A DNA stretch of 64,000 nucleotides from contig CAWGMQ010000008.1 in the NCBI GenBank assembly GCA_963823665.1, positions 1,152,001-1,216,000 of the forward strand. Reading direction: 5' to 3'. Position 1 is the stretch's first letter, and each line of letters begins with the position of its first letter. This stretch comes from an uncultured Planctomycetota bacterium. Its GTDB lineage: Bacteria > Planctomycetota > Planctomycetia > Isosphaerales > Isosphaeraceae. Positions 1-64,000 of the stretch are shown here, piece after piece. The position numbers and the translations under genes were made by a program. Below the pieces are notes generated by a model, which made no database searches, was not told where the DNA came from, and saw only the letters and a program-made list of their open reading frames with translations.

Positions 1-2
1 TT

Positions 3-1355
3 CTCCCGGAACAATCAGAAGATGGCGACTACCTCAAGGTGAGCTACCAGGGTCCCGAATCGCTGATCTCGCTCAAGACGCACGAAGTCCGCACGTTTTC
101 CAAGGTACGATTTCACATGATTCTTGGCGTACCCGGGCGGCGGACCGCCGTCACGAGCCCGAGCGTGGTGATCGGGGGGTCCGGCGGTTCGTTGTTTGAT
201 GTCACGCTGACCGATCTCGAGACCGGTCGCACGCGGGCTGTGCTGCACGATCAAGAGGTGCTCACCGGCGCCTTCACGCCGGACGGCAAGCGGCTCGCGA
301 CGCTCTCGCGGCAAACGCCGTACGCACTGAACGTATGGGACGTCGAGACCGGCAAGGCCGTGCGCTCGGTGCCGTTGCCTAACGCCCTCTACAGCCTCCG
401 CTCGAGCCTGGGCAGGTTTACCCAGCAGGGCACGAACGTCACCGATGTTCATTTCACACTGGATGGCAAGAAGCTCTCGCTCAATCTGAATGACCGGTTC
501 CGCGTGCTGGAAGTCGAGAGCGGCCGGATGGTCGCGATCGACCGGCCCGGCCACCGGGCCACGATCCGCGCGGTGGATTCCAGCAGCGACGGTGCACTCG
601 TCGTCTCGGCGGGCGACGATGCGTCTGTCTGCCTGTGGGATGGCGCCGACGGTCGCTTTCTCGCGATGCTCGAGGAAGAAAGCGAGCCGATCGCGGCGGT
701 GAGCTTCAGCTCGGGGGCGCGGCACCTCGCGGTGCGCACGCAAAGCGGTCGTGTGCGACTCTGGAAACTGGACCGAGCGGAGGCAAGCGGGCGAATCCGT
801 GTGAATGCAACGCCGGTGTGGAATACAACCTCGCTGGGCCCGGCCGCCGGCGCCCCGGCGACTTCGGGGCCGGTTTTTGTTGCCGAGGGAGGGCCGGTCG
901 CGTTTGGCGTCGCGGACGGAACGATCGCTCTACGCGACACGGCGGACGGGAGCGTCAAGCGTATGCTCAAACCCGAGTCTGGGCAGACTGGTGTGACGGC
1001 CCTGAGCTTGCAGCCTGGTGGGAGCCGCCTGGCCGGGGCAGACGCAAGCGGGGTCATACGCATCTGGGACCTATCCACGGAAACACCGCCCGCGCGACTT
1101 GCCACCGAGGGAGGCGAGATCCGAGCGCTCGCGTTCGGGGGGAATACGCTTGCCGTCGCGGGCCGGTACGTCGAGCTGTGGGATGTCGACGCAGGAGTAC
1201 CGATTGTGCGGCTGGAAGCCGACGTGCGCAAGGTTTCTTGCATTGATCTTTCCGCAGATGGTCGAACCCTGGCGTGGGGAGACGATCGGAAGCTCACTTG
1301 CCGGGATGTTCAGGAGCTGCGGCGACTGATGGGGGAGATTGAGCTGGGTTGGTAG
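3..1355 (+). CDS. WD40-repeat protein, C-terminal part (5' end outside window; possibly a kinase-WD40 fusion)
   Basis: Frame is open from base 3; repeated WD motifs (GHRATIRAVDSSSDG...VCLWD, VIRIWDL, VELWDV). Confidence 0.85.
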   Translation, partial: LPEQSEDGDYLKVSYQGPESLISLKTHEVRTFSKVRFHMILGVPGRRTAVTSPSVVIGGSGGSLFDVTLTDLETGRTRAVLHDQEVLTGAFTPDGKRLATLSRQTPYALNVWDVETGKAVRSVPLPNALYSLRSSLGRFTQQGTNVTDVHFTLDGKKLSLNLNDRFRVLEVESGRMVAIDRPGHRATIRAVDSSSDGALVVSAGDDASVCLWDGADGRFLAMLEEESEPIAAVSFSSGARHLAVRTQSGRVRLWKLDRAEASGRIRVNATPVWNTTSLGPAAGAPATSGPVFVAEGGPVAFGVADGTIALRDTADGSVKRMLKPESGQTGVTALSLQPGGSRLAGADASGVIRIWDLSTETPPARLATEGGEIRALAFGGNTLAVAGRYVELWDVDAGVPIVRLEADVRKVSCIDLSADGRTLAWGDDRKLTCRDVQELRRLMGEIELGW

Positions 1356-1472
1356 GGTGATCAACGAGAAGACAAGCGTCGGGATTTGAGGTTGGAGGTG
1401 GGCGGTCTGGGCAACGCGGGTGCGGACGAGAAGAGGACGTGTTTTCAGGGTGCCAAGGGCTGAAGCCCGTGG

Positions 1473-2123
1473 CTATTGACCTGGGCTCCGTTGGGGCCGA
1501 GCGGTTGTGAACGCATCGAGGAACGCATCTGGCGGCTGTGCGCCCGACAGCGTGAGCTCGTTGTTGATGATGAAGAAGGGAACGCCGCTGACTCGATGCC
1601 GCCGAGACAGGTCGTCGGCTTCCTTGATTGCGTTCATCCCTACCTGGCTGTTCAGCGTGGATTCGGCGAGTTGCCGATCCAGCCCTGCTTCAGCGATCAC
1701 GTCGATGAGTGTCTGGCGATTGCTGATGTCTCTGCCGTCGGTGAAATAGGCTTGGAAGAAGGAGTCAACGACGGCGTTTTGACAGCCAAGCTGGCCGGCA
1801 AGCCAGATAAGCCGGTGGGCATCCACGGTGTTCGGTGTTCGATCAATCCGGTCAAAGGCTAAGCGGATGCCTTCGGTTTCCCCGACCGCAACCACCTTCG
1901 CGTCAAGCTCCAGCGACCGCTCCCAACTGCCGAACTTTCTGATGCGATACTCCTTGCGGCTGATGCCTCCGATCGGCATCGTCGGATTGAGCTGGAATGG
2001 GTGCCAGCGAACTTGAATCTCGTGCTGGCCTTCAGAGGCGACGATCGCCTTCTCGAGCCGCTTCTTGCCGATGTAGCACCAAGGGCAGATGACGTCGGAG
2101 ATCACGTCGATCGTGAGATTCAT
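1473..2123 (-). CDS. DsbA-family (FrnE-like) dithiol-disulfide oxidoreductase
   Basis: MNLTIDVISDVICPWCYIGKKRL with CPWC motif; cis-Pro loop VSGVPFF; LSGAQP. Confidence 0.92.
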   Translation of the reverse strand: MNLTIDVISDVICPWCYIGKKRLEKAIVASEGQHEIQVRWHPFQLNPTMPIGGISRKEYRIRKFGSWERSLELDAKVVAVGETEGIRLAFDRIDRTPNTVDAHRLIWLAGQLGCQNAVVDSFFQAYFTDGRDISNRQTLIDVIAEAGLDRQLAESTLNSQVGMNAIKEADDLSRRHRVSGVPFFIINNELTLSGAQPPDAFLDAFTTARPQRSPGQ

Positions 2124-2163
2124 GACGACTTTCGTCTCGAAATAGTCTCTACTCCGCTTCAAT

Positions 2164-3573
2164 TTACAAGATGGCGTGGATGACTTCGCCCCGGCTGATC
2201 GGGTGGGGTCGGCCGAGCGGGTCGTTGACCTCAGTTTGCGGGGCATATCCCAGGCAGTGAAAGATGGTCGCCGACAAGTCCTCGGGGCGGACTCGTCCCT
2301 CGGCGGGGTATGCTCCAATCCGGTCTGACGAGCCGTAGACCTGGCCGCCTCTGACACCGCCTCCGGCCAGAGAGACCGAGAATACCGAGCCCCAGTGGCC
2401 GCGACCGTTACCCTCCAGGCGAGGGGTGCGACCGAACTCGGCCATGCACACGACCAGCGTCTCCTCCAGTAGTCCACGGCGGTCCAAGTCCTCAAGCAAT
2501 GCCGAGTAGGCCTGATCCGTGGGGGGTACGAGCACCTCCTTGAGCCGTGATGATTCCTTGGTGTGGCTATCCCAGCAGGGGTTGGCCGGGGGCTCGTCGG
2601 GGCCTCGATACCAGTTCACTTGCACCAGCCGGACGCCGGCCTCCACCAGACGGCGCGCCAGGAGCACACCTCGGCCGAACGGGGATGCTCCGTAGCGATC
2701 CCGGTTCAGCAGGGGCTCTTCCTCCAGGCGGAATGCCTGGCGGGCCTGGCCGGAGCCGAGGAGATCGAACGCTCGACGTGCCTGCTCATCAAACGGCCCG
2801 GTCGACACCCTGAAATCGAGGGTCTCGAGCCCGCGCTGGATTCGCCCCAGAAGGCTTTTCCGCCGGTCCAAGCGACTCGGGTCAATGTTGTCAGGTAGGT
2901 CGATCTCCTGGATCGTGTATCCGGCAGCGTTCAGTTTGGCGGTCAAGAGCCAGGGGTCGGATGTTCGCCCCAGGAACCCTGCATCCTGGCCCGGCCAGAC
3001 ACTCCCATCGGTGTTGAAGATTCGGTGTGGGAGGGTGATGGAAGGTGGCAACCCGCCGCGGGCCTTGCTGATCCCGCGGAGCAGTCCGCCGATGCTGGGC
3101 GCGTCGTTCGGTGCCCCCGGATTGGCATTCTCGAAGTTCATGGGCTGGTGGGGCCGCCCCGTGAGCATATAATAGCCGCTGGAAGAGTGGGCGTTGTCAC
3201 TCGTTGAGACAGCTCGAAGAATGCAGAGCTTGCTGGCAACCAAAGCGGTATGAGGCAACAACTCGGAGATCGACAAGCCGGGCACCGTCGTGGCGATGGG
3301 GCGGAAATCACCTCGGACTTCGGCGGGAGCGTCTGGCTTGGGGTCCCAGGTCGAGTGCTGGCTCGGGCCGCCCATCAAGAACAAGAGGATGCAGGATTTC
3401 GCCCGGCCGAATGTGGAGATGCCTGTCGTTGGTCCAGTTGCCGTGGCTTCCGTCCTTAGCAGGTCGGAAAGGTTCAAACCCGCGCCGAGGAGACCCACGC
3501 CGCCGATGCGCATCACCTCACGTCGGTTCCATCCATCGCAGAGACGTGCGCCGGGGCCGAACAGACTGAGCAT
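2164..3573 (-). CDS. DUF1501 family protein
   Basis: Tat-like RREVMRIGG; GGPSQHSTWDPKP, WDSH, EFGRTP, GRGHW motifs. Confidence 0.92.
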   Translation of the reverse strand: MLSLFGPGARLCDGWNRREVMRIGGVGLLGAGLNLSDLLRTEATATGPTTGISTFGRAKSCILLFLMGGPSQHSTWDPKPDAPAEVRGDFRPIATTVPGLSISELLPHTALVASKLCILRAVSTSDNAHSSSGYYMLTGRPHQPMNFENANPGAPNDAPSIGGLLRGISKARGGLPPSITLPHRIFNTDGSVWPGQDAGFLGRTSDPWLLTAKLNAAGYTIQEIDLPDNIDPSRLDRRKSLLGRIQRGLETLDFRVSTGPFDEQARRAFDLLGSGQARQAFRLEEEPLLNRDRYGASPFGRGVLLARRLVEAGVRLVQVNWYRGPDEPPANPCWDSHTKESSRLKEVLVPPTDQAYSALLEDLDRRGLLEETLVVCMAEFGRTPRLEGNGRGHWGSVFSVSLAGGGVRGGQVYGSSDRIGAYPAEGRVRPEDLSATIFHCLGYAPQTEVNDPLGRPHPISRGEVIHAIL

Positions 3574-3677
3574 CAGAGCCCCGGTTAGAGAAGGGTCCGA
3601 GGGATGTAAAATAGTTGTTGAACAAAGCTGACTTTAACGAGATTCAGGGCTCACCACAAGGCTTTGAGGATTCACGT

Positions 3678-4424
3678 TTATACCGCAAGATCGTCCACGG
3701 ACTTGCCACGCCTCCGTCTTGGGAGCCCTTGGCACTGCTCGACCATTCGATTTACCCAAAGCAGTTTTTGCTTCTGCAACGAAGGCAATGGATGAAGGAA
3801 CTTGTTCGTCGTCCCTTCTTTCAGCAGCCCCCTGATCGTCTTGTTCCTGGCGATTTTCGATATACAGCGTTCAATCAGTGGGTCTAGCTTCGGGCTCACT
3901 CCCCAGGCACGAATCACGGGAATGGTCTTGTGCGTGGTGAGTTTCAGAGCCAGTTCATGCTGTCGTCGAGATGAAAAAACAGAATGCGAATCGAACGGGA
4001 CTTCTTCCTCTAGTTGCTTGAACTGCTTGAAGAATACGCCGCTCAGGGAGCATCGCAAGTCTGATAGGTTCAGAACTCTGACATGATGCCATTCGCAGCA
4101 GTGCATAACTCGCATCACTTGATATTGAGTCGTATCGGGTTTCGTCGGAACCAACGAGATAATCAATTCATGGATTGCCTCGCCACGGATGTGGTTGGTT
4201 ACGTCGATTAGCGGTCGGGATGAGCCGGGATTCATCATGACGAATACAGCATCGGGCTTTCTGCTGGAAAGCACCGAAATTCTCTCTGGAGCATGGGGTT
4301 TCTCGACGATTTCCAGAACGCTTCTGCAATGAACAACTTTGTTTCGTGCGACTTCGACCGAGTAGAAGTGGCCGAATACACCATACTTGTCTTTCAATTC
4401 GTGTGCTGGAATGAACCGAACCAT
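3678..4424 (-). CDS. DUF1643-like hypothetical protein
   Basis: AVFVMMNPGSS, NLSDLR, AWG and HPL motifs; visibly AT-richer than flanks. Confidence 0.7.
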   Translation of the reverse strand: MVRFIPAHELKDKYGVFGHFYSVEVARNKVVHCRSVLEIVEKPHAPERISVLSSRKPDAVFVMMNPGSSRPLIDVTNHIRGEAIHELIISLVPTKPDTTQYQVMRVMHCCEWHHVRVLNLSDLRCSLSGVFFKQFKQLEEEVPFDSHSVFSSRRQHELALKLTTHKTIPVIRAWGVSPKLDPLIERCISKIARNKTIRGLLKEGTTNKFLHPLPSLQKQKLLWVNRMVEQCQGLPRRRRGKSVDDLAV

Positions 4425-4653
4425 CGGTTGCCCCTTGGCGTTTTGCCTTCTCGTCGATCCCGCTGAACCAAAGACGCCAGATCGAACATCTGCGGCCTGA
4501 AGAGCGAACTACCATTCGGCGACCTTTGTGGCCGTGCGGCAGGGCAGTGGTCCGAACGACTATCATAACGCGGAAGCCGACCCCTAGCGGCGTTGATCAG
4601 CTTTCCCGGATCGTCTAACCTCGATGACGGTTCTTAGGAGGAGCGAGGCCCGC

Positions 4654-5550
4654 ATGCCAGGCGACGAGGTTGAACAAGAGGAAACGACTCCCCCACCGAC
4701 TGAGATCGAGGCAGTCGGCGGCGCCACCAAGCCGATTTCGAGACGACGGCGACTGCTCGTCCGGGCGCTCATTGTTGTAGTTGCCCTTGTCGTCGCCTGG
4801 CTGCTACTGGCTTACTTGATACTCCCGGCGCTCTGGCGGCATTACGAGCACCATCCCGCCCTTGAGAACGTCCCTAAAACGACCTTGACGGCTCAAGGTA
4901 TTCCCGGCGATCCGCTCAACGTTGGTCTGATCGGGACTGAAGCGGAGTTGATCCATGCGATTCACGGCGCCGGCTGGGACGACGCGGATCCGGTTACAGT
5001 GAGGTCGAGCATCCGGATCGCCGGCAGCGTGCTTCGAGACCGACCCTACGTCGGTGCGCCTGTGAGCAGGCTGTTCTTGTTCGGACGCAAGCAAGACCTC
5101 GCCTTCGAGAAGCCGGCCGGCAAGAGCGCGAGTCATCGCCACCACGTCCGGTTCTGGAAGTCCACGGAGTACGGACGGGGGGGCGTGCCCCTGTGGATCG
5201 GCGCGGTCACGTATGACCGGAGCGTCGGCTTGAGCCACCGCACGGGCCAGATCACCCATCACATCGCGGCGGACATCGACTCCGAGCGGGACGGGCTCGT
5301 CGCCGACCTGGTGAAGAACGGTTGGCTGACGGTGGAGTTTCAGGTCACCGGCGTCGGGGCAACGCTCCTGGGTCGAAACGGTGGCGGTGATCGGTACTAC
5401 ACGGACGGAGAACTGACCATCGGCGTGCTCGCCAAGAATCAGACTCGGGACACAATGCCGAACCGGCTGGAGAACCCCGCCCCGATCCAGATCAAGGAAC
5501 AGTTGTGGTCAGCGATCCGCCAGCTTATGCAATCGCTGCCGGGGCAATGA
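4654..5550 (+). CDS. LssY C-terminal domain membrane protein
   Basis: N-terminal TM helix; GDPLNVGLIG, LFGRKQDLAFEK, RHHVRFW, THHIAADIDSERD, YYTDG; start could be 4624. Confidence 0.85.
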   Translation: MPGDEVEQEETTPPPTEIEAVGGATKPISRRRRLLVRALIVVVALVVAWLLLAYLILPALWRHYEHHPALENVPKTTLTAQGIPGDPLNVGLIGTEAELIHAIHGAGWDDADPVTVRSSIRIAGSVLRDRPYVGAPVSRLFLFGRKQDLAFEKPAGKSASHRHHVRFWKSTEYGRGGVPLWIGAVTYDRSVGLSHRTGQITHHIAADIDSERDGLVADLVKNGWLTVEFQVTGVGATLLGRNGGGDRYYTDGELTIGVLAKNQTRDTMPNRLENPAPIQIKEQLWSAIRQLMQSLPGQ

Positions 5551-5646
5551 CTCACGGTGGATAATGAGGTGAGCCACCAGGCCCACGGAGCACTTGGATA
5601 CGAGGAAACCGCTCGCCTCGTCCTCTTCAAGAAGAACCTGGACTGA
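5551..5646 (+). pseudogene. 3' shard of a GNAT acetyltransferase resembling AAC(6')-I
   Basis: Translates DNEVSHQAHGALGYEETARLVLFKKNLD*; rest of gene absent. Confidence 0.55.
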
Positions 5647-6035
5647 ATGATTCCAGAGCATTGTGATCCTACCGGCGTGGATGCCGGTACGGCGGACGGG
5701 ACTTGAGCGGTTTCACCACGGCGGCCTGGGCGGGCGGCAACGCGATGCGGAAACCGCTTGAGCTAGCCAGGGAGAACAGGTCCGTCGGGCGAAGCGCGAT
5801 CGACTGTTCTGCTCGGCCGCGCACCAGTCGCGAGAGCGGGCCCGCGGGGAGCTTCGCAACTGGCTTGCTCTGGAATTCCCGCCGAGGATGAGACGTCCGA
5901 AGTTCGTCATTGCGGGCGTGCTCGGCTCGGGCAGCCCGGCGAGAGGGTCGGGCATCACGGCCGCCCTGGTCACCGGTGCGGGGCCTGGCGCCCGAGCCGA
6001 TGGCAGCGGAGCAACGCCGGGCGACGCGGCACCGG

Positions 6036-6659
6036 TCAACCTTCGGGACAACCAAATCGGATCGCGGCCCGCTGCAAGAACTGCATCCGGATCTTCTCCC
6101 AGATTCTTCGGACCATGTACTTCGACCAGGGCTCGCCGGTCTTGGCGGCGAGCTCGTCGGCAATGGTCTGCTCCGTGTCTCCATCGAGCTTGCCGCGCAA
6201 GACGAGACATTCCACGTCGTCGTGCGGGACTTCGTTCAGAAGTTGCAGGACCTCGAGCGCCTCGGCCTGAGATTCCTCCGCGGCGAGCAAATCCAGAGCC
6301 TGGCCCTGTGAGTCATCCGGGGCTTCCAGGTCCAGGGCGATCCGCTCCCGCGCCCTTGACTCAACCAGGGCCTTGCGGCTCCTGTCCACGTACTTGCGGT
6401 AGGCAACCGTGACGAGCAAGTCCTCGAAGTCTTTCCAGGTCTTCAATTCCTGGAGCTGTTTTTCCTTGAGGCGACGGTAGACCGTGCGCACGGCGGACGA
6501 GGCCGCGTCTTCCGGCGTGTACCAGCGGATGCGCTCGCCGAACTTACGCCTGGCGGCCTGGACCACGTTGGGTAGGATCTTCTCATAAACTCGCGCAAAC
6601 ATTTGTTCGTCGCTAGCGTTCAGCGTGCCTTTCAGGTCTTCAAACAGGCCGTCCGACAT
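6036..6659 (-). CDS. Atypical ECF-type sigma factor, divergent from kinase gene
   Basis: YTPEDAASSAVRTVY region 2-like segment; C-terminal HTH GDTEQTIADELA...VRRIW. Confidence 0.7.
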   Translation of the reverse strand: MSDGLFEDLKGTLNASDEQMFARVYEKILPNVVQAARRKFGERIRWYTPEDAASSAVRTVYRRLKEKQLQELKTWKDFEDLLVTVAYRKYVDRSRKALVESRARERIALDLEAPDDSQGQALDLLAAEESQAEALEVLQLLNEVPHDDVECLVLRGKLDGDTEQTIADELAAKTGEPWSKYMVRRIWEKIRMQFLQRAAIRFGCPEG

Positions 6660-6824
6660 CGCTCTCACCCCGGCGATCTCGATTTCCAGTCCGAGTCTCT
6701 TGTGGCCCTCTATCTCATTGCTTTTCCGATTACTTTCATAACAAGATCGTGTAAGCCGACCCAGCGGTGCGCGAAATCGGTTTCCGATGGACATGAATCC
6801 ACTGGCATCCTCTGGAGAGAACCG

Positions 6825-9800
6825 ATGAGGTCCTTACCCGGCGAGCTGGAATTGAGTGATGGCCGCGACGAGGACGCGGCATGGGCGCTCGCCCTGCGGT
6901 TTCAGAAAGAATGGAACCCACGACTCGTGCTCGATGAATATCTCGACGAACTTCCGCCCGGGAGCGAAGCTCGCAGGATTGCGGTGGTCCATTTATGCCA
7001 GATCGATCTGGAATTGCGGTGGAACCAGGGCCAGAAGCCGCGGGCCGACGAGTACTTCGGACGCCTAACTCGCGAGCGGGGCGACGACCGGGTCGCGACC
7101 ATGGAGCTGATCCAGTCGGAGTACCAGCACCGCCGCGAACATTTCCAGAGGGAGTGCCTGCGGGTCCTGGATGAGCGCGAAGTGCTTCGGAAAGAGAGCG
7201 CCCGGTTGTTGATCGAATCGTTTTGCCAGGGGTATCCGGTTTATGGCGAAGAACTGGCCGTGCAATTAAAGCGCACTTTCCCGATACCGCCCCTGGCAGA
7301 GCCGACCGAGCGGTTCCAGGTCTTGCGGGAATATGAAAGCGGCGGGCTCGGGGTCATCTCTCTGGCTCGCGATCAAGAGCTGCACCGTGATGTCGCGCTC
7401 AAGAGAATCAAGGACCAGAACTGCGACGATCCCGAGAGTCGGAGGCGATTCCTCCTCGAAGCGGAAACTACGGGAAACCTCGAGCATCCGGGGATCGTGC
7501 CGGTCTATGGTCTAGGCTACGATCGGGATGGCAGCCCGTTTTACGCCATGCGATTCATCCAGGGCACGCGCCTCAAGGACGAGATCACACGGTTCCACGA
7601 GGCAACCGGCAGAGCGGACCGCGGTCCTGGTGAGCGCACGCTCGAGCTGCATAAACTGCTCCGCCGGATTCTGGACGTCTGCAATACGGTGTCGTACGCG
7701 CACAGCCGAGGTCTCGTGCACCGCGACTTGAAGCCGGGCAACATCATGTTGGGCCTTTACGGGGAGACGCTCGTCCTCGACTGGGGCCTGGTCAAAGTGA
7801 TCGGGCGTCAAGATTCCCCGAGCACTGGGAAGAAGAACTCGCTTTCGGGCTTGCACTCGTCCGATTCCGACGGGACGTTGATCGGGACGGTGCTCGGCAC
7901 CGTTGTGAACATGAGCCCCGAGCAAGCCACGGGCGACCTCGAGGCAATCGGCCCCGCCAGCGACGTCTACAGCCTGGGCACGATCCTCTACTGCCTGCTC
8001 ACAGGCCGCGAGCCATTCGAGGGGAAGTCAGAGGAAATACTCGAGAAGGTGAAGCGTGGCGATTACCCACCGCCTCGTGAAATTGACCGCAGTGTGCCGC
8101 CGGCGCTGGCCGCTATTTGCAAGCGCGCGATGGCGCTAAGACCTGATGATCGCTATGAAAGCGTGCGCACTCTGGCAGAAGACATTGAACATTGGCTTGC
8201 CGACGAGCCGGTCTCGGCCTGGCACGAACCGTTGAAAGCCCAGGCGCGGCGATGGGCGCGGCGTAATCGCGCTGCCGCCACAGGAGTAGCCGCGGCAGCG
8301 ATTGCGGGGGTGATGGGGCTCTTCACCGTGCTGGCCGTGCAGACCCGGGCGTACACGGAGCTCATGCAGGCCAACCTGAACCTCAAGCTGGCCAACCACC
8401 AGGTCCAATCCGCCCGCGATCGCGCCGAAAACCACCTCGAGCTGGCGCTGCGGGCCATTGAACACTTCCATCGGTCGGTGAGCCAAAACCTCGACGTCCA
8501 GAACCGCCCGGACCTGCAATCCCTGCGGCGTGAGTTGCTGGAGGCGCCGCTGAAGTTTTACGCCGAGCTGAAAAGCGACCTCTCCGCGAATGCCGATGAT
8601 CGACCCGAACCGGCGCTCCAGTACGCCCAGGCCATCATGGGCCTCGCGGCGATCACCGCCTTAGTCGGATCGGAGCCCGACGCCGTCGCGGCGTATCAAG
8701 ATGCGATTGGAGTCCTCGAGCGACTTTCAGGTTCAGGCCAACAGCCGACCGTGGACCGGGCCCGGCGGATCATGGCACTTGCGTATATGAATCTGGCGGT
8801 ACTCGAGGGGGCGGCGAGCAAGACCGCTCGGGCGTTGGCTAGCAGCGAGCGGTCGCGCGACCTCTATCGGAGATTGGTCGCGGACCATCCTGCCGATCAA
8901 GCTTATCAGTTCGGGCTGGCGCAAGTCGAAAACATTTGTGGTCAGAACCTACGCGATGAACGACGAAATGATGAGGCTCTTGCAACCTACACGCAGGCCC
9001 GGGATCGTGTTCGGGCGCTGGTGGCCGCGCATCCGGCGACGAACGAGTATCGCTCTTTGCTTGCCCTGGTTTTGACCAAACTGGGCGTGCTCGCTCGCGC
9101 GAAAGACCAGATCGCGGAAGCCAAGCAAAGCTACGAGGAAGCCATTACTCTTTTCGAGGTTCTGATCCGCGATCAGCCGGAAAACGTCAAGCATCGTCGC
9201 GGGCTGGCGAGCGTGTCGTACAATCTGGGAACCCTGTACGGAATCAATCTGCCCGGGCCTTCCAAGGCGAAGCATTACCTGGAAAAGGCTCGAGATTTAC
9301 AACAGGCACTGGTCACGGAGCACTCGTCCGTCGGCGAGTATCAGGCCGACCTGGCCAAGACGTTCGGCCAGATCGGCGCCGTGTTCAGGTATCACGTGCC
9401 GCCGGAGGTGTCGCTGGCGAGCTTCGAGCGCGCGAGAGAATTGCTCGAGGGGCTGGCGCGTGAGCACCCCACGGTTACCCGATACCGTAGCGACCTCGCC
9501 ATGACGCAGTACAACATCGGCGAACGGCAGCTTGTCGCCAAGCGCCCTGCAGAGGCCTTGATGAGCTTCGACCGGGCCCTCACACTCTCTGAGCCATTGA
9601 TCCTTGAGTCTCCGAAAAATGTACTCCTGAAGCAACAATTGTTCGAAGTTCTCAAGGATCGCGGTTCCGCCCTGGCTGCGCTCAAACGGTTTCAGGAATC
9701 GGCGGAAGCCTACGAGCGGGCGATCTCGGTCGCACGCGAGGCATACGACGGTTCCGCCAGCAACTTATTCCGACGAGAGGTCGGGGGGAAACGATCACTG

Positions 9801-10183
9801 CGCATGAAGAGCTCATCAAGATATGGCGCGCGCTCGATCAGCCGGAGAAGGCGCTGCAAGTGATGTGTTCGGCTTGCAAGTTCATCGAGAATTTCCCCTC
9901 TCTCGAACCGAAGGACTGGCTATCGCTCGCGGCCCTCTACTCCCAGGCAAGCGGCGAGATCGGCCGGCGAAGCTTTATCCCATCGGCCGCCGACGCGGCA
10001 AGACAAGAGGCTTATGCCGGCGGCGCGATCGCGGCGTTGCGCCGCTTCGTGGCGACCGGCTACGCAACCTTCGATCGATTGCGCAACAACCCGGCCTTCG
10101 ACCCCCTCCGCGGCCGCGCCGATTTTCAGGGTTTGATGATGGACCTCGCCATGCCCGTCGAACCGTTTGGTTCAAATCGGTGA
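6825..10183 (+). CDS. Ser/Thr protein kinase with TM helix and TPR-like repeats (one frameshift near 9783-9788)
   Basis: GGLGVI, VALK, HRDLKPGN, DWGL, MSPEQ; continues after a G6 run into ETITAHEELIK...PAFDPLRGRADFQ. Confidence 0.9.
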
Positions 10184-10353
10184 GGTCCAGGTCGAAAGGT
10201 TGTTGCGGGAAGATACGCCAACGGTTTTTGGTTCGCTGTACAGGGGCGTTGCGGTAAGCTGAAGACGACGAGGCTCTGAAGGTGTTCTGGAGCGCACGAC
10301 CGACTTCCCAGATACAAGCCTGGCAACCACCAAGAATCAGGAGGCTCGGTACC

Positions 10354-11031
10354 ATGCCTTCACCGGAGGAGAGAAGTGCGACCACCGTTGTGATGGAGAT
10401 GGAGCCCGGCCGGATCTATGTGAAGATCGCCGAGCCCAAGCCCGAACCAGACCGGATCGAAATGTTGCTCCGTCTGACCATCGAGCAATGGTTTAACGCC
10501 CATCCACAATTCGTGATCGACAAGGCAGAAGCGGTCACCGATCACGGCGTAATGCAGGGAATTCATGTCTGGTATCACGTCAACGATCGCCAGCCTGAGC
10601 CAGTGAATCCTGAACCTCCACAGCAGGTGATTTCGCTTGCTGTTGAAGTGCATATCCAGGTTTTCCGGCAGCTCCCGATGGAACACATCGAGGCAGTCGT
10701 TGACGAAGCGGTCGAGATCTGGCGTTCACATCAGGATGGGCATGGCACGATGGTCGTGATCAGCCCTCGCCGAATCGCCGTCGTCCTCGACAAACAGGCA
10801 AACCGTGGAGCTGTGGTCCCAGTCGAATTGATCTATCCTGCCATTCTGGATGCGACGAAATCGAGCGTTCAATCGTGGCTGGAGGCACCGCCCAATCGGT
10901 TTCTCGTGGTCCAGATAGCTGGAAGCTGGTTCGTGTTCCACAAGAGCGAAACACAGAAGAGCAAGGTCGTCGATCCGCCCTTCCTGCGCTCCAACATGAG
11001 TTACGACACCGGACCACGACCTACAGAATGA
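10354..11031 (+). CDS. Hypothetical protein
   Basis: Long ORF with protein-like composition; no recognised motif. Confidence 0.6.
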   Translation: MPSPEERSATTVVMEMEPGRIYVKIAEPKPEPDRIEMLLRLTIEQWFNAHPQFVIDKAEAVTDHGVMQGIHVWYHVNDRQPEPVNPEPPQQVISLAVEVHIQVFRQLPMEHIEAVVDEAVEIWRSHQDGHGTMVVISPRRIAVVLDKQANRGAVVPVELIYPAILDATKSSVQSWLEAPPNRFLVVQIAGSWFVFHKSETQKSKVVDPPFLRSNMSYDTGPRPTE

Positions 11032-11251
11032 TTTACCCATCGAGGTCTGGATGCTTGTGGTTGCCCATCAAATTGACGCCGATGGTGGTGATCCTCGTCG
11101 ATCCCGCTGGACCGGAGGATCTGGACGATCCAGAAGTCCTTCACCTTGACGAAAGCTGAGCAGTCCGGATCGGCTCTCGTGTGATGTGGCTGGGAAATCT
11201 CCAGGGTTCGGTCAAAGATCGAGAATACGTCCATGCCGGAGGGGGAGAGCC

Positions 11252-12001
11252 ATGTCCAAGAAGAGGATTTCACGAAACGCTCCGTGCCCATGCGGCAGTG
11301 GCAAGAAGTACAAGAATTGCTGCTATGGGAAGGGATTCGAGTGGGTCGAGGGCGAGGATGGAGCGGTTGGCAAGTCCATTCCCATGACCGAGGAAATTAC
11401 CGAGGTCTTTCAGCAACTTCGGCAAACCTTCATCGACAAGCACGGCCGGGAGCCCGAGCCAGATGAATTGCTCTTCACGGACCTGCCTCACCTGGAGCAT
11501 CTGGAGGCCATGATGATCGGAGACTTGAAGTCAGCCGGTCTAGACCCGGCCCTCATCTATGCTTTCGAGAAGACCGGCAGGCTCGTCTCGGAAGAGAACC
11601 AGCACTTGATTCCAGAGAAGGACCTGGAGGAATGGAGATCAGCCGTCGAGGAATACCGGAGGGAGCATTCAAAGCGACAGAGACCCATGAAGTTCCCAAC
11701 GGGAACCATGGCCTTTTACGGTCCCGATGATAAGACCACGACCAAGATTGCCGCAGGTGTGTTCACAGCAGAGAATTCCAAAGCGATTATCAAGCGTTGG
11801 GTTGCTACCGACGTGACGACCAACCCAAAGATCCAGCGGGAGATCGAGGAGTTCTTCAAAGAGCACGGGGTCAAGTCGGTCGCAATGAGCGATGGAAACA
11901 TGGGTTGCCCGCACGAGGAGGGAGAGGATTTCCCCGATGGCGAAGACTGTCCGTTTTGTCCTTTTTGGAAGGGGAAACAGGGAAGCAATCAGTGGTTCTG
12001 A
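11252..12001 (+). CDS. SEC-C motif protein with C-terminal Cys/His cluster
   Basis: RNAPCPCGSGKKYKNCC; C-terminal GCPHEEG...CPFCPFW; GGAGAG RBS. Confidence 0.85.
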   Translation: MSKKRISRNAPCPCGSGKKYKNCCYGKGFEWVEGEDGAVGKSIPMTEEITEVFQQLRQTFIDKHGREPEPDELLFTDLPHLEHLEAMMIGDLKSAGLDPALIYAFEKTGRLVSEENQHLIPEKDLEEWRSAVEEYRREHSKRQRPMKFPTGTMAFYGPDDKTTTKIAAGVFTAENSKAIIKRWVATDVTTNPKIQREIEEFFKEHGVKSVAMSDGNMGCPHEEGEDFPDGEDCPFCPFWKGKQGSNQWF

Positions 12002-12070
12002 GATCAAACCCGTCACGTGAACTTGCTTCCGATGTTCCTCACAGTAGATCCGTTGGAAAGATTTTGAGAC

Positions 12071-12382
12071 TTGAGCGTGCAAACGAAGAGAATCAAAATC
12101 ATTCCAGCCCTGCATGGCAAGCTGACTCGTGACGGGAAACTCAGCGAGCCGGATATCTACTACATTTTGGAGAAATGGCTGGAGCGTCATCCTTCGTTCA
12201 AAGGCAGGGAGAACGAGATCCGAATCGTCAGGGGTCGATGGACCCTCCCTGAAGGCATCAGAACCGAGGTCGTCTCAGTCTCTGTCATGGAACACAAGGA
12301 CATCGCCGGTTATGATCCCGCTCAGGATCGTGACTTGTACGAATACTATCTGGCGGAAGAGGGATACTACCAGGAGCTGTAG
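12071..12382 (+). CDS. Small hypothetical protein
   Basis: 103-codon ORF following the SEC-C gene. Confidence 0.55.
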   Translation: MSVQTKRIKIIPALHGKLTRDGKLSEPDIYYILEKWLERHPSFKGRENEIRIVRGRWTLPEGIRTEVVSVSVMEHKDIAGYDPAQDRDLYEYYLAEEGYYQEL

Positions 12383-12582
12383 ACGACGGCGTTGTTAGAC
12401 CTGGCTGGTTCTCAGAATCGACACGGTTCAGCCTAGGCCACTCGAATCTTGCCCAGAACACCCCCTCAAGTCCATCTCGAACTCAATCCCCATGATCGGC
12501 GGTCGGCTGAAAAACCAACGGACGCCAAGAGCCCGCGCAGTACCGATCCTTCTCAGAATCACGTCCGGGAGGATTCTCTCCA

Positions 12583-12880
12583 GATCGACGAACAGCCCCC
12601 AGTCCTCAAGAATCTTTGAGCACCCAGCGTTGAACTCGGCAAAGCCGCTGAAGGTGCACGGACGGGGCGATCATAGTTCGATCCCACAAAGAGCTGCTTT
12701 GGGGCGTCTCGAATCTTTGAGGTAATTCTCGATCAGATCAAACATTCGGCGATAGGCAATGGGATGACGAAACGTGACATGGGCAATCTCGAATCCCGGT
12801 GCCGAGACGACCCCGCATGAATAGGGAGAAATGCCGGGAAGGAACAGGTAGTCACCTTGGGGATGAGGAATCAATGGCAT
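12583..12880 (-). pseudogene. Truncated CnbZ-like (aminomuconate deaminase-like) gene with in-frame TGA
   Basis: GDYLFLPGISPYSCGV...ALCGIEL*SPRPCTFSGFAEFN...WGLFVD, after which similarity is lost. Confidence 0.6.
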
Positions 12881-12899
12881 GAGACGGCTCCGTGGATGT

Positions 12900-13060
12900 T
12901 CAATGTCGCCTCTTCTTGAGGGCGCTTAGCGCAACGTCTATCATAACGCCCAACCCGACTCCCACGGCGTAGCAGGCAAGGTCGCTCCAAAGAAACCCAA
13001 AGCCCAGGATCAGCCCACCCAGGGTTGTTCGGCGGATCGAATCGATCCAGGGAGCGAGCT
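12900..13060 (-). pseudogene. 3' remnant of a DUF2809-like membrane protein gene
   Basis: PWIDSIRRTTLGGLILGFGFLWSDLACYAVG; 5' part replaced by the opposite-strand gene. Confidence 0.6.
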
Positions 13061-13064
13061 GTTG

Positions 13065-13823
13065 ATGGTTCCGACAAGAAAGACCCTGGTTTGTTTCCTC
13101 CTCATTGGGATCTCCGTCTGGGGCGTCCTCTCGACCACGGCGATAACCATCTTCATCTTGTCGAACGATCAAGACCCTGACCACCGTGCCATCATCAAGA
13201 TGGGCGTCGGCTTGATCCTCATCTGGTGCGTCCTGGGCGGGCTGGTCATGTGGGGGCTCAGGGACCGCTTCGTCCGTTGGGCGACCCGCATCTCCCTGGG
13301 CTGGCGAACCCGATTCGTGTTGCTCTGCATTGCTTTTGCCATGCTTGAAGAGGCGGTGACAACCGGCTTGACCAACATGGCACCTATGCTCGGAGCGGTC
13401 ACGGACGCTGCTCGGATCACGGTCTCCAAGAACTATTTCGTGGTGGTCTTCACGAACAGTGTGATCGTGTTCGTCCCGCTGTTTCTCTGTTGGGCCTGGC
13501 TGCTATCCCGCTACGATTTCCGCCCGATCGAAGTCTTACTTTTGTTCGGGCTGACTGGGACGCTCGCCGAGACCATCACCTTCGGTCCTCAGAACTTGAT
13601 CCAGGTCGGGATGTGGGTCTGGGTCTATGGGTTGATGGCGTACCTGCCCGCCTGCACGGTGCCCGAGGAACGAGGGACAAAGGTCGCCAGGTGGTGGCAT
13701 TGGCTGATGGCGGTTTTCTTGCCCCTTGTGTTTATCATCCCATTAGTCTTGTGGCTGGTCTGGAAGGCGGCAACCACGGCGTGGAACTTCTTGACGAGGA
13801 AGCGACCAACCGGTGGTGAATGA
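13065..13823 (+). CDS. Multi-pass membrane hypothetical protein
   Basis: About 7 hydrophobic segments; LEEAV motif. Confidence 0.75.
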   Translation: MVPTRKTLVCFLLIGISVWGVLSTTAITIFILSNDQDPDHRAIIKMGVGLILIWCVLGGLVMWGLRDRFVRWATRISLGWRTRFVLLCIAFAMLEEAVTTGLTNMAPMLGAVTDAARITVSKNYFVVVFTNSVIVFVPLFLCWAWLLSRYDFRPIEVLLLFGLTGTLAETITFGPQNLIQVGMWVWVYGLMAYLPACTVPEERGTKVARWWHWLMAVFLPLVFIIPLVLWLVWKAATTAWNFLTRKRPTGGE

Positions 13824-13966
13824 CGCATGTCAGGGGCTCATCGCGGAGATAATTGATCTTGGGAGGCGACGCTCGTGTCTTGCATGATTGACGCAAGAGA
13901 TCAGGGGTCGGCAGAATTGGGGCAACCGCCGATCCCAGACCATCAACGAGACAGGAGGACCCGCCG

Positions 13967-15382
13967 ATGAAGAAGAATGTCCTGACGATCACACTGCTGA
14001 CGCTCTCCCTCGTTGTTTGCCTCGACAGAGCAAGCCTCTGTGCTGACGACGGCTGGGTGGCGCTATTCGACGGCAAGACACTCGACGGGTGGACGGTTAA
14101 TGGCGGGACCGCTTCGTACAAGGTGGAGGACGGAGTCATCGTCGGCACGACCGTCGAGGGCAGCCCGAATACATTTCTGTGCAAGGGGGACTACAAGGAC
14201 TTCGTGCTCGAGCTCGAGGTCAAGTGCGACCCCCGGCTCAACTCGGGTGTTCAGGTCCGAAGCCATGTCTATCAGAAGGACGACCCAAACCCGGAGAACA
14301 GCAAGAGGGCCGGCGTCGTCTACGGCCCACAGTGCGAGATCGCCCGCAAAGAGACCGGGACGGCGGGGCGGTTCTACGATGAAGGACGACGGGGCAAGTG
14401 GCTCGCCGAGATCAAGCCCGAGGCCAAGGATGCGTTCCGGGACGATGACTGGAACCAGTACAAGATCGTCGTCCAGGGGAATCGCTATCGGTCGTGGATC
14501 AACGGGATCGCCGCCTCCGACTTCACCGATGCTGTCGACACCAGCGGCTTGATCGGTCTTCAGGTCCACGGCATCCCCAAGGATCAGGGGCCATATCAGG
14601 TGCGCTGGCGGGACGTCCGGATCAAGGAATTGAAACCGGGGGAGGAGGTGTCATCGGCCGAACCGCTGGAGGGTTTCAAGGCGATCTTCAACGGACGTGA
14701 CCTCACCGGCTGGGAGGGGAGTCCGAAGTACTGGTCGGTTGAGGATGGCTGCCTTACGGGCAAGGCGGACGGCACGCTCAAGTTCAACCGCTTCCTCACC
14801 TGGCGGGGTGGCACCGTCAAAAACTTTGCGCTGCGGGTGAAGGTCAAGGTCTCGCCCACCGGCAACAGCGGCCTACAATACCGTGGGACCGAGCGGCCCG
14901 ACCTGGGCGAATCGGTCGTCACCGGCTACCAGTGCGACGTTGTGCCCAACAGGCCCGACTACAACGGCATGCTCTACGAGGAGCGGGGCCGCCGCATTTT
15001 GGCTCACACGGGCGAGCAGGTCGTGATCGACCCGATGGGGCAGCCGTGGGTGGTCGGACAGTTCCCGCTCAAGGTGTTTCCACCCGACGCGTGGCATGAC
15101 TACCGGGTGCTGGCCGAGGGGAATCATTACCGACACTGGATCGATGGGCACATGACGGTGGATGTCATTGATCTCGACGAGAAGGGGCGGAAGCTCGACG
15201 GTGTTCTTGCGGTTCAGGTTCACGTCGGGCCGCCGATGACGATCCAGTACAAAGACTTTTTGTTGAAGGCGTTGCCTGACGACTTGCCGCTCTTGACTCT
15301 TGAGCACGCACTCAACCCGCCGGACGCTCGCAAGGTCGCGCCGCAGGGTCAGGACCCGCCGAGGAAGCCGGATGCGGAGTGA
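13967..15382 (+). CDS. Secreted tandem DUF1080 (3-keto-disaccharide hydrolase-like) protein
   Basis: GGAGGA RBS, signal peptide, two LF[D/N]G..L.GW...NSG.Q.R...[L/V]QVH domains. Confidence 0.9.
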   Translation: MKKNVLTITLLTLSLVVCLDRASLCADDGWVALFDGKTLDGWTVNGGTASYKVEDGVIVGTTVEGSPNTFLCKGDYKDFVLELEVKCDPRLNSGVQVRSHVYQKDDPNPENSKRAGVVYGPQCEIARKETGTAGRFYDEGRRGKWLAEIKPEAKDAFRDDDWNQYKIVVQGNRYRSWINGIAASDFTDAVDTSGLIGLQVHGIPKDQGPYQVRWRDVRIKELKPGEEVSSAEPLEGFKAIFNGRDLTGWEGSPKYWSVEDGCLTGKADGTLKFNRFLTWRGGTVKNFALRVKVKVSPTGNSGLQYRGTERPDLGESVVTGYQCDVVPNRPDYNGMLYEERGRRILAHTGEQVVIDPMGQPWVVGQFPLKVFPPDAWHDYRVLAEGNHYRHWIDGHMTVDVIDLDEKGRKLDGVLAVQVHVGPPMTIQYKDFLLKALPDDLPLLTLEHALNPPDARKVAPQGQDPPRKPDAE

Positions 15383-15723
15383 GCTGTCGTGCGGTGCAGG
15401 CGTGACCGGATCGGCCGGCGGCTCAAACTGGCTGATCCGGAGGACAACGCCCGGCTTTCTCGGACGCTCATGCAGTTCGATCGGATCGAGGCGGAAACGG
15501 CCCGCCTGCGGAAGTATCTGCTGGCGTACAAGTTCCGGACAGATAAGTTGAACCGGTGAGTATGTCGAGGGACTCGGTCTCTCCCTCATGATGGGGATCG
15601 TCTCATAGGTGTGAGTGGAAACGGCACGTTCAGCCTGGGGCGGATCCGAGAGTAAGAGGAACATGATGCTTCGTATGGACCATGCCACAGTCTAAATCCT
15701 CCATCTCAACGGAGATCCACCGC

Positions 15724-16584
15724 GTGGAGTTTAACCGCTTCGACGTTTCGGCCAAGGAATTGATCTGGGACGACCCTGCCGCGTGGCTGTATCGGCTGGG
15801 CATCGGGCCGCCAGGACCGGTCACTGTCGTCGACTCGGACGTTACCACTCTGACCGCGGCCGCTGACAAGGTGATACACGTGGGCGGAGCGCAGCCGTAC
15901 CTGGTGAATTTCGAGGTCCAATCGAGTAATCAGACGGACCTGGTTGAGACCACCTGGTTTCGGCACGCAGCGATCTTCCACCGGCACCGATTGCCGGTGC
16001 TAACCGTCATTGTTCTACTTCGTCGCGACGCAAATTCGCGGAGCCTGACGGGATGCTTTGAAATTCGTCTACCAGACGGCTGGCTTACGAATCAGTATAA
16101 TTATCGGGTGGTCCGAATCTGGCAGGAAGATGCGGAGTCGTATTTGGCCGCCGGGGTCAACTTGGTGCCGCTCGTCCCGCTGACCGACGTCCCGGAGAAC
16201 GGGCTGCGGGGCGTGGTGCAGCGGATGGCCGATCGGATCAATGCTGAGCCCGAGCCGCGGGCAGCGATGCTCTGGACCGCGACGTATCTGCTCATGGGAT
16301 TACGCTTCTCGAACGAATTTGCGTCTCAGTTGCTGGAAGGAGTGCAGAATATGCAGGAATCGACGACATACCAAGCGATCTTGAAAGAGGGCCACGAAAA
16401 GGGGCGCATGAGCGAAGCACAGCGGTTGCTCATGATGCTGGGTGAGGCTCGGTTTGGAGAACCGGACGGAGCAGTCAAGGGAGCGATCGAGACGACAAAG
16501 GATCTAGAACGACTGGAGCGGTTGACCAGGCGGGTCATTGATACGAGCGTCCAGGACTGGAACGGCCTGCTGGGAACGCGCTGA
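15724..16584 (+). CDS. Rpn/YhgA-like PD-(D/E)XK nuclease, copy 1
   Basis: AADKV...NFEVQS catalytic-like motif; MQESTTYQAILKEG and RFG C-terminal module; GTG start after GGAG. Confidence 0.75.
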   Translation: MEFNRFDVSAKELIWDDPAAWLYRLGIGPPGPVTVVDSDVTTLTAAADKVIHVGGAQPYLVNFEVQSSNQTDLVETTWFRHAAIFHRHRLPVLTVIVLLRRDANSRSLTGCFEIRLPDGWLTNQYNYRVVRIWQEDAESYLAAGVNLVPLVPLTDVPENGLRGVVQRMADRINAEPEPRAAMLWTATYLLMGLRFSNEFASQLLEGVQNMQESTTYQAILKEGHEKGRMSEAQRLLMMLGEARFGEPDGAVKGAIETTKDLERLERLTRRVIDTSVQDWNGLLGTR

Positions 16585-16603
16585 CTTTGCTGAACCTCAG
16601 GGT

Positions 16604-16690
16604 CTTAAGCGGTTAAGGGAGGAAGCCGACGAACTTTTTTGGTAGATTCATCGTTTTGAGACAGGTTCGATGGGGAACCGGCCTTTCATC
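16604..16690 (+). repeat. Copy of ECF sigma 3' end plus downstream intergenic element
   Basis: Reads LKRLREEADELFW* then ACAGGTTCGATGGGGAACCGGCCTTTCAT; matches 18097-18183. Confidence 0.85.
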
Positions 16691-16795
16691 ATGGTCCAGT
16701 GATCAGGCTCTCCGCGGGGAATTTTGTTGGTAGCCTCAGTGAAGTAGCTCAGGAATCGCGGATTTCACATCGATTATCTTGGGCACGCACGATTG

Positions 16796-17281
16796 ATGGC
16801 GACCGCGAAGACCAATGCCGTGAGACTGCTCGATACGCTGGGCGTCCGCTATGAGCTGCGGTCTTACGACGTCGATCCCGACGACCTCGCCGCGGAGTCC
16901 GTCGCCCAGAGGATCGGGATGCCTCCGGAGCAAGTGTTCAAGACTCTAGTCGCCAGGGGCGACAAGCACGGGGTTTGCCTTGCCGTCGTGCCGGGTAACT
17001 GCGAGCTTGATCTCAAGGCCCTGGCGAAGTGCACTTGTGACAAGAGAATTGAAACGGTGCTGCTCAAGGAGGTTGAACCCCTGACGGGCTACATCCGGGG
17101 CGGCGTGACGGCGCTGGCTTGCAAGAAAGCGTACCCGGTTTATCTTGATGAGACGGCACAGTTGTTCGAGGTGATTTCGATCTCGGGGGGGATGCGGGGA
17201 CTGCAGATCTTGCTCGCGCCTGGGGATTACATCCGAGCTGTGAATGCTCAACTGGTCTCTATCGCCAAAGGCAAGGAATAG
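16796..17281 (+). CDS. ybaK: Cys-tRNA(Pro) deacylase YbaK
   Basis: KTNAVRLLD, QVFKTLV, LDLKALA, TGYIRGG, SGGMRG. Confidence 0.9.
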   Translation: MATAKTNAVRLLDTLGVRYELRSYDVDPDDLAAESVAQRIGMPPEQVFKTLVARGDKHGVCLAVVPGNCELDLKALAKCTCDKRIETVLLKEVEPLTGYIRGGVTALACKKAYPVYLDETAQLFEVISISGGMRGLQILLAPGDYIRAVNAQLVSIAKGKE

Positions 17282-17556
17282 GTCGGGAATTTCAGCCCGA
17301 TTCGACCTCAAGGGCGCGTGCTGCTCGCGCCGAGATGTGGCGGAGTTCTGACAAGATTCTGCTTCCGCGCTCGAAGGCGAGGTCGCGAAGCTCGAGCATG
17401 GGATCACTCGTTCGAGCGTGCAGCAATAATCCCAGGATTGGATTACCAATCGAAGCGTGAGCCGAACTGGCTTTAGTAGACGGCTGCAATTCTCCTCGCA
17501 TCCGGATATCATGATCGGACAAAACGAGAGTCAGGAACATTACCGGGTCATCGCCC

Positions 17557-18138
17557 GTGAATCCGACTTCGCTTAGCTTGCTCGATCGACTCAAGGTCGC
17601 ACGTCCGGACGCGTCCGACTGGAATCGGTTGCACGCTATCTATCTGCCACTGATACAGAGATGGCTCGGTCGTGTTCCTGGCCTGGGAGACGAGTCGGCT
17701 GATGTGGCCCAAGAGGTTCTTGTAGTCGTTTTCCGTGAAATCCCGCGGTTCGACAGGCAGCGTGAGGGGTCGTTCCGAGCTTGGCTTCGGCAAGTGACGG
17801 TGAACAAGATTCGAAACTACTGCAGAAAGCGTCACCGCCGACCCACCGTGGGGCTCGACCCCGCCGATGGATTTCTCGAGCGATTGTCCGACCCGAACGA
17901 CGATCTTGCTCGCGAGTGGGATCGAGATCACGATAAGCACGTCGTTCAAAGGATATTGGCCGTCGTGCAGCCGGACTTTGCTCCGGCCACGTGGCAGGCG
18001 TTCCAACGTTTCGGCATCGATGGTGTGCCGGCCGGACGTGTCGCCGAAGAATTGGGCATTTCCGAGAACGCGGTCATTCTCGCGAAATCGCGCGTTCTCA
18101 AACGGTTGAGGGAGGAAGCCGGCGACCTGTTGTGGTAG
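17557..18138 (+). CDS. ECF RNA polymerase sigma factor
   Basis: TSLSLLDRL, DVAQEV, GSFRAWL, VAEELGISENAVILAKSRVLKRLRE. Confidence 0.92.
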   Translation: MNPTSLSLLDRLKVARPDASDWNRLHAIYLPLIQRWLGRVPGLGDESADVAQEVLVVVFREIPRFDRQREGSFRAWLRQVTVNKIRNYCRKRHRRPTVGLDPADGFLERLSDPNDDLAREWDRDHDKHVVQRILAVVQPDFAPATWQAFQRFGIDGVPAGRVAEELGISENAVILAKSRVLKRLREEAGDLLW

Positions 18139-18223
18139 CTTTCAGTTTTCGGGACAGGTTCGGGGCGGAGCCAGCCTTTCATTATCAGGAATCATCATTC
18201 GACAGGTCTCCGGAGACCGCCAG

Positions 18224-20881
18224 ATGGACGCCCATCAAGACGAGCATCCGACTGACCAGATTCTGAGCTCATTTGGCTTGGGCAAGCTTGACGCCGCTTT
18301 CGCGGAGGCAGTCAGCAAGCACCTGGAGCAGTGCCCAGACTGTCGCAAGCGGGTTGCTGAGATGTCGGCGGACAGCTTCCTGGAAAACGTCCGGCGCGTC
18401 CAGAATCCTGCCGATGGTTCGACTGTCGGCTATTCGCTCCTCGGCCGCACGCCGAGCGCCGGAGGCGAGATCGTCTCGGTGCCGCCTCCGTCTGGCACGC
18501 TCCCACCGGGCCTGGCTAACCACCCCGATTATGAGATCAAGCGGGAACTGGGCCGAGGTGGGATGGGTGTGGTCTATCTGGCCCACAACAAACTGATGGG
18601 CCGCGACGAGGTGCTGAAGGTGATGAGCCGGCATCTCGTGGAGCGGCCCGGGGTGCTAGAGCGCTTCCTGCGCGAGATTCGAGTCGTTGCCCGGCTTCGA
18701 CACCCGAACATCGTGACGGCGTACCACGCCACTCGACTGGGGGAGAGTATCGTCTTCGCGATGGAGTATGTCGAGGGTCTCGACCTGTCCAAGATGGTCA
18801 AGGCCAAGGGTGCTATGCCGGTTGCTTACGGGTGCAACTTCGTCTATCAGGCGGCACTGGGACTCCAGCACGCTCATGAGGAAGGGCTCGTCCACCGCGA
18901 CGTCAAGCCGGGCAACTTGATGCTCACTTGGAGGGGGGACAAGGTGGTTGTCAAGGTCCTCGATTTTGGTCTGGCGAAGGCGAGCCGCGAGGAGCACGTC
19001 GACGGCGCACTGACCTCCACGGGGCAAGCGTTGGGCACGCCCGACTATATTGCGCCTGAGCAAATCCGCGACGCCATGAGTGCTGACATCCGCTCCGACA
19101 TTTACAGTCTTGGTGGAACGCTCTATTACCTTTTATCCGGCCGCCCGCCATTCCGGGCGAATTCGCTTTACGACATCTATCGGGCGCACATCTCCCAGGA
19201 CGCCGACCCGTTGAATTTCGTGCGTCCGGAGGTGCCGGCGGAGCTAGCAGCCCTTGTGGCCAAGATGATGGCGAAGGAACCGGGCCGACGGTTCCAGACC
19301 CCTGGAGAAGTCGCACAAGCGCTCACGCCGTTTTTCAAGAAGGGAACTGTGGCGTTCAAGGTTCCCAAAATGGACGTGTCCCAGGACAGTCACTCCACGG
19401 ATATTGAGCCGGAGCTCGAGGCGGTCACGGAGCCGATTCCGTCGATGGCGGTCGCTGGAAGCCCGGCTCCAGGAGCAGAGAGCGCGGTCCAACGAACTGT
19501 TCCGGAGTCCCAGTGGGAGAATTTGATCGAGGTTCGGGATGCCGAAAGCGCCGTCGACTCGACGGTCCCAAGCTCGCCAAGGGGGTGGCCGCCGTCCGTC
19601 TCTTTGCCGGCATCGATCACGGCTGCCCTTTTGGGCCTGATCGTGGTTGGGGTCAATGTCATTGCGTACAGAGCTCCGGACGCCGCGCCAAGAGTCGCGG
19701 TCGTTGGGCCCAATCTGGCGGGCGACGGGACCTCGCGCGAACGCGCCGATGCGATACCCGCGCCACCGCCGGGTGCCACGCCGGGCGTGCCGTCGGAGGC
19801 GAGGCCCAAGCCTTCGACCGAGGGCGGGGGCGGTGAGACTACAGCCGAGTCCAGTCGTTCGGGCGGCGCCAACTCGTCGGATCGCGCCGGCGAGACGACC
19901 GCGAGGCCACCGGAAGCCGAGTCGAGAGTGGCGTCGCGTCCGAAGCCCGCGCCTCCGGTCGACGCGAAGGGAAGCAACAGTGCCGAATATCACGATCCGC
20001 TGGCCAAAGGGAATGCGGCCGACAATGCCAATGTAACGCCGAGCCCGCCGCCGAAAGCCAAACCGAAGATCGTTTCGTACGCAAATCTCAAGCGATCAGT
20101 CATCAACACAATCGAAATGCAGTTCGTTCTGATTCCTGACGGAGAGTTTACGATGGGCTCGGAACGTGGGCAAGGTGACGCGGACGAACACCCTCCGCAC
20201 AAGGTCCGGATCACTCGGCCGTTCTACCTTGGGGTTCATGAGTTGACCCAGCGCCAATACGACGCCGTGATGGGGCGCAATCCCAGCTATTTTTCACGGA
20301 ACGGTAAGGGCAAGCAACACATCGCGGTTGGGCAGTCAACCGAGGAGCAGCCCGTTGAGTGGGTATCCTGGCTCGACGCCGTGGCATTCTGCAATGAGCT
20401 CAGTAAGAAGGAGCATCGGAAGGAGTTCTATGACGTCGTGGGTGCGACAGTAACGATTCCATCCTGGGACGCCGATGGTTATCGGCTGCCCACGGAGGCC
20501 GAATGGGAGTACGCGGCAGGTCGGGATCCGGGGAATGTTAGTGAATACGCCTGGCATCGCGCCCCTAAAGAGAACCCCTGGAGTGTCACCCAAATAGTGG
20601 GCCGGAAGCCGCCGAACGGACTCGGCCTCCATGACATGTTGGGTAACGTACGGGAGTGGTGCTGGGACGCTTACGACGCCAGCTATTACAAGAACAAGCA
20701 ATATCCAATGGAGGACCCGCACGGCCCGGATGTTGACTTGGCCGAGCTTCGTGTCGTCCGCGGCGGGGGCTGCGATAGCGAACCGCGCTACTGCCGGTCG
20801 GCGAAGCGCACTGGTATCGTGCCGGATCGCCCGCGGCGGGACGTGGGCTTGCGGGTGGCCTGCGGCCCGTCGTGGCGCTAG
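18224..20881 (+). CDS. Kinase K1: zf-HC2 anti-sigma finger + Ser/Thr kinase + TM + FGE-sulfatase (C-type lectin fold) domain
   Basis: HLEQCPDC; GRGGMG, HRDVKPGN, DFG, APE; FTMGS, YRLPTEAEWEYAA, LHDMLGNVREW, RGG. Confidence 0.93.
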   Translation: MDAHQDEHPTDQILSSFGLGKLDAAFAEAVSKHLEQCPDCRKRVAEMSADSFLENVRRVQNPADGSTVGYSLLGRTPSAGGEIVSVPPPSGTLPPGLANHPDYEIKRELGRGGMGVVYLAHNKLMGRDEVLKVMSRHLVERPGVLERFLREIRVVARLRHPNIVTAYHATRLGESIVFAMEYVEGLDLSKMVKAKGAMPVAYGCNFVYQAALGLQHAHEEGLVHRDVKPGNLMLTWRGDKVVVKVLDFGLAKASREEHVDGALTSTGQALGTPDYIAPEQIRDAMSADIRSDIYSLGGTLYYLLSGRPPFRANSLYDIYRAHISQDADPLNFVRPEVPAELAALVAKMMAKEPGRRFQTPGEVAQALTPFFKKGTVAFKVPKMDVSQDSHSTDIEPELEAVTEPIPSMAVAGSPAPGAESAVQRTVPESQWENLIEVRDAESAVDSTVPSSPRGWPPSVSLPASITAALLGLIVVGVNVIAYRAPDAAPRVAVVGPNLAGDGTSRERADAIPAPPPGATPGVPSEARPKPSTEGGGGETTAESSRSGGANSSDRAGETTARPPEAESRVASRPKPAPPVDAKGSNSAEYHDPLAKGNAADNANVTPSPPPKAKPKIVSYANLKRSVINTIEMQFVLIPDGEFTMGSERGQGDADEHPPHKVRITRPFYLGVHELTQRQYDAVMGRNPSYFSRNGKGKQHIAVGQSTEEQPVEWVSWLDAVAFCNELSKKEHRKEFYDVVGATVTIPSWDADGYRLPTEAEWEYAAGRDPGNVSEYAWHRAPKENPWSVTQIVGRKPPNGLGLHDMLGNVREWCWDAYDASYYKNKQYPMEDPHGPDVDLAELRVVRGGGCDSEPRYCRSAKRTGIVPDRPRRDVGLRVACGPSWR

Positions 20882-21020
20882 GCCCGGGGTGCACCGAGGG
20901 GCTGAGTGGTTTCCTGGTCAACGGTTGTTGACACGCTCGCGCAGCGGGTGAGGCGCGCCGGTTTTTGTTGCGTTGAATCGGGAGGGAGGCGAGACGGCGA
21001 GCGAGCTGACGTATTCCTAA

Positions 21021-21170
21021 CTTGAACGATTCGGCGGACTAACGAATCTGTTTGAGTTCGAGCTCAGGAAAGGCCCTACGATCACCGACGCCGGCGCCGC
21101 AGATTTGCGATTTCTGCCACGGCGCCGGTCACTATGGCTGCACAGTACCGCCGTTGGCGACTCGGGGGAT
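21021..21170 (+). pseudogene. Leucine-rich repeat shard
   Basis: LTNLFEFELRKGPTITDAGAADLRFLPRRRSLWLHSTAVGDSG resembles ITDAGL..L..L..L..L.L..T.V.D.G; no start codon. Confidence 0.5.
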
Positions 21171-21214
21171 TTTGCCGCTTCCGGTGGGGACCGCAGCCTT
21201 TGGAGATCTAATGC

Positions 21215-22099
21215 GTGGAGTTTAACCGCTTCGACGTTTCGGCCAAGGAATTGATCTGGGACGACCCTGCCGCGTGGCTGGATCGGCTGGGGATCGGACC
21301 GCCAGGACCGGTCGCGGTCGTCGACTCGGATATCACTACCCTGACAGCCGCTGCCGACAAGGTGATACACGTCGGTGGAGCGCAGCCGTACCTGGTCAAT
21401 TTCGAGGTCCAATCGAGTCATCAAACGGACTTGGTTGAGACCACCTGGTTTCGCCACGCGGCGCTCTTCCACCGCCACCGATTGCCGGTGCTGACCGTCA
21501 TGTTCCTGTTACGGCGCGACGCAAATTCGCCGAGCCTCACGGGACGCTTCGAAATTCGTCTACCAGACGGCTGGATTACCAATCAGTATAATTACCGCGT
21601 GGTCCGAATCTGGCAGGAAGACTCGGAGTCCTACTTGGCCGCCGGGGTGAACTTGGTGCCGCTCGTCCCGCTGACCGACGTCCCGGAAAACGGTCTTCCG
21701 GGCGTGGTGCGGCGGATGGCCGATCGGATCAATGCTGAGCCTGAGCCGCGCGCAGCGATGCTCTGGACCGCGACGTATCTGCTCATGGGATTACGCTTCT
21801 CGAACGATTTTGCGTCTCAGTTGCTGGAAGGAGTGCAAAATATGCAGGAATCGACCACCTACCAAGCCATCCTGAAAGAAGGCCGCAAAGAGGGCCGTGA
21901 CGAAGGCCTCATCGAGGGCCGCGTGAGCGAAGCTCAGCGCCTGCTGCTGATGCTGGGTGAGGCTCGTTTTGGGGAACCGGACGGAGCAGCCAGGGGAACG
22001 ATCGAGGCGACACAGGATTTGGAACGGCTGGAGCGGTTGACCAGGCGGGTAATCGATGCGAGCGTGCAGGACTGGAACGGCCTGCTGGGCGCGTCTTGA
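21215..22099 (+). CDS. Rpn/YhgA-like PD-(D/E)XK nuclease, copy 2
   Basis: Close paralog of 15724-16584 with extra EG repeats (EGRKEGRDEGLIEGR). Confidence 0.75.
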   Translation: MEFNRFDVSAKELIWDDPAAWLDRLGIGPPGPVAVVDSDITTLTAAADKVIHVGGAQPYLVNFEVQSSHQTDLVETTWFRHAALFHRHRLPVLTVMFLLRRDANSPSLTGRFEIRLPDGWITNQYNYRVVRIWQEDSESYLAAGVNLVPLVPLTDVPENGLPGVVRRMADRINAEPEPRAAMLWTATYLLMGLRFSNDFASQLLEGVQNMQESTTYQAILKEGRKEGRDEGLIEGRVSEAQRLLLMLGEARFGEPDGAARGTIEATQDLERLERLTRRVIDASVQDWNGLLGAS

Positions 22100-22121
22100 T
22101 CTCGCTGGATTTCGGGCCGGA

Positions 22122-22207
22122 AAATGGTTACGGGAGGAGACTGGCGAACTTTTTTGGTAAATTCCGTTTTTTCGCAACAGGTTCGATGGGGAACCGGCCT
22201 TTCATCA
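22122..22207 (+). repeat. Copy of ECF sigma 3' end plus intergenic element
   Basis: KWLREETGELFW* then ACAGGTTCGATGGGGAACCGGCCTTTCAT. Confidence 0.85.
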
Positions 22208-22246
22208 TCTGAAACAATCAGTTGCCCGGTCCGCGGAGACCGCCCG

Positions 22247-25200
22247 ATGGACGCTCATCCAGCCTCGCATCCGACCGATCAGACGCTGAGCTCATACGGC
22301 TTGGGCAAGCTCGACAACGCCTCGGCTGTGGCGATTAACGAGCATCTGGAGCAGTGCGCGGATTGTCGGCAACGGGTCTCCGCGATTTCGGCTGATAGCT
22401 TCTTGGAACGGGTGAGGGACGGTCGGAAGCCTTCGGGGAATACGACGTTCGGCGAGTCGCTACCTGGCGGGGCGCGAGGCCACAAGGTCGAAATCGCCCC
22501 GGCTCCGCCGCCGGCGAGCACACTTCCGCCCGGGCTGGCCGACCACTCCGATTACGAGATCAGGCGGGAACTTGGCCGGGGCGGGATGGGTGTGGTCTAT
22601 CTGGCACACAACAAGCTGATGGGGCGTGACGAGGTGCTCAAGGTGATGGGGCGGCAGATCATGGAGCGGCCCGAGGTGCTGGACCGCTTCCGCCGCGAGA
22701 TTCGTGCCGTCGCCAAGCTCCGCCACCCGAACATCGTCACGGCGTACCACGCGTTTCGGCTGGATGAGAGTATCGTCTTCGCGATGGAATTTGTCGACGG
22801 TCTCGACCTGTCGCGGATGGTCAAGGCGAAAGGTGCGCTGCTGGTTGCTCATGCGTGCAACTTCGTCTATCAGGCGGCGCTGGGGCTCCAGCATGCCCAT
22901 GAGGAAGGACTTGTGCACCGGGACATCAAGCCGGGTAACCTGATGTACTCGAGCAAGGGCAGCAAGGCGACGATCAAGATCCTGGACTTCGGACTCGCGA
23001 AGGCGACCCGCGAGCAGAAGGTTGACAGCGCGTTGACCTCGGAAGGACAGGCCTTGGGCACGCCCGACTTCATCGCTCCTGAGCAGATTCTCGACGCCCA
23101 GAGTGCCGACATCCGGGCTGACATTTATAGTCTGGGCGGCACGCTGTTTTACCTTTTGACCGGCCGGCCGCCGTTCCAGGCGAATTCGCTCTACGACATG
23201 TACCAGGCCCACATCTCCAGGGACGCCGACCCGCTGAATCTCGTGCGGCCGGAGGTGCCGGCCGAGCTGGCGGCGCTTGTGGCTAAGATGATGGCGAAGG
23301 AGCCAGGTAAGCGGTTTCAGACACCGCGCAAAGTTGCGGAGGCGCTCACGCCTTCTTTTAAGAGGGAAAGCACGGCGTCGAAAGGCGGTAGGATGAAGGT
23401 GCTGGACGCCGTTCAGGCGGAGCCGGGTCAGCGGAGCGGCAGAGCGGGCCCCGCGCCGACTCAGTCGGGGCAAGATAGCGCACTCCTGCTGCCCCAGGCA
23501 ACGGATGCGGCCGACCCTCACGTCCCGACGCCGCCGTCGGAAGGCGTGATCGAGCTCCGGGATAGGGAGACTTCGACGTCATCTGTGCCGCGATTGATGT
23601 ATGCATCAAGCTTACGGGGTCGGCCTCGTTGGGTCTGGCTGGCGGTCGCGGCGACGCTGATCTCTGCCCTGTTCGGTGCCTGGTGGGCCGCCGACGCTCT
23701 GGGTGCGAAAAAACCGCACGGCATCATCGAGCTTCGCAACCTTCCGAAGGACGCCGAAGTCTCTGTCGACGGCGAGCCGATCCCAGTTCACCGGCCAGGC
23801 GGTGCGGGAATTGCGGAGATCCCAGCCAGGGTGGGCAAGCGGAAAGTTACATTCAAGAAGGGCGGTTTCGAGACCACTGGCGACGAAGTGGTCGTCAGCA
23901 AGGCCGGCGAGCGAATTCGACTCGACGTTCGGCTTATCCCCGTCAGGTCTACTTCGCGCACGGCCCAACAGCAGCCGGTTGAAGCTCCGACGATCACGAA
24001 GTCGGGACCTGGCACGCGCGGAACGACACCGTTGCCGGTAGTAACGCTCGTGCTTGGTGACTGGACGGTTGTCGGAGACGAGCTCATACAGTCAGACGAT
24101 CGCAATCACGCCGAAATCGCATTCGGTAACAACGCGTGGTCAGAGTACGATTTGACGTTGGACGTCAACAAAGTCAAAGGCAGCGGCCACGGAATCGGAG
24201 TTCAGTTCTATCGGTTGAACTCCGCCACGTTCTGTTGGTTCGGCCTTGGTGTATTCCAAAACAAGGGCTGTGAGCTGTATTTCCAACTCAATGGAAGAAA
24301 CATGGGAAGGAAGGGGGACACTAACGAAGACAATTGGAGTTCCCAGGGAATCGACGTGAATCGGTGGTACTCAGTCAAAATTGAGGTCCGGAAGGAGGCG
24401 GTGAAGGCTTATCTGAATGACTGCTTGCTCTTTAAGGAGTCTCACTCAGCGTTCTCTCGCGGGCGCGTGGGCTTACGCACAATGAACGTCCAGGCCAAGT
24501 TTCGTCGAATCAAGGTGACCGATCCCGATGGCAGGTTACTCTTCGAAAGTTATCCGACCTTTGGGACCGCGCCGGGCTTCATTGGACTGTCCACGGACGC
24601 TCGTGAAACGGTCGAGCTCAGGGATGAGGATCCCGGGGATGATCTCAGCGATCTCAACGAACGGGCTTGGTCGCTGGCTACGGATGCGGATCGGTCGCAA
24701 CGTGACGGAGGCGAGGCCGTCGAGCTTGCGACCCGCGCGTGCCGTGGGAGCGCGTTCGAGCACGCGATGTACCTGGACACGCTCGCTGCCGCGTACGCCG
24801 AGGTTGGAAACTTCGAGGAAGCCGTGAGGTGGCAGAAACAAGCGATCGAACGGGAGGGCCAGGGCCGGTACAGCAAAGAATATCGAGAGAGGCTTGGGCT
24901 TTACACTCGGAAGATACCCTATCACCAGGGCGAGACTGTTCCAGCGGAAGACGAACCTGTCGCTGCTGCTGAGGCCCTCCAGACGAAGGTTGACGAAAAC
25001 GGCGCGAACGCGAATGGCGGTTCTGCCACAGCTCGCGACCAGTCCTTGCGAGGGGCTAAGGAGGAGGCAGGTAGGAATATGCCGAGGGGCGAACGGCGCG
25101 AAGAGGGCTTCGTGAGGCTGTTTAACGGCAAGAACCAGGATGGCTGGACGAATGCGCTGCCTGGCAACGGTTCTACCTGGGGGGTAACTGATGATGGCAT

Positions 25201-25711
25201 CTTGGAAGGACGCGGCGAACCCGGACCCGGTAACACGGCGATTTTGGTCTCTGACCGAAAGAGCCTCACGAACTTTGTGCTGCGGGTGAGAGTGCGTTTC
25301 CTCGGAGAAGGAGGTGGCCATATTGTGGTTCGCCAGAGTGGCGCTGAAGATCCGAAACGCGGTTACCACGTTCAAGCTTTCGGATCGGGCAATTATCCCA
25401 TTTGCCGAATCGGTCGGTACATCGACGGCCCATCGGCTGACATGGGCGCCAAACCGCAGCCGGTCGCCTTCCAGGATGATCAGTGGAAGACAATCGAGAT
25501 CATCGCGATTGAGAACGAGATCGCCGCGTCGGTGCTCGGAACGGGATGGCGTGACTCGAATGTCGACTTGGACGCAATGTACAGATCAGGAAGCATCGCC
25601 GTAACCTGTTGGGGGCATATCCAGATCAAGGAAATACTGCTCAGGGAGCTTCCGGACGGCTCAGTTTCAAAGACGCCATCCAGGCGAAAAACTGTGAAGA
25701 CGAGGAATTAG
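22247..25711 (+). CDS. Kinase K2: zf-HC2 + Ser/Thr kinase + TM + PEGA-like + DUF1080-like + TPR + DUF1080-like
   Basis: HLEQCADC; full kinase motifs; YLDTLAAAYAEVGNFEEAVRWQ TPR; GFVRLFNGKNQDGW. Confidence 0.92.
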   Translation: MDAHPASHPTDQTLSSYGLGKLDNASAVAINEHLEQCADCRQRVSAISADSFLERVRDGRKPSGNTTFGESLPGGARGHKVEIAPAPPPASTLPPGLADHSDYEIRRELGRGGMGVVYLAHNKLMGRDEVLKVMGRQIMERPEVLDRFRREIRAVAKLRHPNIVTAYHAFRLDESIVFAMEFVDGLDLSRMVKAKGALLVAHACNFVYQAALGLQHAHEEGLVHRDIKPGNLMYSSKGSKATIKILDFGLAKATREQKVDSALTSEGQALGTPDFIAPEQILDAQSADIRADIYSLGGTLFYLLTGRPPFQANSLYDMYQAHISRDADPLNLVRPEVPAELAALVAKMMAKEPGKRFQTPRKVAEALTPSFKRESTASKGGRMKVLDAVQAEPGQRSGRAGPAPTQSGQDSALLLPQATDAADPHVPTPPSEGVIELRDRETSTSSVPRLMYASSLRGRPRWVWLAVAATLISALFGAWWAADALGAKKPHGIIELRNLPKDAEVSVDGEPIPVHRPGGAGIAEIPARVGKRKVTFKKGGFETTGDEVVVSKAGERIRLDVRLIPVRSTSRTAQQQPVEAPTITKSGPGTRGTTPLPVVTLVLGDWTVVGDELIQSDDRNHAEIAFGNNAWSEYDLTLDVNKVKGSGHGIGVQFYRLNSATFCWFGLGVFQNKGCELYFQLNGRNMGRKGDTNEDNWSSQGIDVNRWYSVKIEVRKEAVKAYLNDCLLFKESHSAFSRGRVGLRTMNVQAKFRRIKVTDPDGRLLFESYPTFGTAPGFIGLSTDARETVELRDEDPGDDLSDLNERAWSLATDADRSQRDGGEAVELATRACRGSAFEHAMYLDTLAAAYAEVGNFEEAVRWQKQAIEREGQGRYSKEYRERLGLYTRKIPYHQGETVPAEDEPVAAAEALQTKVDENGANANGGSATARDQSLRGAKEEAGRNMPRGERREEGFVRLFNGKNQDGWTNALPGNGSTWGVTDDGILEGRGEPGPGNTAILVSDRKSLTNFVLRVRVRFLGEGGGHIVVRQSGAEDPKRGYHVQAFGSGNYPICRIGRYIDGPSADMGAKPQPVAFQDDQWKTIEIIAIENEIAASVLGTGWRDSNVDLDAMYRSGSIAVTCWGHIQIKEILLRELPDGSVSKTPSRRKTVKTRN

Positions 25712-25785
25712 CGTGCTCCGAGAATTGCCGCGAATCCAAAGAACGCGGCTCCGATCGAACTCCCATCATGCGGGAAGCAGAGCCC

Positions 25786-26748
25786 ATGACTCAGCCACCG
25801 AGGTCGATTCATCCGAAGCCTGCTGTCGAAGGTTCCGCGGCTTCGAGCGAGCCAGATATGAACGTGACCGGAGGGCATCCGACAATGCAACAACCGGTGG
25901 ATCGTGCGGGCACCGTTCTGGAGACTGACGAGGACGTTAGGCAGGCGCTCTTGTCTATTCACAAGGGCGGACAAAGAGCCCGGCCGACCGCCCCTGAAGT
26001 GCAAGCAACAACCCCGGCGGCATTCAGCCAGAGCGTGGGGCGCGCGGCTGTCGCGTTCCGGCCGACTATCCGGCCACCCGTGGCTCTGCTGACTGTGTGC
26101 GACGACGGCAAGACCACCGGCGAGGTCATCCGCATCCGCGAGCATCGGTTCATCATCGGCCGAACCGACGGGGATCTTCGCATCCCGATCGACGGCCGGA
26201 TCTCGAGCCGGCACGTCGAGATCACTCACCAGGTCGTGGGCGGCATGCACCGTTGGGTCGTTACTGACCTGCAAAGCACTCACGGTTTGTTCGTCCGCGT
26301 CAGCAAGACGGCGCTGGTTGACCAGGCCGAGTTCCTGGTCGGCGGAGGGCGGTATCGGTTTGATGCCATGCAGATTGATCCCGCTGCAACCACCGGGTTT
26401 GGTCCGGCCGGTTCTGCATCCGACGAGACTGGTGGCTGGAGCGAAGGCGCGAGTCCCATTCGCCCGCCTGCCTTGACCGAGTTGCTCGGCTCGGAGATCG
26501 GCAATCGCGTGCTTCTGGTCAAACCTGAATACTGGATTGGCTCTGATTCCGGGTGCACGATTTGCCGGCCGGATGACCCGTTCTGCGAACCGCAGCACGT
26601 CAAAGTCTACCGGAAGTCAAAGGGCGCATGGCACGCGGAGCACAACAAAACCACTAACGGTCTTTGGCTGCGAATGGCCCAAGTCACCGTCGAGGCGAGA
26701 GTCCAGTTTCAGATCGGGGAACAGCGGTTCGAGCTCAAGCTGAATTGA
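25786..26748 (+). CDS. FHA-domain protein (one canonical and one degenerate FHA)
   Basis: IIGR...ISSRH...DLQSTHG; second WIGS...PQH...TTNG; start uncertain. Confidence 0.85.
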   Translation: MTQPPRSIHPKPAVEGSAASSEPDMNVTGGHPTMQQPVDRAGTVLETDEDVRQALLSIHKGGQRARPTAPEVQATTPAAFSQSVGRAAVAFRPTIRPPVALLTVCDDGKTTGEVIRIREHRFIIGRTDGDLRIPIDGRISSRHVEITHQVVGGMHRWVVTDLQSTHGLFVRVSKTALVDQAEFLVGGGRYRFDAMQIDPAATTGFGPAGSASDETGGWSEGASPIRPPALTELLGSEIGNRVLLVKPEYWIGSDSGCTICRPDDPFCEPQHVKVYRKSKGAWHAEHNKTTNGLWLRMAQVTVEARVQFQIGEQRFELKLN

Positions 26749-26793
26749 TGGCCCATTCTCGCGAGTCAGGACGTCTTTGAAGGAACTGTCGTT

Positions 26794-27780
26794 ATGGTAC
26801 GAGCATTCTTGCCAGCCGCGCTTGTCATCTCCGTCCTGGCGACCGGCGCGCGGGCGCAGTACACGTGGATCGGCCCTGGCTCGACGCCGCAGGGCGATTA
26901 CCTGAGAGGCGTCGGAATCGCGGCTTATGGCTTGGGTGTTTACAACGAACGAACGGCCGTCGCCGATCAGATCAACGCGAATACGCTGATTATGTTGAAC
27001 GAATATATGTGGAACGTCGCCAAGAACGAGAACCTCGAGAACGCCGCGCACCGGGCCGCTGTTCGGGCCAAGCACGCCGAAGACTACAAGAAGATCCAGG
27101 ATCGAATTCAAAACGACCCCGAATCGATAGACGTGCTGGACGGCAGTGCCCTGAATACCAAGCTGTGGGAGCTACTGGATCCGAAGGTTTCTGAATCCAC
27201 GTCGCGTCATGCGAACGTGCCGCTCGACGCAGACATCATCCGTCGCGTGCCGTTCAAACTCGCTGAGAAAGGCGAGACATTTTCCATGAGGCGGCTCTCG
27301 CTCAAGGGCAAGAAGAAATGGGCCGTGGCGTTTCAGGACCCTGGTTTCGCCAGCCTCTGCCGGGCGTACGAGCTGGCCGTTGACAATGCTCTGGAGTTGG
27401 CGATTGAAGGGAAGATGAAGGAGAGCGCCATCGCGGACGTCGAGAAGGCCGTCGAGAACCTTGAGGATAAGCTGCGGGCGACACCCCAACTGTTCGAATT
27501 GAGACGCCAGAGCGAGGCCAGCGAGGCCAGGGCACAGCTCGATCGTCTCCGCAAAACGGCGCGGCTCTTCATGTCGCTGCCGATCCAGCGGGTGTTCGGA
27601 GAAGTCGATAGCTACCATGGCACGACCGTCGATGATTTCAGGCTCTTCATGCGACGGCACAACTTGACGTTCGCTCGCGCGGATTCGCCTGACGAGAGAA
27701 TCCTCTATTTTCAACTCTACACCGCCCTACTCGAGCAACGTAACAAGGTTACGGGCTCGGAGAAGGCACCGATGAAATGA
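26794..27780 (+). CDS. Secreted helical hypothetical protein
   Basis: Signal peptide ending ARA-Q; GSTPQGDYLRG segment. Confidence 0.75.
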   Translation: MVRAFLPAALVISVLATGARAQYTWIGPGSTPQGDYLRGVGIAAYGLGVYNERTAVADQINANTLIMLNEYMWNVAKNENLENAAHRAAVRAKHAEDYKKIQDRIQNDPESIDVLDGSALNTKLWELLDPKVSESTSRHANVPLDADIIRRVPFKLAEKGETFSMRRLSLKGKKKWAVAFQDPGFASLCRAYELAVDNALELAIEGKMKESAIADVEKAVENLEDKLRATPQLFELRRQSEASEARAQLDRLRKTARLFMSLPIQRVFGEVDSYHGTTVDDFRLFMRRHNLTFARADSPDERILYFQLYTALLEQRNKVTGSEKAPMK

Positions 27781-27801
27781 CCCGGGGAGGGTTCTCTCGC
27801 C

Positions 27802-28956
27802 ATGGTCCGGTACAGCGTTATTGGATCTGTGTTTTGTATGTTCCTCGCCGGTTCCGTGTGGCTCGTTCAAGACAAAGGGCGAACATACCGTGAATCCCTG
27901 GACAGGGCGAGGCGCTCGCCGACCGCGGCAGAGGCTGCACCGCCTGCTCAGAATTCGGAAGTCGAGGTCGCCGAGGCTGTGAATGCGGCCAAGGGGCCCG
28001 CGCAGCCTCTGCCGGAAGGTCCGCCGGCGAAGAACATTGTCGTCACGAAGGCACCCTCGGCCGCTGAGCGAGAGGAGCGAAAAACCACTCCCTCGGAGAA
28101 GCCCGCGGCTACCGCGTCTCCGTCACCGGCAATCCCGCCTGGGCGTGCGGTCAAGACGTCGACGCCCGCACCCTCTGACGGCAAAGCTCTCGCCGCCGGC
28201 ATCTCGCGATGGAAGAGCGATCCGCTGTGGGGCCAGCCCTACTTGACCAAGTCGTGGAAACTGGATGATTTCACAACTCAGGACGAGAAGCAGCTTGGCG
28301 AACAGTTCAACAGTTTGATCTTGCAGTTGAATCCACTAGACGCAGGATCGGGGTTGAGACGCGTCAAGGAGGCGGCAGCTTCGCTCGAGCCATTCTTGCG
28401 GAAGGATATCAAGTATCAGTTCTTCGTCCTGAATTCCGATGTGGTCAATGCCTTTTCCCATCCGGGCGGATACATCTACGTGACCCGGAAACTTCTGGAC
28501 ATGATCCCCGATGAGGAAGAGCGCGTGCTCGAGTTTGTGGTTGGCCACGAGATTGCTCATGTCGAGCTTCGACATGCTCTGGCGTGTCTCCGAGATCGGG
28601 ACGTCCGGAGCTTCAGTGAAGGTACGTTGCAGAAGCTTTACTTCTTGATCATCCCGTATGGCTACCCGGATGACCTCGAATATGCTGCTGATGCGTGGAT
28701 CTATCAGCGGATGAAACATCTCGATCGGTCTGAGCACGACTGCCTGAAGTTTCTGCGTACACTCGACCAATACGCGAGAGCGAAGGGTTTTGAGAACGGG
28801 CGCGGGAAGCCGCAGGACCTGATGAAGGAGGAGCGCGGCGAGCTGGAGGGCATTCGCGGGATTTCACCCATCGACGATCACGTGCGCTCGCATCCGGCTG
28901 CTTATGACCGCCTGAGCCATTTGAAGGCGCTCAGGGGGCAGGCTTTGGGGAAATGA
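27802..28956 (+). CDS. M48-family zinc metallopeptidase, membrane anchored
   Basis: VNAFSHPGGYIYV, HEIAH, EYAAD, SHP; N-terminal hydrophobic segment and Pro/Ala linker. Confidence 0.9.
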   Translation: MVRYSVIGSVFCMFLAGSVWLVQDKGRTYRESLDRARRSPTAAEAAPPAQNSEVEVAEAVNAAKGPAQPLPEGPPAKNIVVTKAPSAAEREERKTTPSEKPAATASPSPAIPPGRAVKTSTPAPSDGKALAAGISRWKSDPLWGQPYLTKSWKLDDFTTQDEKQLGEQFNSLILQLNPLDAGSGLRRVKEAAASLEPFLRKDIKYQFFVLNSDVVNAFSHPGGYIYVTRKLLDMIPDEEERVLEFVVGHEIAHVELRHALACLRDRDVRSFSEGTLQKLYFLIIPYGYPDDLEYAADAWIYQRMKHLDRSEHDCLKFLRTLDQYARAKGFENGRGKPQDLMKEERGELEGIRGISPIDDHVRSHPAAYDRLSHLKALRGQALGK

Positions 28957-30316
28957 AAACGGCCAGCGAGGTGAGGCTGATCAGCATGGCTGCAAGAGCC
29001 AGCGCGTCAGCCTCTGGGCCCATCCGCTCGGTCTTGGCCGGGAAGAAGCGCTCGGCCATGTCGACCACCGGTGTTGATCGAGTACTGGCCGCCAGTGGTG
29101 GCTGCGAGGTGGCGTGTGTGTCAGTTTCCAGCAACAACAGGCCCTCGAAAGCCCAGCGCGAAGGAATGACGCAAGTCGCCATCCTGGCCGCCGCGTTCAA
29201 ACGCGGCAGCGGCCAGATACAGCCACCGCCGGCGATCATCAGCGAGACGGCGAGCGCCAGCGCCGCTGCTGCCCACTTCGGCCTGCGGACCATTCTCGAC
29301 GCGAACAGCCCGAGCGAGAGTCCCACTGCCGAAGCCAGGACCGACATACCGAACATCGCCAGCCAAGGTCCGCGCAGGTCGCATCCCCAGTGGACAATCG
29401 CCAGCAACACGGCGCACTGAGCGATGCACAGGGCGATCACGATCGAGAGCGTGGAGGTAAGGGAAGCGAGCGCACTTGAACTCGTCGCACCTTTGCGGGG
29501 AACAACCAATCGGCCGGACGCGACGCTCCATGCGGCAAGGGAAGCGCCCAACCAGATCGCTGCCAGACCCAGTGCAAAGGTCGTGCCCGCGATCCATTGA
29601 GCGACGGAGTCCAGACTCTTGGCGTTGGGCTCCATCGCGGGCGGGCGGCCAGCAATCGCAACGATCAAGACGGCGATCGTCGCCGACTGTGCGAGCAGGG
29701 CGGGCGCCCAGCGGTCGAGCAGGTTTGGTGGAACCTGGAATTTCGCAGTGACTGGCTCCGTCCGCGACTCGATTCTTGGGCTCGGTTGTGCGGGCGAAAA
29801 AACATGATCGGGCGCGACCTCCGCGGTCATTAGTTGAGCCGCCGTCACCGTGAGCGATCCGAAGGAGACGACGTCCCCTTCGGTCAAGGGAATCGGCTGC
29901 TTCGCCTTGTGATCGGGTGTGTTGACGAATGTTCCATTGGACGATCCCAGATCCTCGATCAGCGTTTGAGTACGGGAGATGATGATCCGAGCGTGGTGGC
30001 TGGAAACCCTCGGATCGTCGATGACAATGTCGTTGTCGGTGCTGCGGCCAATTCGGATGACCCTCGCGGCAGCCGGGGTTTCGGCGGCCGGCCAGGGCAT
30101 GCGGACGGTGGCGCCCAACGTTACGACATCCTGTGGCGTGACGCGAGTCTTCGACTTGATCCGTTCTCCATTGACATACGTGCCGTTCGACGCGCCCAAG
30201 TCTTCGACGACGTAGCCGCCAGCGATCTCGGAGAGGCGGCAGTGGCGGCTTGAGACTGTGGGCTGCGCGACGACGAGGTCGCAATCGGCGTCGGTCCCAA
30301 TGATCCAGGTCCGCAT
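28931..30316 (-). CDS. FHA-FHA-ABC-2-type membrane domain protein lacking an ATPase domain
   Basis: Two FHA domains (VSSRH...SNGTYVNG; IGR...VSSHH...SSNGTFVN) followed by TM region with IWLG and SRWAFEGLLLLE; no Walker A. Confidence 0.8.
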   Translation of the reverse strand: MRTWIIGTDADCDLVVAQPTVSSRHCRLSEIAGGYVVEDLGASNGTYVNGERIKSKTRVTPQDVVTLGATVRMPWPAAETPAAARVIRIGRSTDNDIVIDDPRVSSHHARIIISRTQTLIEDLGSSNGTFVNTPDHKAKQPIPLTEGDVVSFGSLTVTAAQLMTAEVAPDHVFSPAQPSPRIESRTEPVTAKFQVPPNLLDRWAPALLAQSATIAVLIVAIAGRPPAMEPNAKSLDSVAQWIAGTTFALGLAAIWLGASLAAWSVASGRLVVPRKGATSSSALASLTSTLSIVIALCIAQCAVLLAIVHWGCDLRGPWLAMFGMSVLASAVGLSLGLFASRMVRRPKWAAAALALAVSLMIAGGGCIWPLPRLNAAARMATCVIPSRWAFEGLLLLETDTHATSQPPLAASTRSTPVVDMAERFFPAKTERMGPEADALALAAMLISLTSLAVFISPKPAP

Positions 30317-30419
30317 GGCTCGTACCTTGAGCAAGCACTACAGGCACCGTCGTCAGCATTGTCATGGCGCCAGCGCCCCATTATCGTGATGGTTGTCGTT
30401 GGTGCAAACTGTTAGAGGC

Positions 30420-30529
30420 GCGATTCTGAGGAAATGTTGGGTTCTAAATCGGTTCAGCGAGGAAGGCGGGGCCTTTTTTTGTTAGATTCCTTTTTTCGCG
30501 ACAGGTTCGAAGCGGAACCGGCCTCTCAT
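30420..30529 (+). repeat. Copy of ECF sigma 3' end plus intergenic element
   Basis: AILRKCWVLNRFSEEGGAFFC* aligns to VILAKSRVLKRLREEAGDLLW*; then ACAGGTTCGAAGCGGAACCGGCCTCTCAT. Confidence 0.8.
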
Positions 30530-30570
30530 GTTCAGTTCCAATTATTCGACCGGTCCCCGGAGACCGCCCG

Positions 30571-33500
30571 ATGGACGCTCATCCAACCTTGCATCCGACC
30601 GATCAGACGCTGAGCTCGTACGGACTCGGTAAGCTCGATGACCGGTCGGCAGACGTAGTGAACAAACATTTGGAGCAGTGCCCGGATTGTCGGAAACGGG
30701 TTTCCGAAATGTCGGCTGATAGTTTCCTAGAACGGGTCCGGGATGGACAGGAGCCTTCGGGCGATACGACGTTCGGCCAGTCGCTGCTTGGTGGGGCGCA
30801 GAGCGACAAGGGCGAGAGCCCTCAGGCCCCGCCTCCGGCAAGCACCCTTCCACCCGGCCTGGCTGAACATCCCGATTACGAGATCAAGCGAGAGCTCGGC
30901 CGTGGCGGGATGGGCGTGGTCTATCTGGCCCACAACAAAATGATGGGGCGCGACGAGGTGCTGAAGGTGATGAGCCGACAGATCATGGAGCGCCCCGGAG
31001 TGCTCGAACGATTTCTCCGCGAGATCCGGGTCGTGGCCAGGCTTCGGCACCCCAACATCGTGACGGCGTACCACGCCACGCGACTGCGCGAAAGTTTCGT
31101 GTTTGCGATGGAGTATGTCGAGGGTCTCGACCTGTCGAAAATGGTCAAGGCCAAGGGCGCAATGCCCGTCGCTCACGCGTGCAATTTCGTTTATCAGGCG
31201 GCGCTCGGGCTCCAGCACGCGCATGATGAAGGACTCGTCCACCGCGACATCAAGCCAGGCAACCTGATGCTCTCTCGAAAGGGAGGCAAGGCGATTGTCA
31301 AGGTCCTCGATTTCGGTCTGGCGAAGGCGACTCGCGAGGAGAAGGTCGACGACGCGTTGACCTCCGAAGGTCAGGCTCTAGGCACGCCCGACTATATTGC
31401 GCCCGAGCAAATCCTCGACGCGATGAGTGCTGATATCCGCGCCGACATCTACAGTCTCGGTGGCACGCTCTATTACCTTTTGGCCGGCCGCCCGCCGTTC
31501 CAGGCGAATTCGCTGTACGACATGTACCAGGCTCACATTTCGCGTGATGCCGACCTGCTGAACTTCGTACGCGCGGAGGTACCGTCAGAACTGGCGGCGC
31601 TCGTCGCTAAGATGATGGCGAAGGAGCCGGTGCGGCGGTTTCAGACCCCAGCGGACGTCGCTCGAGCACTTGCTCCATTCTTCAAGAGGGACGCGTTGCT
31701 TCCGGCGCCTCAGACGTTTGAGAAATCCCGCTCGATGCCCGAAGTCGAACCGAAGCTGGATTCTCGCCCGGGCGCCACGCCGGGGCATTCCGCTGCTCGG
31801 GCTGCGGTCTCACGCCCGCGAGAAGACGCGGCACCGAAGCAGCGCGACGGCAACGTGGCGTGGGAAAGGTTGATTCAGATCGCGGACGATGAACCGCTCA
31901 TCGAGCTGGAAATACCCAAGCCGGCGAAGTCAGCAGCCAGGAATGTACCGAGCAGGAGGCAGCCGGGCGAGGAATGGCGCGTGGCACTTGCGGCCGCCGC
32001 ATTCGCCGTGGCGGCGCTCGGCGTGATCGTCATCACGATCACGACAAGAAACGGACAGACGAAGATCACAGCAAAGGACGACGTGCCATTCAAGATTGAA
32101 ACGCCAGATGTAAGCGTGGAGCACACGCCGGAGCACACCGCCACATCGTCGCGCGCTTCGACCACCCCAAAGGAGTCAAATGGCATGATCCCTCGCAGTG
32201 GCGAGCCGGCGCGAAACGCTTGGGTCAATCTTTTCAACGGAAAGGACCTCGATGGCTGGGAGAAGAGGCCCGAATATGGGGGAGGCGAATGGAACGTGAC
32301 CGACGGTGTCCTGGAGGGCGGAGGATCGGCCGAAGGCCATGCAACCCTTGTGACGAAGCGGCGTGACTTTAGGGATTTCCGGCTGCGAGTTACATTGATG
32401 TATAAAGAACCTTTAGGGACAGGGCACATCCAATTGCGACGGTCCGAAGCGGCTGGAAAGTGGTATGGATACCTGGTCACGGACGGCGGTTGGTGGAACG
32501 TAAGGCAGGACGGGCAGCGACAGATCGCCGACCAGGGTTGGTTCCCCGCTATTGGAAGTGTCGCCAAGCACGGCGGGCGCGGCGTCTACGGGCCCTGGGC
32601 TCTGCTCTCCAAGCCAGTACCCTACACGTCCCCGCACTGGAACGTTATCGAGGTTACGACTCTGACAAATCGGATATCTACAACGGTTAATGCAATCACG
32701 GTCTCAGAATATGTGGACGACGACGAACCCCACGCCTCGGGCAGTATCGCACTGGTTTGCAATGGAACCTGGAACGTCCGAATTCGGTCGGTGGAAATCC
32801 AGGAAATTAGGCCTCTCGCGTCCGGTGGCAGCGATGCCGCGCCCATCGGTACGGTAAATGGTTCCGTCGGAACAGAGATGGGCAGCCCACAGGTGCCACG
32901 CGCCGACCATGACCGCCGAGTAGTCGCAGTACCGAAGCCGGAATTTGGTCGTGACCCTGTTCAAAGGAAACCGTCCTACGCGTCAGAGCCGGAAGGACCC
33001 ATGGGTGAGAAGGTAAGGAGTCACGGCAAGGCGAGCGCTTTGGATGGGAGCACCGACACCCGAGAAAAGCGTCCTCAGCCCGCCAATCCAGATATCGAGC
33101 GCAGGCTCGAGCAACTGAGAAGACAGGCTGTCGCTCGCATGCTGCACCATATTGAGGTGTTCAGCGAGGCGTATACAGATATAAGCGGGCGCGCCTGGGC
33201 TTATCAAAACTGCTTCCGGGATTTTCAGCCAAGACTCCAAGGGCTGGTCGCGACCATGGAAGCGGGCACAATTCCGGTTGATGAGATGCAAAGCCTAAGC
33301 GTTGAGATGAAGAACCGTAACATATATCTTCTCATGATGTCTGGTTTCGAATCACCCCAGGCCGAGGGGAGAGCCCCTATGGCATGGAAAGACTACGGAC
33401 CGGCGGTTAGAGATCTAGAATGGACGATTTCACAGTTTGGGCAACTGAACCAACAGAACACCCAAGGTGTTGATCCATTTCGAGCCGGTTCAGTGTGGAC

Positions 33501-33789
33501 AAGCGAAGGCGGACAACGCCCACGAACGGTGCTCCTGGTTCTGGAGCGGTCCGGCGAGCGATTCAAAGGCAGGTTTGTGACTTCCGATGAGCCGTTGCGA
33601 TTCTTGGAAATCACCGGGACCATCCGCGACCGGCGGGTCTCATGGCTAGGAAAAGATGTGGTTGCAAAAGTGCCGGTGCAGGCTCCAGACCAGTCCGGGT
33701 TAATGAATGGCGAAGTGATAAACATGGAGTGGTCCGGCAACGGCTTACCTGATTCCGGCCGGTATGTGTTGCGACTCTGGAAGGATTAG
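30571..33789 (+). CDS. Kinase K3: zf-HC2 + Ser/Thr kinase + TM + DUF1080-like + unknown C-terminal domains
   Basis: HLEQCPDC; full kinase motifs; WVNLFNGKDLDGW. Confidence 0.92.
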   Translation: MDAHPTLHPTDQTLSSYGLGKLDDRSADVVNKHLEQCPDCRKRVSEMSADSFLERVRDGQEPSGDTTFGQSLLGGAQSDKGESPQAPPPASTLPPGLAEHPDYEIKRELGRGGMGVVYLAHNKMMGRDEVLKVMSRQIMERPGVLERFLREIRVVARLRHPNIVTAYHATRLRESFVFAMEYVEGLDLSKMVKAKGAMPVAHACNFVYQAALGLQHAHDEGLVHRDIKPGNLMLSRKGGKAIVKVLDFGLAKATREEKVDDALTSEGQALGTPDYIAPEQILDAMSADIRADIYSLGGTLYYLLAGRPPFQANSLYDMYQAHISRDADLLNFVRAEVPSELAALVAKMMAKEPVRRFQTPADVARALAPFFKRDALLPAPQTFEKSRSMPEVEPKLDSRPGATPGHSAARAAVSRPREDAAPKQRDGNVAWERLIQIADDEPLIELEIPKPAKSAARNVPSRRQPGEEWRVALAAAAFAVAALGVIVITITTRNGQTKITAKDDVPFKIETPDVSVEHTPEHTATSSRASTTPKESNGMIPRSGEPARNAWVNLFNGKDLDGWEKRPEYGGGEWNVTDGVLEGGGSAEGHATLVTKRRDFRDFRLRVTLMYKEPLGTGHIQLRRSEAAGKWYGYLVTDGGWWNVRQDGQRQIADQGWFPAIGSVAKHGGRGVYGPWALLSKPVPYTSPHWNVIEVTTLTNRISTTVNAITVSEYVDDDEPHASGSIALVCNGTWNVRIRSVEIQEIRPLASGGSDAAPIGTVNGSVGTEMGSPQVPRADHDRRVVAVPKPEFGRDPVQRKPSYASEPEGPMGEKVRSHGKASALDGSTDTREKRPQPANPDIERRLEQLRRQAVARMLHHIEVFSEAYTDISGRAWAYQNCFRDFQPRLQGLVATMEAGTIPVDEMQSLSVEMKNRNIYLLMMSGFESPQAEGRAPMAWKDYGPAVRDLEWTISQFGQLNQQNTQGVDPFRAGSVWTSEGGQRPRTVLLVLERSGERFKGRFVTSDEPLRFLEITGTIRDRRVSWLGKDVVAKVPVQAPDQSGLMNGEVINMEWSGNGLPDSGRYVLRLWKD

Positions 33790-33857
33790 GTATCGCTGTT
33801 CACTGATAGAAACCCGATTCGTAAATCGCTGGAGTTCTTAATTGTCGCCGATCACCG

Positions 33858-34487
33858 ATGGAACGCACGTCGAGATTGATCCCGCTGCACGCGGGATCGG
33901 GGCCCTTGTGCCTGAGGTCACGGGGCTCGAGATCGTCGCGAAGGCGCCGCCGCCGGCGCACGGCGATTATTGGGTTTATCACTCCGGCGGACCTCAAGCA
34001 TAAGCGCCAGCGGATTGACCGGCTTGATGGGCCGACACTCTTCAATCGACTCATGCGCCGCATTGGCACACTCGCCGAAGGTTATTGCTCCATTCCCGAT
34101 GGGACTCCTCAGCCTGATTACAAAGCCCTGGCCGCAATGGCCGAACAGGTTGTCGTTCGCGAACAAGATGTGCGGCTGCGTGAGTGGGAACGGTTGAGCG
34201 TGCGGCGGGGGATCAAGCATCCGCTGGCTGGGCTGTCTGGGCGGGCACTGGTTACTAATATCGCTGAGCCGCTCTGGCCTTATCTTATCGTTGGGCAGTG
34301 GGTGCATGTCGCGAAGGCGGCTAGCTTTGGGCAGGGGCGGTATTTGGTGGCGCTTCAGCATGAGGATGCGGGAAGGCTGGTGGACGGAGCGGGTCAGGGT
34401 TGTTGTGAGGCGAGCGCCATCGCGCCTGTCGTCAGGCCGCGGCAGGATAGTCCGGGGGTGCTTTCGAGACGGCGGGCGCGGGGATGA
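33858..34487 (+). pseudogene. cas6: Cas6 C-terminal half, 5'-truncated (Cas6-like part about 33969-34350)
   Basis: IGFITP, LMRRIGTL, WERLS.R, G-rich loop GQWVHVAKAASFGQGRY. Confidence 0.8.
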
Positions 34488-34651
34488 TAGATAAGATGAT
34501 TGAAAATGCGGGCGCTGGCGCTGGCGATCGGGATAGTTCGCGGCCGAATTGAGAACCGTGCGCTGGCTGAAATCAGCCAGGTGCTTTGGGCTGGTCGGAC
34601 GGGTGCTTTCTACTCTCGGGAGGCCTTCGGTCGCGATCAGGGGGAACGGGA

Positions 34652-34683
34652 ATGCCCCTTCGCGGAGCGACGGGCGACAATGG
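34652..34683 (+). repeat. REP-like hairpin, copy 1
   Basis: ATGCCCCTTCGCGGAGCGACGGGCGACAATGG; second copy at 35837. Confidence 0.75.
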
Positions 34684-34739
34684 CGTGTACGGACGCGGAA
34701 AGCGGAATCGAATGCCGCAGGCAGCGCCGTTTGCTGACG

Positions 34740-35286
34740 TCAGAGCACTTCGTCGACCGCGACGACGAGGCCCGGCAGGGCGGCGATGTCGGTGCTTTGA
34801 CCACGCTGTAGCACGCCGCGTTTCCTGATAAGTGCCGTCCGGCCGTGGGCCGCGGTAAACTTCCAGGCAGTTGTCGCGGAGGTTGGCGATCCAGAATTCC
34901 TGGATGCCCGACTCCGCGTAGAGAGGCCGCATGATGTTCCGGTCGTCATCCAGCGATGAGTCGGACACCTCGACGACCAGGAAGATGTCAGCGGGCTCAG
35001 GATGCCTGGTCAGATATCGTTCTTTGGGGGGACGCACCAGGGAGATATCCGGCTCCGGCTCACTGTCGGGAAGGCGAATCGGATCTTGGATGCCGGCGAT
35101 CGCCCTGTCGGCTGCCCGCTGCGTGAGGAGTTGGTTGAACGCTTTGACACAAGTTGAATGCCTAGGTCCGATGGCCATCTTGGGAACGATCTCCCCCCGG
35201 ATGAGTTCCACCTGGTCTCTCTCGGTGAGGGCGCCGAGCCGGATCATCTCCTCGTAGTCGTCGACGGAGTACTTGGTAATGGCCAT
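34740..35286 (-). CDS. Uma2 (DUF820) PD-(D/E)XK endonuclease (frameshift near 34815-34820)
   Basis: YSVDDYEEM, VELIRGEI, EPEPDI, LVVEVSDSSL, YAESGIQEFWI; tail LPGLVVAVDEVL in shifted frame. Confidence 0.88.
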
Positions 35287-35412
35287 GAGCGGCTCCAGAC
35301 GCTGGGGAATGCCTGCGCCGTCCCGGTCGGCAAAGGCGCATTCCATTTTAGTCGTCGCACCGAGCAAGGGCGACATCAAAGCTGATAGTGCCGACGACAC
35401 ACACGTTGAAAC

Positions 35413-35674
35413 CCGCTGGCTGGGCTGACCGGACGCGCACTCGTCACCAATATCGCTGAGCCGCTCTGGCCTTATCTTGTCGTTGGGCAGTGGGTGCATG
35501 TCGGTAAGGCCGCTAGCTTTGGACAAGGGCGGTATTTGGTGGGCTTCAGCATGAGGATGCGGGGAAGCTGATGAACGTCGCCGGTCAGGGTTGTTGTGAG
35601 GCGAGTTCCAACGCGCCGGTCAATGTGGCGCGGCAGAATAGTCCGGGGCTGCTTTCGAGACGGCGGGCACGGGG
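35413..35674 (+). repeat. Direct repeat of 34221-34483 carrying a second cas6 3' fragment
   Basis: PLAGLTGRALVTNIAEPLWPYLVVGQWVHVGKAASFGQGRY plus shared downstream sequence. Confidence 0.88.
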
Positions 35675-35836
35675 GCAGTAGTTGATTTGGAACGCGTCAG
35701 ATGATCCGTCCGGGCAGTATCAGACTCCGTGCTGGCTGATGTGGGCCAGGTGGTTATTGTGTCGGTTCTCCCTCCGCCCAGGCCCCCACGGCCGCCTGCG
35801 GCGGCACCTCCCCGACAAGGGCGGGAGGAATGCCTG

Positions 35837-35868
35837 ATGCCCCTTCGCGGAGCGAAGGGCGACAATGG
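35837..35868 (+). repeat. REP-like hairpin, copy 2
   Basis: Perfect 8-bp stem CCCTTCGC-GGA-GCGAAGGG. Confidence 0.75.
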
Positions 35869-35876
35869 GCTCGTCT

Positions 35877-36730
35877 GTTCCCTTAGTCCTTACTGAGTAA
35901 GGTCGCGCGACAAATGTTCAAAACGAACTCGGGCCTGCGTGGAGGACGGAGGACGCAGGACGGAGGACGCCAGGCGATCGTGCGTGGGGGGCGGGAGGAG
36001 ACCTTCGGTCCCGCTCTGGGGGCGGGGTCAGAGACCCGCGCCCAACAAGAGCTTGAGGGCGGAGGGCGGAGGAATCTCACTCGAAATGGACGAATACCAC
36101 ATCTTCGGCGCAAATGGATCGGGGGTTTTGTAGATCATCTAGATAAGAGCCGTGAGTGCGCACGGCGGAGCGGCGCGAAGCAGCAGGGGGGTCAATACGT
36201 CAGGCTGAAAGCCTGACCTACTTTCGAGGACTGAACATGATTCCAACTTTATTGAGCGGCCTTCAACAGGCGATCGCAGGTGGCGATTGGCCGCACTCGA
36301 GAACGGGCGATTTACACTGGTGTACGAATGCATGAGACCCTCGAAAAAGCGCCACTTTGCGCCACAATCCGCCATGTGTGAATGGCCGTAAACGGCGGGC
36401 GATGCCGATCCACAAGTGATATGGGCGCCAAGGGATAAGATGTGATCTCTATGCCGTCTGACGATCGAAAAGACCTCGTGGCGCTGGTCAGCGCAAAAGC
36501 GCCACCTTGAATCTCTTGAGTTGTTCACTATGTTTTCGGACGCCCCGGAAGCGTTTCAGCGAGCCGCAATGTCGTATTGGAAACTCGAGGTAATGCTTCG
36601 GAAACGGTGCCGTTGGGCTCAGTCCTTTTGGCCTTTCAAGCCGCGGAGGGGGATTTGATGAACAACTTCGAGAACGATTGGCGGGATGGATTGAGAAAAG
36701 GTTCCTCGCTGGCGCTTCGGGTTGGTGTGC
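35877..36730 (+). repeat. Long repeat unit, copy A
   Basis: Colinear with 37065-37990; core also at 36765-37000. Confidence 0.9.
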
Positions 36731-36764
36731 CGAAGCACCTCCCCCACGGAGCGGGGCGGAATAC

Positions 36765-37000
36765 GTAAATGGACGAATTCCACATCTTGTTGGCAAATGG
36801 AACGGGGGGTTTGTAGATCATTTAGGGTAGGAGCACGCGGTGCGCCGGCGGGGCGGCGCACGAAGCAGGCGGTCAATACGTCTGGCTGAAAGCCTGAGCT
36901 ACTTTCGAGGACTGATCATGATTCCAACTTCGTTGAGCAGTTTTCAACAGGCGACGGTTGATGGCCATTGGCCGCTTCTGAAAACGGGTAATTTACACCG
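36765..37000 (+). repeat. Long repeat unit, partial diverged copy B
   Basis: AAATGGACGAAT.CCACATCTT...GGCTGAAAGCCTGA.CTACTTTCGAGGACTGA.CATGATTCCAACTT shared with A and C. Confidence 0.85.
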
Positions 37001-37064
37001 GCGTCGCGGGCAAGGTTTCGGCTTCGAGTTCGGCCCATCGCTCGCGCATATACCGAGCGAGTGC

Positions 37065-37990
37065 GTTCCCGTAGTCCTTGTGGCGTAAGGATGCGCGACG
37101 AATGTACAAAACGAACGAGCATCAGGACGGAGGGCGGAGCACGAAGCGAGGAGGGCGCAGGGCGGCGGAACTGAGGCGATCGTGCGTGGGGGGCGGAGGG
37201 AGACCTTCGGTCCCGCTCTCGGGGCGGGGCCAGAGACCCGCGCCCAACAAGAGCTTGACGGCGGAGGGCGGAGGAATCTCACTCGAAATGGACGAATACC
37301 ACATCTTCGGCGCAAAAGGATCGGGGGTTTTGTAGATCATCTAGATAAGAGCCGTGAGTGCGCGCGGTGGGTCGGCGCCGAAGCAGGCGGTCAATACGTC
37401 AGGCTGAAAGCCTGACCTACTTTTGAGGACGGAACATGATTCCAACTTTATTGAGCGGCCTTCAACAGGCGATCGCAGGTGGCGATTGGCCGCACTTGAG
37501 AACGGGCGATTTACACCGGTGTACGAATGCTTGAGCACCCTCCAAAGAGCGCCACTTTGCGCCACAATGCGCCATTCATCGAAGGGCATAGATGGCGGGC
37601 GAATTCGCCCCACAAGTCGAATGGAGATAAGGGTCTATGAAATGATTGCGATGCCTTCTAACGATCAAAAAGACCTCGTGGCGCTGCTCAGCGCAAAACG
37701 CCGCCGCGAATCTCTCGTGCTGTTCACTATGTTTCGGACCCCGAAGGCGCTCCCGTCGGACACCCGGACCGGTGCATCGCGCAAACAGGGCGAGTGGCAT
37801 CGGAAACCGCAGGCGGAAACCCAAGCTGCGGAAACTCAAGCTGCGGAAACCCAAGGCGTTGCTTTGGAAACCCAAGGCGGTGCCGTTGGGCTGAGTTGTT
37901 ATGACCTTTCAGGCCTCGGAGCGGATTGTCAGGAAGAACCGTCGGGGTGGATTGAGGAGTGGTTCCTCGCTGGCGCTTCGGGTTCGTGTG
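37065..37990 (+). repeat. Long repeat unit, copy C
   Basis: Long identical stretches with copy A. Confidence 0.9.
37813..37857 (+). repeat. 15-bp tandem repeat x3
   Basis: GCGGAAACCCAAGCT / GCGGAAACTCAAGCT / GCGGAAACCCAAGGC. Confidence 0.85.
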
Positions 37991-38389
37991 CGCTCGCGAA
38001 CGGTGATCAATCCGGCGTGCTGCCTCGCTGGCGCTTCGGGTTGGTGTGGCGGAACGGCGCGTTGGTCGACGGCGCTCCGGCCGGTCACGTCGCATCGCCA
38101 AATCAGCGTCAGGTTTCCACCACGCGAGTTCGAGGCTCCTTGGCCATGACTAAAGTTGCGATTCGCGGTAGACTCCCGCGTCGACTCTGCGGGTCGGACC
38201 GACCGTACGGATTTTTCCGGATATTACGTCAAGTCGAGCGAGCGGTCGGCCGATCGAAGAACGATACACGGTCAAATCCAGACCTGGCGCAGCGTCCTGC
38301 GCCGGGTGACTGGAGGCGATCTTAACCTACCATGCCTTGATCTGCACGGATGCGGATCAGGTGCGGGCTGGGTGTCCTTGATCGAAGGA

Positions 38390-41300
38390 ATGCCCCCGGA
38401 CCGATGCGCAAGGATTCGGCGCAACGTCTTCCTGGTGTTGATTTTGCTCCTTGAAGGTGCAACCGCCGCGATTGCGCGTCAAGATCCCGAACCGAAGAGC
38501 GGTCCAGTCACCGGAGATTGCGTTCGCTTGACCGTCGAAGTGGTCTGGAGCACCTCGAAACCCGACGCAGATCCGTCCCAAGACACGAATACAACTCGCG
38601 AACCAGCAGCCGGGACTGAAGTGATGCTTGAAGTTACGAACGGACGGGTGATTGAGGTGATGAACTGGCCGCCGCCAAACTGGGCGCGGGGCGGCGATGG
38701 CGGGGGCGAATCGCTAGCGAGCAGTCCGATGCCGGCTTCGAAAGGGATGTGGAGTCTGGGCAAGCGAGGCGAGGGGCGGGTGCGGGCCCGGATCGAGGCG
38801 GCGGTGGACGCGAACCTGGTGTTGCGAAGCGATGATCAGGCGATCGGGATGCCGCTCGCGGCCGTGCTCGAGCGTCCGCAGCGCACGCCGCCGCAGTCGC
38901 GGCTGGTGGTGACGGTCGAGCGGCTTCCATGGGATTCGATCGTCATCGATCTGGGAGAATCGGCGCGTGACGGGGTCGTTGCGCCTGGGGCGGTGGTGCC
39001 GGTGTCCGTGGGGTACAACATCATCTGGCCGGAGGCGAGCGAAGTCAGCGTGCGGACGACGGCCGTGCTGCGGCCGCTGGCTGGGGGGGAAGTCCTGTGG
39101 CGCGATGAGCCGCGGGAGGTTGTGCCGGCGAATATGGCCGAGCCGCCATCACGAATCTGGAATGTTCGCGCGCCGTGCGCGGAGGGGACGTACGTGCTGG
39201 AGATCCGGTCGATGTGGGAGCCGGCGACAGCCCGCGACGGATCGCGGCTGGCTCGTTTGATCCGGCGCCGTCGGCCGAGTGCCGTCGCCACCTCGGCGGT
39301 GCGCCGGGTTGCGTTCACGGTGGTCGATCCCGAAGCGCGGGTCGGTGGCATCGCGGTCGAAGGCTCTACACGCGATACCGAGGTAGATTCGGTTGATCTG
39401 TCGCGGTCGCGAAGCCACCGCCCGATTGCCACCGGGCGGGCACCGCTGGCCGGGCCGGGGCGAGCGGAGTGGCCGGTGCCTGCGGAAGCGCTGATCGAGC
39501 CCTCGCGGCGCGATCGATTGCGGGGGTGGTTCACGCGCAACGGCGGGGAGGCGGCGAAGCTCGACGCCGCGGATGCGGGCGGTCTGGCATGGACAGCGCT
39601 TGGGCTCAAGGTCACACGGCCTGACCGCCCTCATCGTCTGAAGGTGCAGATCACGGGTGGCGAACCGTCGGCCCTGGGAGTGGCGCTGGTGGAAACAAAC
39701 AGCGGCGCTCCGGCCTCTGTGCCAAATGGCGGAAGCGCAGTCGTTTCGCCTCCGCGGTTGGTGCTGGATGCGTGCGCTTCCGGGCCGCCGATCTTGCAGG
39801 ATGGGCCGCCGGCGTACTTCGAGTGGCTGGTCTTCCCGCGGTCGGCGGATCTGGTGCTTGTGATGGTCAATCGCAGTCCGGAAGCCGAGGTGCGGGCGGG
39901 CGCGATCACGCTCACCGAAATCGAAGATGCGGGGGCACCGGCGTCGGGACCGCTACGAGTGGCGCGCGGACTGGGGCTGTATCTGACGGGGTCCGACGCC
40001 CTCGATCGATTCGGCAGTCGCCTTGGCTCGAATGACCCGTTGCGAATGGCTCAGAACCTGGTCAAGTACATGGGATATTGCGGCGCCACGGCGGCCGTGG
40101 TACCCGAGGAGTTGACCGAGAGGGACGCGCGCCGGAGCCTCTTCGGGCAAGCGGATGAAGATTCGACTCGACCGGACCGGGTGGAGGTGGTGCGGCGCGT
40201 TCTCGCACGGCAAGGGTATTCTCTGTGGCTCGAGCTGGGGTTCGACGGGCACAACTCGCTGCCGGGGCTGCCGCCGGCCGATTCGGCTGAGGCTTTGCGC
40301 CGGGGATTGGTCCGGCTCGACAGCCAGGGGCGGGCGGATTCGGCGGTCTATCATCCGCTGCATCCGGACGTACGTGGCGCGATGAAGCAGCGCGTAACCA
40401 ATGCTATGAACCAGCTCAAGCCGAGCGAGCCGGGCGGCGGTTCAGGCGGGCTGGTGATTCGACTGGGGCCGGGACCGACCCTGCTGGGCACGCCCGACAC
40501 GGGGGTCGACGACGCGACCTATCGTAAGTTCATTCACGACACGATCGGTCCGGGGGCCACGCGCGAGATGCCGATCCCGGGCGTGGAGAGCACGGATCCC
40601 GGTCGATTCGCGAAACGATCGCGGTATCTGGCGGGGGTCGGACGGATGCCGTGGCTCACGTGGCGAACGAAGGAGATTGCCGCGCTTTACGCCGAGTTGA
40701 ACGATGCGGTGCATGCGATTTCTCCCTCGGCGAGCCTGGCCGTTGTGACACCGGGGCTGGACGGCGGCCCGGCGGGGGACGAGGCGAGGCGAGTGGACCG
40801 AGCGGCCCTGCCGCCGAGTCAGTCGTGGCGCAGCGTCGGGCTCGATCTCAAGCAGTGGCCGAGTGGTCCCGTCTCGCCGCTGGTCGTGCGGGGGACGGCG
40901 CTGTCGAACGAAGCGCTCTCGCATGACCTGGCGATGAGCCCTGATCTCGACTCGCTGGTCGCGTCGCGTCCGCATCGCGGAATGCTGCTGGCAATTGGCC
41001 GTGAAGGTGGGTCGGACGATCTCGGCGGTCGATCGCCGGGGCCGGAGCTACCTGAGGACCTGGCGACTGCGACGAACACGGTGGTTTCCTTGCAGGGGCT
41101 GCGGCTGGGCGCGCTGCCGCTGGGAGACGGCCCGGCGGCGGACGAGCCGCTCGGGCATGCACTTGCCGCTCTCGATTCGCGGTGGGTGTTCCTCGCCGAG
41201 AAGGCCGCCGCGGGCCAGGAAGAGCGGCTGCGCCGGTTCGCGCGCGTGCTCGGCGCGCTGCCGGCGAAGGAGGGGCCGGCCGACGCCTTGGCCAACGCGA

Positions 41301-42421
41301 TTCCGAAGCCGTTCGGCGTCGTGGTGCGCAACCTGGATGAGGCCGACCAGACGTTTCTTGAGATTGCGAATAACTCCCCATACCCAATACGTCTGGCCGG
41401 AAAGCTCGGGGTGCCCGCGGGAGCGGCGGTCGAGGATGTCGGTCGGGGGGTACACCTGGCTCCGATCGCGCGAGCCGACGGCAGCAACCTGGTGCTCGAC
41501 TTGCTGCCGTATGGTGTCGCGGCGATCAAGATCGGTGCGCCGCGGGTGCAGGTTTTGTCGGTGAGTGCTTATCCTTCCGAGGCGGTGATGACATCGATGC
41601 GGGCCCGGTTCAACGAACTCTCGGCGCAGCTCAAGCGGCTCAACCAGGGTCTTTCGGCGGGACCCGCAGAGCCGGCGAACTGCGGGTTCGAGCCAGCGGC
41701 AAGCGTGAAAGAGCCGCTCGCGGGCGGGCCGCTCGTCAAGGTTGCCTCAGCGACGAGCGGGAGCTCGCGCGAGCTGGCCGGCTGGCTGGTCGAGGGTGCC
41801 ACGCGGGGCGAGGCGTCGATCAAGGTCGATCGCGAGAATCCCCATTCGGGGGAAGGGAGCTTGAAGCTCGATGCGTCGGTCGCGCCAGCGTCGGTCATCA
41901 GCGAATCGTTTGTTCCCAACAATCATTCGAGCTTGACGATCGAGGCCTTTTTCCGGGCGTCAGAGCCGGGGACGAAGGTGCGCGTCTGGATTGAGGGAGC
42001 TTCGGGAGGGAAGCCGTACGTCCGTCGGACCGAGATGACCGTGTCGACCGAGTGGGAGGGTAGGGCGGTGCGTGCTTCGGACGTGCCGGCCGGCGGGCTT
42101 GATTCGGCAAGATTGCGGTTCGAGCTGCTGGCACCGGGCAACCTATGGATCGACGACCTGCACATTCCGAACGAGGCGACTTCGCGGTCGGGCACGCTGA
42201 ACGCGCGGCGAACGTTGCTCGAGGCGATTCAAGCTTACCGCGAAGAGCGCTTTGCCGAGTTTGCCCGGCTCTCGAGCTCGCACTGGATCAGGGAATCAAG
42301 GGCAGCCGCGACGACGCGTCTGGCACGGGCAACCGAGCGGAGGCCGCAGGCGGGCGGAGGATCAGCGCGGCAGGGCAGCGCCAATCCTTCTGCCCTTTCG
42401 CCCGACCGTAAGCGCAGGTAG
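38390..42421 (+). CDS. Large secreted protein with glycoside-hydrolase-like (GHL10-like) barrel and C-terminal carbohydrate-binding-like module
   Basis: Hydrophobic leader; YHPLHPDVRGAM, WLTWR; NCGFE...NPHSGEGSLKL...LWIDDL; start uncertain. Confidence 0.65.
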   Translation: MPPDRCARIRRNVFLVLILLLEGATAAIARQDPEPKSGPVTGDCVRLTVEVVWSTSKPDADPSQDTNTTREPAAGTEVMLEVTNGRVIEVMNWPPPNWARGGDGGGESLASSPMPASKGMWSLGKRGEGRVRARIEAAVDANLVLRSDDQAIGMPLAAVLERPQRTPPQSRLVVTVERLPWDSIVIDLGESARDGVVAPGAVVPVSVGYNIIWPEASEVSVRTTAVLRPLAGGEVLWRDEPREVVPANMAEPPSRIWNVRAPCAEGTYVLEIRSMWEPATARDGSRLARLIRRRRPSAVATSAVRRVAFTVVDPEARVGGIAVEGSTRDTEVDSVDLSRSRSHRPIATGRAPLAGPGRAEWPVPAEALIEPSRRDRLRGWFTRNGGEAAKLDAADAGGLAWTALGLKVTRPDRPHRLKVQITGGEPSALGVALVETNSGAPASVPNGGSAVVSPPRLVLDACASGPPILQDGPPAYFEWLVFPRSADLVLVMVNRSPEAEVRAGAITLTEIEDAGAPASGPLRVARGLGLYLTGSDALDRFGSRLGSNDPLRMAQNLVKYMGYCGATAAVVPEELTERDARRSLFGQADEDSTRPDRVEVVRRVLARQGYSLWLELGFDGHNSLPGLPPADSAEALRRGLVRLDSQGRADSAVYHPLHPDVRGAMKQRVTNAMNQLKPSEPGGGSGGLVIRLGPGPTLLGTPDTGVDDATYRKFIHDTIGPGATREMPIPGVESTDPGRFAKRSRYLAGVGRMPWLTWRTKEIAALYAELNDAVHAISPSASLAVVTPGLDGGPAGDEARRVDRAALPPSQSWRSVGLDLKQWPSGPVSPLVVRGTALSNEALSHDLAMSPDLDSLVASRPHRGMLLAIGREGGSDDLGGRSPGPELPEDLATATNTVVSLQGLRLGALPLGDGPAADEPLGHALAALDSRWVFLAEKAAAGQEERLRRFARVLGALPAKEGPADALANAIPKPFGVVVRNLDEADQTFLEIANNSPYPIRLAGKLGVPAGAAVEDVGRGVHLAPIARADGSNLVLDLLPYGVAAIKIGAPRVQVLSVSAYPSEAVMTSMRARFNELSAQLKRLNQGLSAGPAEPANCGFEPAASVKEPLAGGPLVKVASATSGSSRELAGWLVEGATRGEASIKVDRENPHSGEGSLKLDASVAPASVISESFVPNNHSSLTIEAFFRASEPGTKVRVWIEGASGGKPYVRRTEMTVSTEWEGRAVRASDVPAGGLDSARLRFELLAPGNLWIDDLHIPNEATSRSGTLNARRTLLEAIQAYREERFAEFARLSSSHWIRESRAAATTRLARATERRPQAGGGSARQGSANPSALSPDRKRR

Positions 42422-42451
42422 AATCCGCAGAGCAAATCAAGGAGAATCACG

Positions 42452-43222
42452 ATGTTTGTCGCGTGCAATACGCTGTGCTTCGCGCGGGAGCCGATGGAGA
42501 CGGCCTTGCGCCACATTGTCGAACTCGAATTCGACAAGTTCGAGCTCGCGCTGGTTGAAGAGGGGCAACATCTCCGGCTTTCGGAAGCGTGTGATGACCC
42601 TGACGCGGCCGTGGCGCGGCTGAGACAGGGCCCGAGCCTGATCCCGTCGTCGATCTACGCCGACTTTGGCCCGGCCGACTGGCAGAGCCCCCAGACACTG
42701 CAGCGATTCGAGGGGCTGTGCAAGCTGGCGAAATCGCTGAGCGTCGCCGTGATCACGATGAACGCCGCTCCGCGCGGGGCCGCGATTGACGACGAGGTTA
42801 AACGGTTGAGCTCGATCGGATCGAGTGCGTTCCGCAAGGGACTGGTGCTGGCGCTCCTCACTCACTCGGAGACCTTGACCGGTGATCCCCAGGTTGCCGT
42901 GCAATTGTGCCAGTCGGTTCCGGGATTGGGGATCACGCTGGACCCCAGCCATTTCCTGCAGGGCCCGAAGCCGGACGTCGATTTCGACTGCGTTTTCCCG
43001 TATGTACAAAGCGTGAATCTGCGAGACACCGGGACGGGGCCGGGTGAGTTTCAAGTGCGGGTGGGCCAGGGCAAGGTCGACTATGCACGCATCGTGAACA
43101 TGCTCCAGCGACACGGATATAACCGGGCGCTTACCGTGACCATTATCGACCGGATTGAGAATCCATTCGACCGGGAAGTGGAGGTGCGCAAGCTCAAGCT
43201 GTTGCTCGAGACGTTGATTTGA
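42452..43222 (+). CDS. Sugar phosphate isomerase/epimerase (xylose isomerase-like TIM barrel)
   Basis: AGGAGA RBS; LGITLDPSH, LRD, VGQGKVDY, GYNRALTV. Confidence 0.85.
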   Translation: MFVACNTLCFAREPMETALRHIVELEFDKFELALVEEGQHLRLSEACDDPDAAVARLRQGPSLIPSSIYADFGPADWQSPQTLQRFEGLCKLAKSLSVAVITMNAAPRGAAIDDEVKRLSSIGSSAFRKGLVLALLTHSETLTGDPQVAVQLCQSVPGLGITLDPSHFLQGPKPDVDFDCVFPYVQSVNLRDTGTGPGEFQVRVGQGKVDYARIVNMLQRHGYNRALTVTIIDRIENPFDREVEVRKLKLLLETLI

Positions 43223-43233
43223 TCGAAGCGGGT
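43219..43233. other. Convergent junction of isomerase and kinase-WD40 genes
   Basis: Stops at 43222 (+) and 43233 (-) only 10 bp apart. Confidence 0.6.
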
Positions 43234-46200
43234 CAGTCGGCGAGCTTGAGTCGCACGAGCTCGGTTTCGATCACCGCGAGGTCCCAGACTTCGACCATGG
43301 AATCCGGCCCGCTGGCGCTGGCGCTGGCCAGCCGGCGGCCGTGGGCGTCGTACACCAGGTTCGTGACACCGCCGCGGTGGCCCGGAAGATGCAGTCGAAG
43401 CTGGGGGCGAGCGGGAACTTCGAGGGACCAAAGCGAGATTATTCCCTGCGAAGAACCGACCGCCAGCGAGCGGCCGTCCGGCGCGAAGGCCAGCGACGTC
43501 GACCAAGAGGGGTTTTCGGTCGGCTTTCCGGGCTCGGTGAGGACGCCGATCCACTGCAGGCTATGCGCGTCGATCAGGGTGACCTGGGTTGGCTCGAGGA
43601 TGGCGAGAATTGTTCCGTCAGGCTTCAACGTGACCTTGTTTGATTGTTCCAGGGTGGTCGACAGCAGCTCCGACGCACGGGCTGATTTCGCGCCCTGGAC
43701 GAAGTCGATCGCCCAGGCACGGAGTACGCTTTCTCGTCCTCTCTGGTCAACCGTGTAGAGCCGGTCGCCCCTGGGAGAAATCTGTAGTGACCGCAGCCCA
43801 GGCCCGCGCGGGTCGTTAGCACCGGGGGGGCGACCGCGCGGCGTCGGACCTGCTTCGGCGGTGAGCGGCGGGGACAGTTCGATGGGGATGAGTGTGTCGG
43901 GAGCCTCGGCACGCCAGAGAAAGAACGACGATCCTCGGACCACGACCATCATCGCGCCGTCGGACGTTTTTGCCAGTGCTGTGGTCCGGAACGTTCCCGG
44001 ACCCTGCGTGAGAGAACCCACAACAGAGAATTTCGCCTTACCAAGAACGGAGCCCACCTCTCCGGCAGAGAACCGGAGGCCCTGGTAGTCATGCACAACG
44101 AGCCGTCCCAACGAGTCGAACGCAATCGTCGTGGGCTGAAAGCCCATGAAGCCCCCACGTCCGCCCGTCCGCGGCCCTTCGCCCCGCGGCGGCCGTCCGC
44201 CTCCTCCTCGCCGATTGGCATCGGAGGCGGGGGCGTCGCTGCGCCTGGGCTCGAGAGGGCCGATGGCGGGGGACGCGACTTCGACCGCCGGCCTGGGGAC
44301 TGGCGGGCCGATTTCCGGGCATCGGCCGCTGCGCCATGTCCAGATCTCACCGCTCAAGCTTGCGGCGGCAAGCACGCCGTCTTTGCCGAAGGCGAGAGCC
44401 GACGGCGGCGAGTCGAAACCGCTGAGCTGCGTGCGGGCGGCCGAGTCATGCACGGTCCAAATCATGGCGTCACCCGAGCGGCCGACGGCTGCAAGGGTCA
44501 TCCCGTCGGGTGCAAAGGCCATGTCGGCGGCCTGATCAGACGTGCGCAAGGCGGCCACCAGATTGAGCGAGACCGGATCCCAGAGCTCGATGGGACCGTT
44601 GCCCATGATCGCGAGGAGGTTACCCTGCGGGTTAAATCGCATCAGCCGGGTGTTGGATTGGCCGGGCGTCAGGCCAATAGGGAACGAATGGGAATCCAGG
44701 TCCCAGATCCGGATCGATGTCCCGCCGGAGGTGTTGCCGGCGGTGGCCAGCATGTTGTTCGGCCCGAGCGCAATTGCGGAGAGGTCGGCCTGCGGCTCGA
44801 TCTCGCCCCGAGGCAGCGGACTGCCGTCCTGCGCCGAGTAGAGTCTGACAACCGCGCGTCTGAAGGCAGCCACCGCGACGGTTCGAGCATCCGGGCTGAT
44901 CGATACCAGTGGGAACGACATTTCCCGTGCGTCGTCGGTGCGCCAGGGCAGGGTGGCAATCGGCCGTTCGAGATGATCAGCATCCCAGAGGTTGACCTCG
45001 AGGATCACCTCGTTCTGGATCTGCTCGGTCCCGATTGTGATCAGGCGGTGGCCGGTCGGCTCGCCGATCAAGCCGACGATGGAATGGTTGGGCAGACTCA
45101 AGCTCCGCAGGGCGCGCCGGAAAGCAAGTCGAGCAATCCGAGCGCGGCGTCGCCAGGAAGAATCGTCGCGATGTAGGGACCGATTTGTGCGAGGCGGGGG
45201 AACCGAAACGGCCCGCCGCGACCGCCTTGACCGCCTCGCTGCCCGCCCGTGCTCGCGACCGAGCCGCTGCTCGCACCTGGAGCCGTTTCAGCCCTGCCGC
45301 CGGCGCTCTCGCTGATACCTTCGGCAACCGGTATCGGTGCGATTGCCGCGCCGCCTCGAAGGGGCAATTTCGTCAACTGGCGTCGCTTCTGCACGTCCCA
45401 AAAGTCGAGCTCGTCATCATCTTCAGACAGAATCGCGAGCTGATTTCCCGCGGGCGTGAAGATCAAACCCCGCGCCCGCCCCGTGGCCAGCGCCGGATTG
45501 CTCGGCTCGATCTCTCGCAAAACCAGGAACTTGACCGCCGAGTCGCGAAGCTGCGTCCGCTCTTCGTTGTCCGGCTCGAGCTCAGCCGCCTCCTTGACGA
45601 AATTCAGTCCGAGACTCCGCCGGGTCGGTGCCGCGCCGAGCGCGGTAAGCTGAATGATCGATCCCAGTCTTTCCTTCTCTGCCGCTCGGCGCCGGGCGTT
45701 GGCCGCCTTTTCGCGTTTGAAGAGCTCGTCGCTCTGCTGCTGCGCGGCGACGGCGAGATTTCGCTCGGACACGATCTTCACGTACGCGAAGGTGGCGATC
45801 GCCAGCACGAGTGCGGCCGCGGCGGTCGAGACGGCCGTGATTCCGGGATGGCGGCGGGCGACCCGCCAGGCCCGGCCAAGCGGGCCGATGCGCCGGGCCT
45901 TGACCGGCTCGCGATTCAAGAACCGCTCGAGGTCATCGAACAGCTCGCCTGCGGTTGCGTAGCGGTCGGCGGGCCGCTTGGCGAGGGCTTTGAGCACGAC
46001 GGTCTCGAGATCGCGCGGGACGCGGCGGTCGACCTTCGTCGGCGGCAGCGGATCTTGCTGACCGATCTGGTCGATCAGCTCGGCTGCTGTCTGACCGTCG
46101 AACGGGGGACGCAAGGACAGCAGCTCGTACAGGGTGGCTCCCAGGCTGTAGACGTCGGTCCGACCGTCGATCGAACCCGTGCGAGCCTGCTCGGGGCTCA

Positions 46201-47458
46201 TGTAGCGAGGAGTGCCCAGCAAACTGTCATGATGCGTGATACCAGGATCAGCGAGGCGGCGAGCCAGGCCGAAATCGGTCACCCAGATGCTGCCTTTCGC
46301 ATCGATCAACAAGTTCGAGGGCTTGACGTCGCGATGGATGACGCCCTGCTCGTGCGCATGCGCGAGGGCATCCGCCGATTCGCGGCCGACCTTGGCGACC
46401 CAGCGGAAGTATGCCGGCCCGCGAGGAGGATCGAAGGGAGGCGGCTCGAGCTCGCGGCGCTGCCGATCCGGATCGGGCGAGGTCAAATTCGGGAGAGACC
46501 CTGGGGCGACTGCTTGAAGCCCGCCGGGGGCGGAATCGGCAGCCGCGATCCGGCCATCGCGCGAAGCCGTTCCCCAGGACGCGGTCGAACCATCGGTTGG
46601 CGAAATGAGAGACTTTGGCCGAATGCCGTTGGGTCGTGCCGGCACCTGCTGCATTCCCGCGAAGCTCGACCGGGCAGCCGGCGTTTTCGCTTGGTCGAGC
46701 TGGCCATCGGGCCGTTTCCGCCCGTGCAGAAGACTAGCGGGCAGCCGTGCCCAGAATCGACCCGGGTGGGGGGAGGCTTTCGCCTGAGCTGCGCCGCCAC
46801 CTTCGCTGGCAAGGAAGCTCGGCAGCCGAGAGCTGGAAAGCGCCTCTCCGCCGCCGGAGGCCACGTGACGCGTGCGACGCAGATGCTTGAGCACGCGATC
46901 GAGCCCGCTCCCCTCGATTCGTTGCATGGCGTAATAACAAAGCCCGCCGACCTGGCCGACGTCGAAGACCGGCACGATGTGGGTGTGGTGCAGACCGGCG
47001 GCGGTGCGAGCTTCGTTCAAGAACCGTCGGCGGGCCGAGGAATCGGGCGCGGCGTGCACGCCAAGAACCTTGAGCGCCACGGGCCGGTCGAGCCCCATGT
47101 GCACGGCCTCGTAGACCGTGCCCATGCCTCCTCGTCCGAGCTCGCGCACAACCCGGTAGCCGGCGATTCGCTGGCCCGACTCAATCCGGTGGTCGAGCCC
47201 GCCGCGGCGGCCGCTCCCGGAGCCGGTTGCCGAACCGAGACCAAGCAAGCCGTGAACCAGCTCCAGGCCGTCAATGGCCGCCCGGAGGTCATCTTCGAGC
47301 CCAGGAAATCGCGCGACGAATTCGTCCAGGTCAGGCGGTGGGCCCTGCTCACAACTCAACATGTAGAGCTCGACGGCTTCGCCGACGCGATCGTCCTCGT
47401 CGTTCTCGTCGGGCGCGACGTCGGGACCGTCAGTCGTGCCGTCAGTGGGTTTGACCAT
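43233..47458 (-). CDS. Ser/Thr kinase with TM helix and WD40 repeats (frameshift near 45110)
   Basis: GRGGMG, HRDVKPSN, DFG, GTPRYMSPEQ; WD40 repeats continue in the shifted frame. Confidence 0.9.
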
Positions 47459-48110
47459 CGCTGAACCTCAGAGATCCACCGGGGGGACCTTCCATCGAAC
47501 GCTTCAGGTTCTTGAGCCCGCGTGCCATGATGCCGCGCACCGATTTTCGGCTTAATCCGAACCGCTCGCCGATCGCCTCGAACGAAAGGCTTTCGGCAGC
47601 ATAGAGCCAAACCACGTCGGCCTCGGCTTCAGGAAGCGCGGCCAGCGCGTCGGCAAGGAGAATGATCTGCTCGCGACGACTGGCGGCCTGACTCGGACTG
47701 GTCTGAGATAGTGCCAGCATATCGACGATCCGCCCATTGTCCTCTCCCGACCGCGAACCCCCGGAAATCTCTGATGCCGCCCCGTCAAGCGGTAAGGCCG
47801 TCGACGCGCCGGCGCGCTTCGCCCGGCTGTGATACCGCCCCAAGTCGGCCAGCTTCTGCCCAACCAGGCGTCGTAGCCAGCCCACCAGGGCTGCTTCGTT
47901 CTGACCCGTGAACTGCGGGAACTGCCGCACCACCTCCACCAACACTTCTTGAATCACGTCCGACATCTCAACCCGCTCGCGCAGTCTGGGACCGAGGCCC
48001 GTGCGCACAACCATTCGCAGATAATTTCGATAGAGCGCGCACAACTCGCCCAGGGCTTCGGTCTCACCCGCGCGTGCCTTTGACAGTAAGTCAATCGGGC
48101 CTTCGGGCAT
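47442..48110 (-). CDS. ECF sigma factor, overlapping the kinase start
   Basis: YRNYLR, EMSDVIQE, WLRRL, TSPSQ, LSFEAIGERFG. Confidence 0.9.
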   Translation of the reverse strand: MPEGPIDLLSKARAGETEALGELCALYRNYLRMVVRTGLGPRLRERVEMSDVIQEVLVEVVRQFPQFTGQNEAALVGWLRRLVGQKLADLGRYHSRAKRAGASTALPLDGAASEISGGSRSGEDNGRIVDMLALSQTSPSQAASRREQIILLADALAALPEAEADVVWLYAAESLSFEAIGERFGLSRKSVRGIMARGLKNLKRSMEGPPGGSLRFSDGQTH

Positions 48111-48363
48111 CCGCGTCGGCTCTCATGCAAAAACTACCGGGCTGCCCAGGCCAGTCGCGCACCTATACCCATAGGCGTCAATCGATCAGCCGGCGGACCC
48201 GGTTCCCTGCAAAAACCGTTACTGAGAACTGTGGTGGCAGCCTACTTCACATACTAACACAAAGGGTCATGTCCCGCGCCAGGCACTCACGAAGGAAGTT
48301 ACACGAAGGAAGTTACACACTCTTCCGACCGTGTTCCGGGTGCGATAGAATGACCGGTCGCTC

Positions 48364-49249
48364 ATGAGCAAATCAACCGGCAGAATCGGAAACGCGACAA
48401 CGCCCGTTCAGGACTCCGCGCGGCCGGCGTTTCTTGCCGTCAACGGGGGCTCGTCAAGCCTCAAGTTCGCGCTGTACGACCTGGAATCCGCGTGCGCCGG
48501 GTTGTGCAGGCGAATGGGCCGCGGAAGGATCGAGCGCATCGGGCAACCGGATGCGAGCATGTCGGCCCAGCTTACCGGGGATCAGGAAGCTCGTGAGAGG
48601 AGTGTGACTGCGCCGGATCTCGGCGCCGCAGCCGGCCTGCTCATTGACTGGCTCGAGCGCACCTTGGGGCGCCGAACAGATCGCGGCGGTCGGGTTTCGG
48701 GTCGTGCACGGGGGGTGCCCGATCGATACGACCATGGGGTTGACGCCGGCCTCGGGTCTCGTGATGAGCACGCGGTGCGGCGACATCGACCCCGGTCTTT
48801 TTTTGTATCTGACCCGGATGGTCGCCGGCATGTCGGCCGAGGTATTCCATCGAATGGTCAATCATGAGTCGGGCTTACTTGGCGTCTCGGAAACCAGCTC
48901 TGACATCCGCGAGCTCCTGGCGTGTCGAGCGGACGACGAGCGCGCCGCGGAGGCCGTCGAGTTGTTCTGCTACCAGGCCAAGAAGGGAATCGGCGCGCTG
49001 GCGGCCGCGCTGGGCGGCCTCGATCTCCTGGTGTTCTCCGGGGGCATCGGCGAGAATTCGCCCGACATCCGCGCGGAAACCTGCGCGGGCCTCGAATTTC
49101 TGGGAATCAACATCGACCCGATACGTAATCGCGGGAATGAGCCGGTGATCACCACCGAAACGTCGCGCACGCCGATCCGCGTCATTCAAACCGACGAAGA
49201 ATCGATGATCGCGCGATACACGGCGCGATTCGTGCCTCTCAAGGAATAG
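48364..49249 (+). pseudogene. ackA: Acetate kinase with large internal deletion and frameshift near 48668
   Basis: NGGSSSLKF, RVVHGG joined directly to CPIDTTMGLTP, TRCGDIDP, SGLLGVS, FSGGIGEN, TDEE. Confidence 0.85.
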
Positions 49250-49397
49250 CACGTCTCGCGATGCTAGCATTTCCGGAACAGGGCATCGACAATGGAACCC
49301 ACTGGGCTCCGGGACGGCAATCGCGGTTCCTTTGATGCATTCCCGCTTGCCAGAGCGCGAAAACACACCAGTTACGTGGTATGCGCCGAGATCTAAA

Positions 49398-49993
49398 ATG
49401 TCCAAAGAACTACCCGAAATCTATCTGGCACGACACGGAGAGACGGCCTGGACACTCTCGCACCAGCACACCGGGCGATCCGACATCCCGCTCACGGCCC
49501 GAGGCGAGTTGAACGCACGCAGCCTGGGCGACCGGCTGCGTGGAATCGAGTTTCAGAGGGTGCTCACGAGCCCGCTGGAGCGTGCGCGGCGGACGTGCGA
49601 GCTGGCGGGATTCATCGAGCGGACCATCGTCGACCTTGACCTGATGGAATGGAATTACGGCGTCTATGACGGCAAGACATCCGCCGAGATCCGCCGCGAG
49701 AATGCCAATTGGCTACTCTTCCGCGACGGCTGCCCTGGCGGCGAGACGGTCGAAGAAGTCGGTGCTCGTGCCGATCGGGTCATCGCCCGACTCCGCGCCG
49801 TGACGGGCGCCAACTGCTGTTCGGTCACGGCCACTTTTTCCGCGTTCTGGCGGCGCGGTGGCTCGGTCTGCCGCCCTCGGAAGGGAGGCTACTCTACCTG
49901 GGCCCGGCGTCGCTCTCGATCCAAGGTTACGAGCATACGCTCGACGAGCCGGCGATTCGCCTCTGGAATGATGATCGCCACGTGCATAAATGA
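49398..49993 (+). CDS. Histidine phosphatase (phosphoglycerate mutase family), frameshift near 49808
   Basis: RHGET, SPLERARRT, EWNYG, LFGHGHFFR in shifted frame. Confidence 0.88.
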
Positions 49994-50037
49994 TCGACTC
50001 GTTCTCATGGCGCCACGAGCACTTTCGGAGCACCGGA

Positions 50038-52503
50038 ATGAACCAGACTGCCGATCCTTTGAAACGCTACGAATGCGGTCCGCTGCGATTCGATGATGAG
50101 GATTACTACGACCGTCATCTTGTGTTCGACCACGTCACTGCGCACGAACGGGCCAGCGCGCGCGACCGCTTCGAGGCGATGGCGCGCTCGGTCCGTGACG
50201 TGCTCGCCCAGCGCTGGATTCTGACGCAGCGCAGCTACGACCACAAGAATCCGAAGGAGGTCTATTATCTGTCGATGGAGTTCTTGATCGGCAGGACGAT
50301 GGCCAGCACGATCACCAACTTGCGGATCGAAGATTTCGTGCAAAGCGACTTCGCCTCCGACATCGGGCAGGAGTTATCGGCGCTTTACGAAGTTGAGCCA
50401 GACGCAGGCCTGGGCAATGGCGGTCTGGGCCGTCTCGCTGCCTGTTTTCTCGACTCGATGGCGACGCTCGAGATTCCGGCGGTGGGCTACGGCCTGCGCT
50501 ACGAGTACGGAATGTTCCGCCAGGAGATCAAGGACGGCCGCCAGATCGAGCACCCGGACAACTGGCTGCTTCACGGGGATCCGTGGGAGGTCGTGCGCCC
50601 GAACGAGACGGTCGATGTTCGTCTCAACTGCGCGTTTCAGATGAAGGAGGGACGGCTGACGGTGGTTCCCAACGTGCCGACGGTGATCGTCGGAATACCT
50701 TATGACCGACCCGTCGTCGGTTATGGCGGCAGCAACATCAACACGCTCAGGCTGTGGAACGCCACGGCCCACGCCGACTTCAACTTCCTGGAATTCAGCC
50801 GTGGCGATTTCTTCGACGCCGTCCACGAAAAAGTTGCCGCCGAAGTGCTGACGCGCGTGCTCTACCCCGATGACTCGACACCGCGGGGCAGAAATCTTCG
50901 GCTGCTTCAAGAGTACTTCCTGGTCGCGTGCTCGCTCGGAGATATCGTCGGGCGATTCAAGCGGCGCGGCAACGAATGGCACGCCCTTCCCGAGAAGGTG
51001 GCGATCCAGTTGAACGACACGCATCCGTCGCTCGCAGTGGCCGAGTTGATGCGAATCCTGGTGGACGACGCGGCGCTGCCGTGGGACGAGGCGTGGGACC
51101 TGACCACACGCACTCTGGCCTACACCAACCACACACTGATGCCGGAGGCGCTTGAGACCTGGCCGGTGATCCTCTTCGAGATCATGTTTCCGCGGCTGCT
51201 CGAGATCATCTACGAGATCAACCGCCGCTTCCTGGACGACGTTCGAGCGCGGTTTCCGGGCGACAACGGCCGCCTGGCGCGCGTGAGCCTGATCGCGGAA
51301 GGCCAGGAGAAACGCGTTCGCATGGCCAACCTGGCCATCGTGGGCACACACAGCACCAACGGTGTCGCCGAGATCCATTCGAGGCTCTTGCGCTCCACGG
51401 TCGTCTCTGACCTGGCCGAGATCTTCCCGGATCGGTTCAACAACAAGACCAACGGCGTGACGCCGCGGCGCTGGCTGCTTCTCGCAAACCCCGATCTGGC
51501 CAAGCTCATCTCGAGCGCAATCGGCGACCTTTGGATTTCCGATCTCAGCCAGCTCAAGAAGCTCGTGCCCCTGGCCGACGACGCAAGCTTCCTGGAGGGC
51601 TTCCGCGCTGCCAAGCGGGCGGCCAAGGTGCGCCTTGCTTCCTGGCTGCGAATGGGAACCGGGCTTGCCGTCGACCCGGATTCCATCTTCGATAGCCAGG
51701 TGAAGCGCATCCATGAATACAAGCGACAGTTACTGAATATTCTTCACGTTATTATTTTATACAATCGTCTGCGCGATAACCCCAGGCTGGATGTGCCGCC
51801 GCGCACCTTCTTCTTCGCGGGTAAGGCCGCGCCGGCGTACACGCTCGCCAAGCTGATCATCAAGCTGATCAACAATGTCGCCTCCGTGGTCAACGTCGAT
51901 CCCGCGAGCCAAGGGAAGATCCAGGTCTTCTTCCTGACCGAATACAACGTGAGCCTGGCCCAGCGGCTCATTCCCGCCAGTGACGTATCGGAGCAGATCT
52001 CGACCGCCGGGTTCGAGGCCAGCGGCACGGGCAACATGAAGTTCATGATGAACGGCGCTCTCACCATCGGGACCCGCGACGGCGCCACGATCGAGATGGC
52101 CCAGGAGGCGGGAGAAGAGAATTTCTTCTTGTTTGGGCTGACGGCCGAGCAGGTCGCCGCGACCCGCTCCTGGTACAACCCTTACTGGCACTACGAGCAC
52201 GAGCCCGAGACGCGGCGGGCGCTCGACATGATTACATCCAACGCGTTCAGCCCGCACGAGCCGGGGATTTTCGGCCCGATCGGCGACACGCTTCTGCCCC
52301 GCGGCGACCACTATATGCATCTTGCCGATCTGGCCGCATACGCGCAGGCGCAGGACTCCCTCGGCGCGCTTTACGTGAAGCCGGAAGCCTGGACGCGCCG
52401 GGCTGTGCTCAACGTGGCGCACTCGGGCAAGTTCTCGAGCGATCGAACCATCGCACAATACGCAAACGAAATCTGGGGTGCCAAACCTTGTCACGTCGAA
52501 TGA
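50038..52503 (+). CDS. glgP: Glycogen/alpha-glucan phosphorylase
   Basis: [49 protein letters not shown]. Confidence 0.97.
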
Positions 52504-52516
52504 CAGGAGCAGCGTG

Positions 52517-54159
52517 ATGGCGAATCATCCTCTGGCGGGCCAACCCGCGCCCGAAAGCGTTCTGATCGACGTGCCGGCGCTCGAGCGCGCTTATCACGCC
52601 AATCGGCCGGATCCCTCGGATCCCAGGCAGCGGGTGATCTTCGGCACCAGCGGGCACCGCGGCTCTTCACTCAACCACACGTTCACTGAATCTCACATCG
52701 TGGCCATCACGCGGGCCATCTGCGATTACCGGCAAATGAGCGGAATCGACGGGCCGCTGTACATGGGAAAGGACACGCACGCGCTTTCCGAGCCGGCCCA
52801 GCGCACGGCGCTTGAAGTGCTCTCCGCCGCGGGCGTCGAGACGATTCTGCAGCGCGACGACGGCGTGACACCGACACCTGTGATCTCGCACGCAATCCTG
52901 TCGTACAACTCCGGCCGCACCACCGGGCGATGCGACGGCATCGTGATCACACCGTCACACAATCCACCCCGCGACGGCGGATTCAAGTACAACCCGCCGC
53001 ACGGGGGCCCCGCAGACTCGGAGGTCACCTCCTGGATCGAAGACCGCGCCAATAGCTTGCTTCGTTCGGGAATCGACTCGGTCAAGCGCGTGCCATTTGC
53101 GACGGCGATCCGAGCGAGCACGACACTCGAGGTGGATTTCGTCGAGCCGTACGTCGCGGACCTCTCGAGCGTTATCGATATGAAGGCGATCAAGGCCGCG
53201 AAGCTGAAGATCGGTGTCGACCCCCTGGGCGGCGCGGCCGTTCATTACTGGCAGCCGATCGCCGATCGCTATGACCTTGATATCACGGTGACGAACGCGG
53301 CGATCGACCCGACGTTCCGATTCATGACGCTGGACCATGACGGCGAGATACGGATGGACTGTTCGAGCCCCTTTGCGATGGCCAGTCTGGTCAAACTCAA
53401 AGACCAGTTCGACGTCGCGTTCGGCAACGACCCCGATTCGGACCGACACGGAATCGTCACCAAATCCACGGGCCTCATGAATCCCAACCACTATCTGGCC
53501 GTCGCCATCCGCTATCTTCTGACCCACCGCGACCGCTGGCCGGCCCATGCGAAAGTGGGAAAGACCTTGGTGAGCAGCAGCTTGATCGACCGGGTAGTGA
53601 ACAGTCTGAACCGGCCGCTCGCCGAAGTGCCGGTCGGGTTCAAGTGGTTTGCGCCAAGCTGCTGGACGGCTCGTATTGTTTCGGCGGCGAGGAAAGCGCC
53701 GGCGCGAGTTTCCTGCGCCGTGACGGCTCCGTCTGGACGACCGACAAGGACGGCCCGATCCTCGACTTGCTCGCCGCCGAGATGCTCGCCTGCACCGGCA
53801 AGGACCCGGGCGAGCACTACCTTGAGCTGACCAAGGAGTTCGGCACGCCGTTCTATACGCGGATCGATGCGGAGGCGACCCCCGAGCAGAAAGCCCGCCT
53901 GCTGAAGCTCGACCCATCCAACGTCAAGGCTGCCAACCTTGCCGGCGAACCGATCGTGGCCAAGCTGACTCGCGCACCGGCCAACCAGGCGCCCATCGGG
54001 GGATTGAAGGTCGTGGCTTCGACCGGCTGGTTTGCAGCGCGTCCATCCGGCACCGAGAATATCTACAAGATCTATGCGGAGAGCTTCCGCGACCAGGCCC
54101 ACCTGGATGCCATCGTCGCGGAAGCCCAGCGGATCGTCACCGACGCCTTGAGCAGTTGA
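52517..54159 (+). CDS. pgm: Phosphoglucomutase (frameshift near 53657)
   Basis: [42 protein letters not shown]. Confidence 0.95.
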
Positions 54160-54196
54160 GCCCCCGGCCCACCCTCCACCTACCTGGAGCCCGATC

Positions 54197-55838
54197 ATGA
54201 AACCGAAGCCCTTACGCGAGCGCCCGGCCTGGAAAGCACTCGAGGATCATCACCGCAAGTCGAGCGAGGTTCATCTCCGGGACCTGTTCGCAGGTGACCC
54301 CGGGCGAGGCGAGCGTCTCACCGCCTCGGGCGCCGGTCTCTTCCTCGACTACTCCAAGAACCGTGTCACCGCAGAAACCTTGGGCCTCCTCATGAATCTC
54401 GCCGAGGAATCGGGCCTGCGCGAGCGCATCGACGCCATGTTCCGCGGAGAGAAGATCAACATCACCGAAGACCGCGCGGTGTTGCATGTCGCCCTTCGCG
54501 CACCCAAGGGTCAGTCGATTCTGGTCGACGGCGAAGATGTCGTGCCCCAGGTGCACGATGTACTCGATCGGATGTCGAGTTTTGCCGCGCAGGATCAGGA
54601 GCGGCGACTGGAAGGGCCACACCGGCCGGCCGATCCGCAACGTGGTCAATATCGGCATCGGCGGCTCCGATCTGGGGCCCGTGATGGCCTATGAGGCACT
54701 CCGGCATTACAGCGAGCGTGCTCTTCGGTTTCGCTTCGTCTCGAACGTCGATGGAACCGACTTCGCAGAGGCGACGCTCGACCTCGATCCGGCCGAAACG
54801 TTATTCATCATCTCGTCCAAGACATTCACGACGCTCGAGACGATGACGAACGCCCGCACCGCCCGGGAGTGGTGCTTGAGTGCGCTCAAAAGCCCGCAGG
54901 CGGTGGCCCGGCATTTCGTCGCGGTTTCGACCAATCACGAGGAAGTGAGCAAGTTCGGGATCGATACGGCGAACATGTTCGGATTCTGGGACTGGGTCGG
55001 CGGGCGTTATTCGATGGATTCAGCCATCGGGCTCTCGACGATGATCGCGATCGGCCCGGACAACTTCCGGGCGATGCTCCGCGGCTTTCACGCCATGGAT
55101 GAGCATTTTCGTATGACGCCATTCGAGCGGAATCTGCCGGTGCTGATGGGTCTCCTGTCGGTCTGGTACACTGACTTTCTCGGGGCAGCGTCGATCGCCG
55201 TCCTGCCGTACGATCAGTACTTGAAGCGGTTCCCAGCTTATCTTCAGCAGTTGACGATGGAGAGCAACGGCAAGAGTGTGACGCTCGACGGGCGGCGTGT
55301 GTCGTATCAGACCGGCCCGGTTTACTGGGGCGAGCCGGGTACCAACGGCCAGCATTCCTTCTATCAGCTCATCCATCAGGGAACGCGGCTGATCCCTTGC
55401 GACCTGATCGGGTTTGGACATTCGCTCAATCCACTGGGCGACCACCATGATCTGCTGATGTCGAATGTCTTTGCCCAGGCCGAGGCACTCGCATTCGGCA
55501 AGACGGCGGATCAGCTCAAAGCGGAGGGCGTTGCCGACTTCCTCATACCGCATCGTACGTTTGAGGGCAACCGGCCGACGAACGTGATCCTGGCCGAACG
55601 GCTCACTCCGGAAGTGCTGGGGTCGCTGGTCGCGCTTTATGAGCACAGCGTGTTCACTCAAGGCACGATCTGGGAGATCAACTCGTTCGACCAGTGGGGC
55701 GTCGAGCTCGGCAAGGCGCTGGCGAAGAAGATCATACCCGAGCTTCAGAGCGAGGTTGAGCCGAAACTCGGCCATGACAGCTCGACGAATGCGCTGATCA
55801 GGCGCTACCGGAACATGAAAGCCGGCCAAACCGGCTGA
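54197..55838 (+). CDS. pgi: Glucose-6-phosphate isomerase (frameshift near 54590)
   Basis: [42 protein letters not shown]. Confidence 0.95.
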
Positions 55839-56013
55839 CGGGGCCGCAGGTACGCAAATTGGGAAATCATTTCAAGCGCGGCGTACGTCCAGCGAACGCA
55901 AGTTTCATGGGCAATACGATTTACGTGAATTCGAAAAAAGGCAGATCGGCAGAATCACTTCGAGTGCACTATTGCGATGGCAACGGGTTCGGTGCGCTGG
56001 CAGGGGTTGAGTT

Positions 56014-57459
56014 GTGATGTCAGGTTCTTCTTCGCAAGCACTGACGGACCATCTGCAGTCTCTCTTCGACGTAGGTACATGCACGGGGTTGACCGACGGT
56101 GACTTGATCGACCGATTCCGAGAAGTCGGAGCGGAGGACGGTGAGCGGGCGTTCGAGGCGCTCGTGACGCGGCACGGGCCGATGGTGCTGGGAGTGTGCC
56201 GGCACTTTCTGACGGATCCGGTCGCGCTGCACGACGCGTTTCAGGCGACTTTTCTCGTTCTGGCTCGCCGCGCCGGGGCGATCCGTAATCGGGAATCCGT
56301 TGGGAGCTGGCTCTATGGGGTCGCTCTCCGGGTTGCGGTGCGGGGACGGGCCAACTCGATCCGGCGCGAGATTCGTGACCGACGAGCGATCGAGGCGGCG
56401 CGATCCGTGGCGGTGCCTCTGCTCGAAGCGCGCGGCGGTGCGTGTGTCGACGGTGCCGATGGCGCGGCAGTGGTCCATCAGGAGGTTGGCCGGCTGCCCG
56501 AAAAGTACCGATCGCCGGTTGTTCTCTGTTATCTCGAAGGTTTGACCCACGAGGAGGCCGCTACGCGGCTTGGCTGGCCGGTCGGGACCGTTCGCAGCCG
56601 GCTTTCGCGGGCGAGGAGCACACTACGGTTCCGATTGACCCGCCGCGGCATAACCGCCCCATCTGCCTTTGGACCGCTGGCGGCTTGGCTCGTCCGTGAC
56701 ACGGCCCCGTCAATGGCGGCAGCCGGATCATCGGTTCTACCGGCCCAACTCGCCCCTTCGGTGGCCCGCGCGGCAACACGATTCACATTCAGCCAGTCCG
56801 TCGCCACCAGCTCGTTGCAGGTAGGCGCGACGGAACTGGCCCGGGGAGTACTCACGATCATGCTGCTCAAGAAACTGACGATCGCCGGTTGTGTCGTCCT
56901 GTCGTTAGGGATCGCGACCGTTGGAGGTGGCGCTTTGCTCATCGGAAGAACTCAAGCGCAGGATCCCAAACCGGGTGCCGACGGAAGCCGAGGAGAGATA
57001 CGAAAGCCGACACCAGCAGCATTCACCAGGCCGGCTGATGTTGATCCGCAGCTTGCGAAGCTCCTTGCCGCAGCCCACGTGCGGGTCGACGCGCAGAAGG
57101 CTTACTACGAAGAAGGCCGTATCACTGTTGACCGTTTCATCGACGGTTTGGCACGGCTAGAAAAGGTGGAGCTGATCGCCGCCAAAACCGACGCGGAACG
57201 CGCGGAGATACGCAAGCGGCACGTGAACATCCTCGAGGAGATCGCGAACCGCGAAGATGCGGAGATTCAGGTGGGTAGGGGAACCATAGCCGACCTGAGT
57301 GAAGCCCGCCAGCGTCATCTCGAAGCGGAGTACGAGACGAAGATTGTGGATAAGGAGGCAGCGGAGAAGGCCGCGATTCTCAGGCGATTGAGCGATCTCG
57401 AGCGCACGGTCGAGGCGCTTCAAAAAGGACGGACGGAAAAACCGGCCGGTAGCCGGTGA
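56014..57459 (+). CDS. ECF sigma factor with long C-terminal extension (TM + helical domain)
   Basis: [45 protein letters not shown] near [19 protein letters not shown]. Confidence 0.9.
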
Positions 57460-57616
57460 TTCAATTTCATTTCAACGAAAAGACCCTCGGACGCTGGCGC
57501 GCCGAGGGCCGGGGTGTGATCGATTCGATCGCGGGGTTCCGGGGGAAAGTGGCGAGCACGCAACTTGGCTCGATCCGCTCTCCGGGGGGCGAGAGACTTT
57601 CGTCTCCCGTTTCAGG

Positions 57617-58303
57617 TCAGGCGACGGCGCGAGGGCGACGTGCCAGAACATATCTGCGAAGGGCGAGGCCGCCCACCGTGGTCAGGAACAAAGCGATCGT
57701 GCTGGGTTCGGGCACGGGCGCCTGTGAAGGGTTCACCGTCCCGACCGTATTGATTGCGCCTTCCAGTGTGGTGACGCCACCGGCGGAGTTGGGCACGAGC
57801 AGCACTTGATTGGGCAGGCCAGCCAGCGTGCTGGTCGCACTGCCAAGTTGGAAGGTGTCGTTCGCAATCGGGTTGATCGTGGCAATCACGCTCGACTGCG
57901 AACTGCCCGTGAGCGTTCCATTCAACATGCCGGTGACTGTCAGCGGCGAGAAGTTGGAAAGTGCTCCCCCATTGTAGGCCGAGGGAATCAGCGTGAGGCT
58001 GAACGGCGTGTTGGTATACGTGGTCGTCGAATTGGGACCGAGCGGCGCGACCTGGAACTCGCCGAGAGGCAGGTTTGAGACCGTGTTAACCGCGGCGTCG
58101 TTGATGGACGAGTAAGTGATCGCATTCGTGCCGGAGACGCCGGTTGTGCCCTGCACAAAGCCCGATGTACTGTAGGTCAAGGTTCCGCCGGTGTTGGCGC
58201 TGATCATTCCGTCGGCCTTGGCGCTTGAGCTGGTCCAGGTGAACAGCCCCAGGGCGATGGCCACGATTCGCAGCCTGGTCCACCCCTGTGTCATCTGCAT
58301 CAT
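57617..58303 (-). CDS. PEP-CTERM surface protein
   Basis: Signal peptide, T/S/G/N-rich body, VPEPSTIALFLTTVGGLALRR. Confidence 0.92.
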   Translation of the reverse strand: MMQMTQGWTRLRIVAIALGLFTWTSSSAKADGMISANTGGTLTYSTSGFVQGTTGVSGTNAITYSSINDAAVNTVSNLPLGEFQVAPLGPNSTTTYTNTPFSLTLIPSAYNGGALSNFSPLTVTGMLNGTLTGSSQSSVIATINPIANDTFQLGSATSTLAGLPNQVLLVPNSAGGVTTLEGAINTVGTVNPSQAPVPEPSTIALFLTTVGGLALRRYVLARRPRAVA

Positions 58304-58753
58304 GATCCTCCTGAATACCGATGGGATAGTCGCATTCCGATTGGCGACTTCGCAACGTCTTCGTCTGGACGTGAAGTGTGACGTTCCCCCGGGTCGAAAT
58401 GTTCCGGACTGTCTCCCCGTTAGACCGGTAGAGACCGAACCCGACGACCGGTTGAACGAACGACACGGATGGCGGCTCTCACAACACCAGTCGAGGCCCG
58501 CTCCGGCAACGCGGCCGGGCCTTTTTCGTCGCGACCTCGAGTATCAGGAGACGGAAGCCGGGGGTGACTTGCTTGCATACCCGGCCTCCCTGCCCGAACT
58601 GGCGGGAGCTTATCCGTAAGCTCCCCCGTCACGAATTCTGGGTGTGAACGAACGGCCGGGAAAATACCCGGTCGCCGCGATGTTGTAAATCGAACTTTAG
58701 GGAAATTCGAACGATTTCTCGATTGCCGCCGGCCGGAGGGTCGCCACGTTGGG

Positions 58754-61168
58754 TCAAAGCATGGAGATTGGATCGACGTCGACGGCAACCTCGACGCCCT
58801 CCGGCGGCGGCGTTTTGCGAGGTATGACGCCAGCCAACAGTCTGAGTGGCTTCGAGTTCGGGCAACGAAGCTGGAGATGGAAGCGATGAAGATTGCGGAT
58901 CTTCTTGACCGGCGCGGCGCCGGGCCCAAGATCCTCACCGAGGGATCGGCTGCGGCGCCGAACGCGTCGGCCAATTCGTCCATGTATGCTCGAACGCTCG
59001 CTTCATTGCTTCCTCGGGCGATCACCCGCACCAGTCTGCCGTAGGGTGGCACACCAAACGACTTGCGAACGGGGAGCTCGATTTCGGCAAACCCCACGAA
59101 GTCATGGCGGGCGGCCAATTGGATTGCGGGGTGCTCGGGCGAAAAAGTTTGTACGATTACCCGCCCGGGTCGATCTCCTCTTCCCGTGCGGCCTGCGACC
59201 TGAGCCATGAGCTGAAATGTGCGCTCGGCAGCGCGGAAATCCGGCAAATGAAGGGCCGTATCGGCGCTGACCACGCCAACCAAGGTGACGTTGGGGAAAT
59301 CGAGGCCCTTGGCGATCATCTGCGTGCCGAGCAGGATCCGGACCTCGCCCGCCTGGAACGCCCTGAGCACGCGCTCGTGGCTGCCGCTGCCGCGCATCGT
59401 GTCGGAATCCATCCGGCGCGAGGCGACGTCCGGAAACGCGGTCTGGATTTCGCGCTCGAGCCGCTCGGTGCCGATGCCCCCGTAGTAAAGCTTGGGCGCT
59501 CTGCAACGGGGGCATGCCGGCGGGCATGGGCGCTCGGCATCGCATGTGTGGCAAATCAAAATGTGGCGTTTCTTATGATACGTCATCGCCACGTCGCAGG
59601 CGTGGCACTTGACGACTTCGCCGCACCGCGGGCAGAGAGCGAATGTGTGGAACCCACGGCGGTTCAGGAGCAGGATCACCTGGCCCCCGGCGGCGAGTGA
59701 AACCTGCATTGCCTCGCGCAGCGGTTGGCTCAAGCATCCGATCGCAGCCTTCTCAGTCCGCAAGTCGATGATTTCCACGCCGGGCATGGACCGGCCGCTC
59801 ACTCGAAAAGGCATCGAGATCAGTGAATACCGGCCGAGCTGGGCGTTATGCCAGGATTCGAGCGATGGCGTTGCCGAGCCCAGGAGCACCGGAATGCCTT
59901 CCAACTGGGCGCGCTTGACGCCCACGTCGCGCGCGTGGTATCGCGGCGCCGTCTCCTGTTTAAAGGTGCTTTCGTGTTCTTCGTCGATGACGATCAAGCC
60001 CAGTCGCCGGGCCGGCGCGAAGACAGCCGATCGCGCCCCGACGATGACCTGCACCTCGCCCGAAGCGATGGTTTGCCAGTAACGGTGGCGCTCGGCGTCG
60101 GAGAGATGGCTATGCAGCACGGACACCTTGCCGAACCGCTGGCTGAAGCGTTCGATCGTCTGCGGCGTGAGGCTGATCTCGGGCACGAGCACAATCGTCT
60201 CGCGGCCGAGTGCCACCACCTGTTCGATCGCCGTCAAATACACTTCGGTCTTGCCGCTGCCGGTGACTCCGTGGATCAAGAATGGAGCGAAGCCGCCCGC
60301 TGCGATGGCGGATTTGAGCCGCCCGATCGCCGCGGCTTGTTCCGCGGTCGGGATCAGTCGCTCCGCGCGGTCGGTGCCGGAAACTGCGCCGGAATCGAGC
60401 TGCGGAGGCGTGAATCCCGCGGTGGCTGCCCCGGCAAGTCCGACCGGAAGTCGTCTCCGCACGGCACGCACCAACCCGCGGCCGCGCAGGGCATGAACGA
60501 GACCCGGCGCGCATTTCGCCCGCCGGCATACATCCGCAGACCGTCAGAAAATCGCCGCAGAGGAGAACTTCCATCACTGCGGCCTGTTTGGCAGTGAGCG
60601 GAGGGTCGATCCTGGCGGCCAGGACTGCCTCGCGCACTTCCTCGGGAACCATCAAGAACGTGGCGATCCGAGTTCCCGCGTGCTTCTTGACGCCGGCGGG
60701 CACTGCGGCGTCGAGCGCCTGACCCCAGGAACAGGCGTAATAGTCGGCCAGCCATCGCGTGAGGGCCAGCATGTTGGAGTCGATCAGCGGCGACAGATCG
60801 AGCACCTCCACGACATCCTTGATTCGCGCGGGGTCGATGTCAGCGGGTGCGGCATCCTCGACTTGCACACAGTAGCCGATGGTCAACTTGTTGCCCTGGC
60901 CCAGTGGAACACGCACGCGCTGGCCGGGCCGGATGATTCGTTCGAGCCGGCTGGGGACGTGATAGGAGAGGACCTGCTCGAATGGCCGGCTGAAAACGAT
61001 GCCCGCGAAGGGACCCGCGGGCACGGGAGGAGCGTCCGATATGCCGAACCAGGTGGACTGGCGAGGTACTCCTTGCCGTTCCACGGCCGCGCTGTCGCCG
61101 GGGCAATCAACGGGCTCGGCGCTCGAATCCGCTGGCTCGGGCTCACCTCTGCCGTTGACAACGCTCAT
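58754..61168 (-). CDS. priA: Primosomal protein N' (frameshifts near 60540 and 58915)
   Basis: GVTGSGKTEVY, DEEH, SATP, CxxC zinc knuckles, GTQMIAKGLDF, QVAGRTGR, ends DVDPISML; start uncertain. Confidence 0.95.
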
Positions 61169-61388
61169 CGATCGGACCTATCGTCGGAAGTCGCTCGCAC
61201 ACGCGGCCGAAAGGCACGCATTGGATCGCCGAAAGCCCGATTTGCCGAAGGAAAAGCACACGCGAGCGTCACAGCGGCCGTCATTTTACTTCACCCGAAT
61301 TTTGCACGTTCGTCCACACCAAAACGGTTGTCCGTGGGTGATCGGGGCTGGCACAAGCAACAACGGTCGCCGTGGGAGTTTCTCGGAG

Positions 61389-62021
61389 ATGCGACTGGGA
61401 ATTTTTGGAGGCACGTTCGACCCGATCCATCTTGGGCATCTCGTTCTGGCAGACCAGTGCCGCGAGAGTTGTGCTCTCGAGCGTGTCTGGTTCGTCGTGG
61501 CCGGCGAGCCGCCGCACAAGCGCGGCGAACTGACCGCCGTCGCCCATCGACTCGAGATGGCGCGGATCGCGGCGGCCGGCCACCCATCGTTCGTGGTTTC
61601 CGACATCGAGGCAAACCGACCTGGCCCGAATTACAGCGTGGAGACGCTGGAATCTGTCTCTCGCGCGCGGCCAGACGACGACTTGTACTTCTTGATCGGT
61701 GCCGACAGTCTGAATGATCTGCCGGGCTGGCGCGAACCCGGTCGCATCGCGAAACTGGCAACGATCGTCGTGGTGAATCGGCCTGGCATCGAAGAGGCGG
61801 ACCCTCTTGCGCTACCTACCTTCGGCGATGGAACTCGCCCGATCATATCGGTCACGATTCCACCGATCGGAATCGCCTCGACCGACCTCCGCCGGCGCGT
61901 GCGCGAAGGCAGGAGCATCCGCTACTTGGTTCCGCGGGGCGTGGAAGCTTACATCGAGGCACAGGGGCTATACCGCGACGCTCAGGCGAGTTCACCAAGT
62001 ACATCGTGCGCGACTCGGTGA
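61389..62021 (+). CDS. nadD: Nicotinate-nucleotide adenylyltransferase
   Basis: GGTFDPIHLGH, PPHK, LIGADS, IASTDLR. Confidence 0.95.
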   Translation: MRLGIFGGTFDPIHLGHLVLADQCRESCALERVWFVVAGEPPHKRGELTAVAHRLEMARIAAAGHPSFVVSDIEANRPGPNYSVETLESVSRARPDDDLYFLIGADSLNDLPGWREPGRIAKLATIVVVNRPGIEEADPLALPTFGDGTRPIISVTIPPIGIASTDLRRRVREGRSIRYLVPRGVEAYIEAQGLYRDAQASSPSTSCATR

Positions 62022-62158
62022 CGTATACAATACCAGCGGCGATCGTGATCGATAGAAGAGAGAGCGCCAGCGAGGCTAGAATGACAGGGGTGTGGCGCGG
62101 TGGGCGTTCTACGTAAGTCCCACCGTCGGGAATTATTCCCTCGAACTCGGCGAATTCG

Positions 62159-63421
62159 GTGATGAGACGCTTTCGGCGGAACTGGATGAACGGGGTGCTT
62201 CGGCGCCCGACCGGACCGCCGGTCGAAGAAGGGGATGAAGCTCTGCTGCTGGATCGGGTCCCGCGAGTGGGTTCCCCGGGCTTGCTCTTTTTGTGGACTT
62301 GCGTTTTTGCTTTCTTCGGCGTGTTCATTGTCGGCCGGCTTCTGCGACAACCGGCGGCCGAGAATGTAGTCTTGTGTGTGATCTTTGCCCTCATGTGCTT
62401 CGCCCTGTTGAAATCGCTCTGGCAGACGATACTCGGTGGTGAGCGACTTCGGCTCGATTCCGGAGGACTCGAATACTGCTGGTGCTTTGGTTTGACTCGC
62501 TGGCGCAGGTTGGTGCCAATCGAGGAAATCAAGAGTGTCTCGACGTACGTAAAGCGAGTGTTCGACCCAATCGTTGGACGCGCCCGTTCGGAGTATGGAG
62601 TGCAGGTCGAGACGCTGGGCCAGCCGCTTCGCCTCGGTCAAAGCCGGCAAGCGGACGATGTCGCCGAGATCCAGTGTCGAATCGAGAGGCGCCTTCGCCA
62701 GCTTGAACCGCGCTGGTTGAGTTCGACCTCCAGCCACGATCTCGAGATTCTGGAACGATCGAGCATCCTGGCTAAGCCCCCCTCAGATTGCACGATCGTT
62801 TGCCGTCGTGAGTGGGACCACACAGAGTTCGTGAGGCGCTGGCGATTGAGCTGGCCGAGAGGCCTCGCTGGAGCGTTGGTCGGCTTCACCGTCATTACGG
62901 CGACCTGGTTTCTGGCGGTGCGGATCATTGCCGCTTTCGACTCGTTCCTGCTTTTTTCCCTCGCGCTGTGCGGATTCTTCTGCGTGCTCACAGTCTGGAG
63001 CTGGGTTGGGATCATTCTCGACCGCCAGAGGTGGGACATTCGCCCAGGTGAAGTGACGTCATCGGTCCGCATGATGGGTTTCGGCTGGTCACGAACCGCC
63101 GAGGTGGAATGGCTGGACCGATTCGAGCTTCGCCGGCTTCCGACACGGGGCGGACGGTCGCCCGCGCAATTCGGTTACAATGAGCCTTATCCCGGTTACG
63201 AGCTGGCGCTTGTCGACCTCAAGGACAAAGACGTAGCTGCGATGGGACCTCTCACCCGCGGCGAAGCACTTTGGATGGCCGGGATCATCGCGGATGTGCT
63301 TAAGGATGCTCTTCCGAAGGAGGGGCAGACATTTGCCCGCTGGTCGGTCTCGACGGATGAGCCGGCCGGTGGGTCCAAGGCCATGGGGGATCGCTGGCTC
63401 GACGAAGCGGTGTATTCTTGA
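62159..63421 (+). CDS. Membrane hypothetical protein with two repeated TM-pair + beta-domain halves
   Basis: Two hydrophobic pairs each followed by a soluble segment; start uncertain. Confidence 0.7.
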   Translation: MMRRFRRNWMNGVLRRPTGPPVEEGDEALLLDRVPRVGSPGLLFLWTCVFAFFGVFIVGRLLRQPAAENVVLCVIFALMCFALLKSLWQTILGGERLRLDSGGLEYCWCFGLTRWRRLVPIEEIKSVSTYVKRVFDPIVGRARSEYGVQVETLGQPLRLGQSRQADDVAEIQCRIERRLRQLEPRWLSSTSSHDLEILERSSILAKPPSDCTIVCRREWDHTEFVRRWRLSWPRGLAGALVGFTVITATWFLAVRIIAAFDSFLLFSLALCGFFCVLTVWSWVGIILDRQRWDIRPGEVTSSVRMMGFGWSRTAEVEWLDRFELRRLPTRGGRSPAQFGYNEPYPGYELALVDLKDKDVAAMGPLTRGEALWMAGIIADVLKDALPKEGQTFARWSVSTDEPAGGSKAMGDRWLDEAVYS

Positions 63422-63485
63422 TATGAATTGGAGGACGTCTTGCGTGATTGCTGACCGACGATGTTTGCTTCGGGGAGTTTCCAAC

Positions 63486-63956
63486 ATGCGTCGCTGCGCT
63501 GTTTTCGCCTTGGCCCTTGTCCTGGGCCTTCCGCTTGCCGCACGAGCTCAAGACGATGACGCCAAGACCGTGGCGCAATGCATTCTCGATAAAGGAGCAG
63601 CGCTTTTCGACAAGCGAGACGCTGCGGCGATGGCTGCCACCTACACCGAAGATGCTCAGCTCGAATGGATCGAAAAGGACAGCGCCGCGGGCGGCATCAA
63701 GATCGACGTGAAGAAGGGCCGCGAGGAAATCGAGACGGTCTATCGCGATCTGTTCAAAGATGCAAAAGAGGCCACGACTTCCAAGAACATCGTCGAATAC
63801 GCCCGGTTCGTCAGCTCGGAATTGCTGGTGATCGAGGGCGACTTTCAGCCCAACGTCGCCAATGACGGCAAGTTTCACTTCGTGCAGATGCGCGTGAAAC
63901 AAGGGGACAAATGGCAGATGCGGAGCCTGCAATTGTTCGTGATCGCCAAGGATTGA
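63486..63956 (+). CDS. Secreted SnoaL/NTF2-fold protein
   Basis: Signal peptide; DAAAMAATYTEDA, GREEIE, VKQGDKW. Confidence 0.8.
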   Translation: MRRCAVFALALVLGLPLAARAQDDDAKTVAQCILDKGAALFDKRDAAAMAATYTEDAQLEWIEKDSAAGGIKIDVKKGREEIETVYRDLFKDAKEATTSKNIVEYARFVSSELLVIEGDFQPNVANDGKFHFVQMRVKQGDKWQMRSLQLFVIAKD

Positions 63957-64000
63957 GGCGGCGGCAAGGAACACGTCTGATCAACGACATTGAGGCACCG

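Follow-up and report, generated by a model that had tools for sequence, protein, structure and literature searches.

The window analyzed here, a 64,000-nucleotide stretch of the genome of an uncultured bacterium of the family Isosphaeraceae (Planctomycetota), encodes an ECF sigma factor (17557..18138, forward strand; 193 amino acids) and, on the same strand, three protein kinases: K1 (18224..20881; 885 amino acids), K2 (22247..25711; 1154 amino acids counted from the conserved ATG), and K3 (30571..33789; 1072 amino acids). The four open reading frames had been picked out in an earlier note on this DNA, and all are present as described. The sigma factor is recognized by Sigma70_r2 (E 1.6e-13) and TIGR02937 (over the cut-off), and its closest relatives are, by title, from Isosphaeraceae/Planctomycetota. 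K1 starts 85 nt past the sigma stop. The kinase genes are not contiguous: an Rpn-family nuclease gene separates K1 from K2, and the interval between K2 and K3 holds an FHA gene, a gene of no known family, an M48 gene, and an FHA-ABC gene on the opposite strand.

The kinases have in common 373 codons that encode an HHCC zinc finger (residues 8-40 in K1) and an intact Hanks kinase (103-358 in K1), 75-81% identical (relative to K1, K2 75% and K3 81% at the amino acid level). The N-terminal block of about 370 residues ending in AL.P.FK that the earlier note reported can be placed to the base: it ends with ALTPFFK, ALTPSFK, and ALAPFFK in K1, K2, and K3, with codon 373 closing exactly at 19342, 23365, and 31689, respectively. 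Pfam detects zf-HC2 and Pkinase in all three, the zf-HC2 scores (21.8, 22.5, and 25.4) being at or near the cut-off of 22.2. The signature motifs of Hanks Ser/Thr kinases (GRGGMG, VLKV, HRDxKPGN, DFG, and APE) are all kept. Codon identity among the genes is 88-94% at positions 1/2 and 58-65% at position 3; judged from such comparisons, K2 and K3 are intact and under purifying selection. A single hydrophobic helix lies 89-98 residues past each kinase domain (residues ~463-481 in K1 and K2, ~472-490 in K3). Beyond it the proteins carry different outer domains, as had been noted, but the divergence after the block is less abrupt than supposed: the linker past residue 373 retains weak homology (similar length, a WExLI-type motif). 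At its other end, likeness at the DNA level already begins 100-150 nt before the ATG. Short-read contigs from four public DNA runs match pieces of K1, K2, and K3 with 0-1 differences; the pieces are short, with joints that came from unrelated kinases, and one (31577-31788, 0 differences) spans the kinase-linker junction of K3, whereas none of those listed spans that of K1 or K2. The source genome has at least 133 kinase matches, the 10 closest paralogues being 66-100% identical and the next 46%. Many paralogues elsewhere are frameshifted, through assembly error or decay.

The outer domains, or tips, assigned by Pfam agree with those proposed earlier: an FGE-sulfatase/CLec-fold domain in K1 (633-879), two PF06439 (DUF1080) stretches with a weak TPR in K2, and one PF06439 in K3. 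The domain order in K2 is finger, kinase, helix, PEGA-like, DUF1080-like, TPR-like, and DUF1080-like; the PEGA-like domain falls under the Pfam cut-off (E 0.024) and reaches 1.9e-6 in a paralogue. The K1 tip best matches TvpA (2y3c, E 2.4e-32), with catalytic FGE much weaker (3e-15). Against the two-Cys segment of catalytic FGE (YLCHDSYC), K1 aligns the second Cys alone, followed by a 3-residue gap; because another Cys sits two places earlier in K1, we infer, rather than observe, loss of FGE activity. The degenerate DUF1080-like domain of K3 (551-743), which precedes a C-terminal domain without assigned family, has neither the NSG nor the LQVH motif, both present in a stand-alone neighbour, and the single-sequence fold of the K3 outer region has a mean pLDDT of 33. 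The tips are probably non-catalytic binders, most plausibly of glycans. WD40 tips are absent from K1-K3 and occur in paralogues (e.g., C10); across arrays, the tips include FGE, DUF1080, PEGA, TPR, LRR, VHL, and C-lectin domains. PADLOC gave no match for the tips or the accessory genes. A DGR origin of the K1 tip was rejected: for K1, the one tip checked in this way, the best other genome match to the 3' end (20640-20900) is 70% over 103 nt. Orphan tip cassettes at another locus (C5) were likewise rejected; the three FGE modules there are set in long frames that overlap, and seem to be parts of a single frameshifted gene.

Associated genes and arrays in related genomes

Two Rpn-family nuclease genes, 86% identical in DNA, flank the sigma-K1 pair on the same strand, at 15724..16584 (ORF caller start 15682; atlas neighbours named Rpn/DUF4351) and 21215..22099. 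An alignment of 15 sequences reveals D48, E64-x-Q, an invariant internal M210, and then variable 4-residue repeats of the KEGR type. A nuclease motif, an internal start, and variable four-residue repeats are the Rpn traits given in the available text of PMC10400941, and by sequence these genes would be putative toxin-antitoxin genes of this type. Two arrays hold 9 of the genome's 15 Rpn profile matches, and Rpn genes occur in 10/20 multi-kinase loci compared with 5/21 single-kinase loci, a difference that is not significant (p 0.11).

Downstream of K2 lie genes for a double-FHA protein (25783..26748, forward; FHA x2, E 6e-14), presumably a phosphothreonine reader; a 328-residue protein with a signal-peptide-like N-terminus (26794..27780, forward); an M48 metallopeptidase with an HEIAH motif and an N-terminal hydrophobic anchor (27802..28956, forward); and, convergent with the latter, an FHA-FHA-ABC2 membrane protein without an ATPase domain (28931..30334, reverse). 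The 328-residue protein, which has no match in Pfam, NCBIfam, or PADLOC, clusters with planctomycete hypothetical proteins, and its three closest copies in the genome are all at kinase loci. Genes of the FHA-FHA-ABC2 type close most mapped arrays, and complete FHA-FHA-ABC genes occur inside several. The unknown-M48-FHA/ABC module is not specific to finger-kinases, being found also after 34-35%-identical kinases with no finger match in three genomes (G022, G035, and G028).

The arrangement of one sigma factor with many kinases, surmised from the window, recurs in several genera. Among 50 sigma loci surveyed to a reach of 10 kb, which are not independent, 20 have at least two kinases, 21 have one, and 9 have none downstream; the double-FHA gene follows sigma in 19/50. 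Genome G030 has 10 kinases per sigma factor, G001 5, the second array of G000 4, and G033, G021, and G003 3 each; a two-kinase version is present in Tundrisphaera sp. TA3 (L079), a cultured strain with a complete genome.

The zinc finger and its predicted binding to the sigma factor

The class I pattern of ZAS domains is (C/H)-x23-26-H-x3-C-x2-C. The fingers fit this pattern through H8, H33, C37, and C40, of which the last three are invariant and H8 is at least 90% conserved in 78 fingers, and the four ligands align with those of ChrR. A profile of the fingers, compared with solved structures, retrieves anti-sigma domains first (ChrR 4e-7, RslA 3.5e-6, DdvA 3.4e-5, RsiW 0.007), in line with the earlier identification of HxxxCxxC as a ZAS motif.

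Structure prediction of a finger with the sigma factor, suggested as a check in the same note, was run for K3, the kinase farthest from sigma. The complex scored 0.75, compared with 0.19 for the best of 3 controls, at least 92% of contacts agreed among runs, and the pLDDT of the partners was at least 82. The mark that this model passes is reached by 116/157 solved and 2/215 mismatched pairs, although similarity to ZAS-ECF complexes already solved may account for the pass. The finger of the non-adjacent K3 is therefore predicted to bind sigma region 4: it sits on the C-terminal helix, with confident contacts to region 4 only, a position in which promoter recognition would be blocked. Across K1-K3, the residues at the core of this contact are either unchanged or conservatively replaced.

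Convergence on one sigma factor, as proposed, gains from the K3 model, but need not be on exactly one: close sigma paralogues (two intact, 62% and 71%; one with a stop, 82%; one fragment) coexist in the genome with 14 strong finger matches. These paralogues, with copies at C8:2113990, C5:510243, and C11:123061, may share the kinases. Finger identity tracks sigma identity with rho 0.43 for 19 adjacent kinases and 0.32 for 27 non-adjacent ones, compared with 0.02 and 0.07 for the kinase domain, that is, no tracking; for the 13 kinases placed second or further along from sigma, finger (0.20) and kinase (0.22) track it equally. Linkage alone could explain the correlation for adjacent genes. The fingers of K2 and K3 are closest to those beside the sigma factors most similar to that of the window. 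Single arrays (G030, G033) mix finger types, and so the fingers may lack specificity for one sigma factor; orphan finger-kinases are also present in the genome.

In the sigma factor itself, region 2.2 reads E46-S-A-D49. Among 60 relatives, D49 is invariant, EADD (16/60) and ESAD (11/60) are the commonest forms of this region, and it has no conserved S/T. The N-terminus, T4-S5-x-S7, is nearly invariant, these positions being S/T in 100, 95, and 100% of the 60 sigma factors.

Mosaic structure of the kinase genes

Sequence comparison indicates that finger, kinase, and tail have been exchanged separately, making these genes mosaics. In G033, genes whose fingers are 67-70% alike have a stretch of 636 identical nt in the kinase; conversely, in G030, genes whose kinases are ~80% alike have 156 identical nt in the finger. 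K3 resembles K2 on the finger side and K1 on the kinase side. Break tests gave 0/300 permutations for G033, G030, and K3, and the crossovers map to both edges of the kinase domain. K1-K3 themselves bear no sign of recent conversion, the longest identical run being 24-32 nt.

The trees comprised 44 kinase domains, each represented by a single long match, excluding frameshift-split kinases; the tail comparison omitted 2/44 (one truncated at a contig end, the other an outgroup) and, for frameshifted genes, considered only 900 nt of tail, and the identical-run analysis omitted 2 with long inserts. Among 16 pairs whose kinases are at least 89% identical in DNA, which are not independent, 1 has kept a tail of similar identity, another is collinear at 79-80%, 8 have short common pieces, and 6 have nothing in common. 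The tips, therefore, do not co-evolve with the kinases and are exchangeable, as anticipated. The constant output half envisaged along with them does not hold: swapping extends to the fingers and the kinase domains.

A promoter-like motif and remnants of the sigma gene

The DNA likeness upstream of the kinase genes takes in a decayed 3' end of the sigma gene and a bipartite, promoter-like motif consisting of a T-tract, CAGGT, 15 nt, and CCTTTC. On the forward strand, the motif precedes K1 at 18146..18180. Before K2 and K3 it is joined to remnants of the sigma 3' tail, at 22122..22203 (motif 22169-22203; local score 111 versus a shuffled maximum of 33), 22 nt after the second Rpn gene, and at 30423..30527 (motif 30493-30527; 140 versus 25). 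A fourth, orphan copy of the tail with the motif (16600..16692, motif 16653-16687, forward) is followed by ybaK, with no kinase.

The window contains 4 matches to the motif, with 0.09 expected. The spacer is 15 nt in 76 sites, any other spacer of 10-21 occurring at most 4 times. All 9 matches in the 16.5 Mb genome are at these loci (control 1). The motif is present in 11/36 genomes of the family (control 0), and 10 of these belong to the 11 genomes that have the kinase clade; this co-occurrence is partly circular, because these loci served to define the pattern. Of 300 further genomes from the phylum, 2 have the motif, once each (control 1). The motif also precedes FHA and secreted-protein genes and occurs without the sigma tail, as in two of three instances in Tundrisphaera sp. 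TA3. By its position and spacing it is likely to be the promoter of K1-K3 and of most kinases in relatives. An autoregulatory promoter upstream of sigma was considered and rejected, the motif preceding 0/56 sigma genes. Its near absence elsewhere in the genome would imply a very small regulon.

Proposed mechanism and alternatives

On balance, we lean toward a multi-input receptor-kinase/anti-sigma system in which any activated receptor frees the shared sigma factor, probably by phosphorylation. Its basis lies in features read from sequence: the architecture, the catalytic motifs, arrays of up to 10 kinases per sigma factor, mosaic ancestry, and the motif. The fingers of K1-K3 would each hold sigma region 4, as predicted; a ligand bound by any one of the outer domains would probably switch on the attached kinase and release the common sigma factor, which would transcribe from the likely promoter preceding every kinase. 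Release would need sigma phosphorylation, because a sigma factor merely dropped by one receptor would be recaptured by the fingers of other, unliganded ones; candidate sites are T4, S5, and S7, or S178 at the predicted interface. The promoter would provide negative feedback and might also drive the FHA gene, the secreted-protein gene, and the M48 and FHA-ABC genes. For new specificities to arise, homologous crossover of the ordinary kind within the conserved kinase domain would suffice.

With arrays and tips unchanged, the finger could instead be a docking tether rather than an inhibitor, the sigma factor being inactive until phosphorylated, as EcfP is by PknT. Kinase-linked ECF groups are indeed thought to be regulated directly by phosphorylation, typically without anti-sigma genes (PMC7826278), and the near-universal S/T at positions 4, 5, and 7 would suit such a switch. 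An EcfP-type switch, however, requires loss of the acidic residues of region 2.2, according to the available text of PMC8999054, whereas here D49 is invariant with no conserved S/T, and the modelled finger, on the C-terminal helix of region 4, would block promoter recognition; we consider the tether unlikely. Quite unlikely, in our estimation, is simple birth and death of duplicates, with K1 alone serving this sigma factor, K2 and K3 being old copies for other sigma factors or substrates, and the tails reflecting generic domain shuffling. The abundance of kinases in the genome, the many broken paralogues, the close sigma paralogues, and the location of K3 past the opposite-strand gene with which most arrays end all fit this explanation, as does published lineage-specific duplication and recombination of planctomycete kinases (PMC11032199), but K2 and K3 are intact and apparently selected, with the motif and the predicted contact residues kept and with fingers akin to those beside the most similar sigma factors, and arrays exist in several genera. 

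We regard as highly improbable that the sigma tail and motif form a site-specific integration site of an integron-like cassette array gathering kinases and toxin-antitoxin genes. HicB/HicA and an addiction-module antitoxin gene do lie antisense between sigma-3'-end repeats in G033, two Rpn genes in the window end immediately ahead of a copy of the repeat and Rpn matches cluster in two arrays, and GTTA lies upstream of 20/64 non-sigma copies versus a background of 2%. Nevertheless, Pfam found no integrase among the 39 window ORFs scanned (18 + 21), the motif also occurs tail-free, its fixed spacing with free spacer sequence fits a promoter, GTTA could descend from sigma codons, and the Rpn difference between multi- and single-kinase loci is not significant.

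A bolder version of the receptor-kinase/anti-sigma reading, tentative and somewhat unlikely, would make these arrays a bacterial counterpart of plant receptor-kinase clusters: expanding sets of recombining, lectin-like pattern receptors, each an anti-sigma factor and a kinase acting on one sigma factor, with phosphorylation as an OR gate for foreign glycans or surfaces, crossovers re-dealing fingers and sensors, and toxin-antitoxin genes guarding the array against deletion.

ECF signalling normally involves one sigma factor and one regulator. If the receptor-kinase/anti-sigma system is real, it would represent a many-to-one design with anti-sigma factor and kinase in one receptor and would explain the unassigned finger of ECF62 kinases. 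The motif is a candidate target promoter, downstream rather than upstream of sigma, for a kinase-linked planctomycete ECF group reported without a conserved promoter, and crossover in the kinase domain would supply giant planctomycete genomes with new receptors. With its two-kinase version, Tundrisphaera sp. TA3 is a strain in which binding, phosphorylation, and promoter use could be tested directly.

Comparison with known systems

The locus was first put forward as the best candidate for an undescribed system, which it is not: the pairing of a planctomycete ECF with a finger-bearing, single-pass kinase is known as group ECF62 (PMC7826278). The N-terminal zinc finger is found in ECF62 subgroups s1-s3 and WD40 tips in s1 and s2, with 1.27 kinases per context, the finger role unstated, and no conserved promoter upstream of sigma (PMC7826278). 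The window agrees in its planctomycete host, the kinase at +1, one helix, the N-terminal finger, and the absence of the motif upstream of sigma; WD40 tips occur here in paralogues such as C10, not in K1-K3. The arrays differ in having 2-10 kinases per sigma factor, mosaic genes, diverse tips, the motif downstream of sigma and before each kinase, and the linked FHA-unknown-M48-FHA/ABC module. By these described traits, the sigma factor may be set beside ECF62, although by sequence it may also belong to ECF59s2 (one-helix kinases, some with TPR). The literature searched contained no one-sigma multi-kinase arrays, finger/kinase/tail mosaics, kinase-preceding motif, or finger-sigma binding of the K3 kind.

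The ZAS anti-sigma factors ChrR, RslA, RsiW, and DdvA (of DdvA-DdvS, Myxococcus xanthus) share with K1-K3 the HHCC/CHCC finger, the single-pass membrane protein with a large outer domain, and region 4 binding, predicted in our case; DdvA binds region 4 more tightly and is released by proteolysis. In the available text of PMC11506125, unlike K1-K3, they have no kinase between finger and membrane, and there is one anti-sigma factor per sigma factor. EcfP/PknT and EcfK/PknS (ECF43) also pair a sigma factor with a membrane Hanks kinase, with phosphorylation as the proposed switch; as far as the available texts go (PMC8999054, PMC8103513), ECF43 has neither the acidic region 2.2 motif nor an anti-sigma factor, whereas here E46/D49 are kept, the uncharged DAED replacement and conserved Thr/Ser of ECF43 are absent, and the kinases carry a ZAS finger. 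PknF of Mycobacterium tuberculosis is encoded with the two-FHA ABC transporter Rv1747, reminiscent of the FHA-FHA-ABC genes of the arrays; the window copy, in contrast, has no ATPase domain and is encoded on the strand opposite to the kinases, and the available text of PMC3138270 describes no ECF link for PknF-Rv1747.

A conserved core with a variable tip is also the design of polymorphic toxin systems, plant receptor-kinase clusters, and DGR-diversified CLec proteins, and TvpA, the best match of the K1 tip, is itself a DGR target. Unlike polymorphic toxins, the loci studied here display no orphan tip cassettes with immunity genes and, unlike DGR systems, the genome holds no template-like copy of the K1 3' end; the arrayed units are whole genes, each with its own motif.

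A subfamily of finger-kinases

The ECF sigma gene (17557-18138) and the three finger-kinase genes K1 (18224-20881), K2 (22247-25711) and K3 (30571-33789) lie where the earlier note had placed them, and Pfam matches the finger, kinase and tip (outer C-terminal) domains that it had assigned. The N-terminal block that it had described as shared aligns without gaps across K1, K2 and K3 over 373 residues, with the final codons ending at 19342, 23365 and 31689; in this block, K2 and K3 are 75% and 81% identical to K1, respectively. Ten paralogues in the 16.5 Mb genome are at least 66% identical to K1 and the next is 46% identical, a gap that sets K1-type kinases apart as a distinct subfamily. The genes interspersed among K1-K3 encode Rpn, double-FHA, unknown exported and M48 peptidase proteins and, on the opposite strand, an FHA-ABC membrane protein.

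Each of the three proteins contains a single membrane helix, 89-98 residues past the kinase, from which, together with passages of PMC11032199, a predicted periplasmic location of the tips follows. The nearest match of the K1 tip is the CLec-fold binder TvpA, and the FGE-sulfatase domain is described in part of PMC8195603 as a lectin-fold domain. The K3 DUF1080 domain lacks the motifs common to its stand-alone neighbour and a solved putative hydrolase; this neighbour (13967-15382), which is exported and contains DUF1080 twice, keeps the NSG and LQVH motifs that are lost in the kinase tips. Tips of other members include PEGA, WD40, LRR, TPR, VHL and C-type lectin domains.

Several other features were observed in the window. 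Cas6 fragments (33858-34487 and 35410-35675; an 87% duplicate) surround a Uma2-family gene (34573-35526, minus strand), with no further cas genes seen among the scanned window ORFs. The region 35877-37991, which has no Pfam match, contains imperfect direct repeats (240-690 nt) with 82-85% identity, and a second, unrelated ECF sigma gene is followed by kinase and WD40 ORFs (43233-48110, minus strand). A kinase-TPR gene unrelated to K1-K3 (6603-9863), a SEC-C protein gene (11186-12001) and ybaK (16793-17281) are probably passengers.

Mosaic exchange of finger, kinase and tip

The earlier note had proposed that tips are exchangeable, as opposed to co-evolving with the kinase domains, and this proposal is supported: no clades by tip type appear in the tree built from 44 kinase domains, and the starred sister rows often have unlike tips. 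Sixteen pairs are at least 89% identical in kinase DNA. The tail is 97% identical in one of these pairs and collinear at 79-80% in another; eight pairs have short tail pieces in common and six have nothing in common. Between the second array of the window's genome and the array of a congener (G001), three of the four kinase-containing blocks stop within ~25 nt of where the kinase ends, and the fourth ~340 nt into the linker; a terminal tip that has been retained shows 89.6% identity, so tips are not simply faster-evolving.

Judging from the sequences, the 5' end, on the finger side, is exchanged as well. Two G033 genes have 636 identical kinase bases, yet their fingers are just 67-70% alike, and one G030 gene combines the finger of one neighbour with the kinase of another; in break tests, the crossovers map to alignment positions 270-308, at the kinase start. 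K3 is K2-like at 53 of 75 informative sites before its break and K1-like at 82 of 134 after it (0/300 permutations), with weaker results for K2 (6/300) and K1 (13/300). Finger and kinase identities are almost uncoupled (rho 0.13), which, along with crossovers at the kinase start and end, suggests that the kinase domain acts as a homology hub. Linkers past the kinase retain weak homology. A WExLI-type motif, a possible docking site, occurs ~55-65 aa past the kinase in the otherwise variable, cytoplasmic linkers of K1-K3, and under a loose pattern in 19 of 34 linkers.

Arrays in relatives

At E 1e-100 or better, 12 of 61 genomes contain the kinase clade, and all 12 belong to the window's family; excluding the window's genome, the count within the family is 11 of 36. 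One sigma gene is followed by ten finger-kinases in G030, five in G001, four in the second array of the window's genome and three each in G033, G021 and G003, and the mapped arrays usually end with FHA, unknown, M48 and FHA-ABC genes. A sigma-based scan yielded 76 loci, with titles mostly Isosphaeraceae or Planctomycetota. Among 50 loci with a full sigma (identity at least 58%) and at least 9.5 kb of downstream sequence, nine have no kinase, 21 have one, 13 two and seven three, these counts being lower bounds from non-independent loci. The complete genome of Tundrisphaera sp. TA3 encodes the sigma, two finger-kinases (one tip with DUF1080 x3 and a C-type lectin, the other with DUF1080) and accessory genes.

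The second array of the window's genome (C8:2085900-2115500, minus strand; L031, L032) contains Rpn, a sigma (71%), a 304-aa unknown protein, four finger-kinases, two of them frameshifted, a complete FHA-FHA-ABC gene, three double-FHA genes, Rpn copies and fragments, and two HTH genes. Elsewhere in this genome, a sigma with an internal stop precedes two finger-kinases from different kinase clades (C11:123061-132341), and an intact pair adjoins a fusion of a sigma and a finger fragment (C5:506059-516143). Three orphan genes (C4:473985, C4:493786 and C4:1199410; L166-L168) have the same finger type with a different kinase clade (33-35%); upstream, they retain a remnant of the sigma tail along with a variant of the motif (CAAGT, 15 nt, CGTCTT).

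A promoter-like motif and the repeated unit

A T-tract, CAGGT, 15 free bases and CCTTTC precede each kinase, 70-90 nt 5' of the start; the strict pattern matches 36 of the 75 upstream regions, and none of 56 sigma genes is preceded by it. The window contains four copies (0.09 expected) and the genome, at up to one mismatch, nine, every one at these kinase loci (control, one). At 76 sites the spacer measures 15, other lengths from 10 to 21 occurring at most four times each. Of 107 matrix matches, 43 lie downstream of an intact sigma and 70 upstream of a finger; others precede genes for FHA and exported proteins. The motif is found in 11 of 36 family genomes, ten of which have the kinase clade. 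We take its geometry to be compatible with a putative ECF promoter.

Before K2, before K3 and at 16600, the motif is accompanied by a decayed copy of the last codons of the sigma gene, which indicates that the repeated unit began within the sigma 3' end. The repeated unit is often preceded by toxin-antitoxin genes, among them Rpn and MqsA-like HTH genes. In G033, an antisense HicB/HicA pair and addiction-module antitoxin gene (L043:5894-7130) lie between sigma-tail-plus-motif repeats, between the sigma and the first kinase. Arrays in L068, L070, L101 and L105 contain serial Rpn genes and C-terminal Rpn fragments that resemble the stand-alone RpnS genes of E. coli.

Finger, sigma and possible mechanism

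The top matches of a profile built from 78 fingers are the ChrR, RslA, DdvA and RsiW anti-sigma domains. For K3, the most distant of the kinases, the predicted finger-sigma complex scored 0.75 (best control 0.19), with at least 92% contact agreement and partner pLDDT of at least 82. Of 157 solved pairs, 116 pass the mark, as do 2 of 215 mismatched ones, rates that are only approximate for these alignments, and the pass of the model may be explained by resemblance to solved ZAS-ECF complexes. In the model, residues 17-22 and 52-61 of the finger touch sigma residues 126-134, 152-160 and 170-192, and the core contact residues are identical or conservatively replaced across K1, K2 and K3. Finger identity tracks that of the sigma, both for the 19 adjacent kinases (0.43) and for the 27 non-adjacent ones (0.32), and kinase identity does so in neither group; among the 13 second-or-later kinases, however, finger and kinase are no different in tracking the sigma.

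We lean, with some reservation, towards a receptor-kinase/anti-sigma system in which fingers hold the sigma and a ligand-activated kinase frees it. It is rather improbable that the finger is for docking only. That the genes are neutral duplicates appears slightly less probable still; K1-K3 codon identity is 58-65% at third positions and 88-94% at first and second, which marks them, by their sequences, as old, intact duplicates. An array formed at an integration site is quite unlikely.

Under the favoured receptor-kinase/anti-sigma reading, the receptor encoded by each gene would park the sigma at the membrane through its finger, ligand would activate the kinase, and the sigma, modified and freed, would drive transcription of the kinases and accessory genes. 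Because several anti-sigmas would draw on one sigma pool, modification of the sigma, rather than loss of one receptor, seems the simplest route for a single input. Alternatively, the M48 peptidase could cut the receptors, by analogy with DdvS, which is freed by proteolysis according to part of PMC11506125.

Comparison with known systems

In the literature searched, including passages of PMC7406223, PMC8999054, PMC8103513 and PMC8567305, neither arrays nor mosaic exchange is described, nor is the motif or a function of the finger as an anti-sigma; the supplements of Jogler 2012, Wiegand 2020, Iyer 2020 and Arcas 2013 may bear on these points. Residues T4, S5 and S7 of the sigma are near-invariant, and its region 2.2 retains acidic residues, unlike that of EcfP. 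In the portion of the PMC7826278 supplement that describes ECF62, these planctomycete ECFs have a kinase at +1, 1.27 kinases per context and no conserved promoter, and the kinases have a zinc finger at the N-terminus and a single helix. By such described features, as distinct from clade placement, the window locus resembles ECF62 in its planctomycete host, the +1 position and lone helix of its kinase, and the finger.
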